NCBI GenBank assembly: GCA_964632415.1 | Contig: CAZWDM010000008.1 | Location: 7,098 to 71,097, forward strand | Direction of reading: 5' to 3' | Length of the DNA stretch: 64,000 nt | From: an uncultured Dehalococcoidia bacterium | Lineage (GTDB): Bacteria; Chloroflexota; Dehalococcoidia; Lucifugimonadales; JADFKI01 | In this document: positions 1-64,000 of the stretch, piece by piece | How positions within the stretch are numbered: the stretch's first letter is position 1 | Layout: each line of letters begins with the position of its first letter | Position numbers and translations under genes: made by a program | Notes under the pieces: generated by a model | Databases searched by the model: none | Seen by the model: only the letters and a program-made list of their open reading frames with translations | What the model was told of the DNA's origin: nothing

Positions 1-683
1 ATCCCGTTATTGACCACAGGCTCTCCTTCCGGCTCCGAGTCAGGAATTATGTGTGCGGCGTCCAGCAGCTCGGTGTGACGCAGACGGCAGAAGGCGCACT
101 GGTTGCGGTATGCGCGAAGCACCCGCTTCCGAAACGCCCTCTGATGAAGGCGCCGCCTCGCGACCGACACGGCGTACTCCCGGCGAACCATGGTAAGTTC
201 TGTTGAATTCTCTTCAGAGAGGGAGAACAGATTCGAGTGAATGGCATCATCAAGGGCGACTGAGAAAGCAAGGTCTTCAGGTCTGTCACGAACCACATAC
301 ACGGGCCACCAGGCCAGATACCTTCCCGGTACCAGTCCGTGAAAATATGTCAGCGGGAGTTCTGTCTGCATCACGAATCGAAGGCCGACGTTATCGCGGT
401 GGTCTGGGTCGGTTCCCCTGTACCGGTACTGCAACAGATCGTCCCGGCCTATCGTGTCCCCATAAGGACTGTTCGGCGAAGTCGTGATCGAGAGTGGGGC
501 TTCCAATATCGCGGGCTTGAATATCCCCTGGGGTGCTACAAGAGGCACCCGAATCCCTTCGAAGCTGAACCCTTCGCTCAGAACGCTCCGGGGCAGCACA
601 TCTCCGTGCAGGGAGACCTGTTCCGCCAACCAGTCAAAAGCCGCTGACCTGACGCGCGCGTCGTGTTCTCCGTCGATATTCAC
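1..683 (-). CDS. Predicted restriction endonuclease: COG3440-like N-terminal reader-type domain plus HNH nuclease (partial, C-terminus lies beyond window start)
   Basis: Absent from the ORF track because it is open at the window edge. Minus-strand translation from GTG at 683 (preceded by in-frame TAG) reads VNIDGEHDARVRSAAFDWL..APQGIFKPA..LSITTSPNSPYGD..LQYRYRGTDPDHRDNVGLR..PLTYFHG..YRNQCAFCRLRHTELLDAAHIIP. The last block is an HNH_2-type signature. The upstream blocks match my recollection of COG3440 predicted restriction endonucleases. Confidence 0.7.
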   Translation of the reverse strand, partial: MNIDGEHDARVRSAAFDWLAEQVSLHGDVLPRSVLSEGFSFEGIRVPLVAPQGIFKPAILEAPLSITTSPNSPYGDTIGRDDLLQYRYRGTDPDHRDNVGLRFVMQTELPLTYFHGLVPGRYLAWWPVYVVRDRPEDLAFSVALDDAIHSNLFSLSEENSTELTMVRREYAVSVARRRLHQRAFRKRVLRAYRNQCAFCRLRHTELLDAAHIIPDSEPEGEPVVNNG

Positions 684-763
684 CTAGACACTCCTGAGAT
701 GGTGGGCCTATTCTCGACGATCGCTTGTGATTCCTCAATCGGTACACGCCAGGACTTCGTGAG

Positions 764-3700
764 TCACCCGACAGGCTCCAGTGCCAACTCCGGCACCACT
801 ACCTCCCACCTGTCGGTCCTGATACCCCGATGGTATTCCGGATCGGCGTTTGCCTTGTCCCAAACCGCCACAGCCAGGACCGTTGCCGATTTCACCCTCA
901 TGCCATCCGCCCCCTTGTAGCCGCCTGAGAGCTGTCCAACAACCCTTCCCTCATCATTCAGGAGTTCCAACCTGCCACGCGATCCCGAGCGTACTCGAAT
1001 CGGGTCGCCGGCCGACAGCTCCGAAATCGCATCGTGTACAGGGTCATCCGGATCCTTGTAGCCTGCGAAGCTCAGAAATACGTCCCTCAGGCTGAGCCGC
1101 CTGTAGCTTCGGGACAACTCGGGACTCGGCGCCGAAAATCCAATGTGCTCGGTCCGTCGCAGTACCGAGGGCAGGTCCTTCAGTTCATCCTGAAATGGAT
1201 GTGGTGCCGGCATCCGCGCGAGCGTGAGAGTCTTTCTGGCGCGGGTCATCGCGACGTAGTAGAGGCGTCGGGGAGCGTCCCTGTCCTCACCACGCGACAC
1301 ACCCTGCCAGTTACCGTCCAGAACCACGACGTGGTCGAACTCAAGCCCCTTCACCCGGTGGGCCGTAAGCAGCAGAAGGCCCCGCTGCCTACGGCGCACA
1401 TCCCGGCCCCACTCGGCCAGCCACTCCAGGAAGTGCCCAACGGGGTTCTCCGTTCCACCGGTCTCTTCCGCGTACTCGCCGACGCCCTCCCTGAGAAGAT
1501 CCACCCAGGGACCGGGACTCAGGCCGGCAAGGAATTCATCGATCGAGCCACTCGATATCAGCCCCGATGCCCTGCTCTCAAGCCAGTCCCTGAGCACGCG
1601 GGTCTCGCGAAGGAACCAGACGCCCGTGAACTCCTCGTTGGCCATCTGCACTGGAATGCCCTCGACCTCGCATAGGGCGCGAACCGGATCGAGGAAGCTC
1701 CAGTTGCGTGCGACTACGGCGCAGGACGACCAGTCCCAGTCCGGATCCAGCTCCGCCAGCCGCCTGAGTTCTGCCACAGCCGCCAGGGCCTGGCTTGCCG
1801 GAGACCTGCCTACAGGGAGTATCTGCACCCTACCCTGTGCGATAGGGTCGATGAGGGACCAGTCTCCGCCGTCAGGCTCCCTTGAGCGGCGCCTGTCTAT
1901 CTCTATTGGAGAGTCTGCCTTCATCCGTTCACTAGCGGGTTCGATCACCGCGTTTGCGGCGGATATGATGTGCTTCGTCGAGCGATAGTTCTGGGTCAGC
2001 ATGAGAGCCTGGGCTCCGTAGTCGGACTCGAAGCGCCGTACGAACTCCACGGAAGCGCCGCTGAACGAGTAGATGTTCTGGTCGTCGTCACCGACCGCAA
2101 AGAGGCTCAGCTTGTCGTCGGTCTCTGCGAGTGTTCTGCCAGCGAGTGCCGATATGAGAGCATACTGGTCGGCCTCAATGTCCTGGTACTCATCGACAAG
2201 TATCCAGCGGAATCCGGCGAGAAGCCGCTCCCTGAATTCGTCCGCCTCGTCGGGCAGCAGGCCGTCTCCCTGCAGCAGAGCCGTCGCCTGTTTCAGGACG
2301 CCCCTGAAGTCGGGCTCGTTGAGCCTGTTCGCCCGGCCGACGAAGCTTGCGCCCGTTAGTCTCATCGCAAGCGCGTGGCAGGTGAGCACGATGACGCCGC
2401 GGGCGTCGTCGCCTATGAGCTCGGAAAGCCTGCGGCGTATCTCAACCGCAGCATGGCGGTTATAGGCCAGCGCCAGTATGGAACGCGGATTCTGACGGCG
2501 GACGCGAACCAGGTAGGCTATGCGATGCACCAGCACTCTAGTCTTTCCGGAGCCCGGTCCAGCAAGCACCAGTACGTTCGGGTTCTCGCGGTCGTCCACC
2601 ACGATACGCCGCTGGTGGGGATTCCTGAGGCTGTCCACGATCCTGTGCCAGGACTCTCCGGTGGTCTGCCGGGTCAATTCACTCTCCCGCACGGGCAGCC
2701 AGCGCTTCAGAAAGTCGTTCTGCGGCAGCACGAAGTAGTCCATAGCAAGTCTCAGCGCATCGGCCACCGACTCCAGCCCGGTCTGGGCGTATCTGTCCAT
2801 GATGTGGACCTGGATGGTCTGCTCATCGTAGTGAACTCTCAGTGGGGCGAAGTCAGAGGCGGTGAACTGGCGTCTCTCGTTGGCCAGCCGTATCGTCATC
2901 GCCGGCCGGAACACCGTCAGCCCTCTGTTCAGGCGGACCACTTCCTGCTCGTGAAGCCACAGGAGGGCTCGTTCCATCAGGCGCACGGGGTTGCGCGTGC
3001 TTCTCAGGGTGACATCGGCGCGTACCGCTTCCAGCATCTTTCCCATCGTCGTCTCCGCGAGGAGATCGACTCCCCTGGCGCCACGGGGCAGAGTGGACAG
3101 CAGATGCTGAAGCATTCTGTTGGCGGCGGCGCGCCGGATCTCGGCGGTGCGCGACAGGGCGCCCCACTCACGCCTGAGGGTCACATGAAGGGAGTCGGAG
3201 TCCCGACCCCGAACCGAGAGGCTGCCGCCAGTACCTCCTTCTCCACGGCCGTCGGCTGCCACGCTGTTCATTATCCTGCGCACGCGCTCCGGTAGAGCGT
3301 ATGAGTAACCATCGTCCTTCAGACGCTGGGTCGCCCCGCGTAAGAGCAGCTGCGTCGATTCGCCAACTTCCATGTCGGGAGCGGCCTCGCGCAGCAGATC
3401 AATGGTGGCCTGCTCCAGCTCCGATGCCTGGGCGAACCGCATCTCGGATGCGCGCTGCACTCCCCTGTGCACGAATGCGGTCAGCACCGTGTCGTTGCTT
3501 GCGATGCCGACCTCCTCCAGGTCGTGCAGGGCTTTTCGCACCTCCTCTGCGCCGAGACCCGACACTATCATCAGCTCATCGGTCGAAACTCCCTCATCCG
3601 GGTCAGACTCGAGCAGCGCCCTGACGATAGACAGCAGCTTCACGCGATAGGTATCGTTGGTCCTGCGCCGAGTGAGCCTTGTCTGTGCCTCCTCAACGGA

Positions 3701-5974
3701 CTTCACGCGCAGCGACGATGGGAAGACCTGGACGAAGTTCTCCTCCCTAGCGAGCAGCACGGCATCCTCAAGCCAGGAGACCGCTGTCCTGACGCGCGTG
3801 TCGTCAGTGGCGGAGTCACTTTCCCACTCAGTTCCGTCGCTTTCACTGAGTATCTCTCCGGGCGTCGCAATGACCTGCCCGTTCAGTCGCTTCCTGCTGT
3901 CGAGGTTGCGCAGGGCCCTGAGCACCCCCTGGATCTCCCGCCGGCTGAGTCTGGACATGGCTGAGAGGCCGAACTGCCGGTCCACGTCTTCCGTGGTATA
4001 CAGAAGGACGCATCGCGCAGATGCCCTGTCCCGGCCGGCGCGACCCGCCTCCTGAAGATAGTTCTCAAGCGAGCCTGGGATATCAGCGTGGATTACGAGT
4101 CGCACGTCCGGCTTGTCGATGCCCATTCCGAACGCATTAGTCGCGGCTATGACCTGCAGATCTCCGTTGATGAAGTTCTCCTGGACATCCTTCTTGAGCT
4201 CGGGAGACAGGCCGCCGTGATAGTAGCCGGCGCTCACGCCCTTCTCCTGCAGAAATTCCGCCATCTCCTGCGTCCTGAGCCGCGTGGAGCAGTACACTAT
4301 GGCGCCGCCCTCGCCCTTCTCCAGCAGGTCGGACGATATGATCTGGTGGGTGTGGTCGAACTTCTCGCCCTCAGACGTCTTCACCACAGCGAACTCCAGG
4401 TTAGAGCGGTACGATCCACCGTCGAAGACCTCAAGATCCGTTCCCACCTCATCGGAGAAGTAGTCCACGATGTCGCTTACCACGCCCGGCTTCGCCGTCG
4501 CCGTGAGGCACAGGACCGGCGGAACGGTTCCCTCCCCTGCGCTCTCCCGGATGAATCTGCCTATGTACCGGTAGTCGGGGCGGAAGTCGTGACCCCACCT
4601 CGACAGGCAGTGCGCCTCGTCCAAGACCCAGTACCCTATTTCACGTTGGGCGAGCACTCGTCTGACGGAGACGCTGCGAAGCTGCTCCGGGGAGATGATC
4701 AACATGCTGGCGTCCCCAAGACGCACCTTGTCCAGCGCATCGCCTCGCTCCGGCATGGACAGCAAGCCGTTTACGGTCACCGCTGAGAAGATGCCCTTCC
4801 GTTGCAGCCCCAGCACCTGGTCCGCCATCAGTGCAACCAGGGGCGAGATGACCACGGTCAGCGCGCCTGTCTTGTCATAGCGCGACAGAGCCGGCACCTG
4901 GTAGCAAACGGACTTGCCCGTGCCGGTGGGCAGGATGGCGAGCGCACTTCCGCTGCGCACCATCGCCTCGACAACAGCCTGCTGAAGCGATCTGCCGTTA
5001 TCGTCGACCGGCTCAGGACGGTACTCGTCAAAGCCGAACCACCTCTTGAGCTCCCTTCGCGAGTCATGCCTCTCAAGGCACCAGTCGCAGCCAGAATCGT
5101 CACAGGGCGTATCCCGCAGGCGACGCACGAGCCGGCCAGTCTCTGGAAACTGGTGCCTCACCCAAGGAGGCATGACGGAGTTGCCGCCCGCTACCGAGAG
5201 CCACGCCAGCACATAGGCAAGCGGCCAGCCCTGGTCCTTGGCGTCATCGACCACTTCTCGCGCCCCTCTGACACAGACGCTGCCATCTAGCAAATCTGAT
5301 ATGGCGGTTCTGGCCTCACTGTCTGACGGTCTGGCGGACTGCCTCAGCTGACTGAACACCAGGTCAAATCCAATTTCCCCTGCGGCCGTGGTGAGCCAGT
5401 GCCATGCAGCCATCAGATCGGCGTCCTTACTGCCAAAAGCCGTCTGCTGATGTTCGAACAGCTCCAACGTCAGCCGTGCGTCGAGCTCCGGGTCGTTGAT
5501 TCGGCCGCGGCGCAATTGTCCGTCCTGATAGTGCTTCACGAGGTAGTGGTAGGGATTCTGTGGGAATGCGAGCGGGTTGAGCATAAGTGTGTCAACGGCC
5601 GGCATGTCCAGCAACCGCAGGTTAGGAGCGACCGACCGGAGGCGAGGCAGATCGAAGTGGAGCAGGTTGTGACCTAAGATGAAGGCTCTGCCTTCGGCCA
5701 GCTCGTCCAGACGATTTAGCGCCTCATCAAGACGGCTATGTTTGCCATCGAAGACGAAGGTCTCACCTGCGCCGGAACATATCGCAGCCAACGCGTGAAT
5801 CACCTGGTCCCGGGGACTGACCTCAAGGTCGAGGGACAGGCAATCGGTCAGCGACAGGTCGGAATCGCCGCCTCGCCTGAGGATATTGGGAAACCAGTTC
5901 ATGTGAAGTGTCGGTCCCGGAATGCGCTCACGCTTAATTCCCAATAAGCTACAGGAACTTCCGGCGGTTAACAA
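764..5974 (-). CDS. Triple-fusion DNA helicase-nuclease: DEDD-type 3'-5' exonuclease + RecQ-family SF2 helicase + UvrD/PcrA-type SF1 helicase
   Basis: 1736-aa ORF. Exonuclease motifs near the N-terminus: LSLDLEV, FILGHNLLHFDLPRL. RecQ motifs: LPTGTGKSVCYQ, VLDEAHCLSRWGHDFRPDY, CLTATA, IAATNAFGMGIDKPDVRLVIH, QEAGRAGRD. UvrD motifs: LAGPGSGKTRVLVHRIAYL, ILVDEYQDI, VGDDDQNIYSFSGA, LTQNYRS, VKGLEFDHVVV, LYYVAMTRARKTL. Confidence 0.85.
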   Translation of the reverse strand: MLTAGSSCSLLGIKRERIPGPTLHMNWFPNILRRGGDSDLSLTDCLSLDLEVSPRDQVIHALAAICSGAGETFVFDGKHSRLDEALNRLDELAEGRAFILGHNLLHFDLPRLRSVAPNLRLLDMPAVDTLMLNPLAFPQNPYHYLVKHYQDGQLRRGRINDPELDARLTLELFEHQQTAFGSKDADLMAAWHWLTTAAGEIGFDLVFSQLRQSARPSDSEARTAISDLLDGSVCVRGAREVVDDAKDQGWPLAYVLAWLSVAGGNSVMPPWVRHQFPETGRLVRRLRDTPCDDSGCDWCLERHDSRRELKRWFGFDEYRPEPVDDNGRSLQQAVVEAMVRSGSALAILPTGTGKSVCYQVPALSRYDKTGALTVVISPLVALMADQVLGLQRKGIFSAVTVNGLLSMPERGDALDKVRLGDASMLIISPEQLRSVSVRRVLAQREIGYWVLDEAHCLSRWGHDFRPDYRYIGRFIRESAGEGTVPPVLCLTATAKPGVVSDIVDYFSDEVGTDLEVFDGGSYRSNLEFAVVKTSEGEKFDHTHQIISSDLLEKGEGGAIVYCSTRLRTQEMAEFLQEKGVSAGYYHGGLSPELKKDVQENFINGDLQVIAATNAFGMGIDKPDVRLVIHADIPGSLENYLQEAGRAGRDRASARCVLLYTTEDVDRQFGLSAMSRLSRREIQGVLRALRNLDSRKRLNGQVIATPGEILSESDGTEWESDSATDDTRVRTAVSWLEDAVLLAREENFVQVFPSSLRVKSVEEAQTRLTRRRTNDTYRVKLLSIVRALLESDPDEGVSTDELMIVSGLGAEEVRKALHDLEEVGIASNDTVLTAFVHRGVQRASEMRFAQASELEQATIDLLREAAPDMEVGESTQLLLRGATQRLKDDGYSYALPERVRRIMNSVAADGRGEGGTGGSLSVRGRDSDSLHVTLRREWGALSRTAEIRRAAANRMLQHLLSTLPRGARGVDLLAETTMGKMLEAVRADVTLRSTRNPVRLMERALLWLHEQEVVRLNRGLTVFRPAMTIRLANERRQFTASDFAPLRVHYDEQTIQVHIMDRYAQTGLESVADALRLAMDYFVLPQNDFLKRWLPVRESELTRQTTGESWHRIVDSLRNPHQRRIVVDDRENPNVLVLAGPGSGKTRVLVHRIAYLVRVRRQNPRSILALAYNRHAAVEIRRRLSELIGDDARGVIVLTCHALAMRLTGASFVGRANRLNEPDFRGVLKQATALLQGDGLLPDEADEFRERLLAGFRWILVDEYQDIEADQYALISALAGRTLAETDDKLSLFAVGDDDQNIYSFSGASVEFVRRFESDYGAQALMLTQNYRSTKHIISAANAVIEPASERMKADSPIEIDRRRSREPDGGDWSLIDPIAQGRVQILPVGRSPASQALAAVAELRRLAELDPDWDWSSCAVVARNWSFLDPVRALCEVEGIPVQMANEEFTGVWFLRETRVLRDWLESRASGLISSGSIDEFLAGLSPGPWVDLLREGVGEYAEETGGTENPVGHFLEWLAEWGRDVRRRQRGLLLLTAHRVKGLEFDHVVVLDGNWQGVSRGEDRDAPRRLYYVAMTRARKTLTLARMPAPHPFQDELKDLPSVLRRTEHIGFSAPSPELSRSYRRLSLRDVFLSFAGYKDPDDPVHDAISELSAGDPIRVRSGSRGRLELLNDEGRVVGQLSGGYKGADGMRVKSATVLAVAVWDKANADPEYHRGIRTDRWEVVVPELALEPVG

Positions 5975-6386
5975 GGCGCGGCAAGGTCACTCGGAATACT
6001 GGTTGCTGTGCAGCGGACGGGTGACGTATGTGTCGGGATCTACAGTGAAGACCGGTATGCGAAGCTGCCGGGCGTATCTGACTTCAAGTCCCACACCTAC
6101 ACTCTGTTCCCATACATCCAGGGCAAAGTATCCTCATCTCGTCGCAGGGCGCCAGGAACTGTAGGCCCAACGCGTACCAGACACTGTTCGAGATGTCGGC
6201 ACCATCAAGTGACGCACCAAGAGAGAGTGGCTAGAAGAAGAGATTGCGGTCTCCGATCAGGGGTGCGCAGTACCTGCTGACGCTCTCGAACTTCCTTGCC
6301 CTGACGGAAGGGTCATGATGGCCCAGGGGTGCGGCCAAGTAGATCAGAGGATTGTTGAAGCTCTCGAATTCGTTCAGGGCTTTTGC

Positions 6387-6812
6387 CTACGTCTGAACTG
6401 CCAGATCCACCAGGACCATCGCAACCGCCGTGCGCACCGTCCGCCTGCAGAGCTCCCTCATACTGTGTCGGTATCTCCGATAGAATTGCCACAATGAGTT
6501 GTGATCAGGATGCTGCCAACCGGTCAGCCACAGGTATGGTATCTGGTCTCGACAAGCCGCCTCCAACTTGCGACAGGAGCGCCCATTTGTCATGAAGCCG
6601 TACTTCCATACGCTCAGCAGAGCACGTGGATGGTAGGCCGGCGCTCCCAGCGTTTCTCCGTCCGGCTTCACGCCCAATTCCGCTCAACCGTCGCGGCTCA
6701 GCGCGTCCATTAACTCGGCCATGACCCGGGCGGGGTGATCTGGAGGGACAAGCTCATCGAGTGTCAGCGGCAACAGCTAGGCCTGTTCTCGGTCCATCCC
6801 TCTCAGGGGCAT
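6387..6812 (-). pseudogene. Decayed N-terminal remnant of an IS5/IS1182-type transposase
   Basis: Minus-strand reading gives MPLRGMDREQA, an in-frame TAG, then LLPLTLDELVPPDHPARVMAELMDALSRDG. After a frame change it continues GVKPDGETLGAPAYHPRALLSVWKYGFMTNGRSCRKLEAACRDQIPYLWLTGWQHPDHNSLWQFYRR. This is the conserved N-terminal region of IS5/IS1182 transposases. No DDE catalytic part follows. Confidence 0.6.
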
Positions 6813-6993
6813 CTGCTGTCCTACCACTCCCGAGTCCTCTCGGCATTCTACACTCCCAAAATTACGCTGTCTTATGACACAGACACAAATGATGGACCAC
6901 CGCCCACACTATTTATGCCCGATTCCTCGATGCACCCTATTGGAGAAATGGCATGCGTTGACATTGAAAGGAGTGGCTAAACGGATTTGAAAT

Positions 6994-7371
6994 TTATGTG
7001 TTGGAAAATGACTTGCAGTGATTTCGATAAATGTGCGATAACTTATCGCTCTCGGCGGTCAGCCATGCGTCGTCACCAGGAGGCTTGACCTCTACCACCC
7101 CACAAGCCGGAACTTGGCCCTGTCGCGGACTTCCCCTCTGCACCTGAGAGGCGGCATATAGACCAAAGTCGGGATGTCCCACACCTTGGTTTGCCAGTTC
7201 CTGTACAGAAAATACTCTCGGGCGGAGAGTTGCACCGATGGCGTTGAAGAGCCCATTGAGGGCTGGGTAGGTCGATAGTTCACCGGTTGCTCCACCAGAA
7301 GCACTAATCCGGCGAATATCCTCAAGGTAAGTTTCAACGATAGACTTCAGTTTGGTAAAATCGTGTGCCAT
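6994..7371 (-). pseudogene. Truncated N-terminal fragment (about 115 aa) of an MmeI/type IIG-like restriction-modification (or BREX-type methyltransferase) protein
   Basis: The 125-aa ORF contains GATGELSTYPALNGLFNAIG..QGVGHPDFGLYAAS..GVVEVKPPGDD..LSHIY. This matches the N-terminal PD-(D/E)xK-like block (G-x-PDF ... E-x-K) that opens very large type IIG/IIL enzymes. The ORF stops long before any methyltransferase motifs and abuts the IS remnant. Confidence 0.45.
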
Positions 7372-7385
7372 CGTTTCTTTCCGGT

Positions 7386-7422
7386 GGGAGGAGAGGGAAG
7401 CAATAGCTAGCCCTCTCCTCCC
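7386..7422. repeat. Perfect 12-bp inverted repeat GGGAGGAGAGGG / CCCTCTCCTCCC with a 13-nt loop (polypurine/polypyrimidine hairpin) next to the iteron array
   Basis: Read directly: 7386-7397 is the exact reverse complement of 7411-7422. A relatively AT-richer stretch (about 7455-7505) lies between it and the iterons. Confidence 0.8.
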
Positions 7423-7508
7423 ACCCCCTACCCCTCCTCATGTAGAGAGTAGGTTGTAGGGGGTAGTGTGTGGTCAAATTGCATTTAGGTAGAGAAATGC
7501 CCGAAATC

Positions 7509-7698
7509 GTCCCATCAATACATTCCACTCGTCCCATCAAAACGCACTATGCGTCCCGTTAAGACATTCCAACAGTCCCATCAAGACCCACTACGCGTCC
7601 CCCCAAAACAGCCAGCTTGTCCCATCAAAACACCCTCTTGTCCCGTCAAAACATGTCCCACTGTCCCATCAAAGCATAGCTGCCTGTCCCATCAAAAC
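7509..7698. repeat. Iteron array: nine direct repeats of GTCCCATCAAAAC-like 13-mers at about 22-bp spacing (candidate oriV)
   Basis: Copies start at 7509, 7531, 7553, 7575, 7597, 7619, 7640, 7663 and 7686, with spacings of 21-23 bp. Copies 3, 5 and 7 are degenerate (GTCCCGTTAAGAC, GTCCCCCCAAAAC, GTCCCGTCAAAAC). The array begins 4 nt after the stop of the 420-aa ORF. Confidence 0.8.
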
Positions 7699-7701
7699 AC
7701 C

Positions 7702-8964
7702 CTACTGACTATCCTTTGGTGGCAGGATCCTGCGTCCCTCGATGCGCAGTTCTCCATGCTCCTCAAGATTTTGGAGTGCGCCCCACGCTCGTCGCGACAA
7801 TTCACGGCGATTGGTCTTGGTACTGCTTGGGTAAGCGAGCGCGATTGCGTCATCGTCATCCAGTGGATCATAAGGGTCAAGTCCGGTCCGACGCAGCCAT
7901 CGGCCACCCTTGGGAGCGTGAGTACGTCCAGGTTCGTGCCAGAGGAATGACAGGCCAATCAGTGCCCGATATGCCGGTGCGCTTTCGGCTCCCCACTTGT
8001 CGAGTCGGTGGGGCAGCTGCACGCCGCCCTCCACCTCCGGTGGTATATCCAGTACAACTCCGATCGGCATTTCTAGGTCGATCTTGCCGAAGTTCTCGTT
8101 GATGCGCAGAAGATGGTGAAAGTGACCGTATCCTGTCTTCTGATTGAGTATTGGAATTCGTGCCTCTAAGTTTATCACCTTGATCGCTTGATGAATGCGC
8201 GGCCACATGCGGCCGACATTTGGTGGCTTGCGTGATCGCCCGTCTAGGCGTTCGGGGGGATACAGGGCGTCCCTGAGGTCCCTAAGAGTTATCTCATAAG
8301 TCACGAATCGATCACTATGTCGCACGAAGCTGGATGGGGCGGCGGCAAGTTTAACGAGCATACGGGCTGGAATGGGAGCAGCTCCGTGTCCTCCACGAGC
8401 TTCGCCCGCTTCAACTCCGAGGTCATATAAGTTGACAGGCAACACCGGAACTCGTCCAGTGGGCCTTCCATTTTGGAAACCGGGGAAGGCGACTTGGGTT
8501 CCTTCACTGTCAGGGGCACCGTATGCCGGGGAGAGGTAGAGGCGGTCTGTGCCTGAGTTCAATTCCCTGCGCATCGCCACGCGCGGCATGATTGCGTCTG
8601 CGCGCAGACTCCCATTCGCATCCCTTACAGCTTGAACTTCCGTCGGCCCTGACTGCCACGCAGCAATGAGTGGTGCAAGGGGGTGCTTTATGGCTTGGTC
8701 ATCCTCATAGACTTCTTCCCATACCAAATGGGCAAGCTCTGCGAAGCTACCGACCTCGAAGCGCTTGTCTGTTGCCTTTTCCACTATGACCCAGCGACTG
8801 AAGAACTCTTCGCGGGCCTCGGTGCCCCAGGCAGTCGTAGAAATGAGGTTGTCGAGTTGTCGAAACTCCGGATACTTATCTGGTGGGCAATCGCCTTGAT
8901 TGCCGGTCGCCTTCCAGATGGCATCCGTAAGCAGTTTCAGTGAATCCTGGCTATTGGAGGGCAT
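7702..8964 (-). CDS. 420-aa orphan protein, candidate iteron-binding replication initiator (function inferred from position only)
   Basis: Long ORF with ordinary amino-acid composition. It is last in a co-directional primase-like / AAA_25 / orphan gene string and directly abuts the iteron array. I recognise no diagnostic motif; the C-terminal region (RRAWGALQNLEEHGELRIEGRRI) could be a winged helix. Confidence 0.45.
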   Translation of the reverse strand: MPSNSQDSLKLLTDAIWKATGNQGDCPPDKYPEFRQLDNLISTTAWGTEAREEFFSRWVIVEKATDKRFEVGSFAELAHLVWEEVYEDDQAIKHPLAPLIAAWQSGPTEVQAVRDANGSLRADAIMPRVAMRRELNSGTDRLYLSPAYGAPDSEGTQVAFPGFQNGRPTGRVPVLPVNLYDLGVEAGEARGGHGAAPIPARMLVKLAAAPSSFVRHSDRFVTYEITLRDLRDALYPPERLDGRSRKPPNVGRMWPRIHQAIKVINLEARIPILNQKTGYGHFHHLLRINENFGKIDLEMPIGVVLDIPPEVEGGVQLPHRLDKWGAESAPAYRALIGLSFLWHEPGRTHAPKGGRWLRRTGLDPYDPLDDDDAIALAYPSSTKTNRRELSRRAWGALQNLEEHGELRIEGRRILPPKDSQ

Positions 8965-9006
8965 AGTAGTTGCTCCTGCCTATTGGTATGTCGCGGTTAT
9001 GCGGGT

Positions 9007-10221
9007 TCAGATGACGTCGTTAAACATATCGGCACGTTCGGCATTCTCACCACGTTTCTGTGCCGCTGTGTTCTCGCCATAGTCGGCGGTTCGCCCCGGG
9101 CTCTCGATCCAAACCCCGCGCTGGTTGGTGAGCCAGATAGAGCCGGTGGTAGCGCTATAATTCTGCTTCGCATTCACCAGCCGGTGGGCATATGCAGGCT
9201 CGCATGTGCAACTCTTGGGAGTGCCGCAGTCGCCTTGGCAACTACGTCTGATGGTTTCAATGTTCCACATCGCCCGGACACCACCCAGAATTCCTGTCGA
9301 GCCAGAGTACACGACACCCGCTGTCTTCGGCGGGTGGGCAATAAGCAGCACGGCGCAATCGTTCTCATCGGCCCACGCAGCCCAATCGGCAAAGAACGCT
9401 CCGACTTGGGCGCGATCTATCTCACTCGCGCCATTGGCAACGCCCAGAGTGTCGATCACTAGTAGCCGCACATCTTGTTCCTCGGCTGCCGATCGTAGCA
9501 TCTGTCCGGCAGGTGTGAGGCCATGTACTGAGTTTCGTTCAGTGGCCGTCCACAGGTGCCCCTGCGCGCGCATATCAGCGATCTTGAGATTCTCTCCGTT
9601 GCCAACCTTACCCGACTGATCAAGCCAGTAGAGTCGCCCGCGTATCTGCTCAGGGCTGTCTTCCCAGGTGGCGTAAAGTACCTTGGTCGGTCCGAGAGGT
9701 TCAAAGCCCATCCCGTAGTCCGCTCCGTTCGCCGGCATTAGTCCTGCCTCACCCAGCCATTGACCATCGCCGCTGAGGGCCCACGCTAGCTGCAGTGCGA
9801 GTCTGGACTTCCCAACCCCGCCGTCTCCGGTCAGCATCGCAACGCAACTTCTGGGAAGCCAGTTTTCGATGAGCCAGGACTGCCAGTACCGGACCGGTAT
9901 GCCGTCAGTAAGCGGCAGCTTCTGACTGCTCTGCGCTTGCTCAATCGCATACCGGATGGCATCAAGGTCAGCAGCCAATGGCTGTCGTCCGGACAGCAAC
10001 GCTTCGTTGATTCTGGCGGCCGCGCTCCTGCCTTGCTCAATAACTGGAGTTTCGTACCCCGTTCCTCCAGTCAGAGTGTTGAAGTTCTCCCCCACCGCGG
10101 CCCAGTCAATAGCGTTCTGTGAGTTCAGCGCCTCCGCCATTGCGTGCGCGGCCTCCTGGAGCGCAGTCGGCTCCACGTTTATGGGACTAGCTGCCAGGTG
10201 TCCGTTCTCGTTCGTCGTCAT
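9007..10221 (-). CDS. AAA_25 / plasmid RepA-like RecA-fold ATPase (putative replicative helicase or loader)
   Basis: Walker A MLTGDGGVGKSRLALQLAWAL. Walker B region LLVIDTLGVANGASEIDRAQVGAFFADWAAWADENDCAVLLIAHPPK. This is typical of AAA_25 proteins that sit next to primases on mobile elements. Confidence 0.75.
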   Translation of the reverse strand: MTTNENGHLAASPINVEPTALQEAAHAMAEALNSQNAIDWAAVGENFNTLTGGTGYETPVIEQGRSAAARINEALLSGRQPLAADLDAIRYAIEQAQSSQKLPLTDGIPVRYWQSWLIENWLPRSCVAMLTGDGGVGKSRLALQLAWALSGDGQWLGEAGLMPANGADYGMGFEPLGPTKVLYATWEDSPEQIRGRLYWLDQSGKVGNGENLKIADMRAQGHLWTATERNSVHGLTPAGQMLRSAAEEQDVRLLVIDTLGVANGASEIDRAQVGAFFADWAAWADENDCAVLLIAHPPKTAGVVYSGSTGILGGVRAMWNIETIRRSCQGDCGTPKSCTCEPAYAHRLVNAKQNYSATTGSIWLTNQRGVWIESPGRTADYGENTAAQKRGENAERADMFNDVI

Positions 10222-10233
10222 GTCCTTCCCCGC

Positions 10234-11418
10234 CTACTTCAGCATAGTCGAGGCATATCGCATTGCCTCGAACTCTGCCATTCCCTCGCCCACAAGGTCC
10301 TGAGCGAATTTCTGCAGTTCTTGTACATCAAGAGCTCCCAGTGGCGCCTCACGGGCTGCATCGGCGGCGTCCTTTCCGATGTCCACGCCCATCACCTCGA
10401 CTGTCTGTCCCGCAAGCTTACGAGCCTGTGCTAGTGATACAGCTGCGTCTAGTCCTGGGCGCTGTCCTTTGTTGTTCAGGTCGTCCATATCCGGCCACAG
10501 CGTTATGAAGTCGTATGTCGAGAGGGCGCCGCGCCAGTCGATTGGTGGACGGGGCGTTGTCAACGTCGCGATTACAGGGTCGGGTTCGCGCGCCGCCAGC
10601 GCGAGCGCGTCAGCCGCTCCTTCACAGACAGCTGCTCGGTTTCCGCGTATATCACCCACGGTCCAGACCGCAAGCCTGGCGTTGCCGAATTTCGGCTTGT
10701 CAACTCGACGGCCCTGAGAGTTTTCGTAGTCGGCACGCTCGCCGTCTGGGTCGATGCAAACGAGCTGCACCGCGGTGGGCGGTGGCGTGTCCGGATAACT
10801 CGCTTGCCATGCCGCAATCGGTGCAAGTGGGAAAGCAATCGCCCCAGCCCCGGAGTGCGTTCTTCTGAAGACGGGGGCGTCAGCTGGGACCCAGCGTAGG
10901 GACGGTGGCAGCGGCAACTCCGGCCTCCAGAGATTGCGTTGGCGAATCCAGTTTCGCACAGGATGGTCGGAGGCGTCCGCAATAGGCAGTATCTGGCGTC
11001 TTATCCACCGGAGAGTTTCTCTGGGGTCATGACTGGATGGACCTTCACTATGGCCTCTATTCTCGACGGTTCTAGTCGACCTCGTGGTGGCTCCTTGGTG
11101 CCGATGCTGGCTATTGGTAACGCCTTCGTCTCGTTTTCGCAGAAAGCCCTGTTGTTCCAGCCACTCGACTGCACCTGCTTTATCGCAGCGTTCCTCGCGC
11201 ATCACCAAGTCGAGCACTCCCCCGCCCTCGTTCGCCTCGAAATCACTCCAGCCTCCGGTTTCGAGCTTGAGTCGAAACGAGCCCTTGCGCCCCCAGCGCC
11301 ACTCCCGCGATGAACGGCTCGCGGGCTCTCCTAGAAGACGTTCACATACTGCGGGGGCGATCTGAACGAATTCCCGTTGGGCGACATAAGCATCCACGGC
11401 TGCATGAGGGCTTGTCAT
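10234..11418 (-). CDS. Toprim-domain primase-like protein
   Basis: N-terminal block WRWGRKGSFRLKLETGGWSDFEANEGGGVLDLV, a Cys-less version of the P4/TraC-type primase zinc-binding region. Toprim motifs VCEGAADALALA and WPDMDDLNNKGQRPG. Confidence 0.7.
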   Translation of the reverse strand: MTSPHAAVDAYVAQREFVQIAPAVCERLLGEPASRSSREWRWGRKGSFRLKLETGGWSDFEANEGGGVLDLVMREERCDKAGAVEWLEQQGFLRKRDEGVTNSQHRHQGATTRSTRTVENRGHSEGPSSHDPRETLRWIRRQILPIADASDHPVRNWIRQRNLWRPELPLPPSLRWVPADAPVFRRTHSGAGAIAFPLAPIAAWQASYPDTPPPTAVQLVCIDPDGERADYENSQGRRVDKPKFGNARLAVWTVGDIRGNRAAVCEGAADALALAAREPDPVIATLTTPRPPIDWRGALSTYDFITLWPDMDDLNNKGQRPGLDAAVSLAQARKLAGQTVEVMGVDIGKDAADAAREAPLGALDVQELQKFAQDLVGEGMAEFEAMRYASTMLK

Positions 11419-11528
11419 CGTTCAGTCTCACTTGCGACCCTTATCGAGTGGCGGCTCGGTGTTAGGAATGTGCAAAACATCATCAACATGGCTCTTCGTT
11501 ACGCGGCCTTTGCCGATTAGACTCAAGC

Positions 11529-12911
11529 CTACTTCCAGAGGTGACGTATTGGTACGGCATATAAGTTCTCGCCAAATCTCGCAACTGTCTCGCCGTCGTA
11601 CAACACAACACCGTTGGTGAACTTATTTCCAGCAATTCTCTTGAGCTTGCGTAGCCCTCGGAAATCCGACGGCATCACAGTGGCTGCCGCCTTTACATCC
11701 ACGCCGGCTACGGCGAGCGCACCTCTCTCAATCACAACGTCAACCTCAAGCTGGTCCTTGTCCCTGTAGTAGAAGAAGGAGTGAGGGTTGATACTCCAGC
11801 TCGCTTGGCGCCTCAATTCCTGAAAAACGAAAGTCTCAAGGAAATCGCCTCGGACCGTTCGGTCGGCCGCAAGTGAGTCTTCATCTAGTCCCAGGAGCGC
11901 GCAACCAAGCCCGGTATCTCCCAGGTGAAGTTTTGGGGTCTTCACAAGACGCCCCTGGGGTCCGCTGTGCCACGCCGGTAGTTTTTCCAGAAGAAAGACT
12001 CTCTCGAGTAGCTCCACATAGTCCCCGATCGTCTGCCTGCTTAGCTGGAATGGAGCGGCGAGTTCCGTAAGGTTAAATAGCTTAGCGGTCTGAGAGGCAG
12101 CAACGTTCAGCAATCTTGGTATGACGTCCAGGCCTCTGATACGCGCCAAGTCGCGCACGTCTCTTTGTACGTGAGATTCCGCATATGCCCTGCACCATGC
12201 TGCTCGTCTGTGTGCCGCGGTGCGGGCAAGGGCTGGAGGGAATCCACCTGCCACTATGCGTCGGTTGAGTTCGTGGCCGAGCCGAGCCGATTGGCCGATC
12301 GTGAAACCGTTACGGAATAGTCTATCTAGGAAGCCACTCGGAGGAAGATCATACGGGACGGTTTCATCAAGCTCAGTGGCTCCAGCCTCAATTTCGCCCT
12401 GAGATAGAGGGTGCAGCCGGACTATTTCCTGGCGCCCTGCAAGTGAGTCGGCCAGTCTCTCAAGCAAGAGAATGTTGGAGGATCCGGTCAGCACGAAGCG
12501 TCCGGGCCTGCGGTTGCGGTCAACCGCCAGCTTCAGGGCGGTGAACAACTCAGGAGCACGCTGCACTTCGTCCAGTACGACGTTCTCTGGCAAGTCATCA
12601 ACAAAGCCTACTGGGTCTTCCTGTGCGCCGACGCGCAGACTGTCGTCGTCAAGGCTAATGTACTCATATTTGCCCGGCGTGCTATGAGCAATAGAGTATG
12701 GGATACTGGTGGCAATGGGGTCTCCACCTGAAGTTCCCACATACTCCGGCGCGCAGATAGTTTGGGCGAGCGTCGTCTTTCCACACTGGCGCGGTCCGTG
12801 AATCAGTACAATCGGGGAGTCTTCTATCGCCTCTAGCAGACGATACTCGGCGTATCTTGGGTAAATTGTTGCTGGAGACATTGGAGTCGGCCACCTTTGA
12901 CAAATTCGCAT
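11529..12911 (-). CDS. AAA+ ATPase with DUF4143-type C-terminal domain
   Basis: Walker A LIHGPRQCGKTTLA and Walker B VVLDEVQRAPE. The length and C-terminal architecture are typical of AAA_14 + DUF4143 proteins. Confidence 0.7.
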   Translation of the reverse strand: MRICQRWPTPMSPATIYPRYAEYRLLEAIEDSPIVLIHGPRQCGKTTLAQTICAPEYVGTSGGDPIATSIPYSIAHSTPGKYEYISLDDDSLRVGAQEDPVGFVDDLPENVVLDEVQRAPELFTALKLAVDRNRRPGRFVLTGSSNILLLERLADSLAGRQEIVRLHPLSQGEIEAGATELDETVPYDLPPSGFLDRLFRNGFTIGQSARLGHELNRRIVAGGFPPALARTAAHRRAAWCRAYAESHVQRDVRDLARIRGLDVIPRLLNVAASQTAKLFNLTELAAPFQLSRQTIGDYVELLERVFLLEKLPAWHSGPQGRLVKTPKLHLGDTGLGCALLGLDEDSLAADRTVRGDFLETFVFQELRRQASWSINPHSFFYYRDKDQLEVDVVIERGALAVAGVDVKAAATVMPSDFRGLRKLKRIAGNKFTNGVVLYDGETVARFGENLYAVPIRHLWK

Positions 12912-12935
12912 TCCGTCTGATTGTCAGGTTACGGC

Positions 12936-12973
12936 GCGTCCAATTGTAACCTTCTTATGCGTCCAATTGCAAG
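12936..12973. promoter_or_regulatory. Two direct repeats GCGTCCAATTG(T/C)AA 23 bp apart in the divergent intergenic region
   Basis: Copies at 12936-12950 and 12959-12973, each containing the palindrome CAATTG. They lie between the ATPase start (12911, minus) and parA. Candidate operator. Confidence 0.3.
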
Positions 12974-13226
12974 GTTGGTGGGGCCATCTCTTCTAGTCCA
13001 CAGGCGCAGCTATCATAAATTAAACGAAAAGATATGCCGAAACTGATTGCTCTTTTGCAGTGAGTCAGCGAAGATGAAAATGGCGACGATACGACTTTAC
13101 CGCATCACCCCTCGACTACTCTACAACCATACAACTTTACCACCATAGCGGTAAGCAACGAAACAACATCACGGCAATCGTATAATGCGACGCTCGTCGC
13201 CCAAGAGCTTGGGAGTAATACCTATC

Positions 13227-13892
13227 ATGGACGTTGTTGGCGTAGTTGCCCAAAAGGGCGGTGTGGGCAAGACTCATCTGACAATCAACTGGGCTGTGGA
13301 GGCTGAGCGGCAGGGTATGGGGCCCGTGGCAATCTTGGATCTGGATCCGCAGGCTACCGCTGTGTCCTGGTCGCAACGCCGGCTGAGGAAAATGTCTGTC
13401 AACAGACCCTTCATGCTTAAGGCTGAAGTCGACGATGTCGGTAGCGTCAGTCTCGAACAGGTGGTTGAAGTTTGTAGGGCGTGCCTGCACGAAGGCATCG
13501 AGCTCCTGTTCATCGACACGCCGCCTTCAGTTAGGCAGCCCGTGCTAGTGACAATGGAAGTCTCTGACTACGTTGTGATCCCGTCCGGCCCGTCCCTAGC
13601 GGAGATGGAAGCCATCGGAACTACGGTAGCGATAGTTCGGAGTGCCGGCGTGCCAGGTTGCATCGTGGTTAACAGAGGAAGGCCTAGGTCGCCCATAAAT
13701 GAAGACGCGTCAACCGCCCTTGCCGGTTACGAGTTGCCTGTCTGTCCCATGGTAATTACCCAACGCGCGGCAATTCAGGATGGCTTCAGGGATGGGCAGA
13801 CAGGCCGGGAATATGCACCACGAGGTAAGGCTGGAGGTGAGATCACTGCAACTTGGAAGTGGATTACAGATCAGATTAGAGGAGACGCCTGA
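13227..13892 (+). CDS. parA: ParA/Soj-type partition ATPase (small, type Ib-like)
   Basis: Deviant Walker A VVAQKGGVGKTHL. The ORF-track start at 13185 sits inside a perfect TATAAT hexamer (13181-13186), so the ATG at 13227 (MDVVGVVAQKGG) is the more likely start. Confidence 0.85.
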   Translation: MDVVGVVAQKGGVGKTHLTINWAVEAERQGMGPVAILDLDPQATAVSWSQRRLRKMSVNRPFMLKAEVDDVGSVSLEQVVEVCRACLHEGIELLFIDTPPSVRQPVLVTMEVSDYVVIPSGPSLAEMEAIGTTVAIVRSAGVPGCIVVNRGRPRSPINEDASTALAGYELPVCPMVITQRAAIQDGFRDGQTGREYAPRGKAGGEITATWKWITDQIRGDA

Positions 13893-14173
13893 TGGTTCAG
13901 TCGACACGGAAGAAAAACAGGTTTGAGGATTTTGTTGCCAACGAGCATGCTGAGCTCCCCGATTACCTCCACGAGGATCAAGAAGACATAAAGAAGCAGA
14001 GGAAGAAGAAACTGATAGACAAGCATTTCCGCGTGACGCCGGAGGCGTCGCAGGCCTTCAACCTCTTGGTGGCTCAGCAGTACACGGGAACCGGGCCGCA
14101 ACTTGGACCAGTACTGATTGCCGAAGCGCTAAATCTGCTCTTCGAAAAATATGGAATGGAAGAGGTTGCCTGA
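13892..14173 (+). CDS. Small partition partner, probably a ParG/CopG-like ribbon-helix-helix centromere-binding protein
   Basis: The start ATG overlaps the parA stop (TGATG). The 93-aa protein has a basic/acidic N-terminal tail and a C-terminal KHFRVTPEASQAFNLL..LIAEALNLLFEKYG segment compatible with strand-helix-helix. Confidence 0.5.
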   Translation: MVQSTRKKNRFEDFVANEHAELPDYLHEDQEDIKKQRKKKLIDKHFRVTPEASQAFNLLVAQQYTGTGPQLGPVLIAEALNLLFEKYGMEEVA

Positions 14174-14176
14174 CGA

Positions 14177-14949
14177 TAGCGGTATTGTCTCTTAGTCGCA
14201 TAGTAGTATGGCGGTATAGTTGTGAAGTTGTTCTGCTGTAAGAAACTATAGTTGCAACGTCGCGCACCACCAAAGTCGGCTCCTTGGCGCGCCGAACACC
14301 GCCTTTTCGAATCCCTCTATCATCCTCAGGTCGCGACCAGCTTCACATACCCCGCGCTCAGCGCGGTGTTTCGCAAGTCCATGGACGATCGAGGACGTGT
14401 CAATGCTGATTTATCGGCGCCGCTTCTCAAAGTCCGCGGGGCTCTCAGGAAGGTCCATCTATTACACTATAGTGGCAAAGTAGTAGTGCCTCTTAGTAGG
14501 CTAGTGGTTTAGTGGTACAGTCGGGTTGTTGTTTAGTGGACTTGCGGTACCCGACAAATGTGGTGTAGTGGCAGTGCCGTACTCGCCCAAGACACTCGAT
14601 TTTACGCAGGAGGATTGATTGTGGCGTCTGTATCAGTCCGACATGTGGGTTAAGGTCATATCACCGGACCCAAGCCTTCACTTAGTGCTACAGAGGTTGG
14701 GTACGGAGGTAGCCTAGTCGTTTAGTGGTATCGTCGCAACATACGATAGTTGGAAAGTCTTTTACTACGTAAGTTGTAGGGTGGTGATGTCGTAAGCCAC
14801 GAAGGCCGGCGCCTCTCCTCTTAGGGGTGACTGGGGAACTTTGTATCTTCCCGATGTATGGATTGGAGCCATATGATTGGACCCAAGTTTCCTCTTAGAG
14901 GTAAAGCAGCACGGTATGATAGTAGCCTGGTGGAATAGTAATTTAGTGG
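14177..14949. repeat. Dispersed short repeats TAG(T/C)GGTA / TAGTGG in the 1.27-kb non-coding stretch after the par genes (candidate centromere)
   Basis: TAGTGG starts at 14470, 14502, 14510, 14534, 14566, 14723 and 14944, three of them as TAGTGGTA. TAGCGGTA is at 14177 and TGGCGGTA at 14209. A further TAGCGGTA lies at 13146 upstream of parA, next to two ACTTTACC(G/A)C copies (13094, 13134). This is far more than chance for a hexamer in about 1 kb. Confidence 0.45.
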
Positions 14950-15405
14950 TGTGGTGGTGATGTTTGATGGTGGGGTAGCTGTCGCCGACTGATGTTGGAC
15001 GCTACTAGTGTCGCATACCGCGAGTATAATCGCCTCAATTGTGAAGAGTGACGGGGAGCTCAGTGTCAGCCCGACTTGGATATGGGAGCCGCGTTGCTGG
15101 AGGCAAGCGGGGATTTGGCACCTACGGCGGTTTAGCGCCTGACTGACTGGTGAGATCGATGAACGCCGTTGGTCCTTGCCAGGGGCTCGTATACTGGTCT
15201 GCATGTTATCGGACCGACTGAGAGAGAGATTGTTGTTCCATCCAGCGCGATTGTTTGGAGGTTTGAGATTCCGTTGCAGACGCAGTGAGACGCAGGTTTT
15301 GGCTGGCCATCATCCTAAGTGATTGATTCCGTGATGCTGTCTCGATCTGTGGGCACATCAAGGGATTGCTGGGAAAGAGGAACACAGAATACTATGGCAA
15401 TCCGT

Positions 15406-15441
15406 CTAAATGCCTTATTATTTCATTAATAAGACATTTAG
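15406..15441. other. 15-6-15 inverted repeat (CTAAATGCCTTATTA - TTTCAT - TAATAAGACATTTAG), candidate lox/dif-like recombination core site or operator
   Basis: The arms 15406-15420 and 15427-15441 are reverse complements with one mismatch, separated by a 6-bp spacer. The repeat ends immediately before the recombinase ORF. Confidence 0.5.
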
Positions 15442-16431
15442 GTGTTTTCCAAAAGAATGCTTCAACGTATTCACCACCAGAACCAAGGCAGCTTCGAATC
15501 TCCCGTACAGGTCTCAGAGGAGGCAAGGCGCCGCATCACCGAAGCCCTCGAAGGCTCTCTCGCTCCAACCACTCGCATGAACTACCTGTCGCAATGGAGG
15601 AAGTGGGAGTCTTTCGCTGATGAAAGCGGTTATCCCATCTTTCCGGCCGATCCTATGCACCTGGCAGACTGGATCACCCGGCGGGCTGCCGAGGGCCAGA
15701 AGCCCGGCACCATCCGTATGGGGTTGGCGGCAGTGGGTGCCGCCCACAAACAGGCGAACCTAGCAAGTCCTACTGAGGATGAGGGCGTACGGGCGGCGAT
15801 GCGAGGCGTAACCAGAGTCGCCGGCAGGGCGCAGAAGCAAGCCGCCGGACTGACTGCTGCATGCCTTGCCGCGATTCGCGCTACCGCCTGCGTTCCTCGC
15901 ATCGGACGCGGTGGGTCACTTGAGACGTCCGGAACTGCGCGCGCAAGAGGACAGCTGGACATCGCGATGGCCTCGCTGATGAGAGACGGGATGCTCAGGC
16001 GCTCAGAAGCGTCTGATCTCACATGGGGAGACCTCATTGAGCAGGAAGACGGGACGGGACGGCTGACGGTCGCTCGCTCAAAGACCGACCAGGAAGGGGA
16101 GGGGGCAGTGCTTTTCGTCTCTGCGCCCACTATGGAAGCGCTCGGAGCAATCAAGCCGTCCGATGCAGATGATGCAGTTCCCCTCTTCGGACTCTCCGCA
16201 GAGCAGATCGGGCGTCGGATCTCGAGTGCAGCCACAGCCGCGGGTCTGGGAGGGGGTTTTACCGGGCACTCCGCCCGAGTGGGAATGGCCCAGGACCTCG
16301 CTCGTTCCGGCACTGAGTTGCCGGCGCTGATGACCGCCGGAAGATGGCAGTCACCAACGATGCCCGCCAGATACACCCGCGCCGAACAGGCCGGACGTGG
16401 GGCGATTGCACGATATTACGAAGCCTCATAA
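15442..16431 (+). CDS. Cre-like tyrosine recombinase
   Basis: C-terminal catalytic region GHSARVGMAQDLARSGTELPALMTAGRWQSPTMPARYTR is very close to P1 Cre GHSARVGAARDMARAGVSIPEIMQAGGWTNVNIVMNYIR (H-x-x-R, Trp in place of the second His, Tyr nucleophile). An upstream LRRSEASDLTWGDL..SKTDQEG block supplies the Arg and Lys. The start may be the ATG at 15457. Confidence 0.85.
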   Translation: MFSKRMLQRIHHQNQGSFESPVQVSEEARRRITEALEGSLAPTTRMNYLSQWRKWESFADESGYPIFPADPMHLADWITRRAAEGQKPGTIRMGLAAVGAAHKQANLASPTEDEGVRAAMRGVTRVAGRAQKQAAGLTAACLAAIRATACVPRIGRGGSLETSGTARARGQLDIAMASLMRDGMLRRSEASDLTWGDLIEQEDGTGRLTVARSKTDQEGEGAVLFVSAPTMEALGAIKPSDADDAVPLFGLSAEQIGRRISSAATAAGLGGGFTGHSARVGMAQDLARSGTELPALMTAGRWQSPTMPARYTRAEQAGRGAIARYYEAS

Positions 16432-16826
16432 GCGCTTCGGTTTGCGATGGTCGCCCCAGCCGAAGGACATTCAGGAGCTGGTCGATTACGAATAAGCCCA
16501 ATCTACGAGGTGATTTTTTGGTGGAATGAGGCTTATCGAGGCATTGCTGTTGACGAGATCCGGGCGTTCCCCGGACAGTTGGCCGCCTAAATTGACACTC
16601 ACCGTGGCTACTACTATTCCGCTGAACTTACTGAGAGTGGCTACTCGTCTGGTAGTTGGTGCGTTGATGCTTCTTTTACAGTAATTGTGTGCCTTGTGTT
16701 AGAATGTCCGCATCCCGGCGCTGATATACGCGCGACCTCAAAATTCACAAGCCTTACGATACACCTCCGGGCGGTGAACTGAGAATTCGTCAGTGTTCTC
16801 GGTCACGCTAGAATGGATAGGAGCCC

Positions 16827-17432
16827 TTGTCCAAGGGACAGAAGATGACTCTGCAAACACTACAGCCTGATCAACTGGATTCGCTCATGCGATGCCATTC
16901 CGGTGGGAGTATGGCCCAGCGGACATTCGAGGAAGTCTTAACTTCGGAACCTATCGATCAATACGCGAAGCCCCAGGACACCAATGACTCTATGATGCAG
17001 CAGTATCTGTTGCAGCTCCTTCTCACTGACTCGGATGACAGGCTGGAGTATTTGATCGAGCTTAATCCTGCTATTTCAGAGGACCAGCTGGATCAGATCG
17101 CCCTAGTCACACACCTCTGGCTGGATGATGAAGCGCGAAGCCGTATGAGAGACGTTGCACGCTCTTGCTTTGATGATGGAGCTGACGCGTCGAACACACT
17201 GCTCGGCTGGTACACGACCGCAGAAATGCAGAGGCTGATCGGTCTTCTCAGCGAGACATCAATTTCTGACCACGGACTGGCGTCCTGTTATGCCATCTGC
17301 GAAGCTCACGACCTAGCTTACGCCGCTTACTTCATTTGCCATAATCGAGCCCGTCGCGATGTTGACTTTGGTAACGTGGCCCAGACTCCTGAAGAGATAG
17401 CGGGCGACATCAGTTTTGTCAATGCGCGTTAG
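16827..17432 (+). CDS. Acidic 201-aa hypothetical protein, candidate cognate antitoxin of the downstream tandem-MazF protein
   Basis: AGGAG lies 6 nt upstream of the TTG start (alternative ATG at 16845). The gene ends 14 nt before the toxin gene. I recognise no motif. TAGAAT -10-like boxes at 16700-16705 and 16809-16814. Confidence 0.45.
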   Translation: MSKGQKMTLQTLQPDQLDSLMRCHSGGSMAQRTFEEVLTSEPIDQYAKPQDTNDSMMQQYLLQLLLTDSDDRLEYLIELNPAISEDQLDQIALVTHLWLDDEARSRMRDVARSCFDDGADASNTLLGWYTTAEMQRLIGLLSETSISDHGLASCYAICEAHDLAYAAYFICHNRARRDVDFGNVAQTPEEIAGDISFVNAR

Positions 17433-17446
17433 GGCCTGTCGACGAA

Positions 17447-18142
17447 GTGCCGCCGGTCGTGCAAGGAACCGTATACTGGTATGACTACGGGCCAATAGTC
17501 GGTAACGAACTCTCGGGCCGCCGTCCCGCTCTGGTCATCAGTACCAATCGGCTCAACGACAATTCCACCATTCCCGTCGTCCTGACGCTCCCCGTTTCCA
17601 GCTCTGAGCCGTCACCTCGGCATCTCAGAAACCATGTCTTTGTAGAGTCGACTGGCTCATGGGCCTCCGTGCGGCAGATTAAGTCTGCGGAAAAGAGCAG
17701 ACTCGGGGAAAAGTTAGGCGACGCGTCAGCGCGGGAGATGGAAAGAGTCCTGGAGATCTTCGTAGCTCGGCTGGCAAGCACGCGAAATCGACCTTGTACC
17801 ATTGACACTCCTTCCGGACCCGAGGTGGTACGGCCTGGAACCGTCTGGAGCGTTGACTTTCGCAATCTGGACGGGACCGTTCGGGATGCCCATATTCTCA
17901 TCTTGGACATTAACGCCGGCAATGGGATGGCAATCGCAGTTGAGGTTGGATACACGCGCAGAGCGAACTCTCCTGTCAGGATCCCAGTCAGCATCGTCGA
18001 TTCCACGGAGCAGGCCTTTGCTCTGATACATCGCATTCGGTCCATCGACATTAACGCAAGGATGCTGTCCAGGGTCAACGCGATAGATGAAGGAAGTCTG
18101 CTGACAGTGAAATCCGAACTGCGGTCGGCGATAGACCGGTGA
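17447..18142 (+). CDS. Tandem (two-domain) MazF/PemK-like toxin
   Basis: Domain 1: VQGTVYWYDYGPIVGNELSGRRPALVISTNRLND..LPVSS..ASVRQIKSAEKSRLGEKLG. Domain 2: VRPGTVWSVDFRNLDGTVRDAHILILD..IAVEVGYT..VSIVDSTEQAFALIHRIRSIDINARML. Both follow the MazF/PemK pattern G-x-V/I-x-x-x-D-F ... (RP)-x-L/V-I-L/S ... T ... I-R-S-I-D. Confidence 0.65.
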   Translation: MPPVVQGTVYWYDYGPIVGNELSGRRPALVISTNRLNDNSTIPVVLTLPVSSSEPSPRHLRNHVFVESTGSWASVRQIKSAEKSRLGEKLGDASAREMERVLEIFVARLASTRNRPCTIDTPSGPEVVRPGTVWSVDFRNLDGTVRDAHILILDINAGNGMAIAVEVGYTRRANSPVRIPVSIVDSTEQAFALIHRIRSIDINARMLSRVNAIDEGSLLTVKSELRSAIDR

Positions 18143-18532
18143 CGCTCCTTGTTATCTCAAGGTCTTCCACGGGTTCTCACCGGTCTCGTGCTACGTCCAG
18201 AGGATTGAGTAAATGCGCCAGGAACGTGAACTGGCGCTCTATCCGACTTTTATTGTCGTTAAACAAGTGATTCTGAGGAGCGAGGCAACACTCGTGGGCA
18301 TGACTTATTCTCAGTTCAAGAGCGTAATTGATTGCACCTACTGTCGCTGACCTAATCTCGCTGCGTCCTGCGGATTATGAGGACATCCCTTTCGGCTCGG
18401 GGTTGGTGCTTGTACTGGCAAGTATGGGATTGAAGGAGCCGTCGTCAATGGGCGCTTCCGAGAAAATGCCGCACGGCGGACGTGGTGCGGTCTGATAACA
18501 TTGGACACCTCAGATCTCAGGAGGCAGACGGA

Positions 18533-19837
18533 ATGTCGGAACAATCCAGCAATAAGCGAAGACTTGGAGCTGTCAAGAGGGCAGTGTCCAATAGCGCGGA
18601 CTCGGCGAAGGACGCGGCTTCAGACAAGGCAAGGTCCGCTCGCGACGCGACGGTTCAGGGCACCAGGACAGTCGCCAATAGCCGCGCGGCTCAGCGCCTT
18701 TCTGCTGCTGGGGACAGCGTTGTCAGGAAGACTAAGGATGTCGCAGTCCAGAGTTCAGAATTGGCGGGAAGCGCCGCCGCCCACGGCAGAGCCGGAGCCA
18801 GAAGCGGTGTGGACATTGCTAGAGAGAGAGTTCCCTGGGATTCGGTACTGCCGGACGATGCCAGAAGCAATCTGCTCACGGCCCTCAATTCCACCAGGAC
18901 ACTGAGTGCAGGCGCCAGGCACAGAATGACCGAGCAGCTGACGCCGGCTCTTTCTGCCCTGTTCAGCAAGGGAATGGCTTCTCAGGCCCAGATACTGTCG
19001 GTCCTCCAGGGCTGGCTTACCAGTCCCGATGCATCGAGAATGCTGAACGGCTGGCTACAGGATATGGCCAAGGGCGCGCCAACGATCTATGACAGGGCGA
19101 TGGACGCCACGTACAACGCCACAAGGATAGGCGGTGGAGACCACAGGCTGTACGACGGCGGGCATTCCGTTGTGGGCGCCTTTCAGGCCGCAAGGGACGC
19201 ATCTCCGGACGACAGTATCTTCGAGGAAGCGGCCGGCCTCCTGCAGGCGCTGACCAGAGACGCCACAACACCCAGAGGACTGCCGATTGTGACCTGGGAT
19301 CAGGACACGTTTTATGGCCTGGCCGACAATCTCGGCAGGGTAGGGATACCGCGGGTCTGGCTGAAGGACATGGTCTCCTATGATGCGGTTGAACTGATAG
19401 GTGTCTCGCTGGGCGTTCTTGCAATAGCGCTCAACTGGAACAGTGATGACGTTGAGCAGTTCTCCCAGATTGTTGGCAGCATGGGACTTGCCGCGGTGGC
19501 GGGCGCCAATCCGCTGCTTCTGATAGTAGCGGTCGTGGCACTGGGAAGGGCGTTCCACACTGCCCGGAAGACCGGTGACTACAAGGAGTTCACCGACGGC
19601 CTCGCGAGAGGCGGAATATGTACCGGAGCGGTGCTGCTGGCCACAAGCATGATGGGCGGGCCTGCCGTGGTCGTCCTCCTGAGCGGCATCTGTGTGGGCA
19701 TAGTCGCGCAGCAGACGCTGCAGAACGTGAGCTTCGTGGAAATAGGGCAGTGGGTCATCGTGCAGATGAAGGACGCTTCGACACAGCTGCCCAATGCCAT
19801 CACTGCCACAAACCCGGGTCATAGAGCTGCCCCCTGA
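18533..19837 (+). CDS. Membrane protein with an Ala/Ser/Arg-rich helical N-terminal region and a C-terminal multi-TM domain (unknown function)
   Basis: AGGAGG lies 7 nt upstream of the ATG at 18533 (ORF-track start 18482). The C-terminus has hydrophobic helices: LIGVSLGVLAIAL, GLAAVAGANPLLLIVAVVALG, GAVLLATSMMGGPAVVVLLSGICVGIVA. Confidence 0.6.
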   Translation: MSEQSSNKRRLGAVKRAVSNSADSAKDAASDKARSARDATVQGTRTVANSRAAQRLSAAGDSVVRKTKDVAVQSSELAGSAAAHGRAGARSGVDIARERVPWDSVLPDDARSNLLTALNSTRTLSAGARHRMTEQLTPALSALFSKGMASQAQILSVLQGWLTSPDASRMLNGWLQDMAKGAPTIYDRAMDATYNATRIGGGDHRLYDGGHSVVGAFQAARDASPDDSIFEEAAGLLQALTRDATTPRGLPIVTWDQDTFYGLADNLGRVGIPRVWLKDMVSYDAVELIGVSLGVLAIALNWNSDDVEQFSQIVGSMGLAAVAGANPLLLIVAVVALGRAFHTARKTGDYKEFTDGLARGGICTGAVLLATSMMGGPAVVVLLSGICVGIVAQQTLQNVSFVEIGQWVIVQMKDASTQLPNAITATNPGHRAAP

Positions 19838-20046
19838 ACTTCCGTGACGAATCTCGGGCGGTCGTCAACAATCTTCTCCCGCAGCGTTTTGAGGCGCGAG
19901 TGGTCGATGTGCCGCGGACACAACAGGTAGCCGTCCGGCGTCTTGGCGAGTTTGAGCTTGTCGCCTTGGCCTATGCCAAATCGAATCGAGGGGGTGGCCC
20001 GGCAATGTGGTCTGGCGCTTGGTAATGATTCTGAGAAGTGCGGCAT
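19819..20046 (-). CDS. Possible AbrB/SpoVT/MazE-type small DNA-binding protein
   Basis: The 75-aa ORF contains IRFGIGQGDKLKLAKTPDGYLLCP, resembling the swapped-hairpin AbrB motif (I-R-x-x-L-G-I-x-x-G-D-x-L). Weak call; the gene overlaps the convergent upstream gene by 19 nt. Confidence 0.35.
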   Translation of the reverse strand: MPHFSESLPSARPHCRATPSIRFGIGQGDKLKLAKTPDGYLLCPRHIDHSRLKTLREKIVDDRPRFVTEVQGAAL

Positions 20047-20330
20047 CTCTTATGGGATCAATTACCCTCTGTTGAAGGGCGTAAGAGATTGTACCTAATG
20101 GTGCATAATCTCAATCTAAAGTGCTTCATCGAACAGGTTGGGAGAGGGTCGCGCAGCCAATACGGCGTGAAGTCTGGCTTGCATCTTTGCAATTGGCATT
20201 CGAACGTTAGGCGTGTTGAACATTCCACCCGTTCATTGAGTAGTGCATGTCCTGTCTGTTCCTTATTGACTGAGTCCTATCTGTCTTATAGTCTCCCTGA
20301 TAAGTCTGGGCACGTAATGAGAGGGAAGCT

Positions 20331-22715
20331 ATGGGCAGCAGAAAAACGGGCGGTGGAGTTGAGGGCGTTTACCGAGCTGCGGACAGGTGGAGGATGAGCG
20401 CCCTTTGTGCCGACGGTTCGCTCTTCACCCCTGGTGAACCCATTTGGACGGGTGAGTGCCTTCGAGAAGTCCGTCGGCGCTTCCTGGACAGGCTAGACGC
20501 CGGCGAGGGCGGTTTCTACCAGAAGTTGGAGGTGCAGTTGGCCGACAGTCCGCCTGAAGTATATCAACTCGTGGCGGAAGCGCTGTACGTTCACTTCCTC
20601 ATCCTGCACCGGAGCGCTCTGAAGGGAGAAACCAAGGCCGCTCAGATCAACAGGGTTCTCCAGTGGTCAGGCGAACCCGTGAACATTCCTCACGAACTGG
20701 TCGCTGGACTGTCTCCCGGAATCGTGCGTCCCGGTAGGGGCTTCCTGAGTTACCGCCCATACCAGGTAGGTGTCATAATCGAATGCGCCGAGCAATGGAA
20801 AGAATTGCACGACGACGAGCGGGATGAAATGAGCAGCGATCCCTGGCGATTCAAGGATTGGCTGAACGGCTTAACGCTCCGGGGCAGCATGTATGTCGGC
20901 CGTCAGAACACGCCTAGGATACAGCGACGGGCGCTGCTTCATCTTCTCTATCCGGATGAATTTGATGCGATTGTCGGATTGGAACATATGAGGGCTATCA
21001 CAGAGGCTTACGCCGACCACGTTACCACTCAGACCGACGATATCGACAGACAGCTGCAGGAGATCCGCCAATACCTGGAACGGAGAGAGAATCGCTCCAT
21101 CGAGTTCTACGAGGACGCCATCCGGGCCGAGTGGGAGAACCCGTCACATCCGGTCAGCGACGGGTACTGGGACGAGTTCGTGAGGGCCGCCCGGTTCCAT
21201 ATTGATGAGGGTCGGTTGAGCTGGGAGGACTTCAAGACCAATGCGGTGCGGAATCTTGGAGCGGCACGCAAGGCCGTGCTCGCAGGTGACGAGAACTGGA
21301 GTGTCCTGGTGAAGCGAGGAATTGCGGGCATTCTCATCCACGCCATTCAGCAGTCCAAGTTCCGCAACTGGCTGGACGATTCGCCTGAGGCCGCGCTCGA
21401 TGCGCTGCAGGCGCTCTGGGCTGAAGGCGATTACGACGTCGGTGAGCGAATCCGCAAGTTCGGAGAGTACTTCCCGACATCGGTATCCAGCGGCGGCGGA
21501 ACTCGCATGAACGTTATCTCGGTGTTGCTGATGGGGCTGGATGCCGACAATTACCCGCCGTTTCGGGTAACAAGATTCGACGAAGCCTACGAACTTACCG
21601 GATACAGTCCAAGAGACATAGATGCGGACGAGGTGACCCTGTACGAGCATGCCCTGGGGTTTCTGGACACGTTCATCGAGGAGGCTGGCAAGCGGGGAGT
21701 CGAGATTTCCAATCGCCTGGACGCGCAGGGGCTCACCTGGCTGGTGGCCGGAAACTACGTAGAGGCGCCGCTGGAGGAACCGCCGCTGGAGGCTGAGCCC
21801 GACCTGGCGAAGCTCTCGGAAGACCTTCTGATTCCGTTGCCCTTCCTGGAAGAGTGGAGGGTGCTGCTCGAAGACAAGAGGCAGGTCATCTTCCAGGGTC
21901 CGCCCGGCACGGGAAAGACCTACATTGCGCAGGAGCTGGCGATCTGCCTCGCCGGATCCGAAGGTCGCATGACGCTGGTGCAGTTTCACCCGTCATATGC
22001 CTACGAGGACTTCGTGCAGGGCTATCGGCCAAAGACCCTTGTAAGTGGGCAGCCTGGCTTCGAACTGCGGGAAGGACCTCTGCTGAAAGCAGCCGCGGCC
22101 GCGCACGCCGAGCCGGACAAGGATCACTTTCTCGTAATCGACGAGATAAACCGGGGGAACATCGCCAGCGTCTTCGGAGAGCTGTATTTCCTTCTGGAGT
22201 ACCGCGACAGGAAGATGAACCTCCAGTACTCGGATACACCGTTCTCATTGCCCAAGAACCTGTACATCATCGGCACGATGAATACCTCCGACCGTTCCAT
22301 CGCGCTTGTCGACCTGGCGCTGCGCAGGCGCTTCCACTTCGTCGACTTCTACCCGGAAGCGCCGCCGGTCAAGGGGTTGCTTCGCAGGTTTCTGAGAAAG
22401 CACGCCGGGGAGATGGAGTGGATTGCCGGTGTCGTAGACCGTGCGAACGGCATCCTTGGCGACAGGAGCGCCGCGATCGGCCCGAGCCACTTCATGAAGA
22501 GAGACCTGACCGAGGACGCAGTGGATCGCATCTGGAGGCACAGCGTCCTCCCTCACGTGGAGGAGCGGCTGCAGGGCGAACGGGATCGCCTGGACGAATT
22601 CAGGCTCGACAGGCTCAGGAGAGATGGTGGTCCATCCGGCGGCTCACCGACCGACGTTATTCAGGCTGACACCGACCAGGAACAGCAGCCGGGTCCGGAT
22701 GATGCGACTGATTGA
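20331..22715 (+). CDS. mcrB: McrB-family AAA+ GTPase with a long (about 500 aa) non-canonical N-terminal region
   Basis: FQGPPGTGKTYIAQELA, FLVIDEINRGNIASVFGELYFLLEYRD, NLYIIGTMNTSDRSIALVDLALRRRFHFVDF. Confidence 0.85.
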   Translation: MGSRKTGGGVEGVYRAADRWRMSALCADGSLFTPGEPIWTGECLREVRRRFLDRLDAGEGGFYQKLEVQLADSPPEVYQLVAEALYVHFLILHRSALKGETKAAQINRVLQWSGEPVNIPHELVAGLSPGIVRPGRGFLSYRPYQVGVIIECAEQWKELHDDERDEMSSDPWRFKDWLNGLTLRGSMYVGRQNTPRIQRRALLHLLYPDEFDAIVGLEHMRAITEAYADHVTTQTDDIDRQLQEIRQYLERRENRSIEFYEDAIRAEWENPSHPVSDGYWDEFVRAARFHIDEGRLSWEDFKTNAVRNLGAARKAVLAGDENWSVLVKRGIAGILIHAIQQSKFRNWLDDSPEAALDALQALWAEGDYDVGERIRKFGEYFPTSVSSGGGTRMNVISVLLMGLDADNYPPFRVTRFDEAYELTGYSPRDIDADEVTLYEHALGFLDTFIEEAGKRGVEISNRLDAQGLTWLVAGNYVEAPLEEPPLEAEPDLAKLSEDLLIPLPFLEEWRVLLEDKRQVIFQGPPGTGKTYIAQELAICLAGSEGRMTLVQFHPSYAYEDFVQGYRPKTLVSGQPGFELREGPLLKAAAAAHAEPDKDHFLVIDEINRGNIASVFGELYFLLEYRDRKMNLQYSDTPFSLPKNLYIIGTMNTSDRSIALVDLALRRRFHFVDFYPEAPPVKGLLRRFLRKHAGEMEWIAGVVDRANGILGDRSAAIGPSHFMKRDLTEDAVDRIWRHSVLPHVEERLQGERDRLDEFRLDRLRRDGGPSGGSPTDVIQADTDQEQQPGPDDATD

Positions 22716-23949
22716 CCTGCAGGAGTACCGGCTGAGTGAGCCGTTGTATCTCTCTGCGATCGAGCGAGACGCACTGCGTGAACTTCTTGGCGCTCGAAGT
22801 GTGGAAAGGGCAGATGTCGACGATCCGCGCCGGTTGTATCGTCTGAGTGCCGGCTCTACCGTCGGCGCGGTGGACATCGGCGATCTATCGGTGCTGATAC
22901 AGCCGAAGGTCGGTATACCGAAACTGCTGTCGATGGCCTGCTACGCTACCGGCGCTTTCAAGCCGCAGGAGTTCAGAGCGTTTGACTTCGAGGAGGAGCA
23001 GGCGCTTCCTGACACCCTAGCGCTAGCGCTGGCCTCCGCTGCGCGCAGGGCGTTCTCTCGCGGGCTGCTGCACGGATACAGGCGGAAGGAGGAGGCGCTG
23101 CAGACCGTGCGTGGACGTATCAGGTTCGCCGAGCAGATTCGGCGCAGGTACGGCGCGCCCCTGCCGGTCGAGGTGCGCTACGAAGAGTTCACCGAGGACA
23201 TTCTTGCGAACCGCCTGGTGAAGGCCGCTGCGAATCGCCTGGGCAGTATGCGCTTGCGGTCTTTGAGGGCGATCAGGGGACTCAGGTGGGTCGCCGGCGT
23301 TCTGGGAAACGTATCTGCCGTAAAATTTCCCCGTTCGGCCGTGCCGGAGGTCACATTCGATCGGCTGAATCAGCACTACCGTGACGTTGTCGAGCTGTCC
23401 CGCCTCATCCTGCGACATGGCGCATTCGAGGCTCGCCGCGGCGCTGTGCGGGCATCCGGTTTTCTTATGGACATGAATGTCGTCTTTCAGGAGTTCGTGA
23501 CGCGGGCGTTGCGCGATTGCCTGGGCGCCTCGGAGCGGATTCTGCGCTCGGAGCAGAGGGTTCCTTTCGATGAAGGTCCCAGGGTATATCTTCGTCCCGA
23601 CCTGTCCTGGTGGGACGGCGGGCAATGCACGTTCGTCGGTGACGCCAAGTACAAGAATCTGGCCGGTTCCCGGGTTCCCGTTGGCGACCTGTACCAGCTA
23701 CTGGCCTACGCAACTGCGCTCAATCTCCCCGGTGGGTTGTTGATTTACGCTCAGGACGAAGCGGAGACGGGTGTATTCGATGTGCTTAACTCCGGGAAAC
23801 GACTGGAGGCCGCTTCGCTCGATCTCTCGGGCACTCTGGAGGAAGTGCTGGAATCGGTGGAAGGGGTGGCGCGTCAGGTCAATGCACTGCGAGTCTGCTC
23901 ACTCAAGTATCCAGCTCGCTATCCCGGCGAGCCTCCGCCATATACCTGA
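22699..23949 (+). CDS. mcrC: McrC-like PD-(D/E)xK nuclease subunit
   Basis: Starts at ATGATG 22699, overlapping the mcrB end. The C-terminal nuclease core is PDLSWWDGGQCTFVGDAKYK followed by DLYQLLAYA. Position and size are typical of McrC. Confidence 0.8.
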   Translation: MMRLIDLQEYRLSEPLYLSAIERDALRELLGARSVERADVDDPRRLYRLSAGSTVGAVDIGDLSVLIQPKVGIPKLLSMACYATGAFKPQEFRAFDFEEEQALPDTLALALASAARRAFSRGLLHGYRRKEEALQTVRGRIRFAEQIRRRYGAPLPVEVRYEEFTEDILANRLVKAAANRLGSMRLRSLRAIRGLRWVAGVLGNVSAVKFPRSAVPEVTFDRLNQHYRDVVELSRLILRHGAFEARRGAVRASGFLMDMNVVFQEFVTRALRDCLGASERILRSEQRVPFDEGPRVYLRPDLSWWDGGQCTFVGDAKYKNLAGSRVPVGDLYQLLAYATALNLPGGLLIYAQDEAETGVFDVLNSGKRLEAASLDLSGTLEEVLESVEGVARQVNALRVCSLKYPARYPGEPPPYT

Positions 23950-24332
23950 TCCTTGGCGATGGCATGACAAGAGGTTCCTCGGATGCGATGACTGGCGGGG
24001 GTTTTCACCTGAATCGGATATGGCTTGCGTTTCACACTCCGATGTTAGTACAAGGCTTGCATTTTGGAAACACACGTGACAAAGTGTTCATTTGAACTGG
24101 CTTGGCTTATTGGGGTGAAGGGGCCGACTCTTGAAGGGGTTGTTCGAATGCAACGTGCCCGCCTAAGACCTTGTATGTGATCGGTCACTCATCCGCTGTC
24201 GAGGGCCATACTGAGTGCCGACCAAACTCACTGGCAGGGTCATCTCTGTCGCCAGCAAAGAAATAGCCCTTTAACAACCCGATCTTCCTTTCAACCCCAG
24301 GCGCAGAGCATCCCGGAACCTTGATTGATGAT

Positions 24333-24815
24333 TTAGTCGGTCTCCTGCGGCGGCGGAGTCGTCCTGCCTTGACGCTTCCTCAGCAGGTCAGCAATCGTGC
24401 CGTCGTGACTGGCCTTGAGAAGTTGAGCGGCGTCTCGACCACGGTGGGCTCCCATGTTGAACGGGTCAAGCCGGATGGCCTCGTCCAGATCCATCATCGC
24501 CTGCTCGTAGTCTCCGATCCTGGCATAGGACAGGCCCCTGCCCCTGTATGCGGCAGCGTTCGTGGGGTCTATGCCGATGGCCGTGGTGAAGTCTCCGACC
24601 GCCATCGGGAAGTCTCCCCGGCTGGCGTATGCCAGCGCTCTTCCCACGTGGTGTTCGGCGTTGCCGCAGTCAAGCCTGATCGCATCCGTGAAGCACCTGA
24701 TCGATGCGTCATACCGCTTGGCCGCCAGATGCCCAAGCGCCTGATCTTCGCTTGCGGCGGCTCTCGCAAGGGTGTCAGCCCTACTTTTGCCGTTTGCGCC
24801 TTCATTCACTGCCAT
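24333..24815 (-). CDS. TPR-repeat protein
   Basis: Repeated A-x-x-x-F/Y-x-x-A-I-x-L/I-D-P units: FTDAIRLDCGNAEHH, FTTAIGIDPTNAAAYRGRGLSYARIGDYEQAMMDLDEAIRLDPFN. Confidence 0.7.
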   Translation of the reverse strand: MAVNEGANGKSRADTLARAAASEDQALGHLAAKRYDASIRCFTDAIRLDCGNAEHHVGRALAYASRGDFPMAVGDFTTAIGIDPTNAAAYRGRGLSYARIGDYEQAMMDLDEAIRLDPFNMGAHRGRDAAQLLKASHDGTIADLLRKRQGRTTPPPQETD

Positions 24816-24862
24816 GAATTCCTTCCCACCTGACGCGGGTTCAATGAGAGCCGCGCCGGTCG

Positions 24863-25702
24863 CTAGTCGTCACCTATTGGCCACACCAGCCAGGAGTGGA
24901 CGTTGTCGTAGCAGTTCGTTCCCTCTCGTGGCGAGTTGGGGAGGACAGTGAAGCTGCCGTCCACGGGCGCGCACTCGTCGCAGAACGTGTTCGGCTCAGG
25001 GTTGTCTTCCCAGTCCTCGTTCCAGAAGAGATACTCATCGTCTTCCCAGTCGTCCAGATCGTCGTCCGGGTCGTCGTACTCATCCTCATCGGAGAGCAGA
25101 CGCCACTGCGCCGGGCGTTCGCACTGACAGCAGGTCTGCAGAGGAAGGTTCCTGGCGAGCACGATGATCTTTCCGCCGTGCCATGGCTGTGACGGGCCAA
25201 GTATCTGCGCCAGGCCCTCGAACTCGTGAACGTGCCGCAGTTCCAAGTCCGTGGTGGTGCCGTAGTCAAACTGGTGCTCGAACCAGGTCGCAGGTTTGAT
25301 CGCAGTTCCGACGGCTTTCCCCATGTGTCGCCACTGCTCCTCGCGCTCGTCCATCGGCACGAATTCAAAGTCGTCCACGGGCCTCGGCACCATCATGGAA
25401 TAGACGGTGCCTGCGACGTCGAAGTGGCTCAGGTGGCCGCAGCACTCCAACCAGACGGAGCGCAGGAAGCGGTCGAGGTCGTACAGGGTTGCGTCGGCGC
25501 GAACGGCGAGCTCCATCCAGTGTGGACGCCCCAAGCCTCTCACAGAGATATGCATCGTTCTGAGCGACAGCCTGCGTCGACCTTTCGGGGCGGTCCGGCT
25601 TGCCCTGATGCCGTAGCGGGCTTCGATGCACCATCCGAAATGGCCGTAGGCTTCGTTTCCGAACAGGGTTGTTCCGCAGACGTTGCAGATACCTGGGATC
25701 AT
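24863..25702 (-). CDS. pRiA4b ORF-3-like domain protein with Cys-rich and highly acidic C-terminal region
   Basis: MHISVRGLGRPHWMELAVRADATLYDLDRFLRSVWLECCGHLSHF fits the PRiA4_ORF3 pattern (..L..LH..I...-W.d.HLh.F). The C-terminus has CCQCERP, CDECAP and DEDEYDDPDDDLDDWEDDEY. Confidence 0.5.
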   Translation of the reverse strand: MIPGICNVCGTTLFGNEAYGHFGWCIEARYGIRASRTAPKGRRRLSLRTMHISVRGLGRPHWMELAVRADATLYDLDRFLRSVWLECCGHLSHFDVAGTVYSMMVPRPVDDFEFVPMDEREEQWRHMGKAVGTAIKPATWFEHQFDYGTTTDLELRHVHEFEGLAQILGPSQPWHGGKIIVLARNLPLQTCCQCERPAQWRLLSDEDEYDDPDDDLDDWEDDEYLFWNEDWEDNPEPNTFCDECAPVDGSFTVLPNSPREGTNCYDNVHSWLVWPIGDD

Positions 25703-26253
25703 TGCGCTTCTCCGAGTCGAGTGTGAGAGTATCGTGCAGTGCGGGAGTGTGCCGTGTCAATGCTGATTCTGATCTGTATTTCTGTCAAGGCTAGGGCGGC
25801 GGCCCGTCGACAGAGCCCGGGTCGAGCTATGGCTGTTGCATGGGAGCGATCCACACGGCTGGAGTGGGGTGTGGCCGAGCCGGGAAACGCGACCGTGTGG
25901 CTGCACCGCGAACATCTGCGAGTTCATTTGCGTTTCGGTCGTCCACTTCGATACGGTCGTTCTCGACTTCCGGGAAGCTGGGGAGTTGGAGGATGCTGCC
26001 CTTGACGCGACCCGACCTGTCCTCGATGCCAGGTGATGATACTGAAATGGGGGAGGGACCGATAGATGGCAACCCCCGGCCGGGTAGTTCGAAAGGGGCG
26101 TAACGGGGTTCAAGGGAAGGAAGACACTCGACACACCGGCGGACAGAGCCTGGCGCTTGTGCCGGACCCATACGAGGATAAACGGTTCCGGCGGCACGGC
26201 ACAATCATATTGTGCTCCCAGGCGGGCGTCATAAAGGTCCTGGGCAGCTAACT

Positions 26254-26577
26254 TCAGCCGCTCTGCCGGTCCTTAGCCACCTGCGCAAGCGATTCGCCAG
26301 CCCTGAACCGCACACTGTTGTGAGCCGGAACCTCGATGAGCTCTCCGCTGTTCGCTCCGCGGATCGGGCGTACCATTCGTGCCTTGATCTCGCGCACCTC
26401 GAATGTACCGAAGCTCGTCAGAACCACCCGGTCTCCCGCACGCATCGCGTCAACAATGCTGGCGAGCACGGCATTGAGCGCCTGCTCCCCCCGGGACCTG
26501 GAGCAGCCCATAGATTCCGCCACCCTTTTTGACATCTCCAGCTTTCGGAGCGTATTACTCATCCGAGTATCCTCCAT
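26254..26577 (-). CDS. HU/IHF-family DNA-binding protein
   Basis: GDRVVLTSFGTFEVREIKARMVRPIRGANSGELIEVPAHNSVRFRAGESL matches the HU beta-arm consensus (GFGtFev+.r.aR.gRNP.TGe.i.i.a...v.F+.g..L). The likely start is MSNTL at 26562. Confidence 0.8.
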   Translation of the reverse strand: MEDTRMSNTLRKLEMSKRVAESMGCSRSRGEQALNAVLASIVDAMRAGDRVVLTSFGTFEVREIKARMVRPIRGANSGELIEVPAHNSVRFRAGESLAQVAKDRQSG

Positions 26578-26772
26578 TCACCTTATCGCGCGATGACCTG
26601 CCGGAAACAGGCCAGCAACATAGTATGCGGCGGGTGGGACTCGATGGCAAGAGATTAGTCTGTGTGGCCTCGGCCGACATCATCCCAGACTGTGCAGAAT
26701 GCGGCGAAGCCACTTATGTCCGCCTGCTGCTACCAGGGATTTGTGCCATTGGCTTCCCCGGTCTCCGAAATC

Positions 26773-27453
26773 TCAGAAATCCAGTGGTCTTCCATCGCCG
26801 GCGGAACGTCCCGCGTCGCGGGAAGGATCACTGTAGACGCGTTCCGGGCAGTCGAGGTCAGTCAGGTCACACCAGTTGCATTCAGAGGGACTGGGCACCC
26901 TGCGCGCGGGTTCATCTGAGACCACGCGCCTTATCAGGTCGTGGAGCCCCTCCCTGAAATCGTCGTCTATGGCGGAGGCGGGAATGTAAATCTCGGTGCC
27001 ATCACTGTATACCAGGCAACCGTCTGGAGACTCGCCTTTGCAGGAAGAGTCCGCCGCAAGCGGAAGCGCGTACATGTAGATCATAACCTGCGCAACGTCG
27101 GAGTCCCGCTGTACGCCGGTCTTGACGTCGTACACCGTGACCTGCCTGTCCGATGCAACCGCAACGAGGTCCACCTGCCCCGCCACCATTGCGCCTGAGC
27201 CTCCCTGCAGCTTGAACCAGTTGGCCCGCTCGGTGGAAACGGTGTGTCCATCCGCCTCCAGCCTGTCACGGACATCGTTGAGCAGGCGGGTGTGGTGCAT
27301 CTTCCAGGTGGACAGGCTGAAGTCACGGCCGGCTTTTGCGTATCCGCTGTGGTGCGCCTTGAACCAGGACGCCCACTCGCAGGAGGCGTCGCCGACGAGC
27401 AGGCGCGACAGCCAGGTTACCCAGACGTACACGTTGTCTCGCCGTACCGTCAC
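26773..27453 (-). CDS. Cas4/RecB-like PD-(D/E)xK nuclease with a four-Cys cluster (stand-alone, no CRISPR nearby)
   Basis: N-terminal Cys (DASCEWASW). Nuclease core GQVDLVAV ... VTVYDVKTG. Then QVMIYMYAL and a C-terminal CNWCDLTDLDC. This is the C...D...(D/E)xK...QxxxY...CxxC...C layout of Cas4-type nucleases. Confidence 0.6.
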   Translation of the reverse strand: MTVRRDNVYVWVTWLSRLLVGDASCEWASWFKAHHSGYAKAGRDFSLSTWKMHHTRLLNDVRDRLEADGHTVSTERANWFKLQGGSGAMVAGQVDLVAVASDRQVTVYDVKTGVQRDSDVAQVMIYMYALPLAADSSCKGESPDGCLVYSDGTEIYIPASAIDDDFREGLHDLIRRVVSDEPARRVPSPSECNWCDLTDLDCPERVYSDPSRDAGRSAGDGRPLDF

Positions 27454-27904
27454 AGCCTGATCCTCTCCACATAGAGGGTGTGGAACACTTGTGCTTATGA
27501 AATGGTATCAGAGCCTGCGTACAGGCGCAATGACAGGCCGTGACGCGGATGTGACGTGGACTCGACATCTGCGCGTCTTTCGCCTCAGTGGGCCTGGTGG
27601 TTCCCAAATATCCCTGCACTCGATGCGAGACTGAATCATACATGACACCCGATCGAACGTACCCCGCACCGACGCTTCACCTCGGGACAGACCGGTCACT
27701 GACACGCGTCGGGTCTGTGGGCAGCATTCGAACTGTGAACGACGGTCTCGGGGTCATTTGGTGGTTTGGATTGCCCGCGCATGGGGAGCGCCAGACGGTG
27801 ACTCTGTCCGGCAGGAGCGAGACTGATGAATGACAAGCCCGCGCCGGGTGGTTCGGAAGGGGCTTTTCGTGGTTAATCCTCAGAATGCTCAGGTTCGATC
27901 CCGC

Positions 27905-28729
27905 CTAGTATATGGCGAACCCCGCCTGCACCACGAGCCTCAACGAGACTTCACCGCCACTAACGCTCGGCGCTGCAAGGTCCGCTGATTCCAGGGCATA
28001 GGCAAAGCCGTAGCCATCACCACCGAATCCTCCCAAAGACGGCCCTGCGGAACCCTCGCTGATGTATATCAGCCGGCCAACGGAAACATCGGATAACTCC
28101 GCGAGGTGCTCTGCCTTCGCCTTCGCGTCAGCGACCGCCATCTCCCTCAGCTCAGTCATCTTGGGCTTCGGGTTCTCCAGCGTGAAGTCGATGCCGCTTA
28201 TCCTGACGTCGTCGCCTCCCGCGGTCACCACTTCGTCTATCACCTCACCAACCGTATCCAGGTCGCGAAGCTTCACGGTCGCGTTGTTCCTGACGCGGTA
28301 GCCGGTGAGCACCTCTCTGCCCGTGCGAACTCCATCCACCTCTTCTTCCACATATTCGTAGCGGGGATAGACGCTGAACCGGCTGGTCTGGATATCCTCA
28401 TCCTTGACGCCCCTCGCCTTCAGGGCCTCGATCATGGCATCCATGGAGGCGGACGCCTGGCTGTTGGCCTCGGTGATGTTTGCCGCCCTGGTGTCAACGC
28501 CCAGCTCGAGCAACGCGAGATCCGGCGAGAGTGAAAGCGTGCCCACTCCACTGACCCAGATACCGGTGCTGTCGCTGCCGTAGGCGGCGGGAATGCCCCG
28601 GTCGGTCGCATCCAAGCCTTCGGCCGGCGATGTCGCCGCCTCGCTCCTGTCTAGTGCCACGACCGCAAGTGTTGCCAGCACAGCCACAGCCGCTATCAGA
28701 AGTGCAGCAGTTTTTCTTGTCCTGGTCAT
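27905..28729 (-). CDS. SIMPL (DUF541) domain secreted protein
   Basis: N-terminal signal/TM segment KTAALLIAAVAVLATLAVVAL. Body and C-terminus (FSVYPRYEY..., GGEVSLRLVVQAGFAIY) are typical of SIMPL / 26-kDa periplasmic immunogenic proteins. Confidence 0.7.
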   Translation of the reverse strand: MTRTRKTAALLIAAVAVLATLAVVALDRSEAATSPAEGLDATDRGIPAAYGSDSTGIWVSGVGTLSLSPDLALLELGVDTRAANITEANSQASASMDAMIEALKARGVKDEDIQTSRFSVYPRYEYVEEEVDGVRTGREVLTGYRVRNNATVKLRDLDTVGEVIDEVVTAGGDDVRISGIDFTLENPKPKMTELREMAVADAKAKAEHLAELSDVSVGRLIYISEGSAGPSLGGFGGDGYGFAYALESADLAAPSVSGGEVSLRLVVQAGFAIY

Positions 28730-29107
28730 CTACTTTCTCCTGTTATTCAATGTCCGGCAAATACAGTGCCAGCGCCTATTCATTCATTGAGATCGGCCTT
28801 GATTGCGTTGGTGCTGGCGGCCAAATCGCTCTGGGTCGAGTCGTCGATAGAGGCCTCTATTCGATACTCTGCGCGCCCGCCTGGCAGCCGGTGACAATCG
28901 AAACACCCTTGCTTGAGGGGGCAGTCCACGCCAGGTCCATATGCGCTGCCATTCGCCGTGGCTGTCGGTACGGTAGGCGCTCCCGAGCGTTCACCGCAGT
29001 CGAATGGCATATCGCGGTAGCCTCACACGGAAGCATATCAGACGCATGTGAGCTATATGTAAGGTACTGTTCGTAAAGGAGATGTCGTTCGGGATTCCCG
29101 AGAGTAG

Positions 29108-29359
29108 TCAGCCGGTATTCCCTTCGTCAGTCGGTGATTCCGTAGCCTGCTCGAAGGCGAATAGCTCGCCGGTGACGACTTCGAGCGCCGCCGCAATCGC
29201 CCGTATGCTTTTGAGCGACGGATTTCGCACACCCCTCTCCACACCGGACAGGTAAGTTACGTGGATGCCCGCACGGTGTGCGACTTCCTCCTGAGTAAGT
29301 TTGCGCTGCTGCCGCAAGAAGCGTGTGTGTCTGCCGAAATCTGTCTGATACTCGCCCAT
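29108..29359 (-). CDS. XRE-family helix-turn-helix transcriptional regulator
   Basis: LRQQRKLTQEEVAHRAGIHVTYLSGVERGVRNPSLKSIRAIAAAL is a canonical Cro/CI-type HTH. Confidence 0.8.
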   Translation of the reverse strand: MGEYQTDFGRHTRFLRQQRKLTQEEVAHRAGIHVTYLSGVERGVRNPSLKSIRAIAAALEVVTGELFAFEQATESPTDEGNTG

Positions 29360-29761
29360 TTGACACGGACGCTATTTGCACATAGACTATTCGTCCATAG
29401 CCTATGAGTCAAGATAGCCGGTTGAAATATTAGCCACTCCTGTTTCTGTGAAAAGGCGCAACATCACCGATCGGCACGATTCTGTTAACACTGGCGATGG
29501 TGGCATCTCTTACTACCCCCTGTAGCGGTGCAGTAATCTGTACGGCACCGCGGGCACGATTTCGTTCGCGCCCTTGCCGCGCTCGGCCGCGCCCGATAAT
29601 GACGTTAGAGAACCTTGATTACCGGGACCAGAGCAACACCAGCAAAGAAGGACATGTGCCGGAGGCAATACGAGCATTGTGCCTGAGTTGGGTGAAGCAT
29701 GAGCTTGGGTAATACCGTGGGTGTTCACGGTCTGAAATGGAAGATTGCCAAGAGCCCACTG

Positions 29762-29813
29762 GAGCGCATGCCTTACACGCATGAGGTTGGAGGTTCGAGT
29801 CCTCCATCGCCCG
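29762..29813 (+). tRNA. tRNA-Val(UAC) 3' portion only (D-stem 3' strand through acceptor 3' strand); no matching 5' half, so probably an att-site remnant
   Basis: Hand fold. Anticodon stem CATGC/GCATG (29767-71 / 29779-83), loop CTTACAC (anticodon TAC). Variable loop AGGTT. T arm GGAGG-TTCGAGT-CCTCC (29789-29805). Acceptor 3' strand ATCGCCC. The expected 5' acceptor GGGCGAT and the GCTC D-stem strand are not present upstream. Confidence 0.45.
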
Positions 29814-29914
29814 TTAACGTATAAAAGAAGCCACCAAAGAGTGAAGACCGCATCGGTGGGCATACGAAGAATATCCTAGGGCTTAAAGTTGCCAGGACAA
29901 TGAGAGAGGGATGA

Positions 29915-30121
29915 ATGCAGAGCAACGCTATTATTGGTGGCTCGCTAATGGTGGTCGGAGCGATCACATTCATCTGGTTCATGGCCGCATACCAGGTTCC
30001 CGCACTGCAAGAGCTGGCGCTGTTGCTGGGCGGGTCACTCAGCGCGGCCGAGGCTTGGATAGCTAATGTAGCCGTCTCCGTAGCTCTCACAGTCGGCGCG
30101 TGGCGAGTGTTTGCGCGTTGA
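29915..30121 (+). CDS. Possible small two-TM membrane protein (68 aa)
   Basis: MQSNAIIGGSLMVVGAITFIWFMAAY..NVAVSVALTVGAWRVFAR contains two hydrophobic helices. There is no other support. Confidence 0.3.
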   Translation: MQSNAIIGGSLMVVGAITFIWFMAAYQVPALQELALLLGGSLSAAEAWIANVAVSVALTVGAWRVFAR

Positions 30122-30410
30122 GGCACGGAGAAATGCTACCCGAATTAGAACAAACCCGATGTGAACGCGCCTGATGAGGCCGATAATGGCGTGTAATGCC
30201 GTCACAGCCTACGAGATAGCACTGGTGTCATAGAGAACGTGCTTGCATAGAGCCTGAACAGTGACGGCACGGATTTTATGACGGCATTACATTAAAAAGA
30301 AAAGCACATGAGGAAGCACGACAAAAGGCCGCTGGCGGCTGGCTTGATCCAGGAAGTTGGATGTGGAATGAGTCTGGGTGCTTCCGGACACGTGAGATGC
30401 TTCAGTGTTC

Positions 30411-30444
30411 TGAATAAATAAAAATCCTGCCGCCACCGGCGGCG
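30411..30444 (-). terminator. Rho-independent terminator-like hairpin (minus-strand sense)
   Basis: 9-bp stem CCTGCCGCC / GGCGGCGGG (one G-U pair) with a 3-nt loop at 30424-30444. On the minus strand it is followed by ATTTTTATTTATT (30411-30423). Confidence 0.45.
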
Positions 30445-30556
30445 GGTAAATGTGGGGGATTGGCGACGGCAAGCTCATAACTTTCGAGTTTTGCAGACAC
30501 CTATAAGAACTGGTTGGCGCTTTTTCTTATTTGCCGTTGGCCCCGCAACCACCGTG

Positions 30557-30586
30557 GCGCACCCGAAAGGGTGCGTCACTCTTTTT
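30557..30586 (+). terminator. Hairpin with GAAA tetraloop followed by a T-run (plus-strand terminator or attenuator candidate)
   Basis: GCGCACCC-GAAA-GGGTGCGT (30557-30576), then CACTCTTTTT. It lies just upstream of the putative transfer-operon promoter. Confidence 0.4.
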
Positions 30587-30606
30587 GCCCAAGTTGTCTG
30601 TGGTGG

Positions 30607-30636
30607 TTGACAAATAAGATCGATAAGTTGTATGTT
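30607..30636 (+). promoter_or_regulatory. Sigma-70-like promoter candidate for the long plus-strand array
   Basis: TTGACA (30607-30612), 18-nt spacer, TATGTT (30631-30636). It sits 48 nt upstream of the first gene's ATG at 30684. Confidence 0.4.
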
Positions 30637-30683
30637 CCCGTTGCCAACTAGTTCTAGGTTTTTGGAAACGCGAAAGACAATTT

Positions 30684-31814
30684 ATGGGCATCTCCGAAGC
30701 GCAGCTAGCGCTTGTCGTCGTATCCGACGAGACCCCAAAGAACCTCCACCCACGCGAGTGGGCTGTCCTCCAGACCGGCCTCACGAACGCGCAGCGCGTG
30801 GCGCTCACCGCTCTCGCAAGCGGCTACGGCGGCTTCCAGCTCGAGTACGGCGAGTTCTACATCGTAGAGGCTCGTGTCGCCGAGTACCTGTCAATCTCCT
30901 ACCGCACATTCCGCAACTACCTGACCGACCTGCGCAAGCTAGGACTGCTTGAGCTTGTCTCGCGCAGCCCGAACCAGTATGGGAGGCGGAGTGTGTGGCG
31001 CATGAGGCTTGATGTGACGTGCAGGACGGCACAGGTACATCTGCCGCTCCTTATCGAGGACGAAGCGTCTCTGGCGGATGCCGTCTTGGAAGAGCTTGAT
31101 CCGGCTGTCGAAGCCAGCGAGGACGGCGTTGAGAGTGACGTAGACGCCGATTGGGAAGCCAGAGATGAGAGTGAGGTCGGCAGCGAATTGCAGATCGAGG
31201 ATGAGCAGCTCCGGGAGTCGGAGATGCCGGCGCCTTCGGCAGCGCATCTCTGGTCTGACAGCGAACACGAAGCGTTCGTCAACTCGGAGACGGAGCGATT
31301 GCTCTCAGAGGGAATTATGGCGATTCGGAGTGAAGTCCGTGTGAGCAGGGCGAAATTTGAGGCGGGTAGGCGGGCTCTTGAGTTGAAGGAGCGTCGGTTA
31401 AGGGCCGGTTTCAGGAGCGACGTGGCGGTTGGTCCGGCGCCTGCAGCGCCTGTGTGGGATTTGCCTCGTGCTGAAAAACGCAGGAGAGAAAAGGCCGAGA
31501 GGAAGGCCGCTCACGACACGCCGTTGCTGGTCGCGCTCAAGGAAGCGCTCCGTGCGCGGGGTCTGGCGGCTCTCAGCAGGGCGGATCGCAGGAAAGCCCT
31601 GAAAGTGGACAGGGAATGGAGGGACACGCATGGCTCGTATGTCCCTGACGATGTGACAGCCGATGCAGTGGAAATCGCGGACGAAAGGGCCAGGACAAAT
31701 TTTGCAGGACTGGTGATCAAGGTTATATCGGACAGACTTGACAGCTACACCACCGGGGGATGGAAGGAACAGTTGGGCGGATTCGGGGCGAGGCAGAAGA
31801 GAACACGTTACTAG
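30684..31814 (+). CDS. Hypothetical protein with an N-terminal winged-helix-like region; first gene of the transfer array
   Basis: LSISYRTFRNYLTDLRKLGLLELVSRS looks like an HTH/wHTH. The acidic middle and Arg/Lys-rich coiled C-terminal half are otherwise unrecognised. Confidence 0.5.
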   Translation: MGISEAQLALVVVSDETPKNLHPREWAVLQTGLTNAQRVALTALASGYGGFQLEYGEFYIVEARVAEYLSISYRTFRNYLTDLRKLGLLELVSRSPNQYGRRSVWRMRLDVTCRTAQVHLPLLIEDEASLADAVLEELDPAVEASEDGVESDVDADWEARDESEVGSELQIEDEQLRESEMPAPSAAHLWSDSEHEAFVNSETERLLSEGIMAIRSEVRVSRAKFEAGRRALELKERRLRAGFRSDVAVGPAPAAPVWDLPRAEKRRREKAERKAAHDTPLLVALKEALRARGLAALSRADRRKALKVDREWRDTHGSYVPDDVTADAVEIADERARTNFAGLVIKVISDRLDSYTTGGWKEQLGGFGARQKRTRY

Positions 31815-31831
31815 GTGAGAGGTGTAGCACT

Positions 31832-32392
31832 ATGACATCGATGGCTGAAACGAAAATGCCGGAGGGCAAGGAACTCGATCTGGCAATGATGAGAGCCGCC
31901 AGGGGTTTGGACCAGTGGTTCAGGGATCGCCTGCCGGACGACGAGCCGGAAACGGGCACTGGTTCATACGAGGACATCCTGGAGCTCCTCCACGAAGCCT
32001 ACAGACTCAGCAGGACCGAGGACTTCGAGGAGAGGACGACCGATCTGCAGAAGATGGTCTGTTGGCAGTACAACGAAATGGTGCGGCTCTGCTCGGATGG
32101 CGCAAAGCCGGCAGCCGCCTTCACCTGGGTGATGATAGTCCCCGAGATGCTGAAGCGAAGTCCGGGGGTAGAGTGGCTGGTGAACGCGCTGGAGCCTATG
32201 TCATTCGATATTGAGGACGGCCTGTTCATCTTCGGCACTGATAACTCTGACGATGCCAGGCGGGTGATGGCTGAATTCATTCCGATACTGCGATGGGGCA
32301 TCAGCACGATGTTCCCCAGCCAGGCCGGCATAACGATTGAGGTTTGGGATAACAACATCAACGTCTGGACAGACGAACTGACAGCAGCATAA
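31832..32392 (+). CDS. Hypothetical protein (186 aa)
   Basis: The ATG at 31832 follows the stop of the upstream gene (31814). Ordinary composition, no motif recognised. Confidence 0.5.
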   Translation: MTSMAETKMPEGKELDLAMMRAARGLDQWFRDRLPDDEPETGTGSYEDILELLHEAYRLSRTEDFEERTTDLQKMVCWQYNEMVRLCSDGAKPAAAFTWVMIVPEMLKRSPGVEWLVNALEPMSFDIEDGLFIFGTDNSDDARRVMAEFIPILRWGISTMFPSQAGITIEVWDNNINVWTDELTAA

Positions 32393-32720
32393 CTCCACGT
32401 CTTAAGCACTAGCAAAGATGTACTCGCGTCCATTAGGGGAGTGTGGATCTGATGGGTGCAGGCGGTAGTCCCGTGACAGTAAAGGTCGTATTCAGAAGAC
32501 GCACGGTGGACGGTTCCGTTCGCCAGGGCGTTACTTTCAACACCAGCTCCGCAGGAGCAGCCCACGCCGGGCGCACGCTTCAGCCGTGTGAACGGGCGCG
32601 AGGGGGCTGTGAATGCGGAGTTTTGCTGTCACCCGTGCCTTGGGAAGCTGCGAGTGTCGTTAGCGACTCGAGCACGTACACCTGCGGTCCTCAACTCATA
32701 GCCAAGCACGGAGGATCGGA

Positions 32721-33104
32721 ATGTTGTTGACGGGCACAGACTGCCCCAAATGCGGGGGCATGCTCACCGACAAGGTCGATGAGGCGGAAAAGCTGCGCTG
32801 CATCTATTGCGGATGGCGCAGTTACGCCGACAAGTTTAGTTCGCCCAACGAGAAGGGCGAATCGTTTCACCTGAAGCTGCCCTATGTCGGCGGCAACGAG
32901 TACGGACAGAGACAGCGCAGGATGCTGGTCGCGCAAATCACCGGAGGCAACAGCGCCTACCTGACACTGCGGGTTCTCTGTCCCTTCTGCACCCTAGAAA
33001 GGCTCGAAATGGACAGCCTGAAGGCGCGTCAGAGGTGGGTGTGCGCCAAGGGGCACTTCATAACGCTTGAGCGAAAAGGCACAGAGTTCACCGGATGGTA
33101 CTGA
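32721..33104 (+). CDS. Double zinc-ribbon protein
   Basis: CPKCGG..(18)..CIYCGW, then a second CPFC..(22)..CAKGH. The stop overlaps the start of the next gene. Confidence 0.5.
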   Translation: MLLTGTDCPKCGGMLTDKVDEAEKLRCIYCGWRSYADKFSSPNEKGESFHLKLPYVGGNEYGQRQRRMLVAQITGGNSAYLTLRVLCPFCTLERLEMDSLKARQRWVCAKGHFITLERKGTEFTGWY

Positions 33105-36100
33105 ACCGCAGGCCCGTGAGGGCCTTGGTCACGCGCACTGCGGGTGCGGTCCTATTGGTCGCGCTCTTTGTTCTGTTTGCCATCGAGCCGCACACTGCGG
33201 CAGCCCAGACTCCGCCAGCAGAGGAAACGGAACCAACCAAGACTGGCCTCGGAGACTGCGACAACACTATGCGGGTCGGGGTGTTGAACGACGACTTCAA
33301 CACGTTGCCTGAAGACCTGGTTACAAGGCATGGCAACGGCGGCTTCGAGGCGGTGATCGTTACCAACTGTATCCCGGTCACGATCAACTTCTATGTTGTG
33401 AACAATGTCGGTGCTCGTGTGCCCTTCGCGGAGGGAAAGGTGTCAGTTGGGGACGCCTTTGATGAGGTGGAATGGCTTGACATCAGTGAGATCGAATATG
33501 AGAGGCACGACTCTGACGTCTACGAGGGTGACCCGCCCCGGCTGAAATTCCGTGCGGGGTCTCCAGTCCTGGACGACAACGGCAACGCCATCCCGATACC
33601 GCCGGCGGACGATGAGGCCGTCACCGCCTACAGATACACGCTCGAATATCCCAACGAGGCGGTCAACATCGGTGGCGACAACAGGCGACCGCTCGTCGCA
33701 GAGCAGGACTATGCGATGGTCTTCGAGATCACGCCCTTTGATGGTGCTCCGGATAATTTCATACATGAGTTCACCTTCGAGGTCATAGCCAAGATAGGCG
33801 GGCAGTGGTGGGACAAGCTGCTCCGGATCGCAACGCCGACCTACTGGGTTGAGAGCGCGTGGAACTTCGTCACTTCAGGAGGGGCGCAGGGCGTGATGGG
33901 TGGAATGTGCGTCGTGACTACCCGGTTCATGAGACCGTCAGAGATTGTCGCCCTGGATAGATATGACTCGGATGGAGACGGGCGCCTGACAGAAAATGAT
34001 GACTTTGTAGATGGTGCCAACGACCCTAATGTGCAAAATGCCAACGGCAACTGCAAGCGGCCACAGCAGACACCCGAGGAGGAACTGGAGACGATCAGGA
34101 CTGCGGCGTTCATCGACGTGAACGAACGCCGTGCGATAGCGGGCCTGCCGCCGCTGGAACCCAATCGTCGAAGTGACTATGTCAGTGAACTGTTGGACGG
34201 GCGTGAGCGCGAGCCGTCGGAGGAATCGGTCGGCTCAGGCATATCGTTCGGGCTTGACCACCTCACGCTTGCGCCGCGAGTCGTGCTTGATAAGGCAGGA
34301 ATGGCTCCACCAGCCTCAATCACGGGCGGGGGAATCACGACTTTTACAGGACTGCTGACCGGCACTCCGCCCGAGCTTACCTACGAGCGCGGAATCGTCC
34401 GTCTGGGCTGGTCGGCCATGATGAACGTGATGGTCGCGGTGCTTGGCCTGATGATTGCCTGGATCGGATTCTCGCAGATCATCCGGAGCTTCACGGGCAA
34501 CCAGAGGGGGATGGCAGACTGGCGCGAGCTCATTCCGCGTCTGGTGCTCGCAATCCTGGCGGCTCTCACGTCCTACTGGTGGTGCAGCCTGCTGGTGGAT
34601 GTGGCCGATGGCATCTCCCGATACATCGCGGCGACCATGCGCGTAACGCCGGCAGACATCACTCTGACCCTCGGGCAGGCTGTGCTGGCGATTGTTATCA
34701 GGAGCGCGGGATCTTACGCCCTGAGCTTCATACCACTTGCGGGACTGCTGGCCCTGGCGATGAAGATGATGATGAACTTCCTCATCCTTGTCCTGATGAT
34801 CAGCTACTCGCTGATGCTGCTCATGATGATTGGCCAGTTCGTCCTACGCATCGTGATGATCAACCTCATGATTATTCTGTCGCCGTTGGGCATGATCATG
34901 TGGGCGCTGCCGGAGACATCGGCCTGGGGCAAGAAGTGGGTGCATGAGTTTGCGGTCGCTCTGCTCACACATGGGCTGCAACTTGTCTGTTTTGCCTTAT
35001 CGACCTGGTTCATCAGGGAGGCGACGCCTGTGGGTGTCGTCTTCGACACGGGTAGCTTCCCGAGTGCCCTGCAATCGCTGTTGCCGACACAGATGATATG
35101 GGCGCTGGCGCTCGGCACGATGGCGGCGTACCTGACTACGAAGATACCTGGCATGCTGGGCAGCAGCGTCTATGAGGGGTTCCAGAGCATGTTCGCGATG
35201 GCGGCTGTTGGTGCGCTTGCCCTCACGAGCGGCGGTGCAGGTGGTATGGGGGGGGTCGGGAGAATCATGGGTGCGCTCGGTGGACCCGGTGGTGGGGGAG
35301 GAGGAGGAGGAATGCCAAGTCTTCCAGGCGCTTCTCCATTGCAACAGGGTATATTCGCCGCGGTAAGCACGGGCAGTCGCCATGCCGATATGGCAATGTC
35401 CGGCGTAGGGCGTATGGTTAGTAATGCGTTTACCGGCAACAGAGGTTCACCAAGCTCACCAAGTTCGTCAAGTGTCATAAGTTCGCCGTCCGGCGCGCCT
35501 CAGATGCCCACTCCAAGCGCAGCTCCGTCGAGTGCAGCGCCTTCAAGCGTTGCGCCGTCCACCGGTCCGGGAGCGGGAAGTCCCGCGCCGACACCTTCAG
35601 TAAGAGCAAGGCCGATTCCGGGTGGAGCCAACTGGTTCCCGCAGGGACGGCAATACTACCAGCCACAGCGCGGACAGCCTGCAGGCATTCCCACTCCCCA
35701 GGGTCAGGGCGATACGGGTGCAGCTTCCTCTCCCCACTTCACACCGGCGGGTTCGTACCAGTCCCCTATTCCACCACGACCCGAAGGTATGACTGATGAG
35801 GAACGAATACACTCGGTCATGCCCTCGAACTACCAGCCGACTCCGGGATCGTCCGCGGTTAGTCAGTTCTACGTGCGTGAGCAACAACCGGGCGGCGGGA
35901 GCAGCGTTCGCCCGACAACCGGCTGGGAGCGTGCACTTATACGCGAAATGGGTGTTGGCGGCTTCAACCAGGGCTTGTCGAACATTGGTGGCGGCGCGCC
36001 TTCGTCCCAAGCGGTATCAACATCACAGGCTGCTCCCACGCGGCCTGCTCCGAGCCAGCTGCCAAATTACCAGCAATACAGCGGAGTTCGTCAGGGACTC

Positions 36101-37528
36101 GGCGTGCGCTTCGAGCAGGCGCGGCAGAACAACCTGCAGGCGCTCGACAACTCCGGGCATCTGGTTTCGGAGGGCGGACGTAGCAGAGTTGCGAGTCCCC
36201 AGGAGCGTAGTCTCATCCGGCAGTTCGGCATGGGCGCGTTCAACAGTGTGCTGCAGGGATACCAGCCACCCGGAATGAGCAGGCCGGCGCAGCGGTCCCA
36301 GGCGGTTCAGGGAAGGCCGTCCACGTCTGCAGCTGCGCCCGCACAACCGTCAGCAGGTCCCACGCTGACGGATTATCCCGAGGGTACGTCTGACACCGCG
36401 ATCTTGATGAACGAAACCGGCATGAGCATGGCGGACATCCAATCGCGCGCCCAGTCGGGATTCAGGGCAATAAATGCCGGCTGGACAACCGAGAGCTATC
36501 CGGTGGTTGTTCCAGGAACGAACGAGCCGCGGCTGGACGCCGAGGGTAATCAGGTCTATGCGACGCGGATGCGTGGCACAACTGCTCAGGAGAGAGCCGC
36601 AATAGAGAACATGGGAACCGATAGGTTCAACGCCGTGTTCGAGCCGGGTGGTGTCAGGGGTACGGAGACTGCTCGGGCGGGTGAGCAGGGTGAGCAGGCG
36701 CAGCAACAGCGGGAGGCCAGAGGTAGAGGCGTCGCTTCGGGTATCGGACAGAGGATAGTCCGGGCCGGACGGGACTTCAGGGAGGGATACACCGAAGCCG
36801 GAAGGCAACTCAATCCGATGACAGTGACGGACGCACGCACGGGGCGTGTCACACAGGAGACGGCTGACGGTATGAGGGCGCGGGACATACTTGGCCCCGA
36901 GTTCAACCACGTCGCTGGGCGACGCGTCAGTTATGAGCAGGAAGGGACCTGGATCAACGAGGGTGGCCGCCTGGTCAACATGGACTTCGACAGCGACCGC
37001 GACATGTCCTCTGAGCGCCGTGTCCGCGAGGCTTTCGGTGATGATGCCGCGTATTCCCACCACCTTGCAAATGACATCAGGCTTGATGACAGCGGTGCGA
37101 TAGACCCGCAGACCAATCTGCCCTTCGTGGTTGAGAACAGGAGCGCGGAGAACTCGGGAATACGCTCGGCGACCGAGGCGGAAGCGGCGGCGATCAGGTC
37201 TGCAGGGGTCGAGGCATTCAACCGGACGGGAGCGGGCAGACGCGAGTTCATGGGACAGGGCGTTCTGGCAAACGACGAAGGCGTGCGCCGGCTGGCTACC
37301 AGCCGCGAGCAGGAGCTAATAGGCAGGACAAGCCTCGAAAGAGCGAATGTTATTGGGCAACGTCAGATTGCAGTTGACGAATCAACCGCAACACAACAGC
37401 CCTTCCGTGGAGCAACACGGGCTGACGAGATAATGGGCGCAGGTGACGGGTCAGGAACCGGCAGCGGTGGCAACGATGCTGATACAAACTTACCTCGTTC
37501 GGCAAGGGAAGGGCCACCACAGCAGTAG
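33095..37528 (+). CDS. Giant (1477 aa) polytopic membrane protein, VirB6/TrbL-like channel candidate with secreted N-domain, Gly/Pro/Ser-rich linker and repeat-bearing C-terminal domain
   Basis: Signal peptide AVLLVALFVLFAIEPHTAAAQ. A cluster of about 7 TM helices spans roughly 34380-35250 (for example MINLMIILSPLGMIMWALPETSAWGKKW, which resembles the TrbL/VirB6 core). A GGPGGGGGGGG run and a P/S-rich region follow, then five E-R-x-x-I-x-x-x-G-x-x-x-F-N repeats. Confidence 0.55.
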   Translation: MVLNRRPVRALVTRTAGAVLLVALFVLFAIEPHTAAAQTPPAEETEPTKTGLGDCDNTMRVGVLNDDFNTLPEDLVTRHGNGGFEAVIVTNCIPVTINFYVVNNVGARVPFAEGKVSVGDAFDEVEWLDISEIEYERHDSDVYEGDPPRLKFRAGSPVLDDNGNAIPIPPADDEAVTAYRYTLEYPNEAVNIGGDNRRPLVAEQDYAMVFEITPFDGAPDNFIHEFTFEVIAKIGGQWWDKLLRIATPTYWVESAWNFVTSGGAQGVMGGMCVVTTRFMRPSEIVALDRYDSDGDGRLTENDDFVDGANDPNVQNANGNCKRPQQTPEEELETIRTAAFIDVNERRAIAGLPPLEPNRRSDYVSELLDGREREPSEESVGSGISFGLDHLTLAPRVVLDKAGMAPPASITGGGITTFTGLLTGTPPELTYERGIVRLGWSAMMNVMVAVLGLMIAWIGFSQIIRSFTGNQRGMADWRELIPRLVLAILAALTSYWWCSLLVDVADGISRYIAATMRVTPADITLTLGQAVLAIVIRSAGSYALSFIPLAGLLALAMKMMMNFLILVLMISYSLMLLMMIGQFVLRIVMINLMIILSPLGMIMWALPETSAWGKKWVHEFAVALLTHGLQLVCFALSTWFIREATPVGVVFDTGSFPSALQSLLPTQMIWALALGTMAAYLTTKIPGMLGSSVYEGFQSMFAMAAVGALALTSGGAGGMGGVGRIMGALGGPGGGGGGGGMPSLPGASPLQQGIFAAVSTGSRHADMAMSGVGRMVSNAFTGNRGSPSSPSSSSVISSPSGAPQMPTPSAAPSSAAPSSVAPSTGPGAGSPAPTPSVRARPIPGGANWFPQGRQYYQPQRGQPAGIPTPQGQGDTGAASSPHFTPAGSYQSPIPPRPEGMTDEERIHSVMPSNYQPTPGSSAVSQFYVREQQPGGGSSVRPTTGWERALIREMGVGGFNQGLSNIGGGAPSSQAVSTSQAAPTRPAPSQLPNYQQYSGVRQGLGVRFEQARQNNLQALDNSGHLVSEGGRSRVASPQERSLIRQFGMGAFNSVLQGYQPPGMSRPAQRSQAVQGRPSTSAAAPAQPSAGPTLTDYPEGTSDTAILMNETGMSMADIQSRAQSGFRAINAGWTTESYPVVVPGTNEPRLDAEGNQVYATRMRGTTAQERAAIENMGTDRFNAVFEPGGVRGTETARAGEQGEQAQQQREARGRGVASGIGQRIVRAGRDFREGYTEAGRQLNPMTVTDARTGRVTQETADGMRARDILGPEFNHVAGRRVSYEQEGTWINEGGRLVNMDFDSDRDMSSERRVREAFGDDAAYSHHLANDIRLDDSGAIDPQTNLPFVVENRSAENSGIRSATEAEAAAIRSAGVEAFNRTGAGRREFMGQGVLANDEGVRRLATSREQELIGRTSLERANVIGQRQIAVDESTATQQPFRGATRADEIMGAGDGSGTGSGGNDADTNLPRSAREGPPQQ

Positions 37529-37599
37529 TCCGAAGGCAGGAGATGACATGACAATCGGCTGCGAGAGAATCCAAAGGTAAGCATAGCAGGAGGTAGGAA

Positions 37600-38160
37600 G
37601 TGTTTGAGAACGGCATTGGTGTAGAGCAGTTACAAGTCGCTCATGCTCTCAGCCAACTGGTCATTCCAGTGGGCGACGTAGCTCCATCGGTGGCAAACCA
37701 GGCGGGTGAGACGGGGGTGGATACTCTCTTCAACATAATCGAGCTTGGCACCCGCATCTTCATTGGCTTGCTCACGTCTGCCGCCGTACTTTACGCAGGT
37801 TGGGGAGGCTTCTTGTTGATGAGATCTGCTGGCAACCCGCAGATGCTCGAAAAGGCCAGGATGCAGGTCATTCTGGCGCTTGTCGGAGTGGGCATCGGTG
37901 TGTCGGCGTTCCTGCTTGTCGGAACGGCGATTGACTTCATCTCGGGAGCGTCCGGCGGCACGGTCGTTGATGTGGGTGATGTGAGCAAGGTCAACAACAC
38001 GGGCAGGCAGGTGCCGCCGGGTAGCTTCCTTGGCATATATGGGGGTGAGGCCGTTCTATGCCCGAATTCGGATCCAGGGTGGAGCGCGAGCGTGAGACCT
38101 GAAGTGTTTGCAGCCTGGGGTTGGGCTGCTGGACCACCTGTAGTTTGCACTAGTAAGTGA
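37600..38160 (+). CDS. VirB2/TrbC-like pilin candidate A with Cys-bounded C-terminal extension
   Basis: GTG start with AGGAGG RBS. Two-helix hairpin IFIGLLTSAAVLYAGWGGFLLMRSAGNPQMLEKARMQVILALVGVGIGVSAFLLVGTAI (TM - short basic loop - TM, as in TrbC/VirB2 and T4SS_pilin families). About 70-aa C-terminal tail with two Cys (AVLCPNS..., ...VVCTSK). Confidence 0.55.
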   Translation: MFENGIGVEQLQVAHALSQLVIPVGDVAPSVANQAGETGVDTLFNIIELGTRIFIGLLTSAAVLYAGWGGFLLMRSAGNPQMLEKARMQVILALVGVGIGVSAFLLVGTAIDFISGASGGTVVDVGDVSKVNNTGRQVPPGSFLGIYGGEAVLCPNSDPGWSASVRPEVFAAWGWAAGPPVVCTSK

Positions 38161-38203
38161 ATTTAACCAAATAGTGCCCCTTAACAGGAACAGGAGGTAA
38201 GAA

Positions 38204-38773
38204 GTGTTTGAAAGCGGCATTGGTGTAGAGCAGTTACAGGTCGCTTACGCCCTCGGCCAACTGGTCATTCCAGTGGGCGACGCAGCTCCATCGGTGGCAA
38301 ACCAGGCGGGTGAGACCGGCGTAGATACTCTCTTCAACATAATCGAGCTTGGCACCCGCATCTTCATTGGCTTGCTCACGTCGGCAGCAGTGCTATACGC
38401 GGGCTGGGGTGGATTTCTGCTGATGAGGTCGGCGGGCAATCCCCAGATGCTTGAGAAAGCCCGCATGCAGGTCATTCTGGCGCTTGTCGGCGTAGGTATT
38501 GGCGTGTCGGCGTTCCTGCTTGTCGGAACGGCGATTGACTTCATCTCGGGAGCGTCGGGCGGCACGGTCGTGGACGTGGGTGACGTGAGCAAAGTCAATA
38601 ATGCGGGCAGAGTGGTGCCTGTAGGCAGTTTCCTCGGTATCTACGGCGGCGAAGCGGTACTTTGCCCGACAAAAGCGCCTTCACCAGCGTGGGGGACAGA
38701 TGCCGGTGAGGTCGGCGCGGATTGGGATTACAACACAGTTGCGGATGCTGATAACACCTGTACGAGTAAATGA
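38204..38773 (+). CDS. VirB2/TrbC-like pilin candidate B (paralog of A; divergent C-terminal tail)
   Basis: The transmembrane hairpin protein sequence is identical to A and the leader differs only at scattered residues. The tail diverges after FLGIYGGEAVLCP and ends ...DNTCTSK. Confidence 0.55.
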   Translation: MFESGIGVEQLQVAYALGQLVIPVGDAAPSVANQAGETGVDTLFNIIELGTRIFIGLLTSAAVLYAGWGGFLLMRSAGNPQMLEKARMQVILALVGVGIGVSAFLLVGTAIDFISGASGGTVVDVGDVSKVNNAGRVVPVGSFLGIYGGEAVLCPTKAPSPAWGTDAGEVGADWDYNTVADADNTCTSK

Positions 38774-38865
38774 ACCTAGATCCACATCGCTTGCTTATGG
38801 GCACGGTGTGGAATAGAACCAACTGAAGCCCGGGGTGACTCAGCACACTCCGGGCTGATGCAGGA

Positions 38866-40752
38866 ATGACTATGGCATTGTTCACGCGAAAATTCACGAT
38901 TGTAGCCCTGGTAACAGTCGGAGGTCTTGTGCTGCTTGTCGGTGGCGGCTTCATAGCGGCTCGCATCGTGCTACCGGGACTTTTCATGCCGGACGCACAG
39001 GCGGCTGAAAGCACGGCGAAATACTATCCGGTTGATACCCTGGCCTACGGCTGGCTGTCACTATCGCCCGCCGGCGAGCAGGCCGAACACATACGGGCGT
39101 TCATTGAGAGCCTGGAAGCTCACCCGGGGTTCCAGGACTTCCGAAACGACCTGAACGGGGAGCTCGACGGAGACGTGCTGGATGAGATGCAAGGGTGGAT
39201 AGGTCCCGATGTGTCGATCGGCATACTCGACATGGAGCCGGACATCCTCAACCCGTCGGTGGATGTTGCGCTCACCGTCAGCGTCCGTGACAGGGAGGCT
39301 GCCTCGACACAGATCGCCAAGCTCGTGGCGCGGGGACAGAGAGCGGAAGTGCAGTTCCTGGAGTTCGATGTCGGCGACTTCTACGTGTGGGCTGACCTGA
39401 ATGGAGAATCTTCAGCCTTCGCACTCTCGGACGAACTTTTCATCATGGCCTCGAGCTCGGAATCACTTCACAGGGTGCTGAGCAGGGCCAGTGGACTTGC
39501 GGATAATGAAGGGAACCTGACGCTGCGGCCAGAGTTCGCCGCGGGACAGTCGCAATACAAGCCGGAACGGTTCGCGTCGCTCTTTGTTAACTCGAGGCTT
39601 ATCTACGAGCGGGCGCTGGCCAGTCAGTTTCCCTCTGAGGCAGAGAGAGACGCGATGTCGAATTTCGTTGGTGATTCAGCGCCCTGGACCGCTGCATCCT
39701 TTGTCTGGCATGACAAGGGGATCGAGGGGGAGTGGGTGTATCCATACACGGAGAATGCGTTGAACGCGGCGCTGGATCCAAGTCCCCTTACCCCGAATTA
39801 CGCCCAGCTTGTGCCGCACGATGCAGCACTGGCGCTGGGTTGGGGGTACGACTCTTCCCTGGACAACCTGAGAAAGGGACTTGCCAGCTTCCAAATAGGT
39901 GACCTGCTGGGTGCTGCTCCAGCCGCCATGCCTGCCATGCTCGACTCGCCTCCCGCGGCACCCTCAGAACTGGAAGAGGGAACTCTCGCGGACGTCCTGG
40001 ACTTTGGACTCTCGATGGGTAGCTTGATGCTGGGCATCGACCTTCAAGCGGACCTTTTCGATCATCTGTCAGGGCAGCTCATAGTGAGTGCCGGCAACCT
40101 GCCTGATGTGGAGCATCTGGACGACATTTCCCTGGGATTGTCCGCCAGTCATACCGATGGATCAGGCCCGACGGTTGAAAATACCCTGTGGACACTGATG
40201 GGTGCGAGCTCTTCATTTGGGGAGACTGACATCAGCTTTGCCGCGATGGGTGATGGAGAGAATGCCATAGTCTCCGAGTCGTTTGACGCCGCGTTGCTCG
40301 TGGCAGACGGCTGGATTACAGGCAGCACGTCATTGGAATGGCTTGGCAACTTGACACTCACCCGTAGAGGCCAGGCGCCCAGTCTCGCGACGCGAGCGGA
40401 ATACCTGCGGGCAGCGGATGGGCTTGCGCCGGCGAAGCACTTGGAAGTCTTCGTAGATCTCAAGAAGGTCTTGCGAAACGAAGATGAGGGTGGGGCGTCT
40501 GTGCTCGGCGACATTTTCGGGGTTTTGCTCGTCCGAGACGGCGGCGACTCACAGTTCTCAAGACTCGTGACGGTCCTGACGGTCACTCCGGTGGAAACTG
40601 AGGGCTCTGCCGAACCGGAGAAGCAGCAGGAAGAGACTGAGCAGGACACTGGTGGGAGTGACGACTTGGAAGACGGCACCTCAACGGATGGTGGCGTGAC
40701 GGAGGATGAGTTGACCGAGACATCCGAGGTGGAAGGAAGCGTTGAACAATGA
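38866..40752 (+). CDS. N-terminally membrane-anchored 628-aa extracytoplasmic protein with acidic C-terminal tail (possibly DUF3352-like)
   Basis: Single N-terminal TM FTIVALVTVGGLVLLVGGGFIAA. Large soluble domain. C-terminus EKQQEETEQDTGGSDDLEDGTSTDGGVTEDELTETSEVEG. The family assignment is from memory and weak. Confidence 0.5.
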   Translation: MTMALFTRKFTIVALVTVGGLVLLVGGGFIAARIVLPGLFMPDAQAAESTAKYYPVDTLAYGWLSLSPAGEQAEHIRAFIESLEAHPGFQDFRNDLNGELDGDVLDEMQGWIGPDVSIGILDMEPDILNPSVDVALTVSVRDREAASTQIAKLVARGQRAEVQFLEFDVGDFYVWADLNGESSAFALSDELFIMASSSESLHRVLSRASGLADNEGNLTLRPEFAAGQSQYKPERFASLFVNSRLIYERALASQFPSEAERDAMSNFVGDSAPWTAASFVWHDKGIEGEWVYPYTENALNAALDPSPLTPNYAQLVPHDAALALGWGYDSSLDNLRKGLASFQIGDLLGAAPAAMPAMLDSPPAAPSELEEGTLADVLDFGLSMGSLMLGIDLQADLFDHLSGQLIVSAGNLPDVEHLDDISLGLSASHTDGSGPTVENTLWTLMGASSSFGETDISFAAMGDGENAIVSESFDAALLVADGWITGSTSLEWLGNLTLTRRGQAPSLATRAEYLRAADGLAPAKHLEVFVDLKKVLRNEDEGGASVLGDIFGVLLVRDGGDSQFSRLVTVLTVTPVETEGSAEPEKQQEETEQDTGGSDDLEDGTSTDGGVTEDELTETSEVEGSVEQ

Positions 40753-41069
40753 GGGTCGCAGAGGTAGAACTCCGCGGACGTTATGTATTCTGCATCGTCG
40801 GGGTTTTGATTGCGCCGGCGGTCGTCGCCATCACCATGCCGGGCGAGAGCAATCCTGCGATTTTCAACTTAGCAAGGTTCTGGTACTGGATGGGCATTCC
40901 TGTTGGGGTAGTTGCGGTTCTCTATGACTGGGGGGTTCTGATGTTTGAGTTGGGCAGAAAGTCGGTAAAGCGCAGCGAAATACATGGGCGGGTTCGACGC
41001 ATGCTCTACTCTTCGATGGCGCTTCTGACGATCTTGGCGGGCTTCATATTGACGAACGGGGCGCAGTGA
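40749..41069 (+). CDS. Small integral membrane protein (106 aa, about 3 TM)
   Basis: ATGA start/stop overlap with the upstream gene. Hydrophobic helices YVFCIVGVLIAPAVVAI, WYWMGIPVGVVAVLYDWGVLMF, SMALLTILAGFILT. Confidence 0.5.
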   Translation: MRVAEVELRGRYVFCIVGVLIAPAVVAITMPGESNPAIFNLARFWYWMGIPVGVVAVLYDWGVLMFELGRKSVKRSEIHGRVRRMLYSSMALLTILAGFILTNGAQ

Positions 41070-41070
41070 G

Positions 41071-42219
41071 ATGGACAGCCTACGAGGATGCGAACTCAGG
41101 CGCAGCACACCCTGCGCAAGACGAGCAACGGCAGTTATGCCGGCGGCCTTCTTACTGGCGGTCATTGTGGTTGCACTGCTCTCCTCCTGCACCAGCGAAG
41201 CAGAGCCGACAGGCGGAAATTCGGACAAGGTGGCGACGAGCCAGAGAGTGGCGACAAGCCGGGCTTTAGCGAAGAAGTTCGCCGACCCAACGGTGCAGGC
41301 AGCAATCAGGCAGGGAATGCCCGTCATACAGGCAGAGGCGAGCGAGGATGAGATGGGCAGCACAGCAACTACGACTGGGATCGCCCAGGATATTCCACTG
41401 GTGCCGACAATAGGGATTGTGACTCAGCGAATGGCGCGGTCGACACCGGTGGATATGCCGCCCCTCGTGCCGCGTGAAGCGCCTCTGAGGAACTATACGG
41501 CAGGTGAGGTTGGGAGATTCCCCTGGCGGTCATACGAGCGCGACGGCTACTCCTTTGCCTTCGCCGATGAGGGCGAGGCGATATACGTGCTGGTGCGGCG
41601 GGATGAGGTGAGATCGGAGAGTTGCGGACCGCATATCGGCAGCAGCCTGGATGCTCGGATGAACCCGACATGGAGCACCTTCGGACACTTGATATGGCTA
41701 TGGGGCGAAGGCGACAGGACGGGCTGCGTTGCAGTCAGCAAGTACGAGCACTGGATGAACAAGGATATGCCGCGGCCTTTGGCCGGCGGCGCGACAGCTG
41801 GAGAGCATGTCAGCCCGGGTGACTTCCTGACATATTTCAGGGATGTGCCAGACAGGTCGTACACGATGCCACCCGATCCGCGCGGAGGGGTGCGGACGGG
41901 CTATGAGATTCATGCGAGTGGAGCCAGCCCGTTCAGGGGCACCTGCGACATACGCCGGCTCCCTGCCGCAGCCTGGACTGCCGAGCGCGGCTTCGTCGGC
42001 ATATCCATCGAGGACACGGCAACTGTGATGGGGCTGGAGATAGAGGTGTTCAACCTGACGGAAATATCAGAGGCGCGGCGGGGTGGATGGTTCTATGTCT
42101 TTCTTGGTGACTACCCGCCGGCCGGCGATGCCGCCTGCTGGCGGATAGGGAACGGGGAGATACCCGAAGAGCCGTGCCTGCATTGTCAGGTGCATCTGCT
42201 TACAGGGCAGATCAAGTGA
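41071..42219 (+). CDS. Lipoprotein with a six-Cys extracellular domain (paralogous to the C-terminal domain of 45130..46758)
   Basis: Lipobox VVALLSSC (likely start MPAAFLL at 41137). Six conserved Cys: SESCGP, TGCVAV, GTCDIR, AACWRI, EPCLHC. The same order and spacing occur in the 542-aa lipoprotein. Confidence 0.55.
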   Translation: MDSLRGCELRRSTPCARRATAVMPAAFLLAVIVVALLSSCTSEAEPTGGNSDKVATSQRVATSRALAKKFADPTVQAAIRQGMPVIQAEASEDEMGSTATTTGIAQDIPLVPTIGIVTQRMARSTPVDMPPLVPREAPLRNYTAGEVGRFPWRSYERDGYSFAFADEGEAIYVLVRRDEVRSESCGPHIGSSLDARMNPTWSTFGHLIWLWGEGDRTGCVAVSKYEHWMNKDMPRPLAGGATAGEHVSPGDFLTYFRDVPDRSYTMPPDPRGGVRTGYEIHASGASPFRGTCDIRRLPAAAWTAERGFVGISIEDTATVMGLEIEVFNLTEISEARRGGWFYVFLGDYPPAGDAACWRIGNGEIPEEPCLHCQVHLLTGQIK

Positions 42220-42231
42220 GGACGGAATAGA

Positions 42232-42540
42232 GTGCTAGGAAAACGACGATTCATAGTAAATGGCGTTGCGGTGAGCATGGAGACGCCGCAGAGCAGCCCG
42301 GGACCAGAGAAGAAAGCTGGGGGTTGCCGTTGCATCTATGTCAGCCACAGCGAGGCGGTCGGGCGATGGGGGTTGAGCACGGCAGACGAGGTGTGGAGAG
42401 GACTCGGCGGAGAAGACACTGTGGCGCTTGTGACGGCCAAGCAGGATGAGCAGTTGGGGGAAACCCGGGATGATGGGGCGCTCACCACGATAATCGCGGA
42501 TGTAGTGGCGCAGTCGGCGGTTCCAGGGAAGGATAGATGA
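42232..42540 (+). CDS. Hypothetical protein (102 aa)
   Basis: GTG start; the stop overlaps the next gene's ATG (ATGATG). No motif recognised. Confidence 0.4.
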   Translation: MLGKRRFIVNGVAVSMETPQSSPGPEKKAGGCRCIYVSHSEAVGRWGLSTADEVWRGLGGEDTVALVTAKQDEQLGETRDDGALTTIIADVVAQSAVPGKDR

Positions 42541-43028
42541 TGGTCATCACGGTGATATGCCCCCATTGCAGGGTAAGGTTGAATGTTCCCGGGCCGGATG
42601 AGGGTGGGCCGGGATCCGGCGCAAGCATCGAGTGTGTCGAGTGCTTCAACGAGTTTCCTTTCATTGTGGACGACGAGCAGAGTATACCGACTGTCGCCCA
42701 GCAGCCCGTTCAGCAGCAGCCACGCCCAGCCGTGCCGACTTATGCCGAGAGGATGATGGCGGAGCAGTTGGCGGAGCAGCAGCGTTACGAGGCGGAAGCG
42801 CGGGCAAGGGAGCAATACGACAGCAGGATGGGCTTTGCCTATGGCGTCAAGCAAGGGGTACTGGAAATGGTCAAGACCCTCGTGGAGTTGACCTCCGCTC
42901 TCGTCGTCCTGTTTTTCTTCGTGGGAATCTGCGTCTTCTCATTTGTTGGTGGCTGGCTTGTCGGAGATGAGCTGTTCTTCTTCCTGAGCAAGATATTACA
43001 GCCAGCTGTTAGAGCGATATTTGGATAG
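42537..43028 (+). CDS. Zinc-ribbon (MJ0042-type-like) protein with Gln-rich linker and C-terminal TM helices
   Basis: ICPHCRVRLNVP...IECVECFNEFPF. Then QQPVQQQPRP and EQLAEQQRYE. Then LVVLFFFVGICVFSFVGGWLVG. Confidence 0.5.
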   Translation: MMVITVICPHCRVRLNVPGPDEGGPGSGASIECVECFNEFPFIVDDEQSIPTVAQQPVQQQPRPAVPTYAERMMAEQLAEQQRYEAEARAREQYDSRMGFAYGVKQGVLEMVKTLVELTSALVVLFFFVGICVFSFVGGWLVGDELFFFLSKILQPAVRAIFG

Positions 43029-43049
43029 TGGCTGAAGGCCGGTGGGCAC

Positions 43050-43646
43050 GTGATATTCGAAGCGATGTCGATAGAAGTAATGCAGGAGCCGCTGCGGTGG
43101 GCGGAGTCCGTGCGCCCAGCATTCGAGGACATCGTTCAGATGACCATACATCAGCAGACGTCCTTTGCGGACTCCGAGATCAGGGCCGCGCTGGATTTCT
43201 CCAGGGCGTTTTCTCGGCTGTTCATCATGCTGTGCGTGGCTGCTTCCCTTGTCGGCATCTGCTACGGCTCCTTTCTACTGCTCTCGTCGGGTGGAGAGCC
43301 GCGAAAGCTTGAGCAGAGTCGCACCGTATTCAAGAATGTCGCGATAGGACTGGTGCTGTCGATTTCATCCTACCTGATTCTCAGCCTGGCCATCACGATA
43401 ACGATTCAGACCATCGGACTTCCGGAGACGGTGCGTTTCTGGGATGACGCGGTGTTCCAGGATGACTTCGGTATCTACGAGCTGCTGGACGGCAGTGAGT
43501 ACGCCCTGCAGGGGGAGGTCATAATGCTCGATGGTCCCGAGCCGGTTGTCTGCTCGGACTCGTTGCCTGACGTTGCGAGCGACGCTGGGTGGAACTGGCA
43601 CGACAACTTGACGGATACCGAACTGGGGGGATGTAAACGCTCATAA
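43050..43646 (+). CDS. VirB2/TrbC-like pilin candidate C with Cys-bounded C-terminal extension
   Basis: LFIMLCVAASLVGICYGSFLLLSSGGEPRKLEQSRTVFKNVAIGLVLSISSYLILSLAITI has the same TM - basic loop - TM layout as A and B. The C-terminal tail has a GIY motif and two Cys (PVVCSDS ... GGCKRS). The start may be the ATG at 43065. Confidence 0.45.
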   Translation: MIFEAMSIEVMQEPLRWAESVRPAFEDIVQMTIHQQTSFADSEIRAALDFSRAFSRLFIMLCVAASLVGICYGSFLLLSSGGEPRKLEQSRTVFKNVAIGLVLSISSYLILSLAITITIQTIGLPETVRFWDDAVFQDDFGIYELLDGSEYALQGEVIMLDGPEPVVCSDSLPDVASDAGWNWHDNLTDTELGGCKRS

Positions 43647-43655
43647 GCGGACGCT

Positions 43656-44069
43656 TTGGTGATTGCGATGCAGCAGATGTTTGAAAAAATAGCAGAGTGG
43701 CTGGGAGTGGGTGTCACCCAGGCGAAGGGCATCGTATTCGGGTTCTTGTTCCTGCTGATCATAGGCATTGGACTGGCGAGTACGGCGGGCGTCGATCTCG
43801 TTGAAGATTATGGAACCGTAACCGACGGTGGAGCGCCGGATGTGGAAGAGATAACAAATCCGCTCGATGAGAGGAGGGAACATCTGAGGAAGAGGGTGAA
43901 ACTACCCACTCTGCTTAGCGATGGTCAGGTGATTCCTGATAGCCCTCCCCGACCTAACGGTGTAGTGCTGCGCTGCGGGCCGGCGTTGCGGGGCCAAGCA
44001 GGTTTGACTAGAGGATGGGTATGGACAGACAAGGAGAGAGGATGCAGGCGAGTCGCGAAACAGCCCTAG
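43656..44069 (+). CDS. Single-pass membrane protein (137 aa)
   Basis: One TM helix, GIVFGFLFLLIIGIGLASTAG. The ORF overlaps the next ORF by 55 nt, so one of the two boundaries is uncertain. Confidence 0.35.
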   Translation: MVIAMQQMFEKIAEWLGVGVTQAKGIVFGFLFLLIIGIGLASTAGVDLVEDYGTVTDGGAPDVEEITNPLDERREHLRKRVKLPTLLSDGQVIPDSPPRPNGVVLRCGPALRGQAGLTRGWVWTDKERGCRRVAKQP

Positions 44070-44584
44070 AACATAAGCCGCGGGAACGCCTGATGGCTGT
44101 GCTCGATTGGGAGAGCCTTAACCTTCGCCCCAAGCAACTCCTTGATGTAAACCTCAGAGTCCTGGAAATCATCAGGGAGAGACTGGGAAGCTGCTGGTGC
44201 AGGACGCTGTACAGGATCTACCTGAAGAAGGGAGACACCGAATCGAAGGCCTGGTATGAGCACTACCGCTCAGAGCACCTCATAGCCGCCTGGCGCACCC
44301 CGAAGAACAGAGGGCGCCGGCCGCCGGCCGACTGGGACTTCCGCATTCGGCAGAATATTCTTGACTGGTGCGTCAACGACGCGACGGCGATGCCCGACAG
44401 GACCGCATTGGTGCTGGTGTCGGGCGGCGGGAAATTCGTTGAGATGGTGGACAGACTGGACAGGGAGGGTGTGCAACTTCTTCTCATCCACACCGAGGAT
44501 GTGGGGGACGGAGTGGACGCATTGAAACGGGCTTACGGCCCGAACAGGTGCGTTGGCCTCGAGCTGAAAGCGGAAAGGGTTTGA
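44015..44584 (+). CDS. LabA/NYN-like domain protein (acidic catalytic positions partly substituted)
   Basis: MAVLDWESLN (compare the fiDgeNl opening strand of NYN). ADWDFRIRQNILDW. ALVLVSGGGKFVEMVDRLDREGVQLLLI (compare lvSgDsDFvpl...l...G..V.vig, with Gly here where NYN has Asp). The real start may be at 44042 or 44093. Confidence 0.4.
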   Translation: MGMDRQGERMQASRETALEHKPRERLMAVLDWESLNLRPKQLLDVNLRVLEIIRERLGSCWCRTLYRIYLKKGDTESKAWYEHYRSEHLIAAWRTPKNRGRRPPADWDFRIRQNILDWCVNDATAMPDRTALVLVSGGGKFVEMVDRLDREGVQLLLIHTEDVGDGVDALKRAYGPNRCVGLELKAERV

Positions 44585-44588
44585 AGAA

Positions 44589-45059
44589 ATGGAGGTGTAT
44601 GACGATGCAGTAGTGAGAATGGCCACCTTTCTCGACACCAGGAGCGTAGTGCTCTCGATGGGCACGGCGCGGGAGATTGACGGCGCGGTCAACCGCTTCA
44701 TAAACAGATGGCGGAGACGGCGCAGGTTTGGACAGAGGGTGATGCAGGTGCGCCGCCTGTACGCGCCGGAGGAACACAGACAAGTATCCACATTGCTCGG
44801 TCATTCGATGAAGTGGCGTCAGGGTGGAAACGGTGAGGCGATGGATTTAACAAACTTCATCATCAATGACAGCAGGGCGTTCTGCCTGCAGGACCCAGGG
44901 CGTTCGACGGCTGTGCTCTGTTCCACGGACGTGGGGATCAGGGACACCATCGAGGAATTGCCAGGGTCTGGAGCGGAGGTCTTTGTGCCGGGACGGGCTG
45001 GTAACTTGCCTGCCTATCTGTCAGGACTCGTGAAGCCGGAAAACACAGGACTCTTTTGA
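44589..45059 (+). CDS. Second, more divergent NYN-like protein
   Basis: MATFLDTRSV, AMDLTNFIINDS and AVLCSTDVGIRDTIEELPGSGAEVFVPG follow the same three-block order as the upstream gene. Confidence 0.3.
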   Translation: MEVYDDAVVRMATFLDTRSVVLSMGTAREIDGAVNRFINRWRRRRRFGQRVMQVRRLYAPEEHRQVSTLLGHSMKWRQGGNGEAMDLTNFIINDSRAFCLQDPGRSTAVLCSTDVGIRDTIEELPGSGAEVFVPGRAGNLPAYLSGLVKPENTGLF

Positions 45060-45129
45060 GTAGGCCATCGCTGATGGTGCTCCCGCATTAGCGCATCAGG
45101 CCGGAGCGCGGGAATAAGAAAGGTAAAGG

Positions 45130-46758
45130 ATGAAATACTCAAGTGGACTGATACTGGTTACACTCTTGCTCCTTGGTTGCGGGAGTGGCGATGATGACGC
45201 TGGGACGCCTGTGGCCGCCCCCCAGATGATTCAGACTGCGGTTCCAGCGGCAACCGCGCCTGTCCTTCTCCCAAGTCCCACGCCCTACAGGGGAAGCATT
45301 CCTCAACCCGTCGTCGTGAGGGTCACCTCCACCGTGATTCCGAAGGCGGAAGCAGTGGTAGTAGATTCAACGCCCACTCTGCCCCCCGAACAGGCTGTTG
45401 TCGTCAGCGTGGGGACGCCTGAAAGCCCGGCGGTTCCGCCTGTCTCGATGGACTGCGGGAGCTTTGACTCGCACAGGGAGGCACAGGCGTTCTTCCTCGA
45501 TCAGGGAGAGGGCGCCGACGTATCGGAACTTGATACGAACAATGACGGCATAGCCTGCAACAGCCCTGGCGACAGAGGATACGCGGATATGACATTCGAG
45601 TCCCTGCTGCAGGCGACTGCGACGCCTTTCGCGACCGTGACGGCGACTGTTCCCAAGCGGGATTGCGCGGACTTTGAAACGTGGGAGGAGGCCAACGCCT
45701 TCTTCGTCAGCGAGGGTGGACCGCGCTCCGACCCCCATAACCTGGACGGGGACCGCGATGGCGTGCCCTGCACGGCACTGAAGTACGACGAGGAGAACCC
45801 GCCCGAACTCACTCCAACACTGCCGCCGCCGGAGGCGTCGGACGATGCGTGGAGCAGTGAGGGACGAACCGCCGAGCTCAACGCCATCAACTGGCGGGCA
45901 TTCATCGCGACGAGCCTGGGTGGGGGCCGCTGGTCAGAGAACGGTGTATTCGGGATTGCAGCACCGGGCGAGATCATCAACAGCAACATAAGGGATGAGG
46001 ACGGCAACCCTAGCAGGTTCACAGCACAGGTTGACTGCGCGGAGCGTTTCGGCAACCGGTTCGACGAGCGAAATACCAGCTTCTATGAGGAACTAGATCG
46101 CGTATGGATCTGGATCGAGCCAGCGGATGGCAGCGAGCCCTTCTGCGCCAGGGTCGACCGCTATCGCAACTGGCTGCCGTCGGACCCCGAGCCGCTACCC
46201 TCAGCCTGGCGGTGGAGCGCGCTGCCGCAGGCGGAGAGACTCGACGCGCTGGTCTTCACGGACTCGGTCAACGGTCCAAGGGAACACACGCTGCCGCCGA
46301 GTAACCTCTCCAACCTTGAGCTGTCGGCAATGGGCAAGACCGTCGAGGTGAGAGAAGGCGACGGGAAGCTCGAATGCACTCCGCAGAAGGCGCCTGTCGC
46401 CGTCTGGACGCGCGGGATGGGCTTCGAGGTACTGAGCCGCGAGGAGGAAGAGCTGCTGGCGCGCGGCGCGTTCGCCGGCACGAGGGATGAGGGCGAGCAG
46501 GAACGGTTCTGGCAGTCCTACGACTGGGAGCGCAAGGAATACTGGCGTAACGAGGGATGGTTCCTCGCGATCCTGGGCGACCCTTATGACAGGACAGTAA
46601 GAGAGAACCGCCACTGGCTCAATGACGTGATTTATGGCGTTCCCGTGCTGGCCAGCTGCTGGCTCGTCTGGAACGTGGAGGATCTGCCCGAGTCTCGTTA
46701 CTGCCTTGAGTGCGAGAGACGCGCAAACATGGAGAGAATGGCCGCTGACGCTCAGTGA
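45130..46758 (+). CDS. Lipoprotein with two Excalibur calcium-binding domains and a C-terminal six-Cys domain
   Basis: Lipobox LLLLGCGSG. Excalibur copies DCGSFDSHREAQAFFLDQGEGADVSELDTNNDGIACN and DCADFETWEEANAFFVSEGGPRSDPHNLDGDRDGVPCT. The C-terminal domain is paralogous to 41071..42219 (VDCAERF, PFCARV, LECTPQ, ASCWLV, RYCLEC). Confidence 0.7.
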   Translation: MKYSSGLILVTLLLLGCGSGDDDAGTPVAAPQMIQTAVPAATAPVLLPSPTPYRGSIPQPVVVRVTSTVIPKAEAVVVDSTPTLPPEQAVVVSVGTPESPAVPPVSMDCGSFDSHREAQAFFLDQGEGADVSELDTNNDGIACNSPGDRGYADMTFESLLQATATPFATVTATVPKRDCADFETWEEANAFFVSEGGPRSDPHNLDGDRDGVPCTALKYDEENPPELTPTLPPPEASDDAWSSEGRTAELNAINWRAFIATSLGGGRWSENGVFGIAAPGEIINSNIRDEDGNPSRFTAQVDCAERFGNRFDERNTSFYEELDRVWIWIEPADGSEPFCARVDRYRNWLPSDPEPLPSAWRWSALPQAERLDALVFTDSVNGPREHTLPPSNLSNLELSAMGKTVEVREGDGKLECTPQKAPVAVWTRGMGFEVLSREEEELLARGAFAGTRDEGEQERFWQSYDWERKEYWRNEGWFLAILGDPYDRTVRENRHWLNDVIYGVPVLASCWLVWNVEDLPESRYCLECERRANMERMAADAQ

Positions 46759-46784
46759 GTTGATGGCGGCATAAAGGACTGACA

Positions 46785-49052
46785 ATGATGACTCCACAAC
46801 AGGACGATAATGCGTGGCGCAGGCACGAGGTGCCGACGTACACGCAGGCACAAGATACCTGGCTCTTCGGCCTGTCCTTCAGGCAACTCATAACGATTGC
46901 CATTGGCGCGGGTGTCGGCTATGCCGTCTATCAGATGTTGTTCTTCCTGGACATATGGTTCAGGATCGGGATCGGAGTCGTCGTTGTTCTCATATCGGCC
47001 GCATTTGTGGCGCTCAAGCCGGGTGGCCGGTCACTCTTCTCGGTGCTCTATGAACTCATTTCATTCCAGTTCCGGACCAAGCACTACACCGACCTGACCA
47101 GGCATGTCGTTGCCTCCAGTCCGACAGACCAGTTTCGCCCGCAGCGACGCCGAAAGACGTTGAACATTCCGATACCCACGCCGAGCAACACAGTCTACAT
47201 CAGGCTCAGACTGCCGATAGGAGGCCGCAGAGACTCCGCAGAAGCCGTCATAATCGCGCTGGTTGGATCTGCTGTTCTGCTCAGCGGTATTGCCTGTTCC
47301 GTGCAAGCCCAGGAGACCGAACACTACATCGGAAAGCGCATCTACCTCGAGTCTGTGGTTATGAAGTACAGGGACTATCCGGTGAGCGCGGAGGTCAACA
47401 CGGCCACTGTCCGAATGAAGTCCGCAGCGCCTTTGCGCTGGTCCCAGCCGAGACTGCTGGAGTCGCTTCAATCCGTGACGGAGCGCAGGGCGCAGGCGAC
47501 AACTGTAAGACCGGCGAGGCGACAGGGCGCAGGACTGTACGGAGGCGGAGATATCCCGCCGATATACGGGATAGCTGAATCGGATGGCTTTGCCTTCGAG
47601 AACGTTCGCCTTGATGACACGAGGCAGATACGCCCCTACTGCGATGTGCCGCTGGAAAATGGACAGCTTCTGACCAGGTCGGGAGGTGATGCCTACTATT
47701 TCCGACACCATACGAACAGGTGTCGAATGCTTCAGCCCACCGACCTCGCATTCATCGGAGACGAGGGTGTCGGGCAGGAATACTCGGTGTCCAGGCCCAC
47801 TATGACCGTTCAGTGGGAAGACATCAAACGCAACAAGGGGGCGCTACGACTGCGCGGTCCGCTGATGCCCTATCCGGCGCCGTCACTCTACGACCTGAAC
47901 CAGATATTGATTGACACGGACTCGGAGCTTCTAAATCCTGGGCAGCTATGCGACCCGCGCGAGATCAGCGTGTTGAGTCTTGGCTTGCAGACAGTGCGCC
48001 CGGCCAACCCGGGTACGGTGGACTACTTCGATGGGCGTTCAGGACGGCTCATCGGAGGAGAGGTGAAGGTGTGCAGACTCGAGAATCCAAACAGGGTGGC
48101 GAATATCGGACTCAAGGAGACCGTTGTGTTCGCGCAGGGCCATGCCGACTATGAGATCAAGGTTCGGCCTATTGTGACGACCTTGTTGCCCGACAACATA
48201 GTGAACCGGGCGGTGGTGAGGGTATATGACGTTGAGGGCGGTGGAAGTCAATTGGGACCTGACTTCATCGTGCCGAAGCAGGCCGATGCTGACTATGACC
48301 CCGCCAAGCCGAACATTGTGAAGTTCATCGTGCCCGCCGGAGTAATGATGGGTAAGGACAACCCTGGCGAGCTGGATAAGGGCAAGATCCAGATTGAACT
48401 GGAAGTGCACCATGCCGTGACGGTGAAGCGACCCGTGTATCAGCCCATACAGGAGTTCGCGGAGTTTGGCGATACCCATATCTGGCAGTGCGTCTGCTCT
48501 TGCAGCGGAGGCGGCTGTTCTGCGAGCTGTAACAGCAGAAGGTGTAACAGAAATTCTGATGAACGAACGAGGTATTACAAATACTGGGATCCGCATGAGC
48601 GAGTTGACGACATGGACAGGGCATATCTGCCTACGGATCCCTCATCAGGCGTGGTGCTGCTATTCACTCAGACATTTACATTCGAGTCTATCGAGGTCTC
48701 TTTTGATAAGTCCTTCCAGACCCTGGTCTATGTCGAGCCCACGCCGCGCGCCGGCCGGCAGCGCCAACCTGACTACTACAACCAGGACGACGACCTGGGA
48801 TACATAGGTGGATTTCTTGGAGGGGAGGCACTGACCTGCGGCCCGGATGTCGCGACGACAGCCAGTGGAGAACCGACGGGATGGGTGTGGGTCGTGCCCG
48901 GCATAAACAGCAAGGGTGAGGCTTATGGCGGATGCCGCAGGGATTTCCTCTGCAAGCTCCTGGTGCCGCCGCAGGAAGAGATTTTCGGGGCGGGAGGGCT
49001 TCCGACCGAAGAGGACTACGAGTGCGTGGAGTATGACTATGACTCCGAATAA
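46785..49052 (+). CDS. PrgI/TcpE/VirB3-like N-terminal membrane module fused to a ~600-aa extracytoplasmic domain containing a dense Cys cluster
   Basis: N-terminus QDTWLFGLSFRQLITIAIGAGVGYAVYQMLFF..IGIGVVVVLISAAFVALKP fits the PrgI-family pattern (..fGLt.RQl.. plus two TM) and lies upstream of the VirB4-like gene with one small gene between them. The C-terminal region includes WQCVCSCSGGGCSASCNSRRCNRN. Confidence 0.5.
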   Translation: MMTPQQDDNAWRRHEVPTYTQAQDTWLFGLSFRQLITIAIGAGVGYAVYQMLFFLDIWFRIGIGVVVVLISAAFVALKPGGRSLFSVLYELISFQFRTKHYTDLTRHVVASSPTDQFRPQRRRKTLNIPIPTPSNTVYIRLRLPIGGRRDSAEAVIIALVGSAVLLSGIACSVQAQETEHYIGKRIYLESVVMKYRDYPVSAEVNTATVRMKSAAPLRWSQPRLLESLQSVTERRAQATTVRPARRQGAGLYGGGDIPPIYGIAESDGFAFENVRLDDTRQIRPYCDVPLENGQLLTRSGGDAYYFRHHTNRCRMLQPTDLAFIGDEGVGQEYSVSRPTMTVQWEDIKRNKGALRLRGPLMPYPAPSLYDLNQILIDTDSELLNPGQLCDPREISVLSLGLQTVRPANPGTVDYFDGRSGRLIGGEVKVCRLENPNRVANIGLKETVVFAQGHADYEIKVRPIVTTLLPDNIVNRAVVRVYDVEGGGSQLGPDFIVPKQADADYDPAKPNIVKFIVPAGVMMGKDNPGELDKGKIQIELEVHHAVTVKRPVYQPIQEFAEFGDTHIWQCVCSCSGGGCSASCNSRRCNRNSDERTRYYKYWDPHERVDDMDRAYLPTDPSSGVVLLFTQTFTFESIEVSFDKSFQTLVYVEPTPRAGRQRQPDYYNQDDDLGYIGGFLGGEALTCGPDVATTASGEPTGWVWVVPGINSKGEAYGGCRRDFLCKLLVPPQEEIFGAGGLPTEEDYECVEYDYDSE

Positions 49053-49617
49053 GACCAGAAAGCTCTTGCGAGTGGTGCGACGGCTGGGAATGGCCTTTCC
49101 GGTCCTCCTTATTTTTCAGGTTCTCCAGTCGGGAACAGCTGCGGCGCAGACACCGGTGGAGGGTCCCTGGCGCGACATTCATCAGATTTTCTGGTTCACC
49201 GACGCCGATTATGACATCACAGATCCGGGCTCAGGATACACGCGCAACGCGGCCCAGCGCTTTGCATATGGAGATGTAAGACGGTCCCAGTGCTATCACT
49301 TTAACCATAATGGTCCCGAGGCCGACGAAGTTAACGGCCTCTACTGGATGATGAGTTGTCGCCTCGGACTCGTGACGGGAGCGATTACATGGATAGGAGT
49401 AGGAATAGCTCTGATGGCACTGGCATGGGGTGGCGTGATGTGGGTGGTTGACGCAGGAGCAGGCGGCGAGAGGGGCGCCGCGCTGCGGAACATGGTCTCG
49501 GGACCGCTCATTGGGCTGGGCATCATGTTTTTCGCCTACATCTTTGCGCGTTTTGCGTACACGGTAATCAGGTACAACTTTGATAGGTACATATCGGGCG
49601 AGGGCTTTTGGCTTTAA
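49033..49617 (+). CDS. Secreted/membrane protein with a C-terminal VirB2-like two-helix hairpin (pilin candidate D)
   Basis: Signal peptide LGMAFPVLLIFQVLQSGTAAAQ. C-terminal LVTGAITWIGVGIALMALAWGGVMWVVDAGAGGERGAALRNMVSGPLIGLGIMFFAYIFARF. It sits between the VirB3-like and VirB4-like genes, as virB2 neighbours virB3-virB4 in classical operons. Confidence 0.4.
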   Translation: MTMTPNKTRKLLRVVRRLGMAFPVLLIFQVLQSGTAAAQTPVEGPWRDIHQIFWFTDADYDITDPGSGYTRNAAQRFAYGDVRRSQCYHFNHNGPEADEVNGLYWMMSCRLGLVTGAITWIGVGIALMALAWGGVMWVVDAGAGGERGAALRNMVSGPLIGLGIMFFAYIFARFAYTVIRYNFDRYISGEGFWL

Positions 49618-49644
49618 CGGCCTGACAAGACAGGAGACGGCGTT

Positions 49645-52113
49645 ATGGTAGCGGAACACGAAAAGCGGACGGCAGCGGGGGTCGAAGAGGAGGATGGGAA
49701 GCAGAGCGACAGCGCCGGTGCTGGCCTTGATGGAAACGTACTCGAAGGCGGCGGCAACCTTCCCCTGGACGATGTTGGGCTGGAGAGCGCGGAGGCTCAG
49801 GACGGAACTGCCAGGAAGAAAATGCTGTGGCTTTCCAAGCTGATAGACGGCATCTTCAAACAGAAAGAAGAGGAAGACCCTGTCGGGCTGGCCGCAACTC
49901 TGGACATGGAGGAAGAGGAGCGCAAGGCATTTGAGGAACGTGAGAGGGAGTGGCCTACGAGCAGGGTCGACACGCTCCCGACAATCAGGGACTTCTTTGG
50001 CATCTCGCACATAGGCGACGGCAACCGTATCGTGCGCAAGGACGGGACTCGTATGGTCGTGTTCGAGTCTGCCGGCAAGGAACTGTCGCGAGCGAATATC
50101 CAGGGCTTCGCTGGGGCGCTGAACTCCATCCAGTGTCCTGTCCAATTTCTCATCAGACAGCATCCGCCTCGTCTGAACGGATTTAGGCTGCAGATGCGAC
50201 AGGAGAGGGCACAACGGCTGTCGGAGAAGCTCGCCGATGCGGCTGACGACCTCGACAACCTTCTGGCCGAGCTTGAAGATCGAGAGGGACTGATGGACAG
50301 GCGGTACTACATCGTCTGCGACGAGGAGAATACCGATGAGGTGTCGGCAGCCGTAAGCAGGCTCAACCTGAGGGCCGGATACCTCGCCGAGACCGCGCTG
50401 GACATCTTCCTGCTCTCCGCAACCTTCGGGCAATCGCCGGCCGACCTTCCCGAACAGGAGCGGATTCATTACCGAGAACTGCCCGCATCGGTTAAGTCGG
50501 ACAACGGTGTGTTCCGCAAGACCTTCTACGTCAAGAAATTCCCCCGCATGATGACGGTGGGCTTTCTGCAGTCCCTTCTGACCATCGGGATTCCGATGGA
50601 TCTCTCGATTCACCTGCTCCCCATATCGTCAGAGCATGCGATCTCGATGCTACAGTCGCAACTCACGAGCATGCAGGCGGCGGCGAACGCGCAGCTGAAG
50701 CGCACTGGACAGGTGGGCAGTAAGGAGCAGATCGCGCTTGAGGATATTCTTCGCCTTCGCGATGCCGTTATGAGGGGCGTGGAGCGCCTGTTCAACACCA
50801 ATATGGCAATCACCGTGACGGGCAACTCAGAGCAGGAACTCCGTGAACACATAACGACGCTCAACTCGATGCTCAAGGCGGTTCTCGCTGAGACCGATGA
50901 GCTCACCTTCGGTCAGCGCAGCGCCCTCCGCACGACGATGCCACTCGGGGACAACGCGACGAAGCGCTGGGTAATGCTTGACACCAGCACGCTGGCACTG
51001 ATGTTCCCGTTCAGCCCGCAGGACATAGACACCAGGACTGGAACGCTCGTGGGACTTGATAATCGTGCACGGAGTCTTATCACCTACGACGAGTTCAACA
51101 ATCGCAGCGCGCAGAATATGAACTCCGCGATACTCGCCACCAGCGGCGCGGGGAAGTCCTACCTCACAAAGCTGGGCATCGTGCGCCAGCTCACCCGCGA
51201 TGTTCGGGTATATGTCATCGATCCGGAGGGCGAGTATGTCGATACCTGCATAGCGGCAGGGGGGCGCGTTTTGACGCCAGGTGTTCCGGGGCAGGGCATG
51301 AACCCGTTTGTCGTCACTGAGACGGGCGCGGACCTCATGGAGCGGATAGACAATCTGTGCAAGCTTCTGCAGGTGATGATAGGGCAGAGACTTAATCCCA
51401 CGCAGTATGGCGAACTCAACAAGGCGATGGTGGAATACTACGGCAAGGCGACGGTTGGAGGACAGGGCAACTGGACGGGACTGTTCAATCATATCCACAA
51501 GGAGCAGCCGGCGATTGCCGCGATGCTGACACCATTCTACGACGGCTCAAAGCAGTATCTTCTTTCGGACGAGGGCACTGACATGCTTCAGGATGAGGCG
51601 CACATGACGGTATTCAATTTGCGGCTCGTGGAGTCCGAGATGAGAGCTGCGGCGGGTATGGTGTGCGCTGAGACGGTATGGACGATGGCGGCACGGGACC
51701 CGCGCCGGCGGAAGCTCGTCGTAGATGAGGTCTGGTCAATCCTTCAGGACCCCGAGGGTGGCGGATTCATGATGAATACCGCGAAGCGCGCCCGCAAGCA
51801 TATCCTCGGGCTGACCAGTATCACACAGGACGTTCAGGATCTGCTGGCGGTGAATTCCAGCGAGGGTGTGCGTGGCAACAGCGGCCGTGCGCTGATCCAG
51901 AACGCGAGCTTCAAGGTGTTGCTGCGACAGGACCCCGCGTCCATCGAGATGATCCGTGAGACGTTCAACCTTTCCCCTGAGATCGCGTCGGAGCTTCCGT
52001 CGTACCCGACCGGCAGGGGGCTGCTGGTGACTCCGGACGGCTACTTCCCGATGGAGATTGAAGCGTCGCCGGTGGAGGCTGAGATTATCGAGTGGACAGC
52101 AGGCAGGCACTAG
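49645..52113 (+). CDS. virB4: VirB4/TrbE/PrgJ-family type IV secretion ATPase
   Basis: Walker A ILATSGAGKSYLTKL. Walker B KLVVDEVWSIL. The N-terminal domain block FYVKKFPRMMTVGFLQSLL is typical of VirB4 homologs. AGGAG RBS upstream. Confidence 0.85.
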   Translation: MVAEHEKRTAAGVEEEDGKQSDSAGAGLDGNVLEGGGNLPLDDVGLESAEAQDGTARKKMLWLSKLIDGIFKQKEEEDPVGLAATLDMEEEERKAFEEREREWPTSRVDTLPTIRDFFGISHIGDGNRIVRKDGTRMVVFESAGKELSRANIQGFAGALNSIQCPVQFLIRQHPPRLNGFRLQMRQERAQRLSEKLADAADDLDNLLAELEDREGLMDRRYYIVCDEENTDEVSAAVSRLNLRAGYLAETALDIFLLSATFGQSPADLPEQERIHYRELPASVKSDNGVFRKTFYVKKFPRMMTVGFLQSLLTIGIPMDLSIHLLPISSEHAISMLQSQLTSMQAAANAQLKRTGQVGSKEQIALEDILRLRDAVMRGVERLFNTNMAITVTGNSEQELREHITTLNSMLKAVLAETDELTFGQRSALRTTMPLGDNATKRWVMLDTSTLALMFPFSPQDIDTRTGTLVGLDNRARSLITYDEFNNRSAQNMNSAILATSGAGKSYLTKLGIVRQLTRDVRVYVIDPEGEYVDTCIAAGGRVLTPGVPGQGMNPFVVTETGADLMERIDNLCKLLQVMIGQRLNPTQYGELNKAMVEYYGKATVGGQGNWTGLFNHIHKEQPAIAAMLTPFYDGSKQYLLSDEGTDMLQDEAHMTVFNLRLVESEMRAAAGMVCAETVWTMAARDPRRRKLVVDEVWSILQDPEGGGFMMNTAKRARKHILGLTSITQDVQDLLAVNSSEGVRGNSGRALIQNASFKVLLRQDPASIEMIRETFNLSPEIASELPSYPTGRGLLVTPDGYFPMEIEASPVEAEIIEWTAGRH

Positions 52114-52159
52114 GCCGCCATTGGTCGGCTTCAAATGTGAATGAGAAAGGCGGCATTGG

Positions 52160-52363
52160 GTGTTGCTGAGCTGCGGTTGTGAGAAGTATCGGATCTACGA
52201 CCTTGACGCGACTCTCTGTCGCAAGCACAGGACAAAACTATTGGCGCTATGCGTGCTGAGCCTAATGGTCGCGGCACTTATCGTCGCTCTCAGAGAGGGT
52301 CTGCTTTTGATATTCGGGCTGTACGTTCGCTGGATCGATTGGAGAACGAGGTTAGGCAAATGA
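52160..52363 (+). CDS. Possible small membrane protein (67 aa)
   Basis: GTG start. Hydrophobic core LLALCVLSLMVAALIVAL..LLLIFGLYV. Weak. Confidence 0.3.
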   Translation: MLLSCGCEKYRIYDLDATLCRKHRTKLLALCVLSLMVAALIVALREGLLLIFGLYVRWIDWRTRLGK

Positions 52364-52385
52364 AATGTGAGGGAGGAATTAGAGG

Positions 52386-52727
52386 ATGTATAGCAGAGTC
52401 ATAGGTAGAGTTGAGACGCTTACTCAGTCTGGGGCTTGGAGTAATTTTTTTGACAAGATCGTGGATACGCTGGCTGTTGTCGGCCTGATAAGCATGGGTG
52501 TTCAGGTCGGAGTGCTGGCTACTCTCGGGCTGGTCGCGAGTTCGTTCGAAGGCACCGAAATGCAGTCCTACATCGGGCTGGCGCTCGTTAATTCGCCCGA
52601 CTGGTTCAAGGCGATTGCTATAACGAGCTGGCTTGTTGCGCCCCTAGGTGCGATGGGAGTCGGTGGTGCCATTCTAAGGCTAGTTGCAGATAGGGCGGTT
52701 TTCGGGCGTGGCAGGTGCGATGGATAG
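52386..52727 (+). CDS. Small integral membrane protein (113 aa)
   Basis: GGAGG RBS upstream. Helices LAVVGLISMGVQVGVLATLGLVA and AIAITSWLVAPLGAMGVGGAIL. Confidence 0.4.
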   Translation: MYSRVIGRVETLTQSGAWSNFFDKIVDTLAVVGLISMGVQVGVLATLGLVASSFEGTEMQSYIGLALVNSPDWFKAIAITSWLVAPLGAMGVGGAILRLVADRAVFGRGRCDG

Positions 52728-53025
52728 GGGCTGGGTGTTGACGCAGCTGGTCATTTCGGGGCTGATATGTTCGGTTTTTACGGGACTCGCGATTTATGAA
52801 GGTGTCCGCATATTCGGTGAAGCAGACGGCGACGCCCGAAGCATCCTGCTGGCAATAGTGTGCGCCAGCGGCAGTTTCACCTGGTTCACCTGGTTTCTGT
52901 ACCAGAACAACGAGGGTGGAAACGCCTGTATATGTGATCGGTTCTACTGGCTCTTCAACAAGAGATTGCCGCTACTGGGGAAGACATACCGTTGGATCAA
53001 GGAGTTCAGTCGGAACGAAGGTTGA
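52720..53025 (+). CDS. Small integral membrane protein (101 aa)
   Basis: The ATG at 52720 overlaps the upstream stop. Helices WVLTQLVISGLICSVFTGLAIY and SILLAIVCASGSFTWFTWFLY. Confidence 0.4.
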   Translation: MDRGWVLTQLVISGLICSVFTGLAIYEGVRIFGEADGDARSILLAIVCASGSFTWFTWFLYQNNEGGNACICDRFYWLFNKRLPLLGKTYRWIKEFSRNEG

Positions 53026-53201
53026 TGTTGGAATGGAAGAGTCCGGAATAGTTGAAGGGAAATGCATCCACCTGCAGGTGCCGGACGAGTGCATCCATTG
53101 CCTGTACTCGATGAGAAGGCAGGCGCTCAGGCTGATACTGGTCATCTGCTTGAGCATCATTCTCATGGCGGGTCTTGCTTTCCACTCAATGGGGTGACGA
53201 A

Positions 53202-53840
53202 ATGGAAACAACACTTATTGACAAGTTCCTGTTGCTGCTCACCTTCAACGGCGAAATGAAGAAGCCCAGGGGTAGCGTTCTGGAGTACGCCGTTGCCGGC
53301 GCTGTTCTAATGGAGCTTGAAAAGCAGGGGTTCATAGACAGCGACACGGAGAATATCATTCCGCTTCGCTCGGATCTGCCAGAGGATGAGATTCTCGCCC
53401 AGGCACATAGGGAGGTCGTCAGCAAGGGCTCGATGAGGATCAGGGACTGTCTCCGTTGGATGGCAGTGCGGGCGCCGGGACTGCATAAGGCGGCATTGGC
53501 AAGACTCATCGAGAAAGGGTTTCTCGTGAAAAGACAGCGACGAAAGATGCTCGTCTTCCAAGAGGAATACGTCGAGGCGACAAACCATGCGGGCCATGAC
53601 CTCAAGGTGCATATATTTGACACGCTTAAGAGTAACGACACCCCTCTCCCGGACGACATCAGGCTCATCTGCCTAGCGGACGCCACCGGTCTGCTCCGTG
53701 AGATGTTTGACAACGAAGAGAGACGCAAGACGCAGGACAGGGTGGAGGCGGTGCGCAGACTTGACCTCGTGGGACAGGTCACTGCGGTTGCCATCGAGGA
53801 TGCGGACCTGTCTATCACGATTGAGATTCAAGAACCATAG
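53202..53840 (+). CDS. GPP34/GOLPH3-family protein
   Basis: LIDKFLLLLTFNGEMKKPRGSVLEYAVAGAVLMELEKQGFI and the later LARLIEKGFL fit the GPP34 pattern seen in high-GC Gram-positive genomes. Confidence 0.65.
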   Translation: METTLIDKFLLLLTFNGEMKKPRGSVLEYAVAGAVLMELEKQGFIDSDTENIIPLRSDLPEDEILAQAHREVVSKGSMRIRDCLRWMAVRAPGLHKAALARLIEKGFLVKRQRRKMLVFQEEYVEATNHAGHDLKVHIFDTLKSNDTPLPDDIRLICLADATGLLREMFDNEERRKTQDRVEAVRRLDLVGQVTAVAIEDADLSITIEIQEP

Positions 53841-53857
53841 TTGTTAAGGAGGATGCT

Positions 53858-56602
53858 GTGGCTACGACGGGCCTGGTTGAAATATATGAAAGTGCACTCT
53901 ATGAACCACGGGAGTCGCTCGTCAAGGTGATTCCCCCTCGGGAGGGGAATTTCAATCTGCAGAGCTTCATGAACGCTCTTGAAGCCCTGGACATGGCCGA
54001 CGAGCGGGTCAGCCTGGAGATCGCCGCGGTCAGGGGTAAGGTCGAGATGTTCGTGCGCTCGCAGCGAGCGGACAATGTGATCACCTCGCTTGTGTCTCAC
54101 TACCCGAACATAGTTTTCGAGGCGGTTGACAGGAAGGACGATCCGCTCTACGTGGAGCAGGAGACCGAGAACGCATGGAGACAGGTACTCTGGCCAGGCG
54201 GCGACGAGTGGATGCCCTTCCAGGTCTATGACGAGCGAAATCCGCTTGAGCATGGGGGCGACCCCTTCATAGACATGATCGCGGGCATGTCCAACGAACT
54301 GCGCCCGGGTTCCCGCGTGGTGTCGAGGCTGGTGCTCACGCAGAAAGACCACAACTGGTCGGAGGATTGGCGGAGCCGCGCCATGAAGGGCATCGGCAGC
54401 GAGAACCAGATGCTCGCCGACCAGATGCGGAAGGAGGAACGAAAGAGTGAGAAGCCCTCTGGATCCACGTCGAAGGACGACTCGATGGACTCTGAGGCTA
54501 CGATGCAGCTTGTCTATGCGATCGCTGCCCTTATGGGGTTGGGCCTCATTGCCTATCTCGCGATGACCTTCGTCTGGCCGCGACTGTCTGAGGGGTCGGT
54601 CTGGGACATCGTGCTGGCATGCGTCGTGCTCGCGGTGGCTGTGGTCCTCGTGGGGCTTGCGCTCTTCTGGCTGGGCATAAAGACGGGGGTGTTCAAGAGG
54701 AAGGAAGCGCCGAGGTTTCAAGACCCTGACCTGGTGCGTCTGCGGGTCGAAGGCGCGGCGTTCAGGATGGAAGTGCAGGTATTTGCGATCCTGAGAGAGG
54801 ACAGGGCTGAAGACGAGGCCATAGAGCAGTTGATTCGACCGGCGGTCGCGGCCTACCGGAGCTTCGACAATCCGCTCGGCTGCCAGTTCGACGCCGGACC
54901 GATCGAGAAACTGGACGGCTTGACTCCGGACATTGAGAACATGGACTACGTGGGTGGAGCCAAGAGTAAGAACTCCATCGGAGAGGGTGTCATTGGAACG
55001 CGCGAGGTGGCGGCGTTCTGGCATGTGCCGGGCGAGTCCGCCAAGGTGCCTGGACTCAACCGCGCCGGCAGCGTCAGGATCCCGATGCCTGAGCCCATGT
55101 TCGTCATGGACCATGAGACGCGCATGCGCTCGGTACTGGTGGGCACGGAGGCGTACCGAGACGGCGGACTGCGGCTGGCTTTCCTGCCGCCGGACGTGCT
55201 GAAGCGCCATCATCTCTATGTGGGCAAGACCAGGAGTGGCAAGAGCACCCTGATGCTGCACGTGGGGGTGGGCATTCTTCTGCAGAAGGTCATAAAGGTG
55301 TCGGACTCGGCGCTTGTGGTGGTGGACCCGCACTCGGACCTGGCGAACGACATCATAATGAGAATGGGTGTGGATGCTGGACGCTTCGTGAGGCTGATCG
55401 ACATGAGCGACACCGAGCGGGCGTGCGGCATCAACCTGTTGGACGTGAGGGAGTTTCCGAATCGCGACATCACCATCCCGACAATCATCTCGATAGCGAA
55501 GTCCTCATCGGTCAACTGGGGAGATCGTATGGAAGCGATCATGACTTGGACATTCGCCACGCTTTTCGAGGCGAACAGGCACCGTAAGCCGTTGGAGCAG
55601 TACACGATCTTCGACGCCGTGCCATTTTTAACAAAAGACAACGAACGTAAGAAAATTATCCGAGAGTCGAAAAGTAAGGAAATTGCCGAGTGGTGGGCGC
55701 ATGTGTTCCCCACCCTCGCACCGAAGGACGACCAGACTGCGCTTGCGCCCGTTCTACGAAAGATAACGGAGTACGCGAGCAGTCCGATAGCACGTCGTGT
55801 GCTTGGACAACGCCGATGCACCATTTCGATCGAGAAGGAGCTGGCGGCGGGAAACGCCATCATCGTGAACACCGCTCGCGGCGAGGCAGGGCCGGAGGTA
55901 TCGGCGATCATCGGGTCGTGCATCCTCAATTTGACGGAATTCATTCTGCGTGAACAGAGCAAGATCGAGTCTGGTAGCAGGCGACCAGTGACGGTGATTG
56001 TGGATGAGATGCAGACTTTCCCGGGTGTGCGCTACGACAATATGCTCGCGGAGCTGAATAAGTACGGCGGAAGCTTGGTTATGGCAACGCAGAGCCTGGA
56101 CCGCCTGAATGAGATGGGCGAGAGCGGCAGCATGCGCGAGACTATCCTTTCCAACCTGGGCTGTCTAGCGGCCTTCCAGGTGAACGCGGCGGACTCGACA
56201 CTTCTGAAGAACGAGCTGGATTCCACTGCTCTCAAGGAAGAAGACATTATGCGATTGCCACCGCACAACTGCTACGGCAGGGTGAACCTCGACTCCGGGG
56301 TGGAGTTCTTCTCGATTGAGGTGCTGAAACCGTTTGATCCTGATCCGGTGATACTCCGGCTCGTGAGGGAGGCATCCGAGATGTACACCACGCCGGCTGA
56401 GGAAGTGGATGCAGAGCATGCGCGGAGCATGGACAGCAAGATTTTCGACATATTCGCCTCTGAGCATGAGGAGGAAGAAAAGAACCCGACCTCTGATTAT
56501 GACCAGGACGTGGGTGAGAGTGACGAAGATGACTCCGCGGCTGATGATGACGACGAAGGCGAGAGCGACGAAGACGAGGCTCAGGCATCAGGAGATAGCT
56601 GA
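53858..56602 (+). CDS. Type IV coupling protein (VirD4/TraD/TcpA-like ATPase) with a long N-terminal domain, two TM helices and an acidic C-terminal tail
   Basis: Walker A HHLYVGKTRSGKSTLML. Walker B PVTVIVDEMQTF. Also VMATQSLDRL. TM helices LVYAIAALMGLGLIAYLAMTFVW and IVLACVVLAVAVVLVGLALFWLGI. Tail DYDQDVGESDEDDSAADDDDEGESDEDEAQ. Confidence 0.8.
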   Translation: MATTGLVEIYESALYEPRESLVKVIPPREGNFNLQSFMNALEALDMADERVSLEIAAVRGKVEMFVRSQRADNVITSLVSHYPNIVFEAVDRKDDPLYVEQETENAWRQVLWPGGDEWMPFQVYDERNPLEHGGDPFIDMIAGMSNELRPGSRVVSRLVLTQKDHNWSEDWRSRAMKGIGSENQMLADQMRKEERKSEKPSGSTSKDDSMDSEATMQLVYAIAALMGLGLIAYLAMTFVWPRLSEGSVWDIVLACVVLAVAVVLVGLALFWLGIKTGVFKRKEAPRFQDPDLVRLRVEGAAFRMEVQVFAILREDRAEDEAIEQLIRPAVAAYRSFDNPLGCQFDAGPIEKLDGLTPDIENMDYVGGAKSKNSIGEGVIGTREVAAFWHVPGESAKVPGLNRAGSVRIPMPEPMFVMDHETRMRSVLVGTEAYRDGGLRLAFLPPDVLKRHHLYVGKTRSGKSTLMLHVGVGILLQKVIKVSDSALVVVDPHSDLANDIIMRMGVDAGRFVRLIDMSDTERACGINLLDVREFPNRDITIPTIISIAKSSSVNWGDRMEAIMTWTFATLFEANRHRKPLEQYTIFDAVPFLTKDNERKKIIRESKSKEIAEWWAHVFPTLAPKDDQTALAPVLRKITEYASSPIARRVLGQRRCTISIEKELAAGNAIIVNTARGEAGPEVSAIIGSCILNLTEFILREQSKIESGSRRPVTVIVDEMQTFPGVRYDNMLAELNKYGGSLVMATQSLDRLNEMGESGSMRETILSNLGCLAAFQVNAADSTLLKNELDSTALKEEDIMRLPPHNCYGRVNLDSGVEFFSIEVLKPFDPDPVILRLVREASEMYTTPAEEVDAEHARSMDSKIFDIFASEHEEEEKNPTSDYDQDVGESDEDDSAADDDDEGESDEDEAQASGDS

Positions 56603-58326
56603 TGCCTGAGCCTGCTGACATCACTGTTGGGCAACTGCTGATGACTCTCTCGCAGTTGCCTTTTCTCTCTGCTGACGAGATTTCAACACTGATCGACTTC
56701 GATGCCCGTGAAGTCAGAGCTGACCTGAAAGTGGCGCAGTGTAATAGACTCGTTGGTTCTGTGCAGTACCGGCGCTCGCCGTCCGTCACTCTGAGACGCT
56801 GGTACTTGACGCGCGAAGGTACGCTGATTGCTGCCAGGGAAGAACGCACGACTCCAGAGCGACACTTGTCGCGCAATCCCGTCAGCACGGAGTGGCAGCG
56901 CTCGCTGCTCCGCAGGCTGGATGCGGTTGACGTGCTCTACCGGATGCTTCACGAGATGGTGCAGTTCACCGGAGATACCCCGGAGTGGGCCTGGCATCGT
57001 GACGGTCCATTCGATGCGGCGGTCAGGTTCCCGGACGGCAGGCGTTTCGTTGTGATGCGGCTGGGCAGCACGCTCTCATGGCAGGCGACCAAAAGCAGGC
57101 TTGGTTCGCTGTATGAAGGGCAGAACCAGCGAAACGCGCCAATCGCGCTGGTCATTGTGCCGGGCGACATAGAGAAACGGCGCATCACGACGCTTCTGAA
57201 GCACCGTGCAATCTACATGCATATAGCCGCAGAGAGCGTGCTGAGCGAGCGGGGCATGAATGCCCCAACCTGGGAGCCTGTCGGAACGGAGCTGCGCGAC
57301 ATCACGCTGGAAGCCATTCTGCGGAGGTCGCGCCGCAGGGGACGAATTCCGGCGCGTCCACGTCACTATAACGACAGGCTGCCGTCACAGGACATTCACG
57401 AGAACATAACGAGTGTTAATTTCTTAGCGAGCGAGCTTCGGCCCGCCGAGCGGCAGATGTTGCGACTGCTGTACGACTGGCCACTCGGCAGAAGTGAGGA
57501 GTTGGCAAGGATTCTCGATGTGTCCATTGATAGCTTGTACCAAAAGCAGGCATCTCTTCTGAGGCGCAACCTCATCCACAAGGTCGAGATCGGGGAATCG
57601 TACCGGGAGCGCCGCGAGAACGGCACACGGCTCGTCCTGACCGAGGATGGACGACGAGCGTTGGCCTGGACGGACCGCAGAGACCTCTCGGACCTGACAC
57701 GCCACTGGCAGCTCACAGCAAGCGGGGAAGATGACCCCAACCCGAAGATGAAAGTCAAGGTTCGCGGCTTCCGGGTGGACGGCACAAAGCTGCGTCCCCT
57801 CATCAGTCAGCTGCGTCACACCGACGCCGTGAGTGAAATCACGGCGATGTTGACAGTGGAAAGCAGGACTCACTCGAACTACCGGCTGGTACAGGCGGTT
57901 CCGCCGCATCGCTGGGAGAGGGTGTTTTGGTTCAACGGCAGACGGGCGCAGATCAGCCCAGATGCGACATACATGCTGGAGTACCAGGGAGAGACTGAGG
58001 TGAACTTCCTTGAGTACGAGGAGCGAGCAGATAGGCCGTCACGCATGAGGTCGAAGATCCGAGGGCATGAGAGCTACTTCGGGGCATTCGAGACCGAAGG
58101 CGACTTCGACGACGTTCTGCCGAGGGCGCTCTTCGTGTTCAGAAACGTAGAGACCGCGAGCAGATTCGGCGTATTTCTGATGAATGAAGGGACGGCGCGA
58201 ATGCCGCTTGTCGTGTCGAGCATGGATGTGTTGAGGCGCGAGGGCTTTTTCGGCAATAGCTGGACCTGGCCCTGGGAGCAACAGCGAGGGCCGGTGCCGC
58301 TCTCGGCACTGCGACGGTCGAGGTGA
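56602..58326 (+). CDS. Replication-relaxation family protein, internally duplicated (two wHTH + nuclease-like modules); relaxase candidate
   Basis: The start overlaps the T4CP stop (TGATG). The second half has LRHTDAV..., ISPDATYMLEYQGETEVNFLEYEERADRPSRMRSKIRGHESYF, matching the H ... PDa ... E.E/D..t.....K...Y layout of the replication-relaxation family. The first half repeats the order (wHTH, YLTREG, PFDAAVRFPDGRRFVVMRLGSTLS) with the acidic block lost. Confidence 0.55.
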   Translation: MPEPADITVGQLLMTLSQLPFLSADEISTLIDFDAREVRADLKVAQCNRLVGSVQYRRSPSVTLRRWYLTREGTLIAAREERTTPERHLSRNPVSTEWQRSLLRRLDAVDVLYRMLHEMVQFTGDTPEWAWHRDGPFDAAVRFPDGRRFVVMRLGSTLSWQATKSRLGSLYEGQNQRNAPIALVIVPGDIEKRRITTLLKHRAIYMHIAAESVLSERGMNAPTWEPVGTELRDITLEAILRRSRRRGRIPARPRHYNDRLPSQDIHENITSVNFLASELRPAERQMLRLLYDWPLGRSEELARILDVSIDSLYQKQASLLRRNLIHKVEIGESYRERRENGTRLVLTEDGRRALAWTDRRDLSDLTRHWQLTASGEDDPNPKMKVKVRGFRVDGTKLRPLISQLRHTDAVSEITAMLTVESRTHSNYRLVQAVPPHRWERVFWFNGRRAQISPDATYMLEYQGETEVNFLEYEERADRPSRMRSKIRGHESYFGAFETEGDFDDVLPRALFVFRNVETASRFGVFLMNEGTARMPLVVSSMDVLRREGFFGNSWTWPWEQQRGPVPLSALRRSR

Positions 58327-58394
58327 CGCGGAAATGCTTGGAGCAGAACGAGTGTTGCGTACATACGGGCTGATTAACGCCAATCGTGGCAAAC

Positions 58395-58533
58395 TGGGTC
58401 AAAGTGGGTCAATCGTGTCAACTGGGTCAAAGTGAGCCTGTACATTAAATTACTTAGGTGGGTCATTGCGCAGGAGAGGCTGTGTGGCGCTTGGGCGCGG
58501 GGCGTGTGGGTGGGTCAAAGGAATGGGTCAATG
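58395..58533. repeat. Cluster of TGGGTCAA(A/T) direct repeats in the intergenic region after the relaxase candidate (candidate oriT/protein-binding array)
   Basis: Copies at 58395, 58405, 58423, 58511 and 58524. Variants are GTGGGTCATT at 58458 and CGTGTCAA at 58415. All are on the same strand. Confidence 0.6.
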
Positions 58534-58724
58534 GGGATAGCAGTTTGAAGCCTCACGCGGTGTGACACGGGAAGAGAGGGGAAGCTGTATGCACGGAGAC
58601 GTGAATCACGGCCCCACTCTGGAGCGGAATAGGCACGCGCCGACTGAGCGGGAATAGAGGGGGAGCCGGAAGCCAGGACGGTGCGGCGAGGTAGAAGGGG
58701 CGTTGAGAGTGAGCCTCGCGGCGA

Positions 58725-61244
58725 ATGAGCAAGGAGGACGGCAGTATGACAGAGGGGGAGCGGCGGGAACGTGCGGAGCAGTGGTTGCTCGCGCAGCTCG
58801 CTGACGGCAAGAGTGGCAGGGAGATTGCCAGGATGTTGGGTGGAACCACGAATAACCAGCTCGTGAATCGACCGCTCAGAGAGTGGCGGCGGACGGGTGA
58901 GATGGAGCTGCGTGGGCGCCTGTTAACGCTGATCACAGAGTTGCTTGACGGGACTGAGAGCGGTGGGGGCCGAAATGGAGCAGGTGGGGAGGAGGCAGCC
59001 CAGCCCCCAGCGGAGCCCAGCCCTGCCGATGAGATGACGGGAGAGGAGGGTTTTGCGGCGCCTGGTGGGGTTAAGCCCGTTGTTGGTAATCCCGATGTGC
59101 CACAAGTGGAGACTGATGCCCGCGAGGATAAGGCGGGTGACGCGTCACCTAGCTCTCCTATCGGCACGACGCCTGTGGAGCAAAGCACGGAAGAAGCAAC
59201 AGCTGAGCACATGTCGGCGGGTGGCACTGATGACGGGACAGCTGACACTGAGCCGGCCAGCAGCCAACCTGAGGACGACGAAACTCCGAAGCCCGTGAGG
59301 GCCACAGGCGGCATGGGGTCTAATCGACGACGTAACGAGCGGCGGGCGCGGGAGGTCGAGCGGCGACGCAGGGTCGCTCTGGTCGAGCAGGTCGCGAATG
59401 CGACCGTGCTGCCGCAGTTGACCGCGGTGCTGGCCCAGGTGGGCAACCGGCTGCTGTTGGATGAGTATCCTCCCTTCGGCTCGCCGTCGTCTGTTCCGAC
59501 GGAACGCCAGAGAAAGCAGGTGTTGGCCGCGATAGTCGGCGCACCCGTGTTGAGGCTGTTGCCGATGGAGCAGGCGGTAGAGGTCGCGAGACTGCAGGTC
59601 ACCGGACGTCTCACGATGCTCACCGCGCCGGAGGATCTGGGCGGAGACGCACTCAGGATGCTCCTATCGGGAGAGGGAGGAGAGACGGAATTCAAGGACG
59701 AGGGCGCGCTCGCCGTCGCTTTCGGCGTGGGCGACGAGACCTTCGGCTTGGAGACCCCGGGCGGGCTGTATCGTTGGGGACTGGGCACGGAGCTGCGGCA
59801 GCGGCGCTACGCCTGGTCGGAGCACTTCGGACGTCCCGCGCTGATTGGCGGCCGGGAGAGCGGCGTGATAAGGGACGCGCCCTACCGGGACGAGGACTGG
59901 TTCTTCGGCTCTGCCGGCTGGACTGACGAGGACGGGAAGTGGCGTCCGGGACGACACGAGGTGATAGCGCGCTGGCGGTTGCTGCGGGAGATGTACGACG
60001 CCTTCGGCGCACTGGAGGGTCAGGAGGTATGGCACTACGCGCTCTACGAGGCCCGAGCCGAGTTGGAGCTTACGCTCCTGGGCGACAGCTACGCGATGAC
60101 ATTCGACAGGCTGATCCTCGGCGTTGCGGCGTGGCCGCGGTCCACGCGGGAGGGCTTCGAGACGAGGGGACGGGCCATCCAGATCGAGGCCAACAGAAAA
60201 AGAGCGAGACAGGGTGGTAAGCGCAGGTGGCGCAGGCGGCGTCTGCACAGGCTATGGAGCTGGATGGGCGCGACATGTCGCCGGATGGTTCTCGACATTC
60301 GCCTGAGTGACGCTGTGGTCGCCGGGCGTGACGGCTCCGATGTGGTACAGGAGGAGAACACGCCTGACGCCGCAGTGGAGGTAACGAAGACGAACGGGAC
60401 AGCGGTGGATGTGGCTAAAGCAGCGTCAGGCACAGAGGGGGACCACCGCAACGCCGTTGGCATGGGTGATGGTGAGGAGGTTGACGGCGCTGATGATGTT
60501 GACACTGATGTTGACGCTGACGCGGGTGTTGACGCGAACGCCAACGCAGCCGCGGATGCCGAGGAACGTAACGGGAGGAATGACGCGGCTCGGGACGGGA
60601 AGGCCCTGCGCGTTCTGGAGCGGGGATGCAGGCGCGGAGGTCTGCTCGCCCTGGTGAACTGGGCGCGATTCCCTTATCTGTACGACGAGGTTGAGCGGCA
60701 GGGCTGGTTCACCAAGAAGGTGAGCTGGTGCCTGTACAGGCGGCACTCCGAGCTTGACGGCAGCGTGTGCGGTCTGCCCGGGGACAGGTGGCGGGCGCTG
60801 GAGCCGCCGCTTGCGCCCGAGTACATGACGCCGACGCCGCGCACGGGCCACGTGCCCTCGGAGGCGTTCCGCCGCAGGTTCCGCCCGCACGAGAACGACC
60901 CGGACTACGAGCCACCCGAGCCGCCGGAGGAGAAGTTGTCCTGGTGGCGCAGGGGATTTAGGAGAAAGCGAGCACGGGCGCAGCAAGGTTCGGGAGAAGG
61001 CGACAGCACCGTCAAGGCGCCGAGCGTATCGCGGTGGCGCAGGCTGCTCGGAAGAGGCAGGAAGAAGGAAGATCCTCAGTCGAGGCGAGCCGACGCGACG
61101 AACGACACTGCGGTGGCTGAGGGGCCGGGAGACGGTGCTTCCGAGACTCGGACGCTTGACACCGGAGTGAATCAGAATGGCAGGAGCGCAGAGGATGAAC
61201 ATACAGCAGTGCCTGGACAACCACAGGCTGGAGATCGAGGTTAG
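58725..61244 (+). CDS. 839-aa orphan protein with N-terminal HTH-like segment, acidic/low-complexity inserts and basic patches
   Basis: GKSGREIARMLGGTTNNQ is HTH-like. Central globular region (..YRWGLGTELRQRRYAWSEHFGRPALIGG..). A DVDTDVDADAGVDANANAAADAEE repeat. A basic RKRARQGGKRRWRRRRLHRLW patch. No enzymatic motif recognised. Confidence 0.5.
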   Translation: MSKEDGSMTEGERRERAEQWLLAQLADGKSGREIARMLGGTTNNQLVNRPLREWRRTGEMELRGRLLTLITELLDGTESGGGRNGAGGEEAAQPPAEPSPADEMTGEEGFAAPGGVKPVVGNPDVPQVETDAREDKAGDASPSSPIGTTPVEQSTEEATAEHMSAGGTDDGTADTEPASSQPEDDETPKPVRATGGMGSNRRRNERRAREVERRRRVALVEQVANATVLPQLTAVLAQVGNRLLLDEYPPFGSPSSVPTERQRKQVLAAIVGAPVLRLLPMEQAVEVARLQVTGRLTMLTAPEDLGGDALRMLLSGEGGETEFKDEGALAVAFGVGDETFGLETPGGLYRWGLGTELRQRRYAWSEHFGRPALIGGRESGVIRDAPYRDEDWFFGSAGWTDEDGKWRPGRHEVIARWRLLREMYDAFGALEGQEVWHYALYEARAELELTLLGDSYAMTFDRLILGVAAWPRSTREGFETRGRAIQIEANRKRARQGGKRRWRRRRLHRLWSWMGATCRRMVLDIRLSDAVVAGRDGSDVVQEENTPDAAVEVTKTNGTAVDVAKAASGTEGDHRNAVGMGDGEEVDGADDVDTDVDADAGVDANANAAADAEERNGRNDAARDGKALRVLERGCRRGGLLALVNWARFPYLYDEVERQGWFTKKVSWCLYRRHSELDGSVCGLPGDRWRALEPPLAPEYMTPTPRTGHVPSEAFRRRFRPHENDPDYEPPEPPEEKLSWWRRGFRRKRARAQQGSGEGDSTVKAPSVSRWRRLLGRGRKKEDPQSRRADATNDTAVAEGPGDGASETRTLDTGVNQNGRSAEDEHTAVPGQPQAGDRG

Positions 61245-61689
61245 CGACAGCCTTGCGACACAGGAGGTCGTGATACGGAACATCGACATATTCGAGGCCT
61301 GGGACCTCTACAGCATGCTCAAGGTCATCGAGCCAATGGCCGACCTCAAGACCAGGATCAGGTCCAGAGACGGCAGGGGCTACGAGCTGGGACTGATCTA
61401 CACACAGCACCTCAAGCGGGCTCTTGACAGCTACCAGAAGGCCGCAGTCCGGCGCAAGCACAGCGGCAGCGTCGCCTGCACTCTCATAAGCGTCGTGACG
61501 CGTCGCAGTCTCATGCCCATCATCGATGCATGGGACGGTGGCCGGCCGCAGGAGCTGACACGCAGGGAGCGCATGTGCTTCGTCCGCGACTACGAGCAGA
61601 TAGTCCTGAGGACCGAGAGGCTGATGGAGCTGCTGCAGGACATCCTGAGAGTCAACAACGACACGGACAACCTGATAGAGGATTTCTAG
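61195..61689 (+). CDS. Hypothetical protein (164 aa)
   Basis: MNIQQCLDNHRLEIEV... has ordinary composition. The ORF-track start at 61177 overlaps the upstream gene. Confidence 0.4.
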   Translation: MNIQQCLDNHRLEIEVSDSLATQEVVIRNIDIFEAWDLYSMLKVIEPMADLKTRIRSRDGRGYELGLIYTQHLKRALDSYQKAAVRRKHSGSVACTLISVVTRRSLMPIIDAWDGGRPQELTRRERMCFVRDYEQIVLRTERLMELLQDILRVNNDTDNLIEDF

Positions 61690-61701
61690 GAGGAGAGGCC
61701 A

Positions 61702-62391
61702 ATGCATACCGAGATAGTGGCACGGCCGGGCTTTGCCGCGCTTCGGGCGCAGCTCAAGACGGGAGAGTCGATCATGGCGGAGCCGGGCGCGATGATGGTG
61801 CATCGCAATACACACATGAGCACGGGCGCCGCCAGGGGCGGTTTCATGAGCGGAGTGCGGCGGCTCCTTGCGTCGGAGTCGTTCTTCCTGAACAAGTTCA
61901 CCGGCATAAACGAGGACCGCGAGATATACCTGACGCCATCGGTGCCGGGCGACATCCAGGACCACGCGCTAGAGCCGCACTCCGAAATCATCCTGCAGTC
62001 CGGCGCGTTCCTGGCCTGCACGGAAGCCGTCACGGTGGACACGCGCTTTCAGGGCGTGCGGGGCATATTCAACCGAGAGGGAATGTTCTTCCTGAGAGCG
62101 CACACGCAGGAGGCGGGCGGCGACGTCTTCTTCCACACCTACGGCGCGCTGATCGAGTTGGAAGTGACGGCAGAGACTGCGCTCTACGTGGACAACGGCC
62201 ACCTCGTGGCGTTCACGCAAGGTGTGGACTACAGCCTCGACAGGGTGCGGGGGCTGAAGCCGCTGCTGCTGGGCGGAGAGGGCATCGTGCTGCGCTTCGA
62301 GGGAGAGGGCAGCGTCTGGGTACAAACGCGGGAGCTGAGAACGTTCGCCGCGCAGCTCGTACCGTTCCTACCGACAGACAAGAGTTCCTAA
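61702..62391 (+). CDS. AIM24/TIGR00266-family protein
   Basis: LKTGESIMAEPGAMMVH, then FFLNKFTG, and GEGIVLRFEGEGSVWVQTR at the C-terminal end. These are characteristic of the AIM24 (DUF124) beta-rich family. GGAGGAGAGG RBS. Confidence 0.65.
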   Translation: MHTEIVARPGFAALRAQLKTGESIMAEPGAMMVHRNTHMSTGAARGGFMSGVRRLLASESFFLNKFTGINEDREIYLTPSVPGDIQDHALEPHSEIILQSGAFLACTEAVTVDTRFQGVRGIFNREGMFFLRAHTQEAGGDVFFHTYGALIELEVTAETALYVDNGHLVAFTQGVDYSLDRVRGLKPLLLGGEGIVLRFEGEGSVWVQTRELRTFAAQLVPFLPTDKSS

Positions 62392-62415
62392 GAAAGTCAC
62401 AGACGGAGGTCATCA

Positions 62416-62922
62416 ATGGTATTCAAACAACTAGCTGGCTGGGTGCGCGCGGTTCGCGGACTAACCCTGACCACGACGGTGCCGTCCCAGGCTTTACCGA
62501 TGGTCTGCGCGTCTCCCTGTGATGATGACATGGTGGAAGCCGAAGCACGGGCTATTGATGCAATGGTAGAGGCGGCACGGAACGACAAGGGCCAGGTGCA
62601 ATGTTACCGGTGCGGACGGGAGATGGCAGAGGGCGGCTACGGAGTATCGCTGATGGGCCGCGGAGCAAGCTGCCTCGACGTGCCGGATTGCATCGCAGAC
62701 GTCACGAGACAGCAGGAGACCGGTTCCGCCCGTTTCGTAAACTGTGCCTATTGCCTTAGAGAATTACCCATCACTCAGGTCAAAATACATCCGTGGAAAG
62801 GATCACTTTCTTGCATCGACACCGACGGTTGCGAAGAAGAACAGCGAGCTTTGGACGATCTCTTCCGAAAATTCAAGGAGAAGTACCCAAACGGCACCCC
62901 GCCAGGCGGCGGCACTCTATGA
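62416..62922 (+). CDS. Cys-rich hypothetical protein (168 aa)
   Basis: Paired cysteines QCYRCGRE, CLDVPDC, NCAYCLRE and SCIDTDGC suggest zinc-binding or treble-clef modules. Confidence 0.4.
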   Translation: MVFKQLAGWVRAVRGLTLTTTVPSQALPMVCASPCDDDMVEAEARAIDAMVEAARNDKGQVQCYRCGREMAEGGYGVSLMGRGASCLDVPDCIADVTRQQETGSARFVNCAYCLRELPITQVKIHPWKGSLSCIDTDGCEEEQRALDDLFRKFKEKYPNGTPPGGGTL

Positions 62923-62949
62923 AAACGATATCAAGAAAGGACACGCACT

Positions 62950-63186
62950 ATGCGAAACATACTCCCGGCCGCACTCGGAGCGGCTAGCGGATTCATCATT
63001 GGAGTCGCGCTGACGACCTGGATACAAATCGGGCAGAGACGGGCGTTGCGTCCTCCAGCCGCAGGCGGGGGCACGCCTATGCCGCTCCCGCCAGGAACAC
63101 CGGCAACGCGAGCTGGCAGCCAGAGCGCCCTGAAGAACGAGCGGATGGACGCAAACGCGCGACAAGCGAGTCAACGCAGGACGTAA
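62950..63186 (+). CDS. Possible small membrane protein (78 aa)
   Basis: N-terminal helix ILPAALGAASGFIIGVALTTWI followed by a basic/Pro-rich tail. Weak. Confidence 0.3.
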   Translation: MRNILPAALGAASGFIIGVALTTWIQIGQRRALRPPAAGGGTPMPLPPGTPATRAGSQSALKNERMDANARQASQRRT

Positions 63187-63395
63187 GCGGCTCAATCGCC
63201 GAGGAACGAGGAGAAAGGCGCTCATAGTCCATCGGAGGGTAAAAGAGCCTGAGAGGGCCAGAAATCGCTCCTGGAGGCTGTGAGAGGGCACAGAGAGGCG
63301 GCTGCGGGCGACAATTTTGCGCCTACGGCGCGTCCAGTAGGGAAGAGTGATTTAGTGGGCTTACGCTGTCAAGCAGCCCAGGAAGGTCAGGAATC

Positions 63396-63740
63396 TTGAG
63401 GAACCCACATCGGCGAGGCCGCCGTGCCCGCGCAAGGCGGCCATACCTTCGTGGCGATCGGTGGGTGAAGACCGGCGGCACGGTGCAGTCCAGGCGGCAG
63501 GCACTCAGGGAGAAGAGCTGTCTGGGCAAGAAGACATTCCGCAGTTTCTCGGAGGCCGCCGCCGTCATCAAGGAGCACCGGGCCCGCTACGTCCTGGCCG
63601 AGACGGGCGAACTGAACATATACAGGTGTCCATTCGGGAAGCACCTGCATATCGGACATAACTGGCCACTCAAACACTTGGAGGAACTGGTTCAGGACTT
63701 CCCGATGGAAGTGATTGAGCAGGCAGGGGGTCGCGAATGA
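63396..63740 (+). CDS. Small basic protein with a C-terminal Cys/His knuckle
   Basis: SCLGKKTFRSFSEAAAVIKEH...IYRCPFGKHLHIGH. The true start is probably internal. Confidence 0.35.
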   Translation: MRNPHRRGRRARARRPYLRGDRWVKTGGTVQSRRQALREKSCLGKKTFRSFSEAAAVIKEHRARYVLAETGELNIYRCPFGKHLHIGHNWPLKHLEELVQDFPMEVIEQAGGRE

Positions 63741-64000
63741 AAGCTACGCTGGGCATACTGCTCCCGGTCGCCATGATGGTATCGTTCACCGTGCTGCTTA
63801 CGGGCTGGGTGCTCGTACTCCTGCATAATCCCGAGGCTTCGACACTGGAGGTCGCGACCGAGCTCGCCACGCAGCCAAGAGAAACCTTCAAGAGAGGTGT
63901 GCCGGTGTTACCTGACCCACCTGAATCCTCCCCAACCCCCGCACCTCTACTGGCAAGCACGGTTTTGGTGCTCGCCGGATTTGTAGGAATGGTCTGGTTC
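63737..64000 (+). CDS. Membrane protein, partial (runs off window end)
   Basis: The ATG at 63737 overlaps the upstream stop. MKATLGILLPVAMMVSFTVLLTGWVLVLL ... LLASTVLVLAGFVGMVWF. Confidence 0.4.
   Translation, partial: MKATLGILLPVAMMVSFTVLLTGWVLVLLHNPEASTLEVATELATQPRETFKRGVPVLPDPPESSPTPAPLLASTVLVLAGFVGMVWF

What the first reader, a model, noticed from the sequence alone, without database searches (positions are those of the whole stretch)
1..5974. Exonuclease-RecQ-UvrD triple-fusion helicase paired with a reader-HNH nuclease: candidate two-gene restriction/defence module
A single 1736-aa polypeptide joins a DEDD exonuclease, a complete RecQ SF2 motor and a complete UvrD SF1 motor, which have opposite superfamilies and usually distinct roles. 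Its stop (764) lies 80 nt from the start (683) of a co-directional COG3440-type HNH endonuclease, whose relatives act as modification-dependent (type IV-like) nucleases. The pair sits in a cargo region with McrBC, an RM fragment and IS debris. Sensor-nuclease plus translocase/degradase is a recurrent defence logic (McrBC, SauUSI-like, Gabija-like), but I do not recognise this domain combination as a named system.
Basis: partly seen in the sequence, partly recalled or inferred. Interest (0 to 1): 0.7.

Follow-up and report, generated by a model that had tools for sequence, protein, structure and literature searches.

The report
Giant dual-motor helicase beside HNH nuclease
The window holds an intact 1712-residue protein that joins an exonuclease-like domain to two different DNA helicase motors, followed by an intact HNH nuclease gene; the helicase belongs to a large uncharacterised family that nearly always occurs alone, so the pair is a recurrent but optional neighbourhood, not a fixed two-gene defence system.

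Summary
The helicase is 1712 aa from the ATG at 5902; 1736 aa is only the maximal ORF. Its RecQ-type and UvrD-type motifs are about 100% conserved in 121 relatives. The N-terminal domain folds like a DnaQ/DEDD exonuclease and keeps the four acidic residues. The usual His/Tyr general base is an invariant Asn. The HNH gene is intact (307 aa) on the parent contig and starts 80 nt after the helicase stop.

The two-gene-module reading is only partly supported. The helicase family is large: 1183 clusters at 50% identity match its N-terminal domain. It lies on chromosomes and 24 plasmids and in no GenBank phage. It has no conserved neighbour. An HNH homologue lies nearby in 1 of 80 metagenome loci, and 120 nearest neighbours match 109 Pfam families.

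From the HNH side the link recurs. Two of four HNH clusters picked without regard to the helicase, and a distant Allochromatium plasmid, carry this helicase within 10 kb. Order, orientation and spacing differ. Other HNH homologues sit alone.

The HNH N-terminal "reader" domain could not be identified. I found no named defence system or paper for this fusion. The best reading is two autonomous island genes, possibly cooperating.

The parts
764..5902 (-). Giant helicase gene, 1712 aa plus stop codon at 764-766. It is a full-length member of the exonuclease-like/RecQ/UvrD fusion family.
   Evidence: ORF and translation. It is identical to protein P0001, and more than 100 full-length clusters are 67-84% identical. 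Domain hits.
5903..5974 (-). In-frame 5' extension of the ORF, from the TTG at 5974. Probably not translated.
   Evidence: Homologues and the recorded product begin at MNWFPN, the ATG at 5902.
5423..5845 (-). N-terminal DnaQ/DEDD-fold exonuclease-like domain (aa about 20-160). D25, E27, D84 and D141 are conserved. N136 occupies the general-base position.
   Evidence: AlphaFold model with pLDDT 87.6. Foldseek PDB top hits are TREX1 homologue Plex9.1, the S. aureus DinG exonuclease domain, the T7 polymerase exonuclease, Cap18 and TREX2. Profile hit to 9mrc at E = 0.008. Residue conservation.
5003..5422 (-). All-helical linker (aa 161-300) with invariant C210, C267, C272, C275 and H279. It resembles a zinc-binding cluster and sits just before the RecQ core.
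   Evidence: Secondary structure of the model. Invariant columns. Metal binding is inferred.
3953..4996 (-). RecQ-type SF2 helicase core (aa about 303-650). Motifs I, II (DEAH), III and VI are intact.
   Evidence: Pfam DEAD and Helicase_C. TIGR00614 scores 291.6 bits against a cut-off of 219.8. Motifs are 99-100% conserved.
2633..3952 (-). Family-specific middle region (aa 651-1090) of unknown fold. No RecQ zinc-binding, RQC or HRDC domain is detected.
   Evidence: No Pfam hit and no PDB profile hit. It is conserved at 47-82% identity across the family.
1217..2623 (-). UvrD/PcrA-type SF1A helicase core (aa 1094-1562). Motifs I to VI are intact.
   Evidence: Pfam UvrD-helicase, AAA_19, UvrD_C and UvrD_C_2. 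Motifs are about 100% conserved.
767..1216 (-). C-terminal domain (aa 1563-1712) of unknown fold, conserved across the family.
   Evidence: No Pfam hit. No PDB profile hit. Alignment A6.
684..763 (-). 80-nt spacer between the helicase stop and the HNH start. AGGAG lies at 695-691, 7 nt before the GTG. No terminator-like site.
   Evidence: Sequence. Scan of 1-7600 finds no minus-strand terminator or promoter here.
1..683 (-). First 227 codons of a 307-aa HNH_2 endonuclease gene. The gene continues beyond the window start. The N-terminal domain of about 160 aa is unassigned. The HNH motif begins at aa 196.
   Evidence: Translation. Full-length P0121. Pfam HNH_2 at 4.7e-11. PADLOC PDLC04132 'HNH' and NCBIfam PT-DNA_restrict match the C-terminal half only.
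6002..6386 (-). Decayed copy of a small DUF4406/DUF1937-like gene. The intact gene (139 aa) lies 100 nt upstream of the helicase in relative L001. Here it has an in-frame stop and a frameshift, and its 5' end is cut.
   Evidence: tblastn at 62% and 60% identity in two frames. Sequence. Pfam hits for the intact L001 copy.
6393..6812 (-). Truncated insertion-sequence remnant: the N-terminal 140 aa of a DUF772/DDE transposase.
   Evidence: tblastn at 82% identity to the 485-aa transposase of L002.
6994..7371 (-). N-terminal fragment (125 aa) of a type ISP restriction-modification enzyme.
   Evidence: tblastn at 42-52% identity to annotated type ISP enzymes on plasmids. No Pfam hit.

Best explanation
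The locus holds two intact, separately functional genes that sit together in a mobile, defence-rich island.

Gene 1 is a stand-alone accessory enzyme from a large, highly conserved family. From N to C terminus it has:
- a DnaQ-fold exonuclease-like domain;
- a Cys3His helical linker;
- a RecQ-type SF2 motor;
- a 430-aa family-specific region;
- a UvrD-type SF1A motor;
- a 150-aa C-terminal domain.

Inferred mechanism for gene 1: one polypeptide carries two 3'-to-5' ATP-driven DNA motors and a 3'-end-processing module. The front half has a WRN-like layout. I infer that it loads at nicks, gaps, ends or branched DNA and unwinds and resects it without an obligatory partner.

Gene 2 is a 307-aa HNH_2 endonuclease. 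Its catalytic half is homologous to those of type IV-like restriction enzymes. Its N-terminal domain is unidentified and may be a DNA sensor.

In this SAR202-like lineage the two genes are 80 nt apart and may be co-transcribed. HNH cleavage could supply entry sites for the helicase. Across the family this pairing is optional, so it is a facultative association and not a defined two-gene system.

Shown: architecture, motif conservation, gene integrity, distribution and neighbourhood statistics. Inferred: all enzymatic activities, the direction of translocation, any role in defence, and any cooperation between the two proteins.
For: Architecture and catalytic motifs.

Family size and conservation:
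- More than 100 full-length clusters at 67% identity or more.
- 1183 representative clusters match the N-terminal domain, and the full-length members are 1700-1890 aa.

Stand-alone status:
- An HNH homologue occurs in 1 of 80 metagenome loci. These are 67 lineages, 53-54 of them with at least 1 kb of flank on a given side.
- No neighbour cluster occurs in more than 5 of about 88 loci.
- 120 nearest neighbours hit 109 Pfam families, none more than twice.

Accessory and mobile character:
- The family is on 24 of 72,556 plasmid records.
- It is in none of 50,697 phage records and in 3 loci of the IMG/VR viral collection.
- Neighbours include integrases, transposases, GmrSD, SLFN/AlbA_2, type I restriction enzymes, HerA and toxin-antitoxin genes, alongside metabolic genes.

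HNH autonomy: homologues sit alone among metabolic genes.

Facultative link: the two genes co-occur in variable arrangements.
Against: - The HNH-helicase neighbourhood recurs more often than independent placement would predict. Two of four HNH clusters picked without regard to the helicase have it within 10 kb.
- The partnered helicases are only 41-84% identical to the window's.
- An 8-kb helicase-HNH-resolvase-exonuclease block is 98% identical in several flank contexts.
- Allochromatium pALVIN01 carries both genes about 7 kb apart at only 37-41% identity to the window's.
- These points favour some functional coupling.
- No activity has been measured for any member.
- The Asn at the general-base position may mean the exonuclease-like domain is inactive.
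Confidence: 0.5

Rival explanations
1. A true, loosely organised defence module. The HNH nuclease senses and cuts foreign DNA, perhaps modified DNA. The giant helicase then translocates from the break and unwinds or degrades the DNA, sometimes with a separate DEDDh exonuclease. The genes need not form one operon, and many helicases would have lost or swapped the partner.
For:
- The arrangements include co-directional with 80 nt or 369 nt between the genes, divergent with 235-400 nt, and separated by 3-7 kb.
- The same HNH allele (P0124) is linked to helicases of 69% and 79-84% identity.
- The Allochromatium plasmid has exonuclease, HNH, a type I restriction-modification system and the helicase within 14 kb.
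- A DEDDh exonuclease recurs near the helicase in L052, L099-L105, L116 and L121.
- No terminator lies between the two genes in the window.
Against: - HNH is near the helicase in 1 of 80 metagenome loci and on 1 of 24 plasmid records that carry the helicase.
- HNH is absent from L001, L002 and L004, which are 75-84% identical.
- Order and orientation are not conserved.
- HNH homologues also neighbour unrelated large helicases, such as the ProA/Hhe-like protein and a UvrD plus PD-(D/E)XK pair, or no helicase at all.
- Most co-occurrences come from one set of related ENA metagenomes.
Confidence: 0.28
2. The giant helicase is a genome-maintenance (repair or replication-restart) enzyme and not a conflict gene. 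It would be a bacterial WRN-like exonuclease-RecQ unit fused to a UvrD-like motor. The HNH gene would be an unrelated neighbour.
For: - Strong purifying selection acts on all motifs.
- Many neighbours are ordinary metabolic genes.
- PGAP names the protein 'RecQ family ATP-dependent DNA helicase' with a GO term for DNA recombination.
Against: - The gene has no fixed chromosomal context.
- It occurs on plasmids and beside integrases, transposases, toxin-antitoxin and restriction genes.
- It scores far below the equivalog cut-offs for RecQ (335.7 against 640.2), UvrD, PcrA and Rep.
- 67% or more identity to a Caldilineaceae protein, and 52-62% to Acidimicrobiaceae and Rhodobacterales genes, suggests horizontal spread.
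Confidence: 0.12
3. A toxin-antitoxin-like pair of the RqlHI/PsyrTA kind. The RecQ-like helicase would be genotoxic and held in check by a small partner, here the DUF4406-like gene found just upstream in close relatives.
For: - The PADLOC PsyrT model hits the RecQ core at 5e-89.
- An intact 139-aa DUF4406/DUF1937-like gene lies 100 nt upstream of the helicase in L001. A decayed copy lies at the same position in the window.
- RqlH is toxic without RqlI (PMC4670107).
Against: - The PsyrT match covers only the generic helicase core, profile positions 23-378 of 689.
- RqlI/PsyrA is a roughly 400-aa DprA-like protein encoded downstream.
- The 139-aa protein hits no PADLOC model.
- The small gene is absent from all 80 metagenome loci.
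- It is a pseudogene in the window while the helicase is intact.
Confidence: 0.04

Closest known systems
WRN (human Werner syndrome protein) and other exonuclease-helicase fusions such as Bacillus and Staphylococcus DinG
   Same: An N-terminal DnaQ-fold 3'-5' exonuclease domain is fused to an SF2 helicase core in one chain. The S. aureus DinG exonuclease domain is among the best fold matches.
   Different: WRN carries RQC and HRDC domains and a DEDDy site. DinG has an XPD-type core. The protein here has a RecQ-type core without detectable zinc-binding, RQC or HRDC domains. It has Asn at the general-base position, and a second complete SF1A motor follows.
RqlH/PsyrT of the RqlHI (PsyrTA) system
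   Same: A RecQ-like core found on mobile islands. The PADLOC PsyrT model matches at 5e-89.
   Different: RqlH is about 700 aa and has a DprA-like partner, RqlI, encoded downstream. Here the protein is 1712 aa with an exonuclease-like domain and a UvrD motor, and that partner is absent.
Gabija GajB and other UvrD-type defence helicases; the two-motor helicase-nucleases AddAB, AdnAB and RecBCD
   Same: A UvrD-type SF1A motor in a defence or end-processing setting, and the idea of two motors acting in one machine. GajB models match at 1e-49.
   Different: There is no GajA (ATPase-TOPRIM) partner and no RecB-type nuclease domain. The two motors are on one chain and come from different superfamilies. 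Both are expected to move 3' to 5', unlike RecB and RecD. This polarity rests on established knowledge of the families and was not tested.
Type IV sensor-HNH restriction enzymes (SRA-HNH TagI and ScoA3IV; sulphur-binding-domain HNH enzymes, NCBIfam NF045808)
   Same: The layout is a roughly 300-aa protein with an N-terminal non-catalytic domain and a C-terminal HNH half. The HNH half is homologous: NF045808 positions 156-276 at 3.8e-17, and PADLOC 'HNH' at 7e-19.
   Different: The N-terminal domain aligns to neither family. The score of 62 bits is far below the 180-bit cut-off. hhalign against the UHRF1 SRA domain gives probability 0.2. No modification dependence has been shown.
DpdF of the Dpd 7-deazaguanine DNA modification system
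   Same: It is the best PADLOC hit: DpdF at 3.7e-111 over aa 279-666.
   Different: Only the SF2 core matches. NCBIfam DpdF scores 193 bits against a cut-off of 550. There is no dpd gene cluster nearby.

Membership tests
RecQ family helicases | SF2 core passing the RecQ-family subfamily model (TIGR00614) | tested here: met
   291.6 bits against a cut-off of 219.8, over aa 303-649. Motifs I, II, III and VI are 99-100% conserved.
RecQ family helicases | Orthology to bacterial RecQ (equivalog TIGR01389), with RecQ C-terminal zinc-binding, RQC and HRDC domains | tested here: not met
   335.7 bits against a cut-off of 640.2, matching model positions 5-336 of 591 only. No Pfam hit in aa 650-1090 and no PDB profile hit.
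UvrD/PcrA/Rep SF1A helicases | UvrD-helicase N-terminal and C-terminal domains with motifs I to VI | tested here: met
   PF00580 at 136 bits, PF13245, PF13361 and PF13538. Motifs are about 100% conserved. Equivalogs are not met, for example UvrD at 177 bits against 1144.
DEDD (DnaQ-like) 3'-5' exonucleases | RNase H-like DnaQ fold | tested here: met
   The model has pLDDT 87.6. The top Foldseek hits are all DEDD exonucleases, with E = 5.8e-3 and probability 1.0 for the best hit and target-normalised TM-score about 0.5 for the single-domain targets. No hit reaches E = 0.001 and Pfam RNase_T does not match, so the support is moderate.
DEDD (DnaQ-like) 3'-5' exonucleases | Four invariant acidic residues in motifs ExoI, ExoII and ExoIII | tested here: met
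   D25, E27, D84 and D141 are 98-100% conserved and align to the DxE, NxxxD and D motifs of 9mrc.
DEDD (DnaQ-like) 3'-5' exonucleases | His (DEDDh) or Tyr (DEDDy) general base in ExoIII | tested here: not met
   This position is Asn136 in 100% of 121 family members. It aligns to the His of the 9mrc HDxxxD motif.
Dedicated two-gene defence system (helicase plus HNH) | The two genes are co-conserved across genomes, with stable order and orientation | tested here: not met
   From the helicase side, HNH is present in 1 of 80 loci. It is absent from L001, L002 and L004-L008. From the HNH side, 2 of 4 clusters picked without regard to the helicase have it within 10 kb, and 2 have none. Arrangements differ between loci.
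RqlHI / PsyrTA | A roughly 700-aa RecQ-like toxin with a DprA-like partner of about 400 aa encoded immediately downstream | tested here: not met
   The downstream gene is an HNH endonuclease. The PsyrT model matches the core only. The partner is as described in PMC4670107.
Gabija | GajA (ATPase-TOPRIM) adjacent to GajB | tested here: not met
   No GajA-like hit among the flanking ORFs scanned with PADLOC. GajB models match the UvrD core only.
SRA-HNH type IV restriction enzymes (TagI, ScoA3IV) | N-terminal SRA (PUA-superfamily) base-flipping domain | tested here: inconclusive
   There is no Pfam hit in 30 members and no PDB profile hit. The AlphaFold model is unusable at pLDDT 43.5.
Phosphorothioate-dependent HNH restriction enzymes (NF045808) | Whole-protein score above the 180-bit cut-off, including the sulphur-binding domain | tested here: not met
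   62.3 bits. Only aa 174-294 align, to model positions 156-276.
HNH_2 endonucleases (PF13391) | HNH_2 motif with the catalytic His, Asn and His residues | tested here: met
   42.8 bits against a cut-off of 21, and 30 of 30 family members match. The motifs DAAHI, NG and LHH are invariant.

The most novel reading that the evidence does not exclude
The exonuclease-like/RecQ/UvrD protein is the core of an undescribed anti-mobile-element system that usually works as a single self-contained protein. In several distant lineages (SAR202-like bacteria, other bacteria known only from metagenomes, Allochromatium) it has been joined by a sensor-HNH nuclease, and sometimes by a DEDDh exonuclease. These partners would create the DNA ends that the dual-motor enzyme then unwinds and destroys.
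Probability: 0.22. Interest if true: 0.75.

Novelty: new variant of a known kind. Interest (0 to 1): 0.45.

Why it matters
Helicase-nuclease fusions are a recurring design in DNA repair and in anti-phage defence. I found no description of a single chain that carries both a complete SF2 (RecQ) motor and a complete SF1A (UvrD) motor plus an exonuclease-fold domain. Three full-text searches found no paper on it, and no PADLOC or NCBIfam model covers the whole protein.

The family is large and very well conserved. It spreads across several bacterial lineages and onto plasmids, so it clearly does something under selection. Two 3'-to-5' motors on one chain pose a mechanistic puzzle, because on antiparallel strands they would pull in opposite directions. 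That polarity argument rests on established knowledge of the two families and was not tested here.

If the family proves to be a defence or plasmid-conflict enzyme, it would add a new single-gene class. The optional HNH and exonuclease partners would then be an example of modular accretion.

The value of this follow-up is mainly negative.

Tried and rejected
1. PsyrTA/RqlHI idea. A DUF4406-like gene lies upstream of the helicase in L001, L004 and, decayed, in the window. I rejected the idea for these reasons:
- The gene is absent from all 80 metagenome loci.
- It hits no PADLOC model.
- The real partner, RqlI, is a 400-aa DprA-like protein encoded downstream.

2. SRA identity of the HNH N-terminal domain. 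By eye the motifs GIFKP, SITTSP, PYDD and YRYRG resemble the SRA pattern. Pfam, a PDB profile search and hhalign all gave nothing, and the AlphaFold model failed. The domain is left unassigned.

3. Single-sequence searches for the exonuclease domain against Pfam and PDB found nothing. Only the family profile and the fold search worked.

4. Profile searches of the middle region and the C-terminal domain against PDB found nothing.

5. A look-up of the window's own helicase in the contig index returned nothing on record. The HNH look-up gave only about 1 kb beyond the window start.

6. A separate DEDDh exonuclease as a conserved partner. It is present in only four or five lineages.

7. The L099 block as a transposon. 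Its right-hand boundaries differ between copies. I did not search for terminal repeats.

8. Matching 'longest contig' lengths between the two homologue lists gave only 4 shared contigs of 120. I used this as a lead, not as a statistic.

9. A literature look for the ProA/Hhe-like helicase and any HNH partner found nothing relevant.

Full report
**Observation**

The first 5974 bases of the window carry a minus-strand ORF at 764..5974 (1736 aa from a TTG). The product on record for this contig (P0001) and all homologues begin at the ATG at 5902, which gives 1712 aa.

Pfam finds DEAD (aa 305-471) and Helicase_C (aa 518-625). It also finds UvrD-helicase, AAA_19, UvrD_C and UvrD_C_2 across aa 1094-1562. 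NCBIfam's RecQ-family subfamily model is passed, at 291.6 bits against a cut-off of 219.8. All equivalog models (RecQ, UvrD, PcrA, Rep, DpdF) are missed by wide margins.

In an alignment of 121 full-length family members, every helicase motif of both cores is about 100% conserved. Examples are K330, DEAH 428-431, QEAGRAGRD 617-625, GSGKT 1117-1121 and DEYQD 1237-1241. Both motors therefore look catalytically competent.

**The N-terminal domain**

Sequence libraries do not recognise aa 1-300. A search of 1.84 billion representative proteins found 1183 clusters with this domain. The full-length ones are 1700-1890 aa with the domain at the N-terminus.

- An alignment of diverse members gave an AlphaFold model with mean pLDDT 87.6.
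- Its best Foldseek PDB matches are all DnaQ-fold 3'-5' exonucleases: TREX1 homologue Plex9.1, the S. aureus DinG exonuclease domain, the T7 polymerase exonuclease, a Streptococcus thermophilus DnaQ domain, Cap18 and TREX2.
- The best of these has probability 1.0, but its E-value is only about 6e-3. Target-normalised TM-scores are about 0.5 for the single-domain targets.
- The family profile hits 9mrc at E = 0.008 and aligns DxE, GHNxxxD and a third motif.
- D25, E27, D84 and D141 are 98-100% conserved.
- The position of the DEDDh histidine is Asn136 in every member.

Catalytic competence remains open.

Residues 161-300 are helical and end in an invariant cluster of C267, C272, C275 and H279. 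The 430-aa middle region and the 150-aa C-terminal domain match nothing in Pfam or PDB. The RecQ zinc-binding, RQC and HRDC modules are not detected.

**The HNH gene**

It starts at the GTG at 683, preceded by AGGAG at 695-691. That is 80 nt after the helicase stop codon, and no terminator-like site lies between them. It runs off the window. The complete protein (P0121, 307 aa) is recorded on the parent contig and on four short contigs with the same helicase-HNH junction. The gene is therefore not disrupted.

The family is large (7360 hits) and strongly conserved. JGI names some members 'putative restriction endonuclease'. Pfam HNH_2 matches aa 196-245 in 30 of 30 members.

PADLOC's 'HNH' model and NCBIfam's phosphorothioate-dependent restriction endonuclease model align only to the C-terminal half (aa 160-296). 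The NCBIfam score is 62 bits against a cut-off of 180.

The N-terminal 160 aa stays unassigned:
- No Pfam hit.
- No PDB profile hit.
- hhalign against the UHRF1 SRA domain gives probability 0.2.
- The AlphaFold model is unusable at pLDDT 43.5.

The 'reader' label is an architectural inference only.

**Is it a two-gene module? The helicase side**

The closest long-contig relatives are L001 (84% identical), L002 (75%) and L004 (83%). They have no HNH homologue within 8-10 kb. Neither do L005-L008. Only L003, a SAR202 metagenome-assembled genome with 85% identity, has one. There it lies 3.2 kb downstream, beyond an RlaP-like gene and IS110 remnants.

A metagenome scan with a family-specific alignment returned 80 loci, which represent 67 lineages. 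Of these, 53 have at least 1 kb of downstream flank and 54 have at least 1 kb upstream. One locus has an HNH homologue, and it is the same SAR202 contig.

Clustering of all flanking ORFs found no family in more than 5 of about 88 loci. The 120 nearest neighbours hit 109 different Pfam families, none more than twice. They mix housekeeping enzymes with integrases, transposases, GmrSD, SLFN/AlbA_2, type I restriction enzymes, HerA and AbiEii.

The family is on 24 of 72,556 plasmid records, where it is annotated 'RecQ family ATP-dependent DNA helicase'. It is in none of 50,697 phage records and in 3 loci of the IMG/VR viral collection.

The helicase is thus a stand-alone, accessory and probably horizontally mobile gene.

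**The HNH side**

Here the picture differs.

They lie divergently 235-400 nt from a 1724-aa family member, in unrelated flanks.
- P0147 was picked without regard to the helicase. It lies 369 nt downstream of, and co-directional with, a 1754-aa member in 8 places. The 8-kb block helicase-HNH-resolvase-DEDDh exonuclease is 98% identical in nucleotide sequence across several flank contexts. That helicase is only 49% identical to the window's.
- P0124 was also picked that way. It lies divergently next to a ProA/Hhe-like 1549-aa helicase. A RecQ-UvrD member, or its remnant, lies 4-7 kb away. The same HNH allele is linked to helicases of 69% and 79-84% identity.
- P0172 and P0227 sit alone among metabolic genes.
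- On plasmids, Allochromatium vinosum pALVIN01 carries, in order, a 3'-5' exonuclease, HNH, a type I restriction-modification system and the helicase, all within 14 kb. Identities to the window's proteins are only 37-41%.
- The Methylibium, Azospirillum and Bradyrhizobium homologues have other neighbours.

The association is therefore asymmetric. Few helicases have an HNH. A substantial minority of HNH genes have this helicase nearby, in changing arrangements.

**Reading**

Independent placement does not easily explain the recurrence. The lack of conserved order, the solo occurrences of both genes, and the HNH gene's proximity to other large helicases all fit two autonomous defence-island residents. 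They may cooperate opportunistically.

I put about 0.5 on 'autonomous genes, facultative neighbourhood' and about 0.28 on a real, loosely organised module. A housekeeping repair role gets about 0.12.

A PsyrTA-like pair gets about 0.04. The small DUF4406-like upstream gene of close relatives is a pseudogene here and is absent from all 80 metagenome loci. It is also unlike RqlI.

**Context in the window**

- The pair is bracketed by mobile-element debris: a decayed DUF4406-like gene (6002-6386), a truncated DUF772 transposase (6393-6812), a type ISP restriction-modification fragment (6994-7371), and, beyond the window start, a DDE transposase.
- Further in lie an AAA_25 ATPase, a DUF4143 ATPase (PADLOC candidate PDC-S01), ParA, a tyrosine integrase, a MazF-like toxin and McrBC.

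**Novelty**

Three full-text searches found no paper on an exonuclease-RecQ-UvrD fusion. PADLOC matches only the separate cores. The family is already visible in databases under a generic name, so this is an uncharacterised variant of the helicase-nuclease theme and not a new category. The specific two-gene claim is not established.

Noticed in passing
L099:2296-10346 (also L100-L106): An 8-kb block (1754-aa helicase, HNH, serine resolvase, DEDDh exonuclease) is about 98% identical in nucleotide sequence on at least 8 contigs with at least 3 different flank types. Some copies are preceded by a FitA/PIN toxin-antitoxin pair. It behaves like a mobile or recombining cassette. Its right-hand boundaries differ between copies.
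   Followed up: partly
L116:13741-14322; L121:4087-4704; L099:9605-10207; L052:7121-7921; L006:13105-13530: A separate small DEDDh 3'-5' exonuclease gene lies within a few kb of the giant helicase in several unrelated lineages. The Thiothrix and Allochromatium copies are 50% identical. This is notable because the helicase's own exonuclease-like domain lacks the His general base.
   Followed up: partly
window 6002-6386 (-); L001:9481-9897; L004:1724-2140 and 7811-7897: A 139-aa DUF4406/DUF1937 (nucleoside 2-deoxyribosyltransferase-like) gene sits 100 nt upstream of the helicase in the closest relatives. In the window it is a pseudogene cut by an insertion-sequence fragment. In L004 only a remnant is adjacent, and an intact copy lies 6 kb away beyond another 1732-aa ORF on the opposite strand.
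   Followed up: partly
L004:2533-7731 (-): A second very long ORF (1732 aa) lies divergently next to the helicase in the Dehalococcoidia chromosome. It was not characterised.
   Followed up: no
L093:2958-7607 (also L094, L097): In these loci the HNH gene's divergent neighbour is a 1549-aa protein with DUF4011, AAA_11, AAA_12, MTES_1575 and DUF3320 domains. It matches PADLOC PDC-S37 at full length. It scores 1466 bits on NCBIfam 'anti-phage protein ProA', just under the 1500-bit cut-off, and is related to Hhe.
   Followed up: partly
window 7702-12911 (-): Four co-directional genes lie upstream of the island debris: a 420-aa unknown, a 404-aa AAA_25 (RepA/RecA-like) ATPase, a 394-aa protein with weak primase-like and TraI-like hits, and a 460-aa AAA_14 plus DUF4143 ATPase that matches PADLOC candidate PDC-S01 at 3e-148. 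With ParA (13185-13892) and a tyrosine integrase (15442-16431) this looks like the backbone of an integrative element.
   Followed up: no
window 17447-18142 (+) and 20331-23949 (+): A 231-aa protein carries a MazF/PemK toxin domain. An McrB (AAA_5, 794 aa) and McrC (441 aa) pair overlap by about 90 nt.
   Followed up: no
L094:13414-13644; L097:12269-12538: Only short C-terminal remnants of the giant helicase remain near the HNH gene in these contigs, at 59-60% identity. The helicase has decayed while HNH stays intact.
   Followed up: no
L003:5531-6334; L093:12354-13121; L094:9988-10797; L096:6911-7678: An RlaP-family nucleotidyltransferase gene recurs between the helicase and the HNH gene in the SAR202-like loci. 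A tiny DUF5679 gene follows HNH in L093-L098 and also occurs in L001.
   Followed up: no

Follow-up and report, generated by a model that had tools for sequence, protein, structure and literature searches.

Patescibacteria retain a monoderm T4SS core similar to the one analysed here, and relaxases are absent from them (PMC12102498). The Pfam family Replic_Relax (PF13814) corresponds to the MOB-C family (PMC5357655, PMC12857230), and a MOB-C relaxase, TraX of pAD1, binds five direct repeats situated 70-120 bp from nic (PMC12857230). Genes for a VirB6-like protein, PrgI, a small protein, VirB4, a coupling protein and a relaxase are found in this order on a plasmid of Embleya (Actinomycetota), and in the literature searched we found no published account of such systems from Dehalococcoidia or Chloroflexota. 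In the window, a stretch of 64,000 nt from an uncultured Dehalococcoidia bacterium, the same core order is present, and in contrast to the T4SS of the neighbouring phylum Patescibacteria the locus carries a MOB-C relaxase candidate. We consider the locus, with a probability of about 0.8, to be the transfer operon (mating-pair formation and DNA processing) of a conjugative mobile element carried by a member of the Dehalococcoidia (Chloroflexota).

Layout and core genes of the T4SS locus

The 33-kb single-strand locus, described here by its gene content, family assignments, conservation, synteny and repeat architecture, is an operon for a monoderm ("Gram-positive"-type, MPF-FATA-like) conjugative T4SS. 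The initial annotation had described about 35 plus-strand ORFs with start-stop overlaps behind a promoter candidate at 30607, in agreement with the 34 plus-strand genes found from 30684 to the window end (64000), which display a coding density of 96.5%, no more than three gaps above 100 nt and 11 start/stop overlaps (including ATGA at 40749, 42537 and 63737 and TGATG at 56602). Between 30 kb and 64 kb, GC skew is positive in each 2-kb bin. Some gene starts differ between that annotation and the gene caller, e.g. 38929, 41137, 44042, 49039, 53202 and 58746. The gene train runs on past the window end. The operon start and the core genes, other than pilins and relaxase, are:

30554-30588, plus strand: terminator-like hairpin (11 pairs and a T-run)
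30607-30636, plus strand: sigma-70-like promoter (TTGACA-18-TATGTT), 3' of the hairpin
30684..33104, plus strand: four leader genes (376 aa, 210 aa, 95 aa and a 127-aa double zinc ribbon)
33095..37528, plus strand: VirB6/TrbL-like protein, 1477 aa
46785..49052, plus strand: fusion of a PrgI/VirB3-like module and an all-beta ectodomain
49039..49617, plus strand: 192-aa protein with signal peptide and C-terminal TM hairpin, directly upstream of virB4
49645..52113, plus strand: VirB4-type ATPase, 822 aa (Walker A ATSGAGKS at 498, Walker B D694-E695)
53858..56602, plus strand: VirD4-type coupling protein, 914 aa (Walker A GKTRSGKS at 456, Walker B D716-E717)

Based on consensus matches, the hairpin and promoter are predicted to mark the boundary of a transcription unit. 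In Pfam and NCBIfam no family was found for the leader genes, save a sub-threshold Zn_ribbon, and the 376-aa protein gives a weak winged-helix hint. Homologs of the leader genes precede the VirB6-like gene in two relatives, L087 and L088, in the same order and with 30-48% identity, and since the first five genes keep their order in both, the operon start is conserved.

The core is the standard monoderm set of VirB2-like, VirB3/PrgI, VirB4 and VirB6-like proteins, a VirD4-type coupling protein and a MOB-C relaxase, the pilin, VirB6-like and some coupling-protein matches being at or below curated thresholds. The VirB4, coupling, PrgI/VirB3, VirB2-like, Replic_Relax, zinc-ribbon, lipoprotein, NYN, GPP34 and AIM24 proteins listed by the initial annotation were all recovered, mainly by Pfam, with the pilins below threshold. 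In Pfam, VirB4 matches P-loop_TraG (E 1.7e-14), DUF87 and AAA_10; its best NCBIfam matches are conju_CD1110 (214 bits, cutoff 325) and the Mycoplasma ICE VirB4 (167 bits). The coupling protein, whose family occurs in 79 loci, has a conserved 217-aa N-terminal cytoplasmic domain followed by two TM and matches Pfam T4SS-DNA_transf with 26.8 bits (cutoff 20.1). The catalytic motifs of VirB4, coupling protein and relaxase are invariant or at least 90% conserved across the family.

The 1477-aa protein, with homologs in 74 of 81 loci, begins with a signal/TM helix, followed by a Cys-containing beta-sandwich ectodomain with a DxDxDG Ca-binding-like loop (aa 30-430), a helical membrane bundle conserved family-wide (aa 430-690), a disordered Gly/Ser/Pro linker and a lysine-free tail with five [ST]xxERxLIxxMGxxxFN motifs. 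It has no direct Pfam match, and its earlier annotation as VirB6/TrbL-like is upheld by indirect evidence: the HMM of its family matches a 753-aa Embleya protein (E 1.7e-12) which itself matches Pfam TrbL_4 (E 6.8e-6, 26.1 bits, cutoff 27), and the top three Foldseek matches in the PDB for its AlphaFold model (pLDDT 56.6) are TrwI/VirB6 of R388 (E 0.02-0.04, prob 0.98-1.0), which together suggest a VirB6-like protein. For the 46785 protein, modelled as all-beta with low confidence (pLDDT 51.3), Foldseek returned nothing meaningful. This fusion, whose family was found in 78 loci, comprises the PrgI/VirB3-like module with two TM (aa 19-100), a third TM (aa 155-173) and a Cys-rich ectodomain of 580 aa; it matches Pfam PrgI (28.3 bits, cutoff 27) and, in its N-terminal part, NCBIfam SCO6880_fam (E 1.6e-4). 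The slot of the 192-aa gene is taken by a pilin-like gene in more distant loci; the protein itself reaches only E 0.1 with Pfam T4SS_pilin, and hhalign against pilin families gave a probability of at most 2%.

A VirB4 profile scan of genome assemblies yielded at least 584 tblastn-confirmed matches, the best 80 of which are all from Dehalococcoidia, SAR202 or unclassified Chloroflexi, with 2-3 copies on some chromosomes. The few named among 68 close VirB4 homologs are Chloroflexi/Chloroflexota, and on contigs from several sequencing runs the VirB4 protein recurs unchanged, its neighbouring genes in the same order. The view of the locus as a divergent, largely undescribed lineage stands as far as divergence is concerned, VirB4 being below every NCBIfam cutoff and sharing no more than 30% identity with any homolog on a plasmid, and no such system having been described in the literature searched, but a separate lineage is not upheld, given the standard monoderm core and the gene order of the Embleya plasmid.

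Relaxase and candidate transfer origin

The initial annotation reported no MOB-family relaxase, a statement that has to be reversed for the replication-relaxation protein.

56602..58326, plus strand: MOB-C-type relaxase candidate, 574 aa (Pfam Replic_Relax, 36.8 bits, cutoff 25.3)
58395..58531, plus strand: candidate oriT, six direct TGGGTCAW repeats around the core CCTGTACATTA (58437-58447)

As Replic_Relax proteins belong to the MOB-C (restriction-endonuclease-like) relaxase family, of which the 56602 protein is a candidate member, a relaxase is present at the locus. Its winged-helix and Replic_Relax module is tandemly duplicated within the protein (hhalign of N half against C half: prob 98.2%, E 3.9e-14), and P453-D454...E471-x-E473-x-R475 is kept only in the C-terminal copy, the acidic PD...ExE motif being at least 90% conserved among 82 sequences. 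The 419-nt gap after the relaxase gene holds the repeat array, in which six of the eight TGGGTCAW matches of the window lie within 137 nt. In relatives L001, L006 and L010 the core CCTGTACA is conserved, yet the repeats differ, being AGATTGTCATTTT (five copies), GGTGGAGCGC (six) and GTGTTGCAA (five), respectively. This layout of conserved core and swapped repeats matches that published for TraX and pAD1 (PMC12857230), and we infer that the array is a candidate origin of transfer. The complete conjugation triad and the monoderm core recognized by Pfam and NCBIfam, which bear out the original reading as a conjugation/T4SS locus, the gene order shared with an Actinomycetota plasmid and the TraX-like array all argue for a conjugative element.

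Probable insertion at tRNA genes

29762..29812, plus strand: 51-nt 3' fragment of tRNA-Val(TAC) (Rfam tRNA, 34.8 bits at 29739-29813)

About 870 nt upstream of the operon lies a tRNA-Val fragment devoid of the 5' acceptor/D arm and CCA, at which ARAGORN called no tRNA. In L087 an intact tRNA-Val(tac) precedes the homologous operon, and only its 3' 51 nt align, at 88%, with the fragment, which is probably an attachment-site remnant (attP or an attL/R copy). Two relatives adjoin intact tRNA genes, resembling integrative conjugative elements (ICEs) in their siting, and 26 of the more distant loci have large serine recombinases downstream. These tRNA-adjacent relatives, the fragment at the same position in the window and the recombinases of distant loci likewise favor a conjugative element. 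Against this, no recombinase serving the operon was identified, the only tyrosine recombinase in the window being 14 kb upstream, and no second att copy was found within the window.

An extrachromosomal conjugative plasmid or the circular form of an ICE, rather than an integrated element, is a real possibility at somewhat under even odds. In that case the 30 kb upstream, with iterons, a Rep-like gene, an AAA_25 ATPase, ParA, a recombinase, a toxin and McrBC, would be a maintenance and cargo arm and the tRNA-Val fragment attP. Consistent with this, 22-bp iterons (7508-7636) adjoin a 420-aa orphan, the AAA_25 ATPase and ParA, the tRNA is present only as a 3' fragment with no intact copy, no housekeeping genes were found across the 64 kb, and replication-module and T4SS genes both occur in run SRR8304772 and, beyond it, in runs from the same two accession series. 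However, none of the relatives was found to have the upstream genes close to its T4SS, the nearest relatives are chromosomal, and tandem islands at one tRNA-Val site fit the arrangement equally.

Accessory proteins and the proposed transfer apparatus

37600..38773, plus strand: tandem VirB2-like pilin genes, 186 and 189 aa (two-TM hairpin, C-terminal extension)
38929..42219, plus strand: membrane-anchored DUF3352 protein (607 aa), two-TM 106-aa protein, lipoprotein 1 (360 aa)
42232..44069, plus strand: 102-aa protein, zinc-ribbon and TM protein (163 aa, 42537), third pilin, bitopic 136-aa membrane protein
43050-43646, plus strand: third pilin paralog, 198 aa
44042..45059, plus strand: two paralogous cytoplasmic NYN-like proteins, 180 and 156 aa (predicted nuclease fold)
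45130..46758, plus strand: lipoprotein 2, 542 aa (lipobox LLGC, Pro/Thr linker, Excalibur Ca-binding motif, C-terminal Cys/Trp-rich domain)
52163..53840, plus strand: small membrane proteins (66, 113, 105 and 54 aa) and a cytoplasmic GPP34/GOLPH3-family protein (212 aa)
58746..64000, plus strand: 832-aa cytoplasmic orphan (N-terminal HTH-like), 164-aa orphan, AIM24, ORFs of 168, 78 and 114 aa, gene cut by the window end
61702-62391, plus strand: AIM24/TIGR00266 protein (precomputed Pfam AIM24; TIGR00266, 188 bits)

The pilins at 37600, 38204 and 43050 score 25.4, 25.5 and 17.1 bits with Pfam T4SS_pilin, all below its gathering score of 26.6. The tandem pair (E 1.5e-5 at 25.4 bits) also matches the NCBIfam Mbov_0395 pilin-like conjugal transfer protein (E 2.6e-8, 33.4, cutoff 40) and carries a 300-nt direct repeat of 89% identity. 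Its family, found in 79 loci, has members elsewhere reaching E 5e-13 with T4SS_pilin and 9e-5 with TrbC/VirB2, and is related by hhalign to the 43050 family (prob 98.5%, E 3.9e-15). Zinc ribbons occur at 32721 and 42537 and lipoboxes at 41137 and 45130. Lipoprotein 1 (lipobox LSSC) has a C-terminal Cys/Trp-rich domain in common with lipoprotein 2, for which Pfam Excalibur gave E 4.1e-9, a PDB profile search no match, and the C-terminal domain only 15 related cluster representatives among 1.84 billion. Further Pfam matches are DUF3352 (E 2.3e-8), NYN (44015 ORF; E 2.5e-5, 25.3 bits, cutoff 24.2), the iterated profiles of both NYN-like genes merging, and GPP34 (53175 ORF; E 1.9e-27), kept at the same position in L001, L006 and L010.

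The initial annotation had orphans filling the locus, and most genes are indeed orphans in Pfam, NCBIfam and PDB sequence/profile searches, the 832-aa protein among them, but most are not family-wide components. A comparison of syntenic loci for proteins kept with the VirB4/T4CP pair returned seven families that stay together in 74-81 of 81 related loci, whereas some twenty genes occur only within one clade of about 10 closely related loci: those at 38929..42219 are confined to it, those at 42232..44069 occur in 8-12 of its loci and the 832-aa protein in 9-10.

Given the many unexplained extracellular proteins (two Ca-binding lipoproteins, large ectodomains, three pilin paralogs), a weak match of VirB4 to the archaeal DNA-import protein CedB (E 2e-5) and the relaxase-free core of Patescibacteria, the T4SS could have been co-opted for protein/effector delivery, DNA release/uptake or cell-cell attachment, in line with a proposal for the essential T4SS of that phylum. 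We regard this as unlikely, since virB4 is directly followed by relaxase and coupling protein in 76-79 of the 81 loci, the relaxase gene adjoins the oriT-like array, and tRNA-gene insertion, several copies per genome and accompanying recombinases are hallmarks of self-transmissible elements.

As in the initial annotation, no peptidoglycan hydrolase or VirB8/9/10-like protein was found among the locus proteins by Pfam, NCBIfam and PDB sequence/profile searches, and among 149 neighbouring ORFs taken from 14 diverse loci Pfam revealed pilins and no recurrent wall hydrolase. That the locus is a decaying, non-functional remnant, as these undetected monoderm components and the broken PrgI-fusion and 192-aa genes of L087 might indicate, is highly improbable: all 34 genes are intact and tightly packed, mostly preceded by Shine-Dalgarno-like sequences, the catalytic motifs are conserved as described, and the orphans are kept as proteins across about 10 loci with 25-65% identity. 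A VirB8-like or hydrolase fold may hide in an orphan, both structure models being of low confidence. On the other hand, the ancestor of Dehalococcoidales and SAR202 lost cell-wall synthesis genes (PMC10608941), and as many hosts of the family belong to these peptidoglycan-free lineages, a hydrolase may be dispensable, an argument that is indirect for the host of the window.

For the preferred conjugative element, a mechanism can be proposed from established T4SS biology, in which DNA transfer itself, the nic site and the parts played by the orphan proteins are inferred. The MOB-C-type relaxase would bind the element-specific TGGGTCAW repeats via its winged-helix modules and cut near the conserved core with its PD-(D/E)XK-like C-terminal domain, and the VirD4-type coupling protein, held by its two-TM anchor, would pass the DNA to a cytoplasmic-membrane translocon that combines VirB4 with the PrgI/VirB3 fusion and the giant VirB6-like protein. 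The three VirB2-like pilin paralogs would make up the extracellular part together with the ectodomains of the VirB6-like protein and the PrgI fusion, and the two Ca-binding lipoproteins, like the small membrane proteins, probably contribute to it.

Operon layout and conserved core

The locus at 30684-64000 is a monoderm (MPF-FATA-like) conjugative type IV secretion system (T4SS) in function and composition. According to the CONJScan definition, a conjugative T4SS is the co-localised set of a relaxase, a coupling protein and a VirB4, and all three parts are recognised here by Pfam, as a VirB4 ATPase (gene 49645, named like the others by its start coordinate), a VirD4-type coupling protein (53858) and a MOB-C-family relaxase (56602). 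The initial annotation, made from the sequence alone, was wrong in finding no MOB-family relaxase, since Pfam Replic_Relax (PF13814) is the MOB-C family, given as CONJScan MobC in a published table (PMC5357655); its description of a divergent, largely undescribed lineage was largely right in spirit but overstated the foreignness of a locus whose composition is monoderm and MPF-FATA-like. The single-strand gene train it had described is borne out by 34 genes, all on the plus strand, with 96.5% coding sequence, 11 start/stop overlaps and three gaps longer than 100 nt (gene starts were taken from calls on identical public contigs, where such existed). The G+C content of the window is about 59%, and GC skew is positive in all 2-kb bins from 30 kb to the window end. 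Homologs of the first five genes are found in identical order in two related elements, so that an operon start near 30.6 kb is backed by this comparison as well as by consensus matching of the following features:

30554-30588, plus strand: strong terminator-like hairpin with a T-run, directly preceding the promoter-like site
30607-30636, plus strand: promoter-like TTGACA-18-TATGTT, a consensus match

All signatures previously named were found again with Pfam or NCBIfam, namely VirB4, the coupling protein, PrgI, the pilin-like hairpins and Replic_Relax, along with NYN, GPP34, AIM24, Excalibur, zinc ribbons and two lipoboxes. The synteny check that had been proposed, carried out by tblastn and iterated profile searches over 81 related loci (10 kb on each side of virB4), revealed seven families occurring together in 74-81 of the 81: the 1477-aa VirB6-like protein (33095; conserved part aa 412-691), the pilin-like family, the PrgI fusion (46785), a small membrane protein encoded just upstream of virB4, VirB4 itself, the coupling protein and the Replic_Relax protein. 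All remaining genes are limited to about ten loci (L001 and L006-L014) whose VirB4 is at least 52% identical to that of the window, among them those for both lipoproteins, a zinc-ribbon/TM protein, a bitopic 136-aa protein, two NYN-like paralogs, GPP34, an 832-aa orphan (58746), a 164-aa protein and AIM24; a DUF3352 protein is rarer still, present within these close loci in L001 only and elsewhere in L088. Both lipoproteins share a Cys/Trp-rich C-terminal domain, for which 15 related cluster representatives were found among 1.84 billion proteins. The GPP34/GOLPH3-family gene (53202-53840) lies between virB4 and the coupling-protein gene, a place kept in L001, L006 and L010, and the AIM24/TIGR00266 gene (61702-62391) lies near the operon end, a place kept in L001 (by gene call), L006 and L010; to our knowledge, neither family has a role in conjugation. 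Pfam (E up to 10) and NCBIfam gave nothing useful for the products of 30684, 31760, 41137, 43659, 44589, 58746 and 61195 or for the ectodomain of 46785, and PDB sequence and profile searches with the VirB6-like protein, the PrgI fusion, the 832-aa family and the lipoprotein family gave nothing below E 0.2. Arg-rich "families" arising from naive longest-ORF clustering of the 81 loci were out-of-frame artefacts and were discarded.

Components of the secretion machinery

The VirB4 protein matches P-loop_TraG, DUF87 and AAA_10 above the Pfam cutoffs, and displays a Walker A motif at residues 498-505 and an invariant D694-E695 pair. Its nearest NCBIfam models all stay below their family cutoffs, the best being the Bacillota CD1110 family (214 bits, cutoff 325) and the Mycoplasma ICE VirB4 (167 bits), followed by F-type TraC, VirB4/CagE and archaeal CedB. 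The best plasmid-borne relatives, at most 30% identical, belong to Streptomyces/Embleya, Bacillota, Rubrobacter, Thermococcus and Sulfolobus, the same spread of taxa as in the monoderm MPF-FATA class (PMC3548315). The CD1110 model, for its part, may stand for the sister class, MPF-FA. The coupling protein matches T4SS-DNA_transf with 26.8 bits (cutoff 20.1), TraG-D_C and TrwB_AAD_bind falling just below theirs, and combines two TM helices and Walker A and B motifs with an unusual 217-aa N-terminal domain conserved throughout the family.

One gene upstream of virB4, the 755-aa PrgI fusion matches Pfam PrgI at aa 21-100 (28.3 bits, cutoff 27); beyond this stretch come a third TM helix and 580 aa rich in Cys, modelled as all-beta. 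Its AlphaFold model is poor (pLDDT 51), and the Foldseek matches obtained with it are noise. The N-terminal part of the NCBIfam model SCO6880_fam matches this fusion and the C-terminal part of the model matches aa 288-435 of VirB4 (the regions concerned are 46785-47100 and 50506-50950 of the window and 12326-13375 of L086), and the C-terminus of the PrgI-family protein of the Actinomycetota plasmid NZ_CP108778 from Embleya matches the VirB4 family HMM. From this comparison, a segment resembling the VirB4 N-domain seems to have moved between VirB3-like and VirB4 genes in different phyla.

The VirB2-like tandem pair 37600/38204 and gene 43050 are paralogs (hhalign probability 98.5%), which in the window match Pfam T4SS_pilin and a Mycoplasma ICE pilin-like family just below threshold; family members of other loci reach E 5e-13 for T4SS_pilin and E 9e-5 for TrbC/VirB2. 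The pair (37587-38490) is a recent tandem duplication, 89% identical over the first 300 nt, upstream ribosome-binding region included. The 192-aa product of 49039 appeared as a fourth pilin through iterated-HMM drift, a reading that finds no support in profile-profile comparison (probability at most 2%).

Since the 1477-aa protein has no direct Pfam profile match, its VirB6-like assignment rests on a bridge through Embleya and on Foldseek. Its family HMM matches a 753-aa Embleya protein encoded at the equivalent position (E 1.7e-12), which matches Pfam TrbL_4 (E 6.8e-6, 26.1 bits against a cutoff of 27), and the top three PDB matches of a low-confidence AlphaFold model are TrwI/VirB6 chains of the R388 T4SS (E 0.02-0.04, probability 0.98-1.0). 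The protein is probably VirB6-like. A precomputed PF19590 tag on its homologs, which direct scans failed to reproduce, was not relied on. The tail at aa 690-1477 (35162-37528 of the window, 788 aa) contains no lysine, with 10.5% arginine in aa 890-1477; its first stretch is a disordered linker rich in Gly, Ser and Pro, and the motif [ST]xxERxLIxxMGxxxFN occurs in it five times.

Relaxase, candidate oriT and element context

The 574-aa relaxase (56602-58326; Replic_Relax, 36.8 bits against a cutoff of 25.3) consists of a winged helix and a nuclease-like module present twice in tandem (hhalign of the N- versus C-terminal half, probability 98.2%, E 3.9e-14). The residues P453-D454...E471-x-E473-x-R475 are kept by the C-terminal copy only and are at least 90% conserved in 82 sequences, and the duplicated enzyme may be a built-in pseudo-dimer. 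Positions 3-78, at the N-terminus of the family HMM, align to the N-terminus of the Embleya relaxase. In the 419-nt gap following the relaxase gene, six direct TGGGTCAW repeats lie within 137 nt, against two other matches window-wide, and flank CCTGTACATTA. The core CCTGTACA is found at the same place in the three nearest relatives, while the surrounding repeats differ:

L001: AGATTGTCATTTT, five copies
L006: GGTGGAGCGC, six copies
L010: GTGTTGCAA, five copies

Binding repeats that co-vary around a conserved core are the pattern expected of an oriT with element-specific recognition, and from its sequence we infer that the array beside the relaxase gene is a candidate oriT. Alternatively, the array may be an iteron-controlled promoter or origin for the 832-aa gene downstream of it. 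The candidate oriT finds a parallel in the Enterococcus plasmid pAD1. Its relaxase TraX, the MOB-C prototype, is an enzyme of the PD-(D/E)XK type that begins with a winged helix, and the binding site in its oriT is a set of five short direct repeats at a distance of 70-120 bp from the nick site (PMC12857230); MobC of CloDF13 is another MOB-C relaxase. The window relaxase, a member of the Pfam Replic_Relax family, is likewise predicted to have a winged-helix N-terminus and a PD-(D/E)XK-like catalytic domain, and six direct repeats with a conserved core adjoin its gene. In contrast to TraX, it is internally duplicated, the similarity holds at family level only, and the repeat and core sequences are unrelated to anything compared. 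This region of conserved core and swapped iterons is a ready candidate for the study of how MOB-C relaxases gain oriT specificity.

In two relatives the homologous operon begins just past tRNA genes, which are intact: a cluster ending in tRNA-Val(TAC) in L087 and a tRNA-Ala in L088. In the window, 29739-29813 is called a tRNA by Rfam (34.8 bits) and rejected by ARAGORN; in an alignment, similarity to tRNA-Val(TAC) is limited to the 3' 51 nt (29762-29812), the 5' half and CCA being absent, and the sequence is therefore an att-site-like fragment and not a gene. No second copy of the fragment was found in the window. A tyrosine recombinase is encoded 14 kb upstream, the element ends fall outside the window, and a search past either window end returned short contigs only. 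A large serine recombinase is encoded on the downstream side of virB4, about 8 kb away, in 26 more distant loci (e.g. L018, L020, L024, L032), so that the integration module differs between subclades; in these Dehalococcoidia loci, the recombinase gene comes shortly after the relaxase gene and is preceded by small HTH proteins. Besides the tyrosine recombinase, the upstream 30 kb hold a PemK/MazF toxin, McrBC, a 1736-aa helicase, an AAA_25 ATPase, ParA and iterons:

764-5974, minus strand: 1736-aa DEAD-box and UvrD-type helicase fusion, upstream cargo
7508-7636: 22-bp iterons, five to six in tandem (CGTCCCATCAAnAC...)
7702-8964, minus strand: orphan 420-aa gene by the iterons
9007-10221, minus strand: AAA_25 ATPase by the iterons
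13185-13892, plus strand: ParA by the iterons
17447-18142, plus strand: protein with two PemK/MazF toxin stretches, upstream cargo
20331-23949, plus strand: McrB/McrC restriction pair, upstream cargo

The iterons, the 420-aa gene, AAA_25 and ParA look like a plasmid-type replication/partition module. Short contigs with this iteron module also come from sequencing runs of the two accession series that yielded the T4SS contigs, and one run, SRR8304772, contains both the module and the T4SS. When the genes of the upstream 30 kb were sought near the T4SS loci of relatives, two isolated matches were obtained. Since no housekeeping genes are found in the window, it may be plasmid or excised ICE DNA, in which case the tRNA fragment would be attP; equally, it may hold two islands in tandem at one tRNA-Val site.

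Known relatives, missing components and hosts

The prototypes of the MPF-FATA class are the Prg/Pcf system of pCF10 and the Tra system of pIP501, and Mycoplasma ICEs and archaeal plasmids also belong to it. As in these systems, the window has a VirB4 whose nearest models and plasmid relatives are monoderm and archaeal, a PrgI/VirB3 module, a polytopic protein that is probably VirB6-like, VirB2-like hairpins and a VirD4-type coupling protein, and is devoid of the outer-membrane components VirB7/9/10. In contrast, its VirB4 is distant from model (214 bits, cutoff 325) and plasmid homologs (at most 30% identity), its PrgI is fused to a 580-aa beta ectodomain, its VirB6-like protein, 1477 aa long, carries an ectodomain and a disordered tail with repeats, its relaxase is MOB-C-like and not MOB-P or MOB-Q, and neither a PrgK/TraG-type hydrolase nor a PrgL/TraM-type VirB8-like protein was detected in the window. 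The host phylum also differs, Chloroflexota being missing from the original classification, whose founding paper makes no mention of Chloroflexi (PMC3548315).

The nearest annotated relative is the module of Embleya plasmid NZ_CP108778, in the order hypothetical 753-aa protein, PrgI family, XF1762 family, ATP-binding protein, T4SS conjugative DNA transfer protein, replication-relaxation protein and NlpC/P60. Five core genes are in identical order in both, and the window-family HMMs match the Embleya VirB6-like protein (E 1.7e-12), PrgI (1.5e-8), VirB4 (1.4e-104), coupling protein (1.8e-53) and relaxase (2.5e-8). The Embleya module is related to the Streptomyces SCO6880-family clusters, and the window PrgI fusion and VirB4 N-domain touch NCBIfam SCO6880_fam; we know of no experimental characterisation of this actinobacterial module. 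Directly after its relaxase gene Embleya encodes an NlpC/P60 wall hydrolase, whereas the window has the 832-aa orphan there. Moreover, the Embleya relaxase is a single 331-aa module instead of a 574-aa tandem duplication, its PrgI and VirB6-like proteins are half as large, the fusion of PrgI to an ectodomain is a feature of the window, the VirB6-like tail and the coupling-protein N-domain differ, and about 20 clade-specific window genes are without an Embleya counterpart.

The absence of a peptidoglycan hydrolase and of a VirB8-like protein, pointed out in the initial annotation, held in Pfam, NCBIfam and PDB sequence and profile searches. A VirB8-like protein (NTF2-fold, PrgL/TraM type) was matched by no gene of the locus in these three resources; structure models cover two locus proteins, the VirB6-like protein and the PrgI fusion, both poorly, so that structural homologs may lie hidden, for instance among the small bitopic proteins. 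VirB8 homologs are rarely detectable in the sister phylum Patescibacteria (PMC12102498). A wall hydrolase domain (VirB1-like; PrgK, TraG or CwlT type) was found by Pfam in none of the 34 genes. A Pfam census of the neighbourhood in 14 diverse related loci, covering 149 unassigned ORFs, returned pilins, HTH proteins and recombinases, and its 25 commonest families likewise include no such hydrolase. According to a published survey, Dehalococcoidales and the SAR202 cluster descend from a common ancestor that had lost the dcw cell-wall synthesis genes (PMC10608941). Since, moreover, one host in the close clade is a SAR202 bin (L014), the absence of the hydrolase may plausibly be adaptive; the window's own host may belong to another order. 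We tentatively hypothesize, with a probability of roughly three in ten, that Dehalococcoidia have their own monoderm T4SS variant fitted to a peptidoglycan-free (S-layer only) envelope, in which lineage-specific parts would replace the VirB8 scaffold and the VirB1 hydrolase. These parts would be a PrgI/VirB3 protein with a large beta ectodomain, Excalibur lipoproteins, a giant VirB6 with a putative Ca-binding ectodomain and a lysine-free tail for multivalent docking, and a pseudo-dimeric MOB-C relaxase reading element-specific iterons.

Scanned with a VirB4 alignment, the species-representative genomes gave at least 584 confirmed matches, of which the best 80 are all Dehalococcoidia MAGs except one SAR202 bin and one "Chloroflexi"-only bin; among the matches listed, several chromosomes carry two or three VirB4 copies. 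The alignment-based scan alone worked, a single VirB4 sequence having returned 0 confirmed relatives. The nearest VirB4 homologs are metagenomic proteins, the few with names being from Chloroflexi/Chloroflexota, and contigs of several sequencing runs carry an identical VirB4 with the same neighbouring gene order. None of the 72,556 plasmids of PLSDB matched a 10-kb piece of the locus at nucleotide level (megablast), and our literature searches returned no description of a T4SS, conjugation machinery or conjugative elements in Dehalococcoidia or Chloroflexota. Dehalococcoidia, to which the SAR202 cluster belongs, are an uncultured lineage whose prevalence has been reported for marine subsurface sediments and for the dark ocean. 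The window locus and its relatives show that Dehalococcoidia possess a self-contained T4SS linked to a relaxase. Horizontal transfer in the group, catabolic and defence cargo included, thereby gains a concrete vehicle, and the monoderm class is extended to another Terrabacteria phylum beside the recently analysed Patescibacteria. The main interest lies in gene flow in uncultured Chloroflexota and in the adaptation of T4SS to wall-less envelopes, since the locus lends itself naturally to testing which parts a T4SS can do without when there is no peptidoglycan wall. If the proposed envelope-fitted variant is real, gene flow in SAR202 and in further abundant uncultured Chloroflexota would have these elements as a main route.

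Follow-up and report, generated by a model that had tools for sequence, protein, structure and literature searches.

Tandem PF18895-type hairpin genes with an exchangeable Cys-Trp-Cys tail domain in a conjugative type IV secretion cluster of Dehalococcoidia-like bacteria

The type IV secretion systems (T4SSs) of monoderm bacteria are said to lack conjugative pili and VirB2-type pilins, with the Patescibacteria as the sole exception (PMC12857230, PMC9905601). The T4SSs of Patescibacteria contain tandem, divergent arrays of PF18895 VirB2-like pilins, with 441 arrays of 2-11 genes on record (PMC12102498; Wang et al. 2023 as cited in PMC12857230). Here, we analyze a DNA stretch of 64,000 nucleotides (the window) in which two adjacent genes, W1 and W2, resemble these arrays in that they match the same Pfam hairpin family, are tandem paralogues, and have the VirB4, VirB3-like, and VirB6-like genes nearby in a T4SS of monoderm type. 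The reading we favor, with moderate confidence, is that W1 and W2 are pilin-type T4SS subunits with exchangeable surface tips, encoded by tandem PF18895-type paralogues of a monoderm-type conjugative T4SS.

The sequence and its list of open reading frames (ORFs) confirm the duplicated plus-strand ORFs reported in the initial annotation, whose coordinates and gene structure are correct and whose quoted nucleotide strings are found in the sequence (Table 1). The two genes are offset by 604 bp and each starts with GTG. W1 is composed of an acidic N-terminal leader (residues 1-38), a two-helix membrane hairpin (residues 39-117), a conserved, disordered Gly/Ser linker (residues 118-135), and a Cys-Trp-Cys tail domain (residues 136-186). 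An exact-sequence lookup returned no identical record for the window protein. No stable RNA hairpin was found in the 43-nt spacer between W1 and W2. Directly 3' of the pair, two strong stem-loops may act as a transcript stabilizer or attenuator; the related loci L002, L007, and L008 likewise have stem-loops there, following the pilin gene (z -2.1 to -4.5), and the stem after the L001 gene is not significant (z -1.3).

Table 1. Positions of the W1/W2 pair, its parts, and the surrounding T4SS genes in the window.
Feature	Position	Strand	Remarks
VirB6/TrbL-like polytopic membrane protein	33095..37528	+	1477 aa; directly upstream of the pair; L001 orthologue has PF19590 TrbL_3
AGGAGG ribosome-binding site, W1	37588..37593	+	6 nt before GTG; direct sequence reading
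W1, pilin-like gene	37600..38160	+	186 aa; ORF, PF18895, NF045849, AF2 model
W1 hairpin (TM1, RSAGNPQMLEKAR loop, TM2)	37714..37950	+	protein identical in W2 and L001
W1 tail mini-domain	38005..38157	+	Cys154 38059-38061, Trp173 38116-38118, Cys183 38146-38148; invariant alignment columns
AGGAGG ribosome-binding site, W2	38192..38197	+	6 nt before GTG; direct sequence reading
W2, pilin-like gene	38204..38773	+	189 aa; core same as W1, tail different
W2 tail	38609..38770	+	residues 136-189
Two strong RNA stem-loops directly 3' of the pair	38776..38856	+	dG -42.1 kcal/mol, z -4.9
W3, type B paralogue	43050..43646	+	198 aa; hairpin and Cys-Trp-Cys tail; PF18895 E 0.0057
PrgI/VirB3-like N-terminus fused to a large extracytoplasmic region	46785..49052	+	755 aa; PF12666 PrgI E 2.6e-6; SCO6880 family E 1.6e-4
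W4, fourth hairpin protein	49033..49617	+	between VirB3-like gene and VirB4; alternative start 49039
VirB4-type ATPase	49645..52113	+	PF19044, PF01935, PF12846
Type IV coupling protein	53858..56602	+	PF02534 above cutoff; PF12696, PF10412 weak, below cutoffs
Relaxase-like protein (Replic_Relax)	56602..58326	+	PF13814 E 5.5e-9

As initially proposed, the setting is conjugative: W1 and W2 are part of a complete conjugative T4SS cluster. Gene order is the same in nine related loci, one of which is named as a Dehalococcoidia MAG chromosome, and the VirB6-like gene is directly upstream in every one. Dehalococcoidia MAG chromosomes contain the nearest relatives. A scan of genome contigs yielded a single related locus, and a scan of metagenome contigs found no relatives. 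The putative monoderm envelope of the host is taken from a relative, not from the window. Two further hairpin genes belong to the cluster. W3 is confirmed as a paralogue by tblastn against W1 (E 3e-8) and is conserved in every related locus; its earlier description as a hairpin, GIY, and two-Cys design holds for the paralogy but not for the motif, as its GIY is not aligned with FLGIYGG and the equivalent W3 segment is GEVIMLDGPEPVVC. The fourth hairpin next to virB4 exists as well. W4 has two Cys, a C-terminal hairpin, and the sole typical signal peptide among W1, W2, and W4, and its match to PF18895 is weak (E 0.11, with 0.012 for the L006 orthologue; hhalign against the family, E 0.11). The PrgI/VirB3-like fusion protein shows a weak sign of ending in the same tail module (BLASTP E 0.016 against W3, HMM E ~0.3-1).

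On profile similarity, we assign the W1/W2 hairpin to PF18895 (T4SS_pilin) at the family level. W1 and W2 score 25.4 and 25.5 bits (E 1.5e-5), just below the gathering threshold of 26.6 bits, over model positions 2-70 of 71. PF18895 is matched at E <= 0.1 by 27 of the 34 family members (best 6.6e-8), and the close homologues P0001-P0003, P0008, P0009, and P0011-P0013 carry a precomputed PF18895 assignment. The two-helix TM hairpin with a short loop that characterizes PF18895 is present in the AF2 model (helices 39-75 and 80-117, pLDDT ~90), as is the T4SS gene-cluster setting, with partner genes on the same strand and within 20 kb. The NCBIfam model NF045849 matches residues 40-114 over model positions 6-80 of 80 (E 2.6e-8) with 33.4 bits, below its curated cutoff of 40 bits, which makes the hairpin a relative of that family and not an equivalog member. 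The initial view of the hairpin as a T4SS pilin is supported by the match to PF18895, just under its cutoff, but not with respect to TrbC/VirB2 (PF04956), which none of the 34 family members matches. Comparison of the family with eight annotated VirB2/TrbC proteins from plasmids by hhalign gave E 0.14 and a probability of 0.4%. A profile search of the PDB with the family alignment returned no pilin, only chance matches to viral glycoproteins (E >= 0.097), and a Foldseek search of the PDB with the full-length model, a helical hairpin being too generic for it, gave a best E of 0.37 with no pilin in the top 50.

The N-termini of W1 and W2 are acidic, without a basic n-region, and weakly hydrophobic (best 12-residue Kyte-Doolittle value, 1.6-1.8); a VirB2/TrbC-type cleavable signal peptide ending in A-x-A is not found in them. 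Immediately ahead of helix 1, a conserved N-Q-A-G is reminiscent of the A-Q-S-A-G site of VirB2, a resemblance that is not significant. A type IV (T4P) pilin was also considered and rejected: the N-terminus, MFENGIGVEQLQ..., lacks the class III motif (G|F/M-x-x-x-E), and no Pfam pilin or N_methyl model matches. Across the family, the mean net charge is -4.2 for the N-tail, +1.2 for the loop, and -7.8 for the C-tail. This distribution supports the extracytoplasmic tail of the initial annotation and suggests an N-out/C-out topology with a cytoplasmic loop, as in conjugative pilins. Export of the N-tail, which is acidic and has no classical signal peptide, is assumed.

The core that W1 and W2 share is under extreme purifying selection (omega ~0.01). 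Using the Nei-Gojobori method (NG86), we obtained dN 0.004 and dS 0.64 for the core of the two copies and dS 0.76 for hairpin codons 40-110; over codons 28-133 (106 codons), there are ~40 synonymous differences and no amino-acid change. The claim that selection acts on both copies is therefore directly visible in the sequence. The per-region calculation, suggested as a check at the outset, also separates the two parts of the protein, since divergence begins after FLGIYGGEAVLCP and the tail has dN 0.60 with saturated dS. In the single-copy orthologue of L001, the hairpin protein is identical at dS 1.1-2.3 from the two window copies, so the conservation of W1 and W2 exceeds what recent gene conversion would leave. 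At the same time, the W1/W2 differences are significantly clustered (permutation P = 0.003; run-length statistic P <5e-5), leaving stretches of 19 and 17 codons without any difference, which indicates that the pair is also a recombination or conversion mosaic. Recent gene conversion, the deflating explanation raised in the initial annotation, thus contributes to the pattern but is not its only source, given the L001 identity.

These data also bear on a reading without function, in which a recent tandem duplication had its 5' part homogenized by gene conversion while one copy decays at its 3' end. The clustering of differences (P = 0.003) would fit such a history, as would the L006 pair, whose cores are near-identical in nucleotides and whose tails differ. 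However, the excess of synonymous over replacement changes in the core amounts to selection on both copies and contradicts it. Both ORFs are intact, each with its own ribosome-binding site; both tails keep the Cys/Trp/Cys residues and, as first noted, close with Cys-Thr-Ser-Lys; and pairs recur in three divergent loci. We consider the absence of function very improbable.

The two tails, first described as unrelated, are instead homologous versions of one domain. They can be aligned with few indels at 41% identity, an alignment that is not significant alone (6% of composition-preserving shuffles score equally well); homology follows from the invariant Cys154/Trp173/Cys183 framework, which 34 family members retain even at identities as low as 20%. 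Exactly two tail Cys are present in 32 of the 34, and the pair forms a putative disulfide. AF2 predicts the tail alone with a pLDDT of 94.5 and a pTM of 0.75, and in the W1 model the hairpin (pLDDT ~90) is followed by a disordered linker and a compact tail. On the invariant Cys...Trp...Cys framework, ~50 residues make up an autonomous, beta-rich domain. It has no match in Pfam, PDB, or BFVD; the best Foldseek hits of the tail-only model have E 4.4 (PDB) and 3.2 (BFVD), and a tail-only alignment, short and variable for such a search, retrieved nothing at E <= 0.01 from a 5.8-billion-protein set. The module is portable: L009 has two copies of it on one protein that contains a single TM segment and no hairpin.

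Comparison of homologous loci, a test named in the initial annotation, shows that the hairpin is kept and the tail varies. Type A proteins share 79% identity in the core and 30% in the Cys-Cys loop, which is 28-34 residues long. L002 and L008 share 96% nucleotide identity overall and 66-67% in the tail, and the L006 pair combines a core dS of 0.05 with a tail dS of 0.45 and dN of 0.50 (tail omega ~1.1). The tail is therefore a local divergence hotspot of otherwise near-identical elements. L001 and L002, in turn, have the most divergent cores, yet their tails are 77% identical. As core and tail relationships disagree, recombination has exchanged the tail region separately from the core. In its first half, the W2 tail matches the L001 tail residue for residue, with synonymous differences in the nucleotides, which argues that each tail type is itself under constraint. 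Tandem type A pairs are present in three of about ten loci (the window, L006, and L012). In the window, tblastn detected no second copy of the tail sequence, silent tail cassette, or DGR-like template, and the Pfam-scanned genes, which include part of the small ORFs, yielded no reverse transcriptase. A DGR target protein was rejected as an identity for W1 and W2: the window has no template repeat, and the tails differ by indels and all kinds of substitutions.

Tail variation could also arise from relaxed constraint and recombination if W1 and W2 were non-polymerizing parts of an inner-membrane channel or platform and the tail a pro-domain or processing substrate. RP4 TrbC sheds a C-terminal segment during maturation, and processing could take place at the linker GASGGT.VDVGDVS, for which the alignment shows high conservation and the model predicts disorder. 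The L006 tail omega of ~1.1 is compatible with relaxed constraint, and monoderm T4SSs outside the Patescibacteria are not known to have pili (PMC12857230). However, the tail retains its Cys/Trp/Cys framework without exception, and a fold predicted with confidence, at identities as low as 20%; it is reused on another membrane-anchored protein; and individual tail types are conserved at the protein level across saturated synonymous divergence (W2 and L001). A disposable pro-peptide would not be expected to show these features. We therefore hold this reading to be unlikely.

Of slightly lower probability still is a role in entry or surface exclusion, in which the variable tip would recognize the VirB6-like protein of a donor and block transfer within the same group, two copies providing two specificities. 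Such determinants are known from Eex/TraG in SXT-type ICEs and YddJ/ConG in ICEBs1. The position of the pair directly downstream of the VirB6-like gene in every locus agrees with this role, and so do the small size, membrane anchoring, and hypervariable, recombining specificity region of the proteins. The core, however, is homologous to the pilin-like proteins of PF18895 and NF045849 and not to known exclusion proteins, and its hairpin is conserved (omega ~0.01) beyond the needs of a simple membrane anchor. Moreover, the VirB6-like proteins of L002 and L008 are 93-100% identical in their extracytoplasmic and TM parts while the tails have 71% identity and six gap columns, so the co-variation expected of an exclusion pair is absent.

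Taking W1 and W2 as pilin-type subunits, we propose an integrative or conjugative element in a Dehalococcoidia-like host as their carrier. The conserved core is what would be expected of a subunit that packs on its own copies or on the VirB6-like platform encoded upstream. Connected to the hairpin by the flexible linker, the variable tail domain would be displayed at the cell surface, possibly as part of a polymer, where the tip may contact a partner that itself varies, most likely a surface structure of the recipient cell or envelope during mating-pair formation. Two copies could then provide each element with two tip specificities on an identical assembly core. W1 and W2 may accordingly form a pilus and recognize recipients. 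Counting against the pilin reading, W1 and W2 score below the PF18895 and NF045849 cutoffs, have no classical signal peptide, and showed no similarity in sequence, profile, or fold to experimentally established pilins, and the literature denies pili to monoderm T4SSs other than those of Patescibacteria. A stronger version, which we regard as possible but doubtful, is a real VirB2-like filament in a non-Patescibacteria monoderm, whose major subunit bears a tethered, disulfide-stapled hypervariable tip and whose specificity is reprogrammed by tail swapping and broadened by tandem duplication. If so, each subunit would be its own adhesin, conjugative pili would extend to mainstream monoderms, and the tail would represent a new small fold for cell-cell recognition.

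Tandem PF18895 arrays themselves are already known from Patescibacteria (PMC12102498). What is added here is that a complete conjugative system of Dehalococcoidia-like bacteria, with relaxase and coupling protein, contains four hairpin genes of the PF18895 type, and a new design in which an ultra-conserved assembly core is fused to a portable ~50-residue Cys-Trp-Cys domain without known counterpart in Pfam, PDB, or BFVD. Should the tip determine specificity for recipients or surfaces, exchanging it would be a simple way to act on the host range of conjugative elements in this phylum, which matters environmentally but has been little studied, and cell contact by monoderm T4SSs would become a testable question.

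Some parallels among known systems are analogies only. Type IV pilins such as PilE/PilA, with their disulfide-bonded hypervariable C-terminal D-region, share the design principle of an invariant assembly core and a surface-exposed, disulfide-bounded region that recombines (established knowledge, PMC12102498), but their fold and secretion system are unrelated, W1 and W2 have no prepilin-peptidase motif, and the window has no silent cassettes. The VirB2 paralogue families of Bartonella and Anaplasma are, like W1/W2, multiplied pilin paralogues (established knowledge, PMC12102498). VirB2/TrbC/TraA (PF04956 and relatives), archaeal CedA1/TedC, and W1/W2 are all two-helix hairpins with a basic loop, encoded beside VirB3/VirB4/VirB6 homologues, and CedA1 is reported to be exported without signal-peptide processing (PMC9905601). 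Classical mature pilins comprise ~70 aa without a folded C-terminal domain, whereas W1 and W2 have such a domain and their polymerization is putative. NF045849 (the Mbov_0395/MMCAP2_0565 family of Mycoplasma ICEs), the best-scoring curated hairpin model, likewise belongs to a monoderm conjugative element; its 80 positions describe the hairpin alone, to which W1 and W2 add a linker and the tail domain. Compared with the Patescibacteria arrays, the W1/W2 cluster is conjugative and found in Dehalococcoidia-like genomes, and the sources cited here describe neither a Cys-Trp-Cys domain nor an acidic leader lacking a signal peptide for those arrays. While the Patescibacteria arrays average 25% identity, W1 and W2 are 86% identical overall, have an identical core, and differ only in the appended domain.

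The two pilin-like genes of the tandem pair, W1 and W2, are offset by 604 bp, and in each an AGGAGG motif precedes the GTG start by six bases. In a codon-by-codon comparison, codons 1-27 hold a small number of replacements, codons 28-133 about 40 synonymous changes but not one replacement, and codons 134-140 three replacements. The stretch GSFLGIYGGEAVLCP is the same protein in both genes despite a change at nearly every third codon position, and 3' of it W1 and W2 differ wholesale. Nei-Gojobori (NG86) estimates of dN and dS are 0.004 and 0.64 for codons 28-133 and 0.006 and 0.76 for the hairpin (codons 40-110); in the tail, dN is 0.60 and dS is saturated. This per-region calculation and the codon comparison confirm the factual core of the initial annotation, a tandem pair whose membrane hairpin is kept by synonymous-only change.

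Positions of W1, W2 and the surrounding features in the window
Feature	Position	Strand	Description
ParA-like ATPase gene	13185-13892		upstream of T4SS
Tyrosine integrase gene	15442-16431		upstream of T4SS
McrBC restriction-system genes	20331-23949		upstream of T4SS
VirB6/TrbL_3-like gene	33095-37528		1477 aa; directly upstream of W1/W2; Pfam assignment made on L001 orthologue
W1	37600-38160	+	ORF, 186 aa
N-Q-A-G motif	37696-37710		few residues before hairpin helix 1
W2	38204-38773	+	ORF, 189 aa; head to tail with W1
RNA stem-loops	38776-38856		dG -42 kcal/mol, z -4.9
W3	43050-43646		type B paralogue
PrgI/VirB3-like fusion gene	46785-49052		
W4	49033-49617		signal peptide and C-terminal hairpin; weak PF18895 match (E 0.11; orthologue 0.012)
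VirB4 gene	49645-52113		
GPP34 (Golgi phosphoprotein 3 family) domain gene	53175-53840		E 1.9e-27; between VirB4 and coupling protein
Coupling protein gene	53858-56602		
Replic_Relax relaxase gene	56602-58326		

W1 and W2 differ unevenly along their length, with identical runs of 19 and 17 codons; the clustering of their differences is significant by permutation (P = 0.003) and by a run-length statistic (<5e-5), and in some tracts W2, unlike W1, resembles the orthologue of L001, one of the related loci (L001-L012). The pair is a recombination or conversion mosaic. The hairpin, however, is conserved independently of conversion, because the single-copy L001 orthologue encodes exactly the same hairpin protein at a dS of 2.3 from W1 and 1.1 from W2, which therefore gives an omega of order 0.01 across independent elements. 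The purifying selection on both copies proposed at the outset is thus upheld, although conversion also contributes; both are at work. The view of the pair as a meaningless duplication with conversion is contradicted by the dN/dS data.

At residues 40-109 the proteins hit Pfam PF18895 (T4SS_pilin; E 1.5e-5, 25.4 bits, slightly below the 26.6-bit cutoff), as do 27 of the 34 aligned family members (best E 6.6e-8). The hairpin also matches NCBIfam NF045849, the 'Mbov_0395 family pilin-like conjugal transfer protein' of Mycoplasma ICEs, below its cutoff (E 2.6e-8, 33.4 bits versus 40). The expected similarity to T4SS pilins is seen with PF18895 but not with TrbC/VirB2: no family member matches PF04956, and a profile-profile comparison with eight annotated VirB2/TrbC genes from plasmids is not significant (E 0.14). 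Neither a PDB profile search nor Foldseek found pilins. W1 and W2 thus appear to be 'pilin-like' hairpin proteins of the PF18895 type; kinship with pilins established by experiment is putative. They have few close homologues (14 among 5.8 billion clustered proteins, one relative among GTDB species genomes, on a Dehalococcoidia MAG chromosome, and none in JGI metagenome contigs). Remote relatives of the hairpin are plentiful: of 1.84 billion representatives, 9762 match at E <= 0.001, many with 2-8 hairpins per chain. In P0017, P0020, P0022-P0025 and other proteins of the representative database, 3-8 PF18895-like hairpins are concatenated in one polypeptide (e.g., seven in 606 aa, eight in 820 aa); these are fused 'pilin arrays'.

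In an AlphaFold2 model built with the 34-sequence alignment, residues 8-21 form a short amphipathic helix and residues 39-75 and 80-117 a long helical hairpin (pLDDT about 90); a Gly/Ser linker predicted to be disordered yet conserved in sequence (118-135) leads to a compact C-terminal domain (136-186; pLDDT 86-92). Modelled alone, this domain adopts a beta-beta-loop-alpha-beta-beta arrangement (pLDDT 94.5, pTM 0.75) with no match in the PDB (best E 4.4), BFVD or Pfam. Mean net charge across the family is -4.2 before TM1, +1.2 in the inter-helix loop and -7.8 in the C-terminal part. Positively charged segments stay cytoplasmic (the positive-inside rule), and on this distribution the loop is therefore predicted to lie in the cytoplasm and the two termini outside, as in conjugative pilins. 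With the tail predicted to be extracytoplasmic, a disulfide between its two invariant cysteines is plausible; 32 of the 34 members have exactly two tail cysteines. The protein has no classical signal peptide, likewise archaeal CedA1 pilins are reported to be exported without processing (PMC9905601). An N-Q-A-G motif, present in all homologues, bears a resemblance, not significant, to A|Q-S-A-G, where signal peptidase cuts VirB2 and the mature pilin begins, though the leader of W1 and W2 is atypical for a signal peptide; Q34 of the motif is invariant in close homologues, and N-Q also occurs in type B.

The tails of W1 and W2, initially described as unrelated, are 41% identical, with a small number of indels. 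Their pairwise alignment alone is not significant, but they are homologous because Cys154, Trp173 and Cys183, which no other column of the protein equals in invariance, are kept in 34 proteins down to 20% identity. W1 and W2 form the type A subfamily (GSFLGIYGG..C) and W3 belongs to type B (GEVIMLDG..VVC..GW.W..GGC); the GIY of W3, which had been taken for the same design, is placed elsewhere than the type A FLGIYGG. The tail domain is portable, occurring twice without a hairpin in a 389-aa single-TM protein of L009 (HMM E 5.7e-11). That protein (L009 13096-14265) has an N-terminal TM helix, and its first tail copy is very like the pilin tails (...GSFLGLYGGQVYICPGSAPQPAWVGEEGEIGADWTW...C). Comparison of homologous loci bears out the suspected pattern of fixed cores and varying tails: type A cores are 79% identical versus 30% for the Cys-Cys loop (28-34 residues), and type B cores 60% versus 33%. 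The sequence between the tail cysteines is hypervariable.

The tail, moreover, has an evolutionary history of its own. In the tandem copies of L006, dS is 0.05 in the core and 0.45 in the tail (tail dN 0.50); between L002 and L008 the corresponding dS values are 0.16 and 0.81. Core divergence is greatest between L001 and L002, but their tails are 77% identical. W1 carries the linker variant of L001 and W2 that of L002, though the first tail half of W2 is that of L001. Across 16 kb the median nucleotide identity between L002 and L008 is 96%, versus 66-67% in the pilin tail; identity is lower still at just two places, a gene replacement near L002 14.2-14.8 kb and one window at about L002 4.4 kb. 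A role of W1/W2 as an exclusion determinant is weakened by this pair of loci, whose tails differ while their VirB6-like proteins are 93-100% identical in extracytoplasmic and TM parts. Tail types are constrained, because W2 and L001 keep the same 18-residue first tail half through synonymous differences. This conservation at the protein level within tail types, together with the invariant framework, the confident predicted fold and the reuse of the tail as a module, weakens the alternatives of a channel component without polymerisation or of a tail that is a processed pro-domain.

W1 and W2 are embedded in a conjugative T4SS gene cluster of the monoderm type, and in every locus a W1/W2-type gene lies directly 3' of the VirB6-like gene. 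The type A gene is tandemly duplicated in the window, L006 and L012 (an older, more divergent pair) and single-copy in L001-L005 and L007-L011. Type B and W4-type genes are present in every locus extending far enough, so that the four hairpin proteins are separate components rather than interchangeable variants. The fourth hairpin noted initially is indeed present, at the C-terminus of W4, although its match to PF18895 is weak. The upstream ParA, integrase and McrBC genes make the whole region look like an integrative conjugative element, and it fits one with defence cargo (McrBC); the window contains no tRNA genes. In the VirB6-like protein the C-terminal half (residues ~750-1477) is of low complexity, P/S/G/Q-rich, with about five E-R-x-x-I-R-x-x-G-x-x-x-F-N-like repeats, and is the most variable part of the protein among loci (26-55% identity versus about 90% in the TM core). 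A stretch rich in Cys, WQCVCSCSGGGCSASCNSRRCNRN, occurs in the PrgI/VirB3-like fusion protein, which also has near its C-terminus the tail-module-like GGFLGGEALTCGPDV...GWVWVV...GGCRR (BLASTP E 0.016 versus W3; HMM not significant). Strong RNA stem-loops lie directly 3' of the pilin gene or pair in the window, L002 (10572-10599), L007 (10573-10598) and L008 (10584-10611), and none in the W1-W2 spacer; their position is kept but not their sequence, and the L001 stem at the same place is not significant (z -1.3). Such stem-loops could act on the transcript as stabilisers or attenuators and raise the dosage of subunit mRNA. In L011, a DDE transposase (IS; 17392-18717) is inserted between the PrgI-fusion and W4-like genes and may have inactivated that T4SS.

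The reading with most support is that W1 and W2 are pilin-type subunits with exchangeable tips. The invariant hairpin would dock into the T4SS and/or polymerise, and the flexible tether would display a disulfide-stapled mini-domain outside the cell. Recombination would diversify and exchange its loops, and duplication would place two tips on one assembly core in a single element. Most plausibly, the tip would contact a variable surface structure in mating-pair formation, the weakest step of this scheme. The observation itself is real and well supported; pilus formation and a recognition function are putative.

In Patescibacteria, tandem arrays of divergent PF18895 pilins adjoin VirB4 (PMC12102498 describes 441 such arrays, with 2-11 genes each and 25% identity on average), and a 2025 review regards these as the only VirB2-like pilins of monoderm T4SSs (PMC12857230). 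A full-text literature search returned no paper linking Dehalococcoidia to conjugative T4SSs. New here are the host lineage with its complete conjugative setting, a Cys-Trp-Cys domain added to the hairpin, for which no fold relative was found, and the combination of the same core with different tips and recombinational exchange. By analogy, and not homology, the design comes closest to that of type IV pilins, with their hypervariable, disulfide-bonded D-region, and to the families of VirB2 paralogues in Bartonella and Anaplasma.
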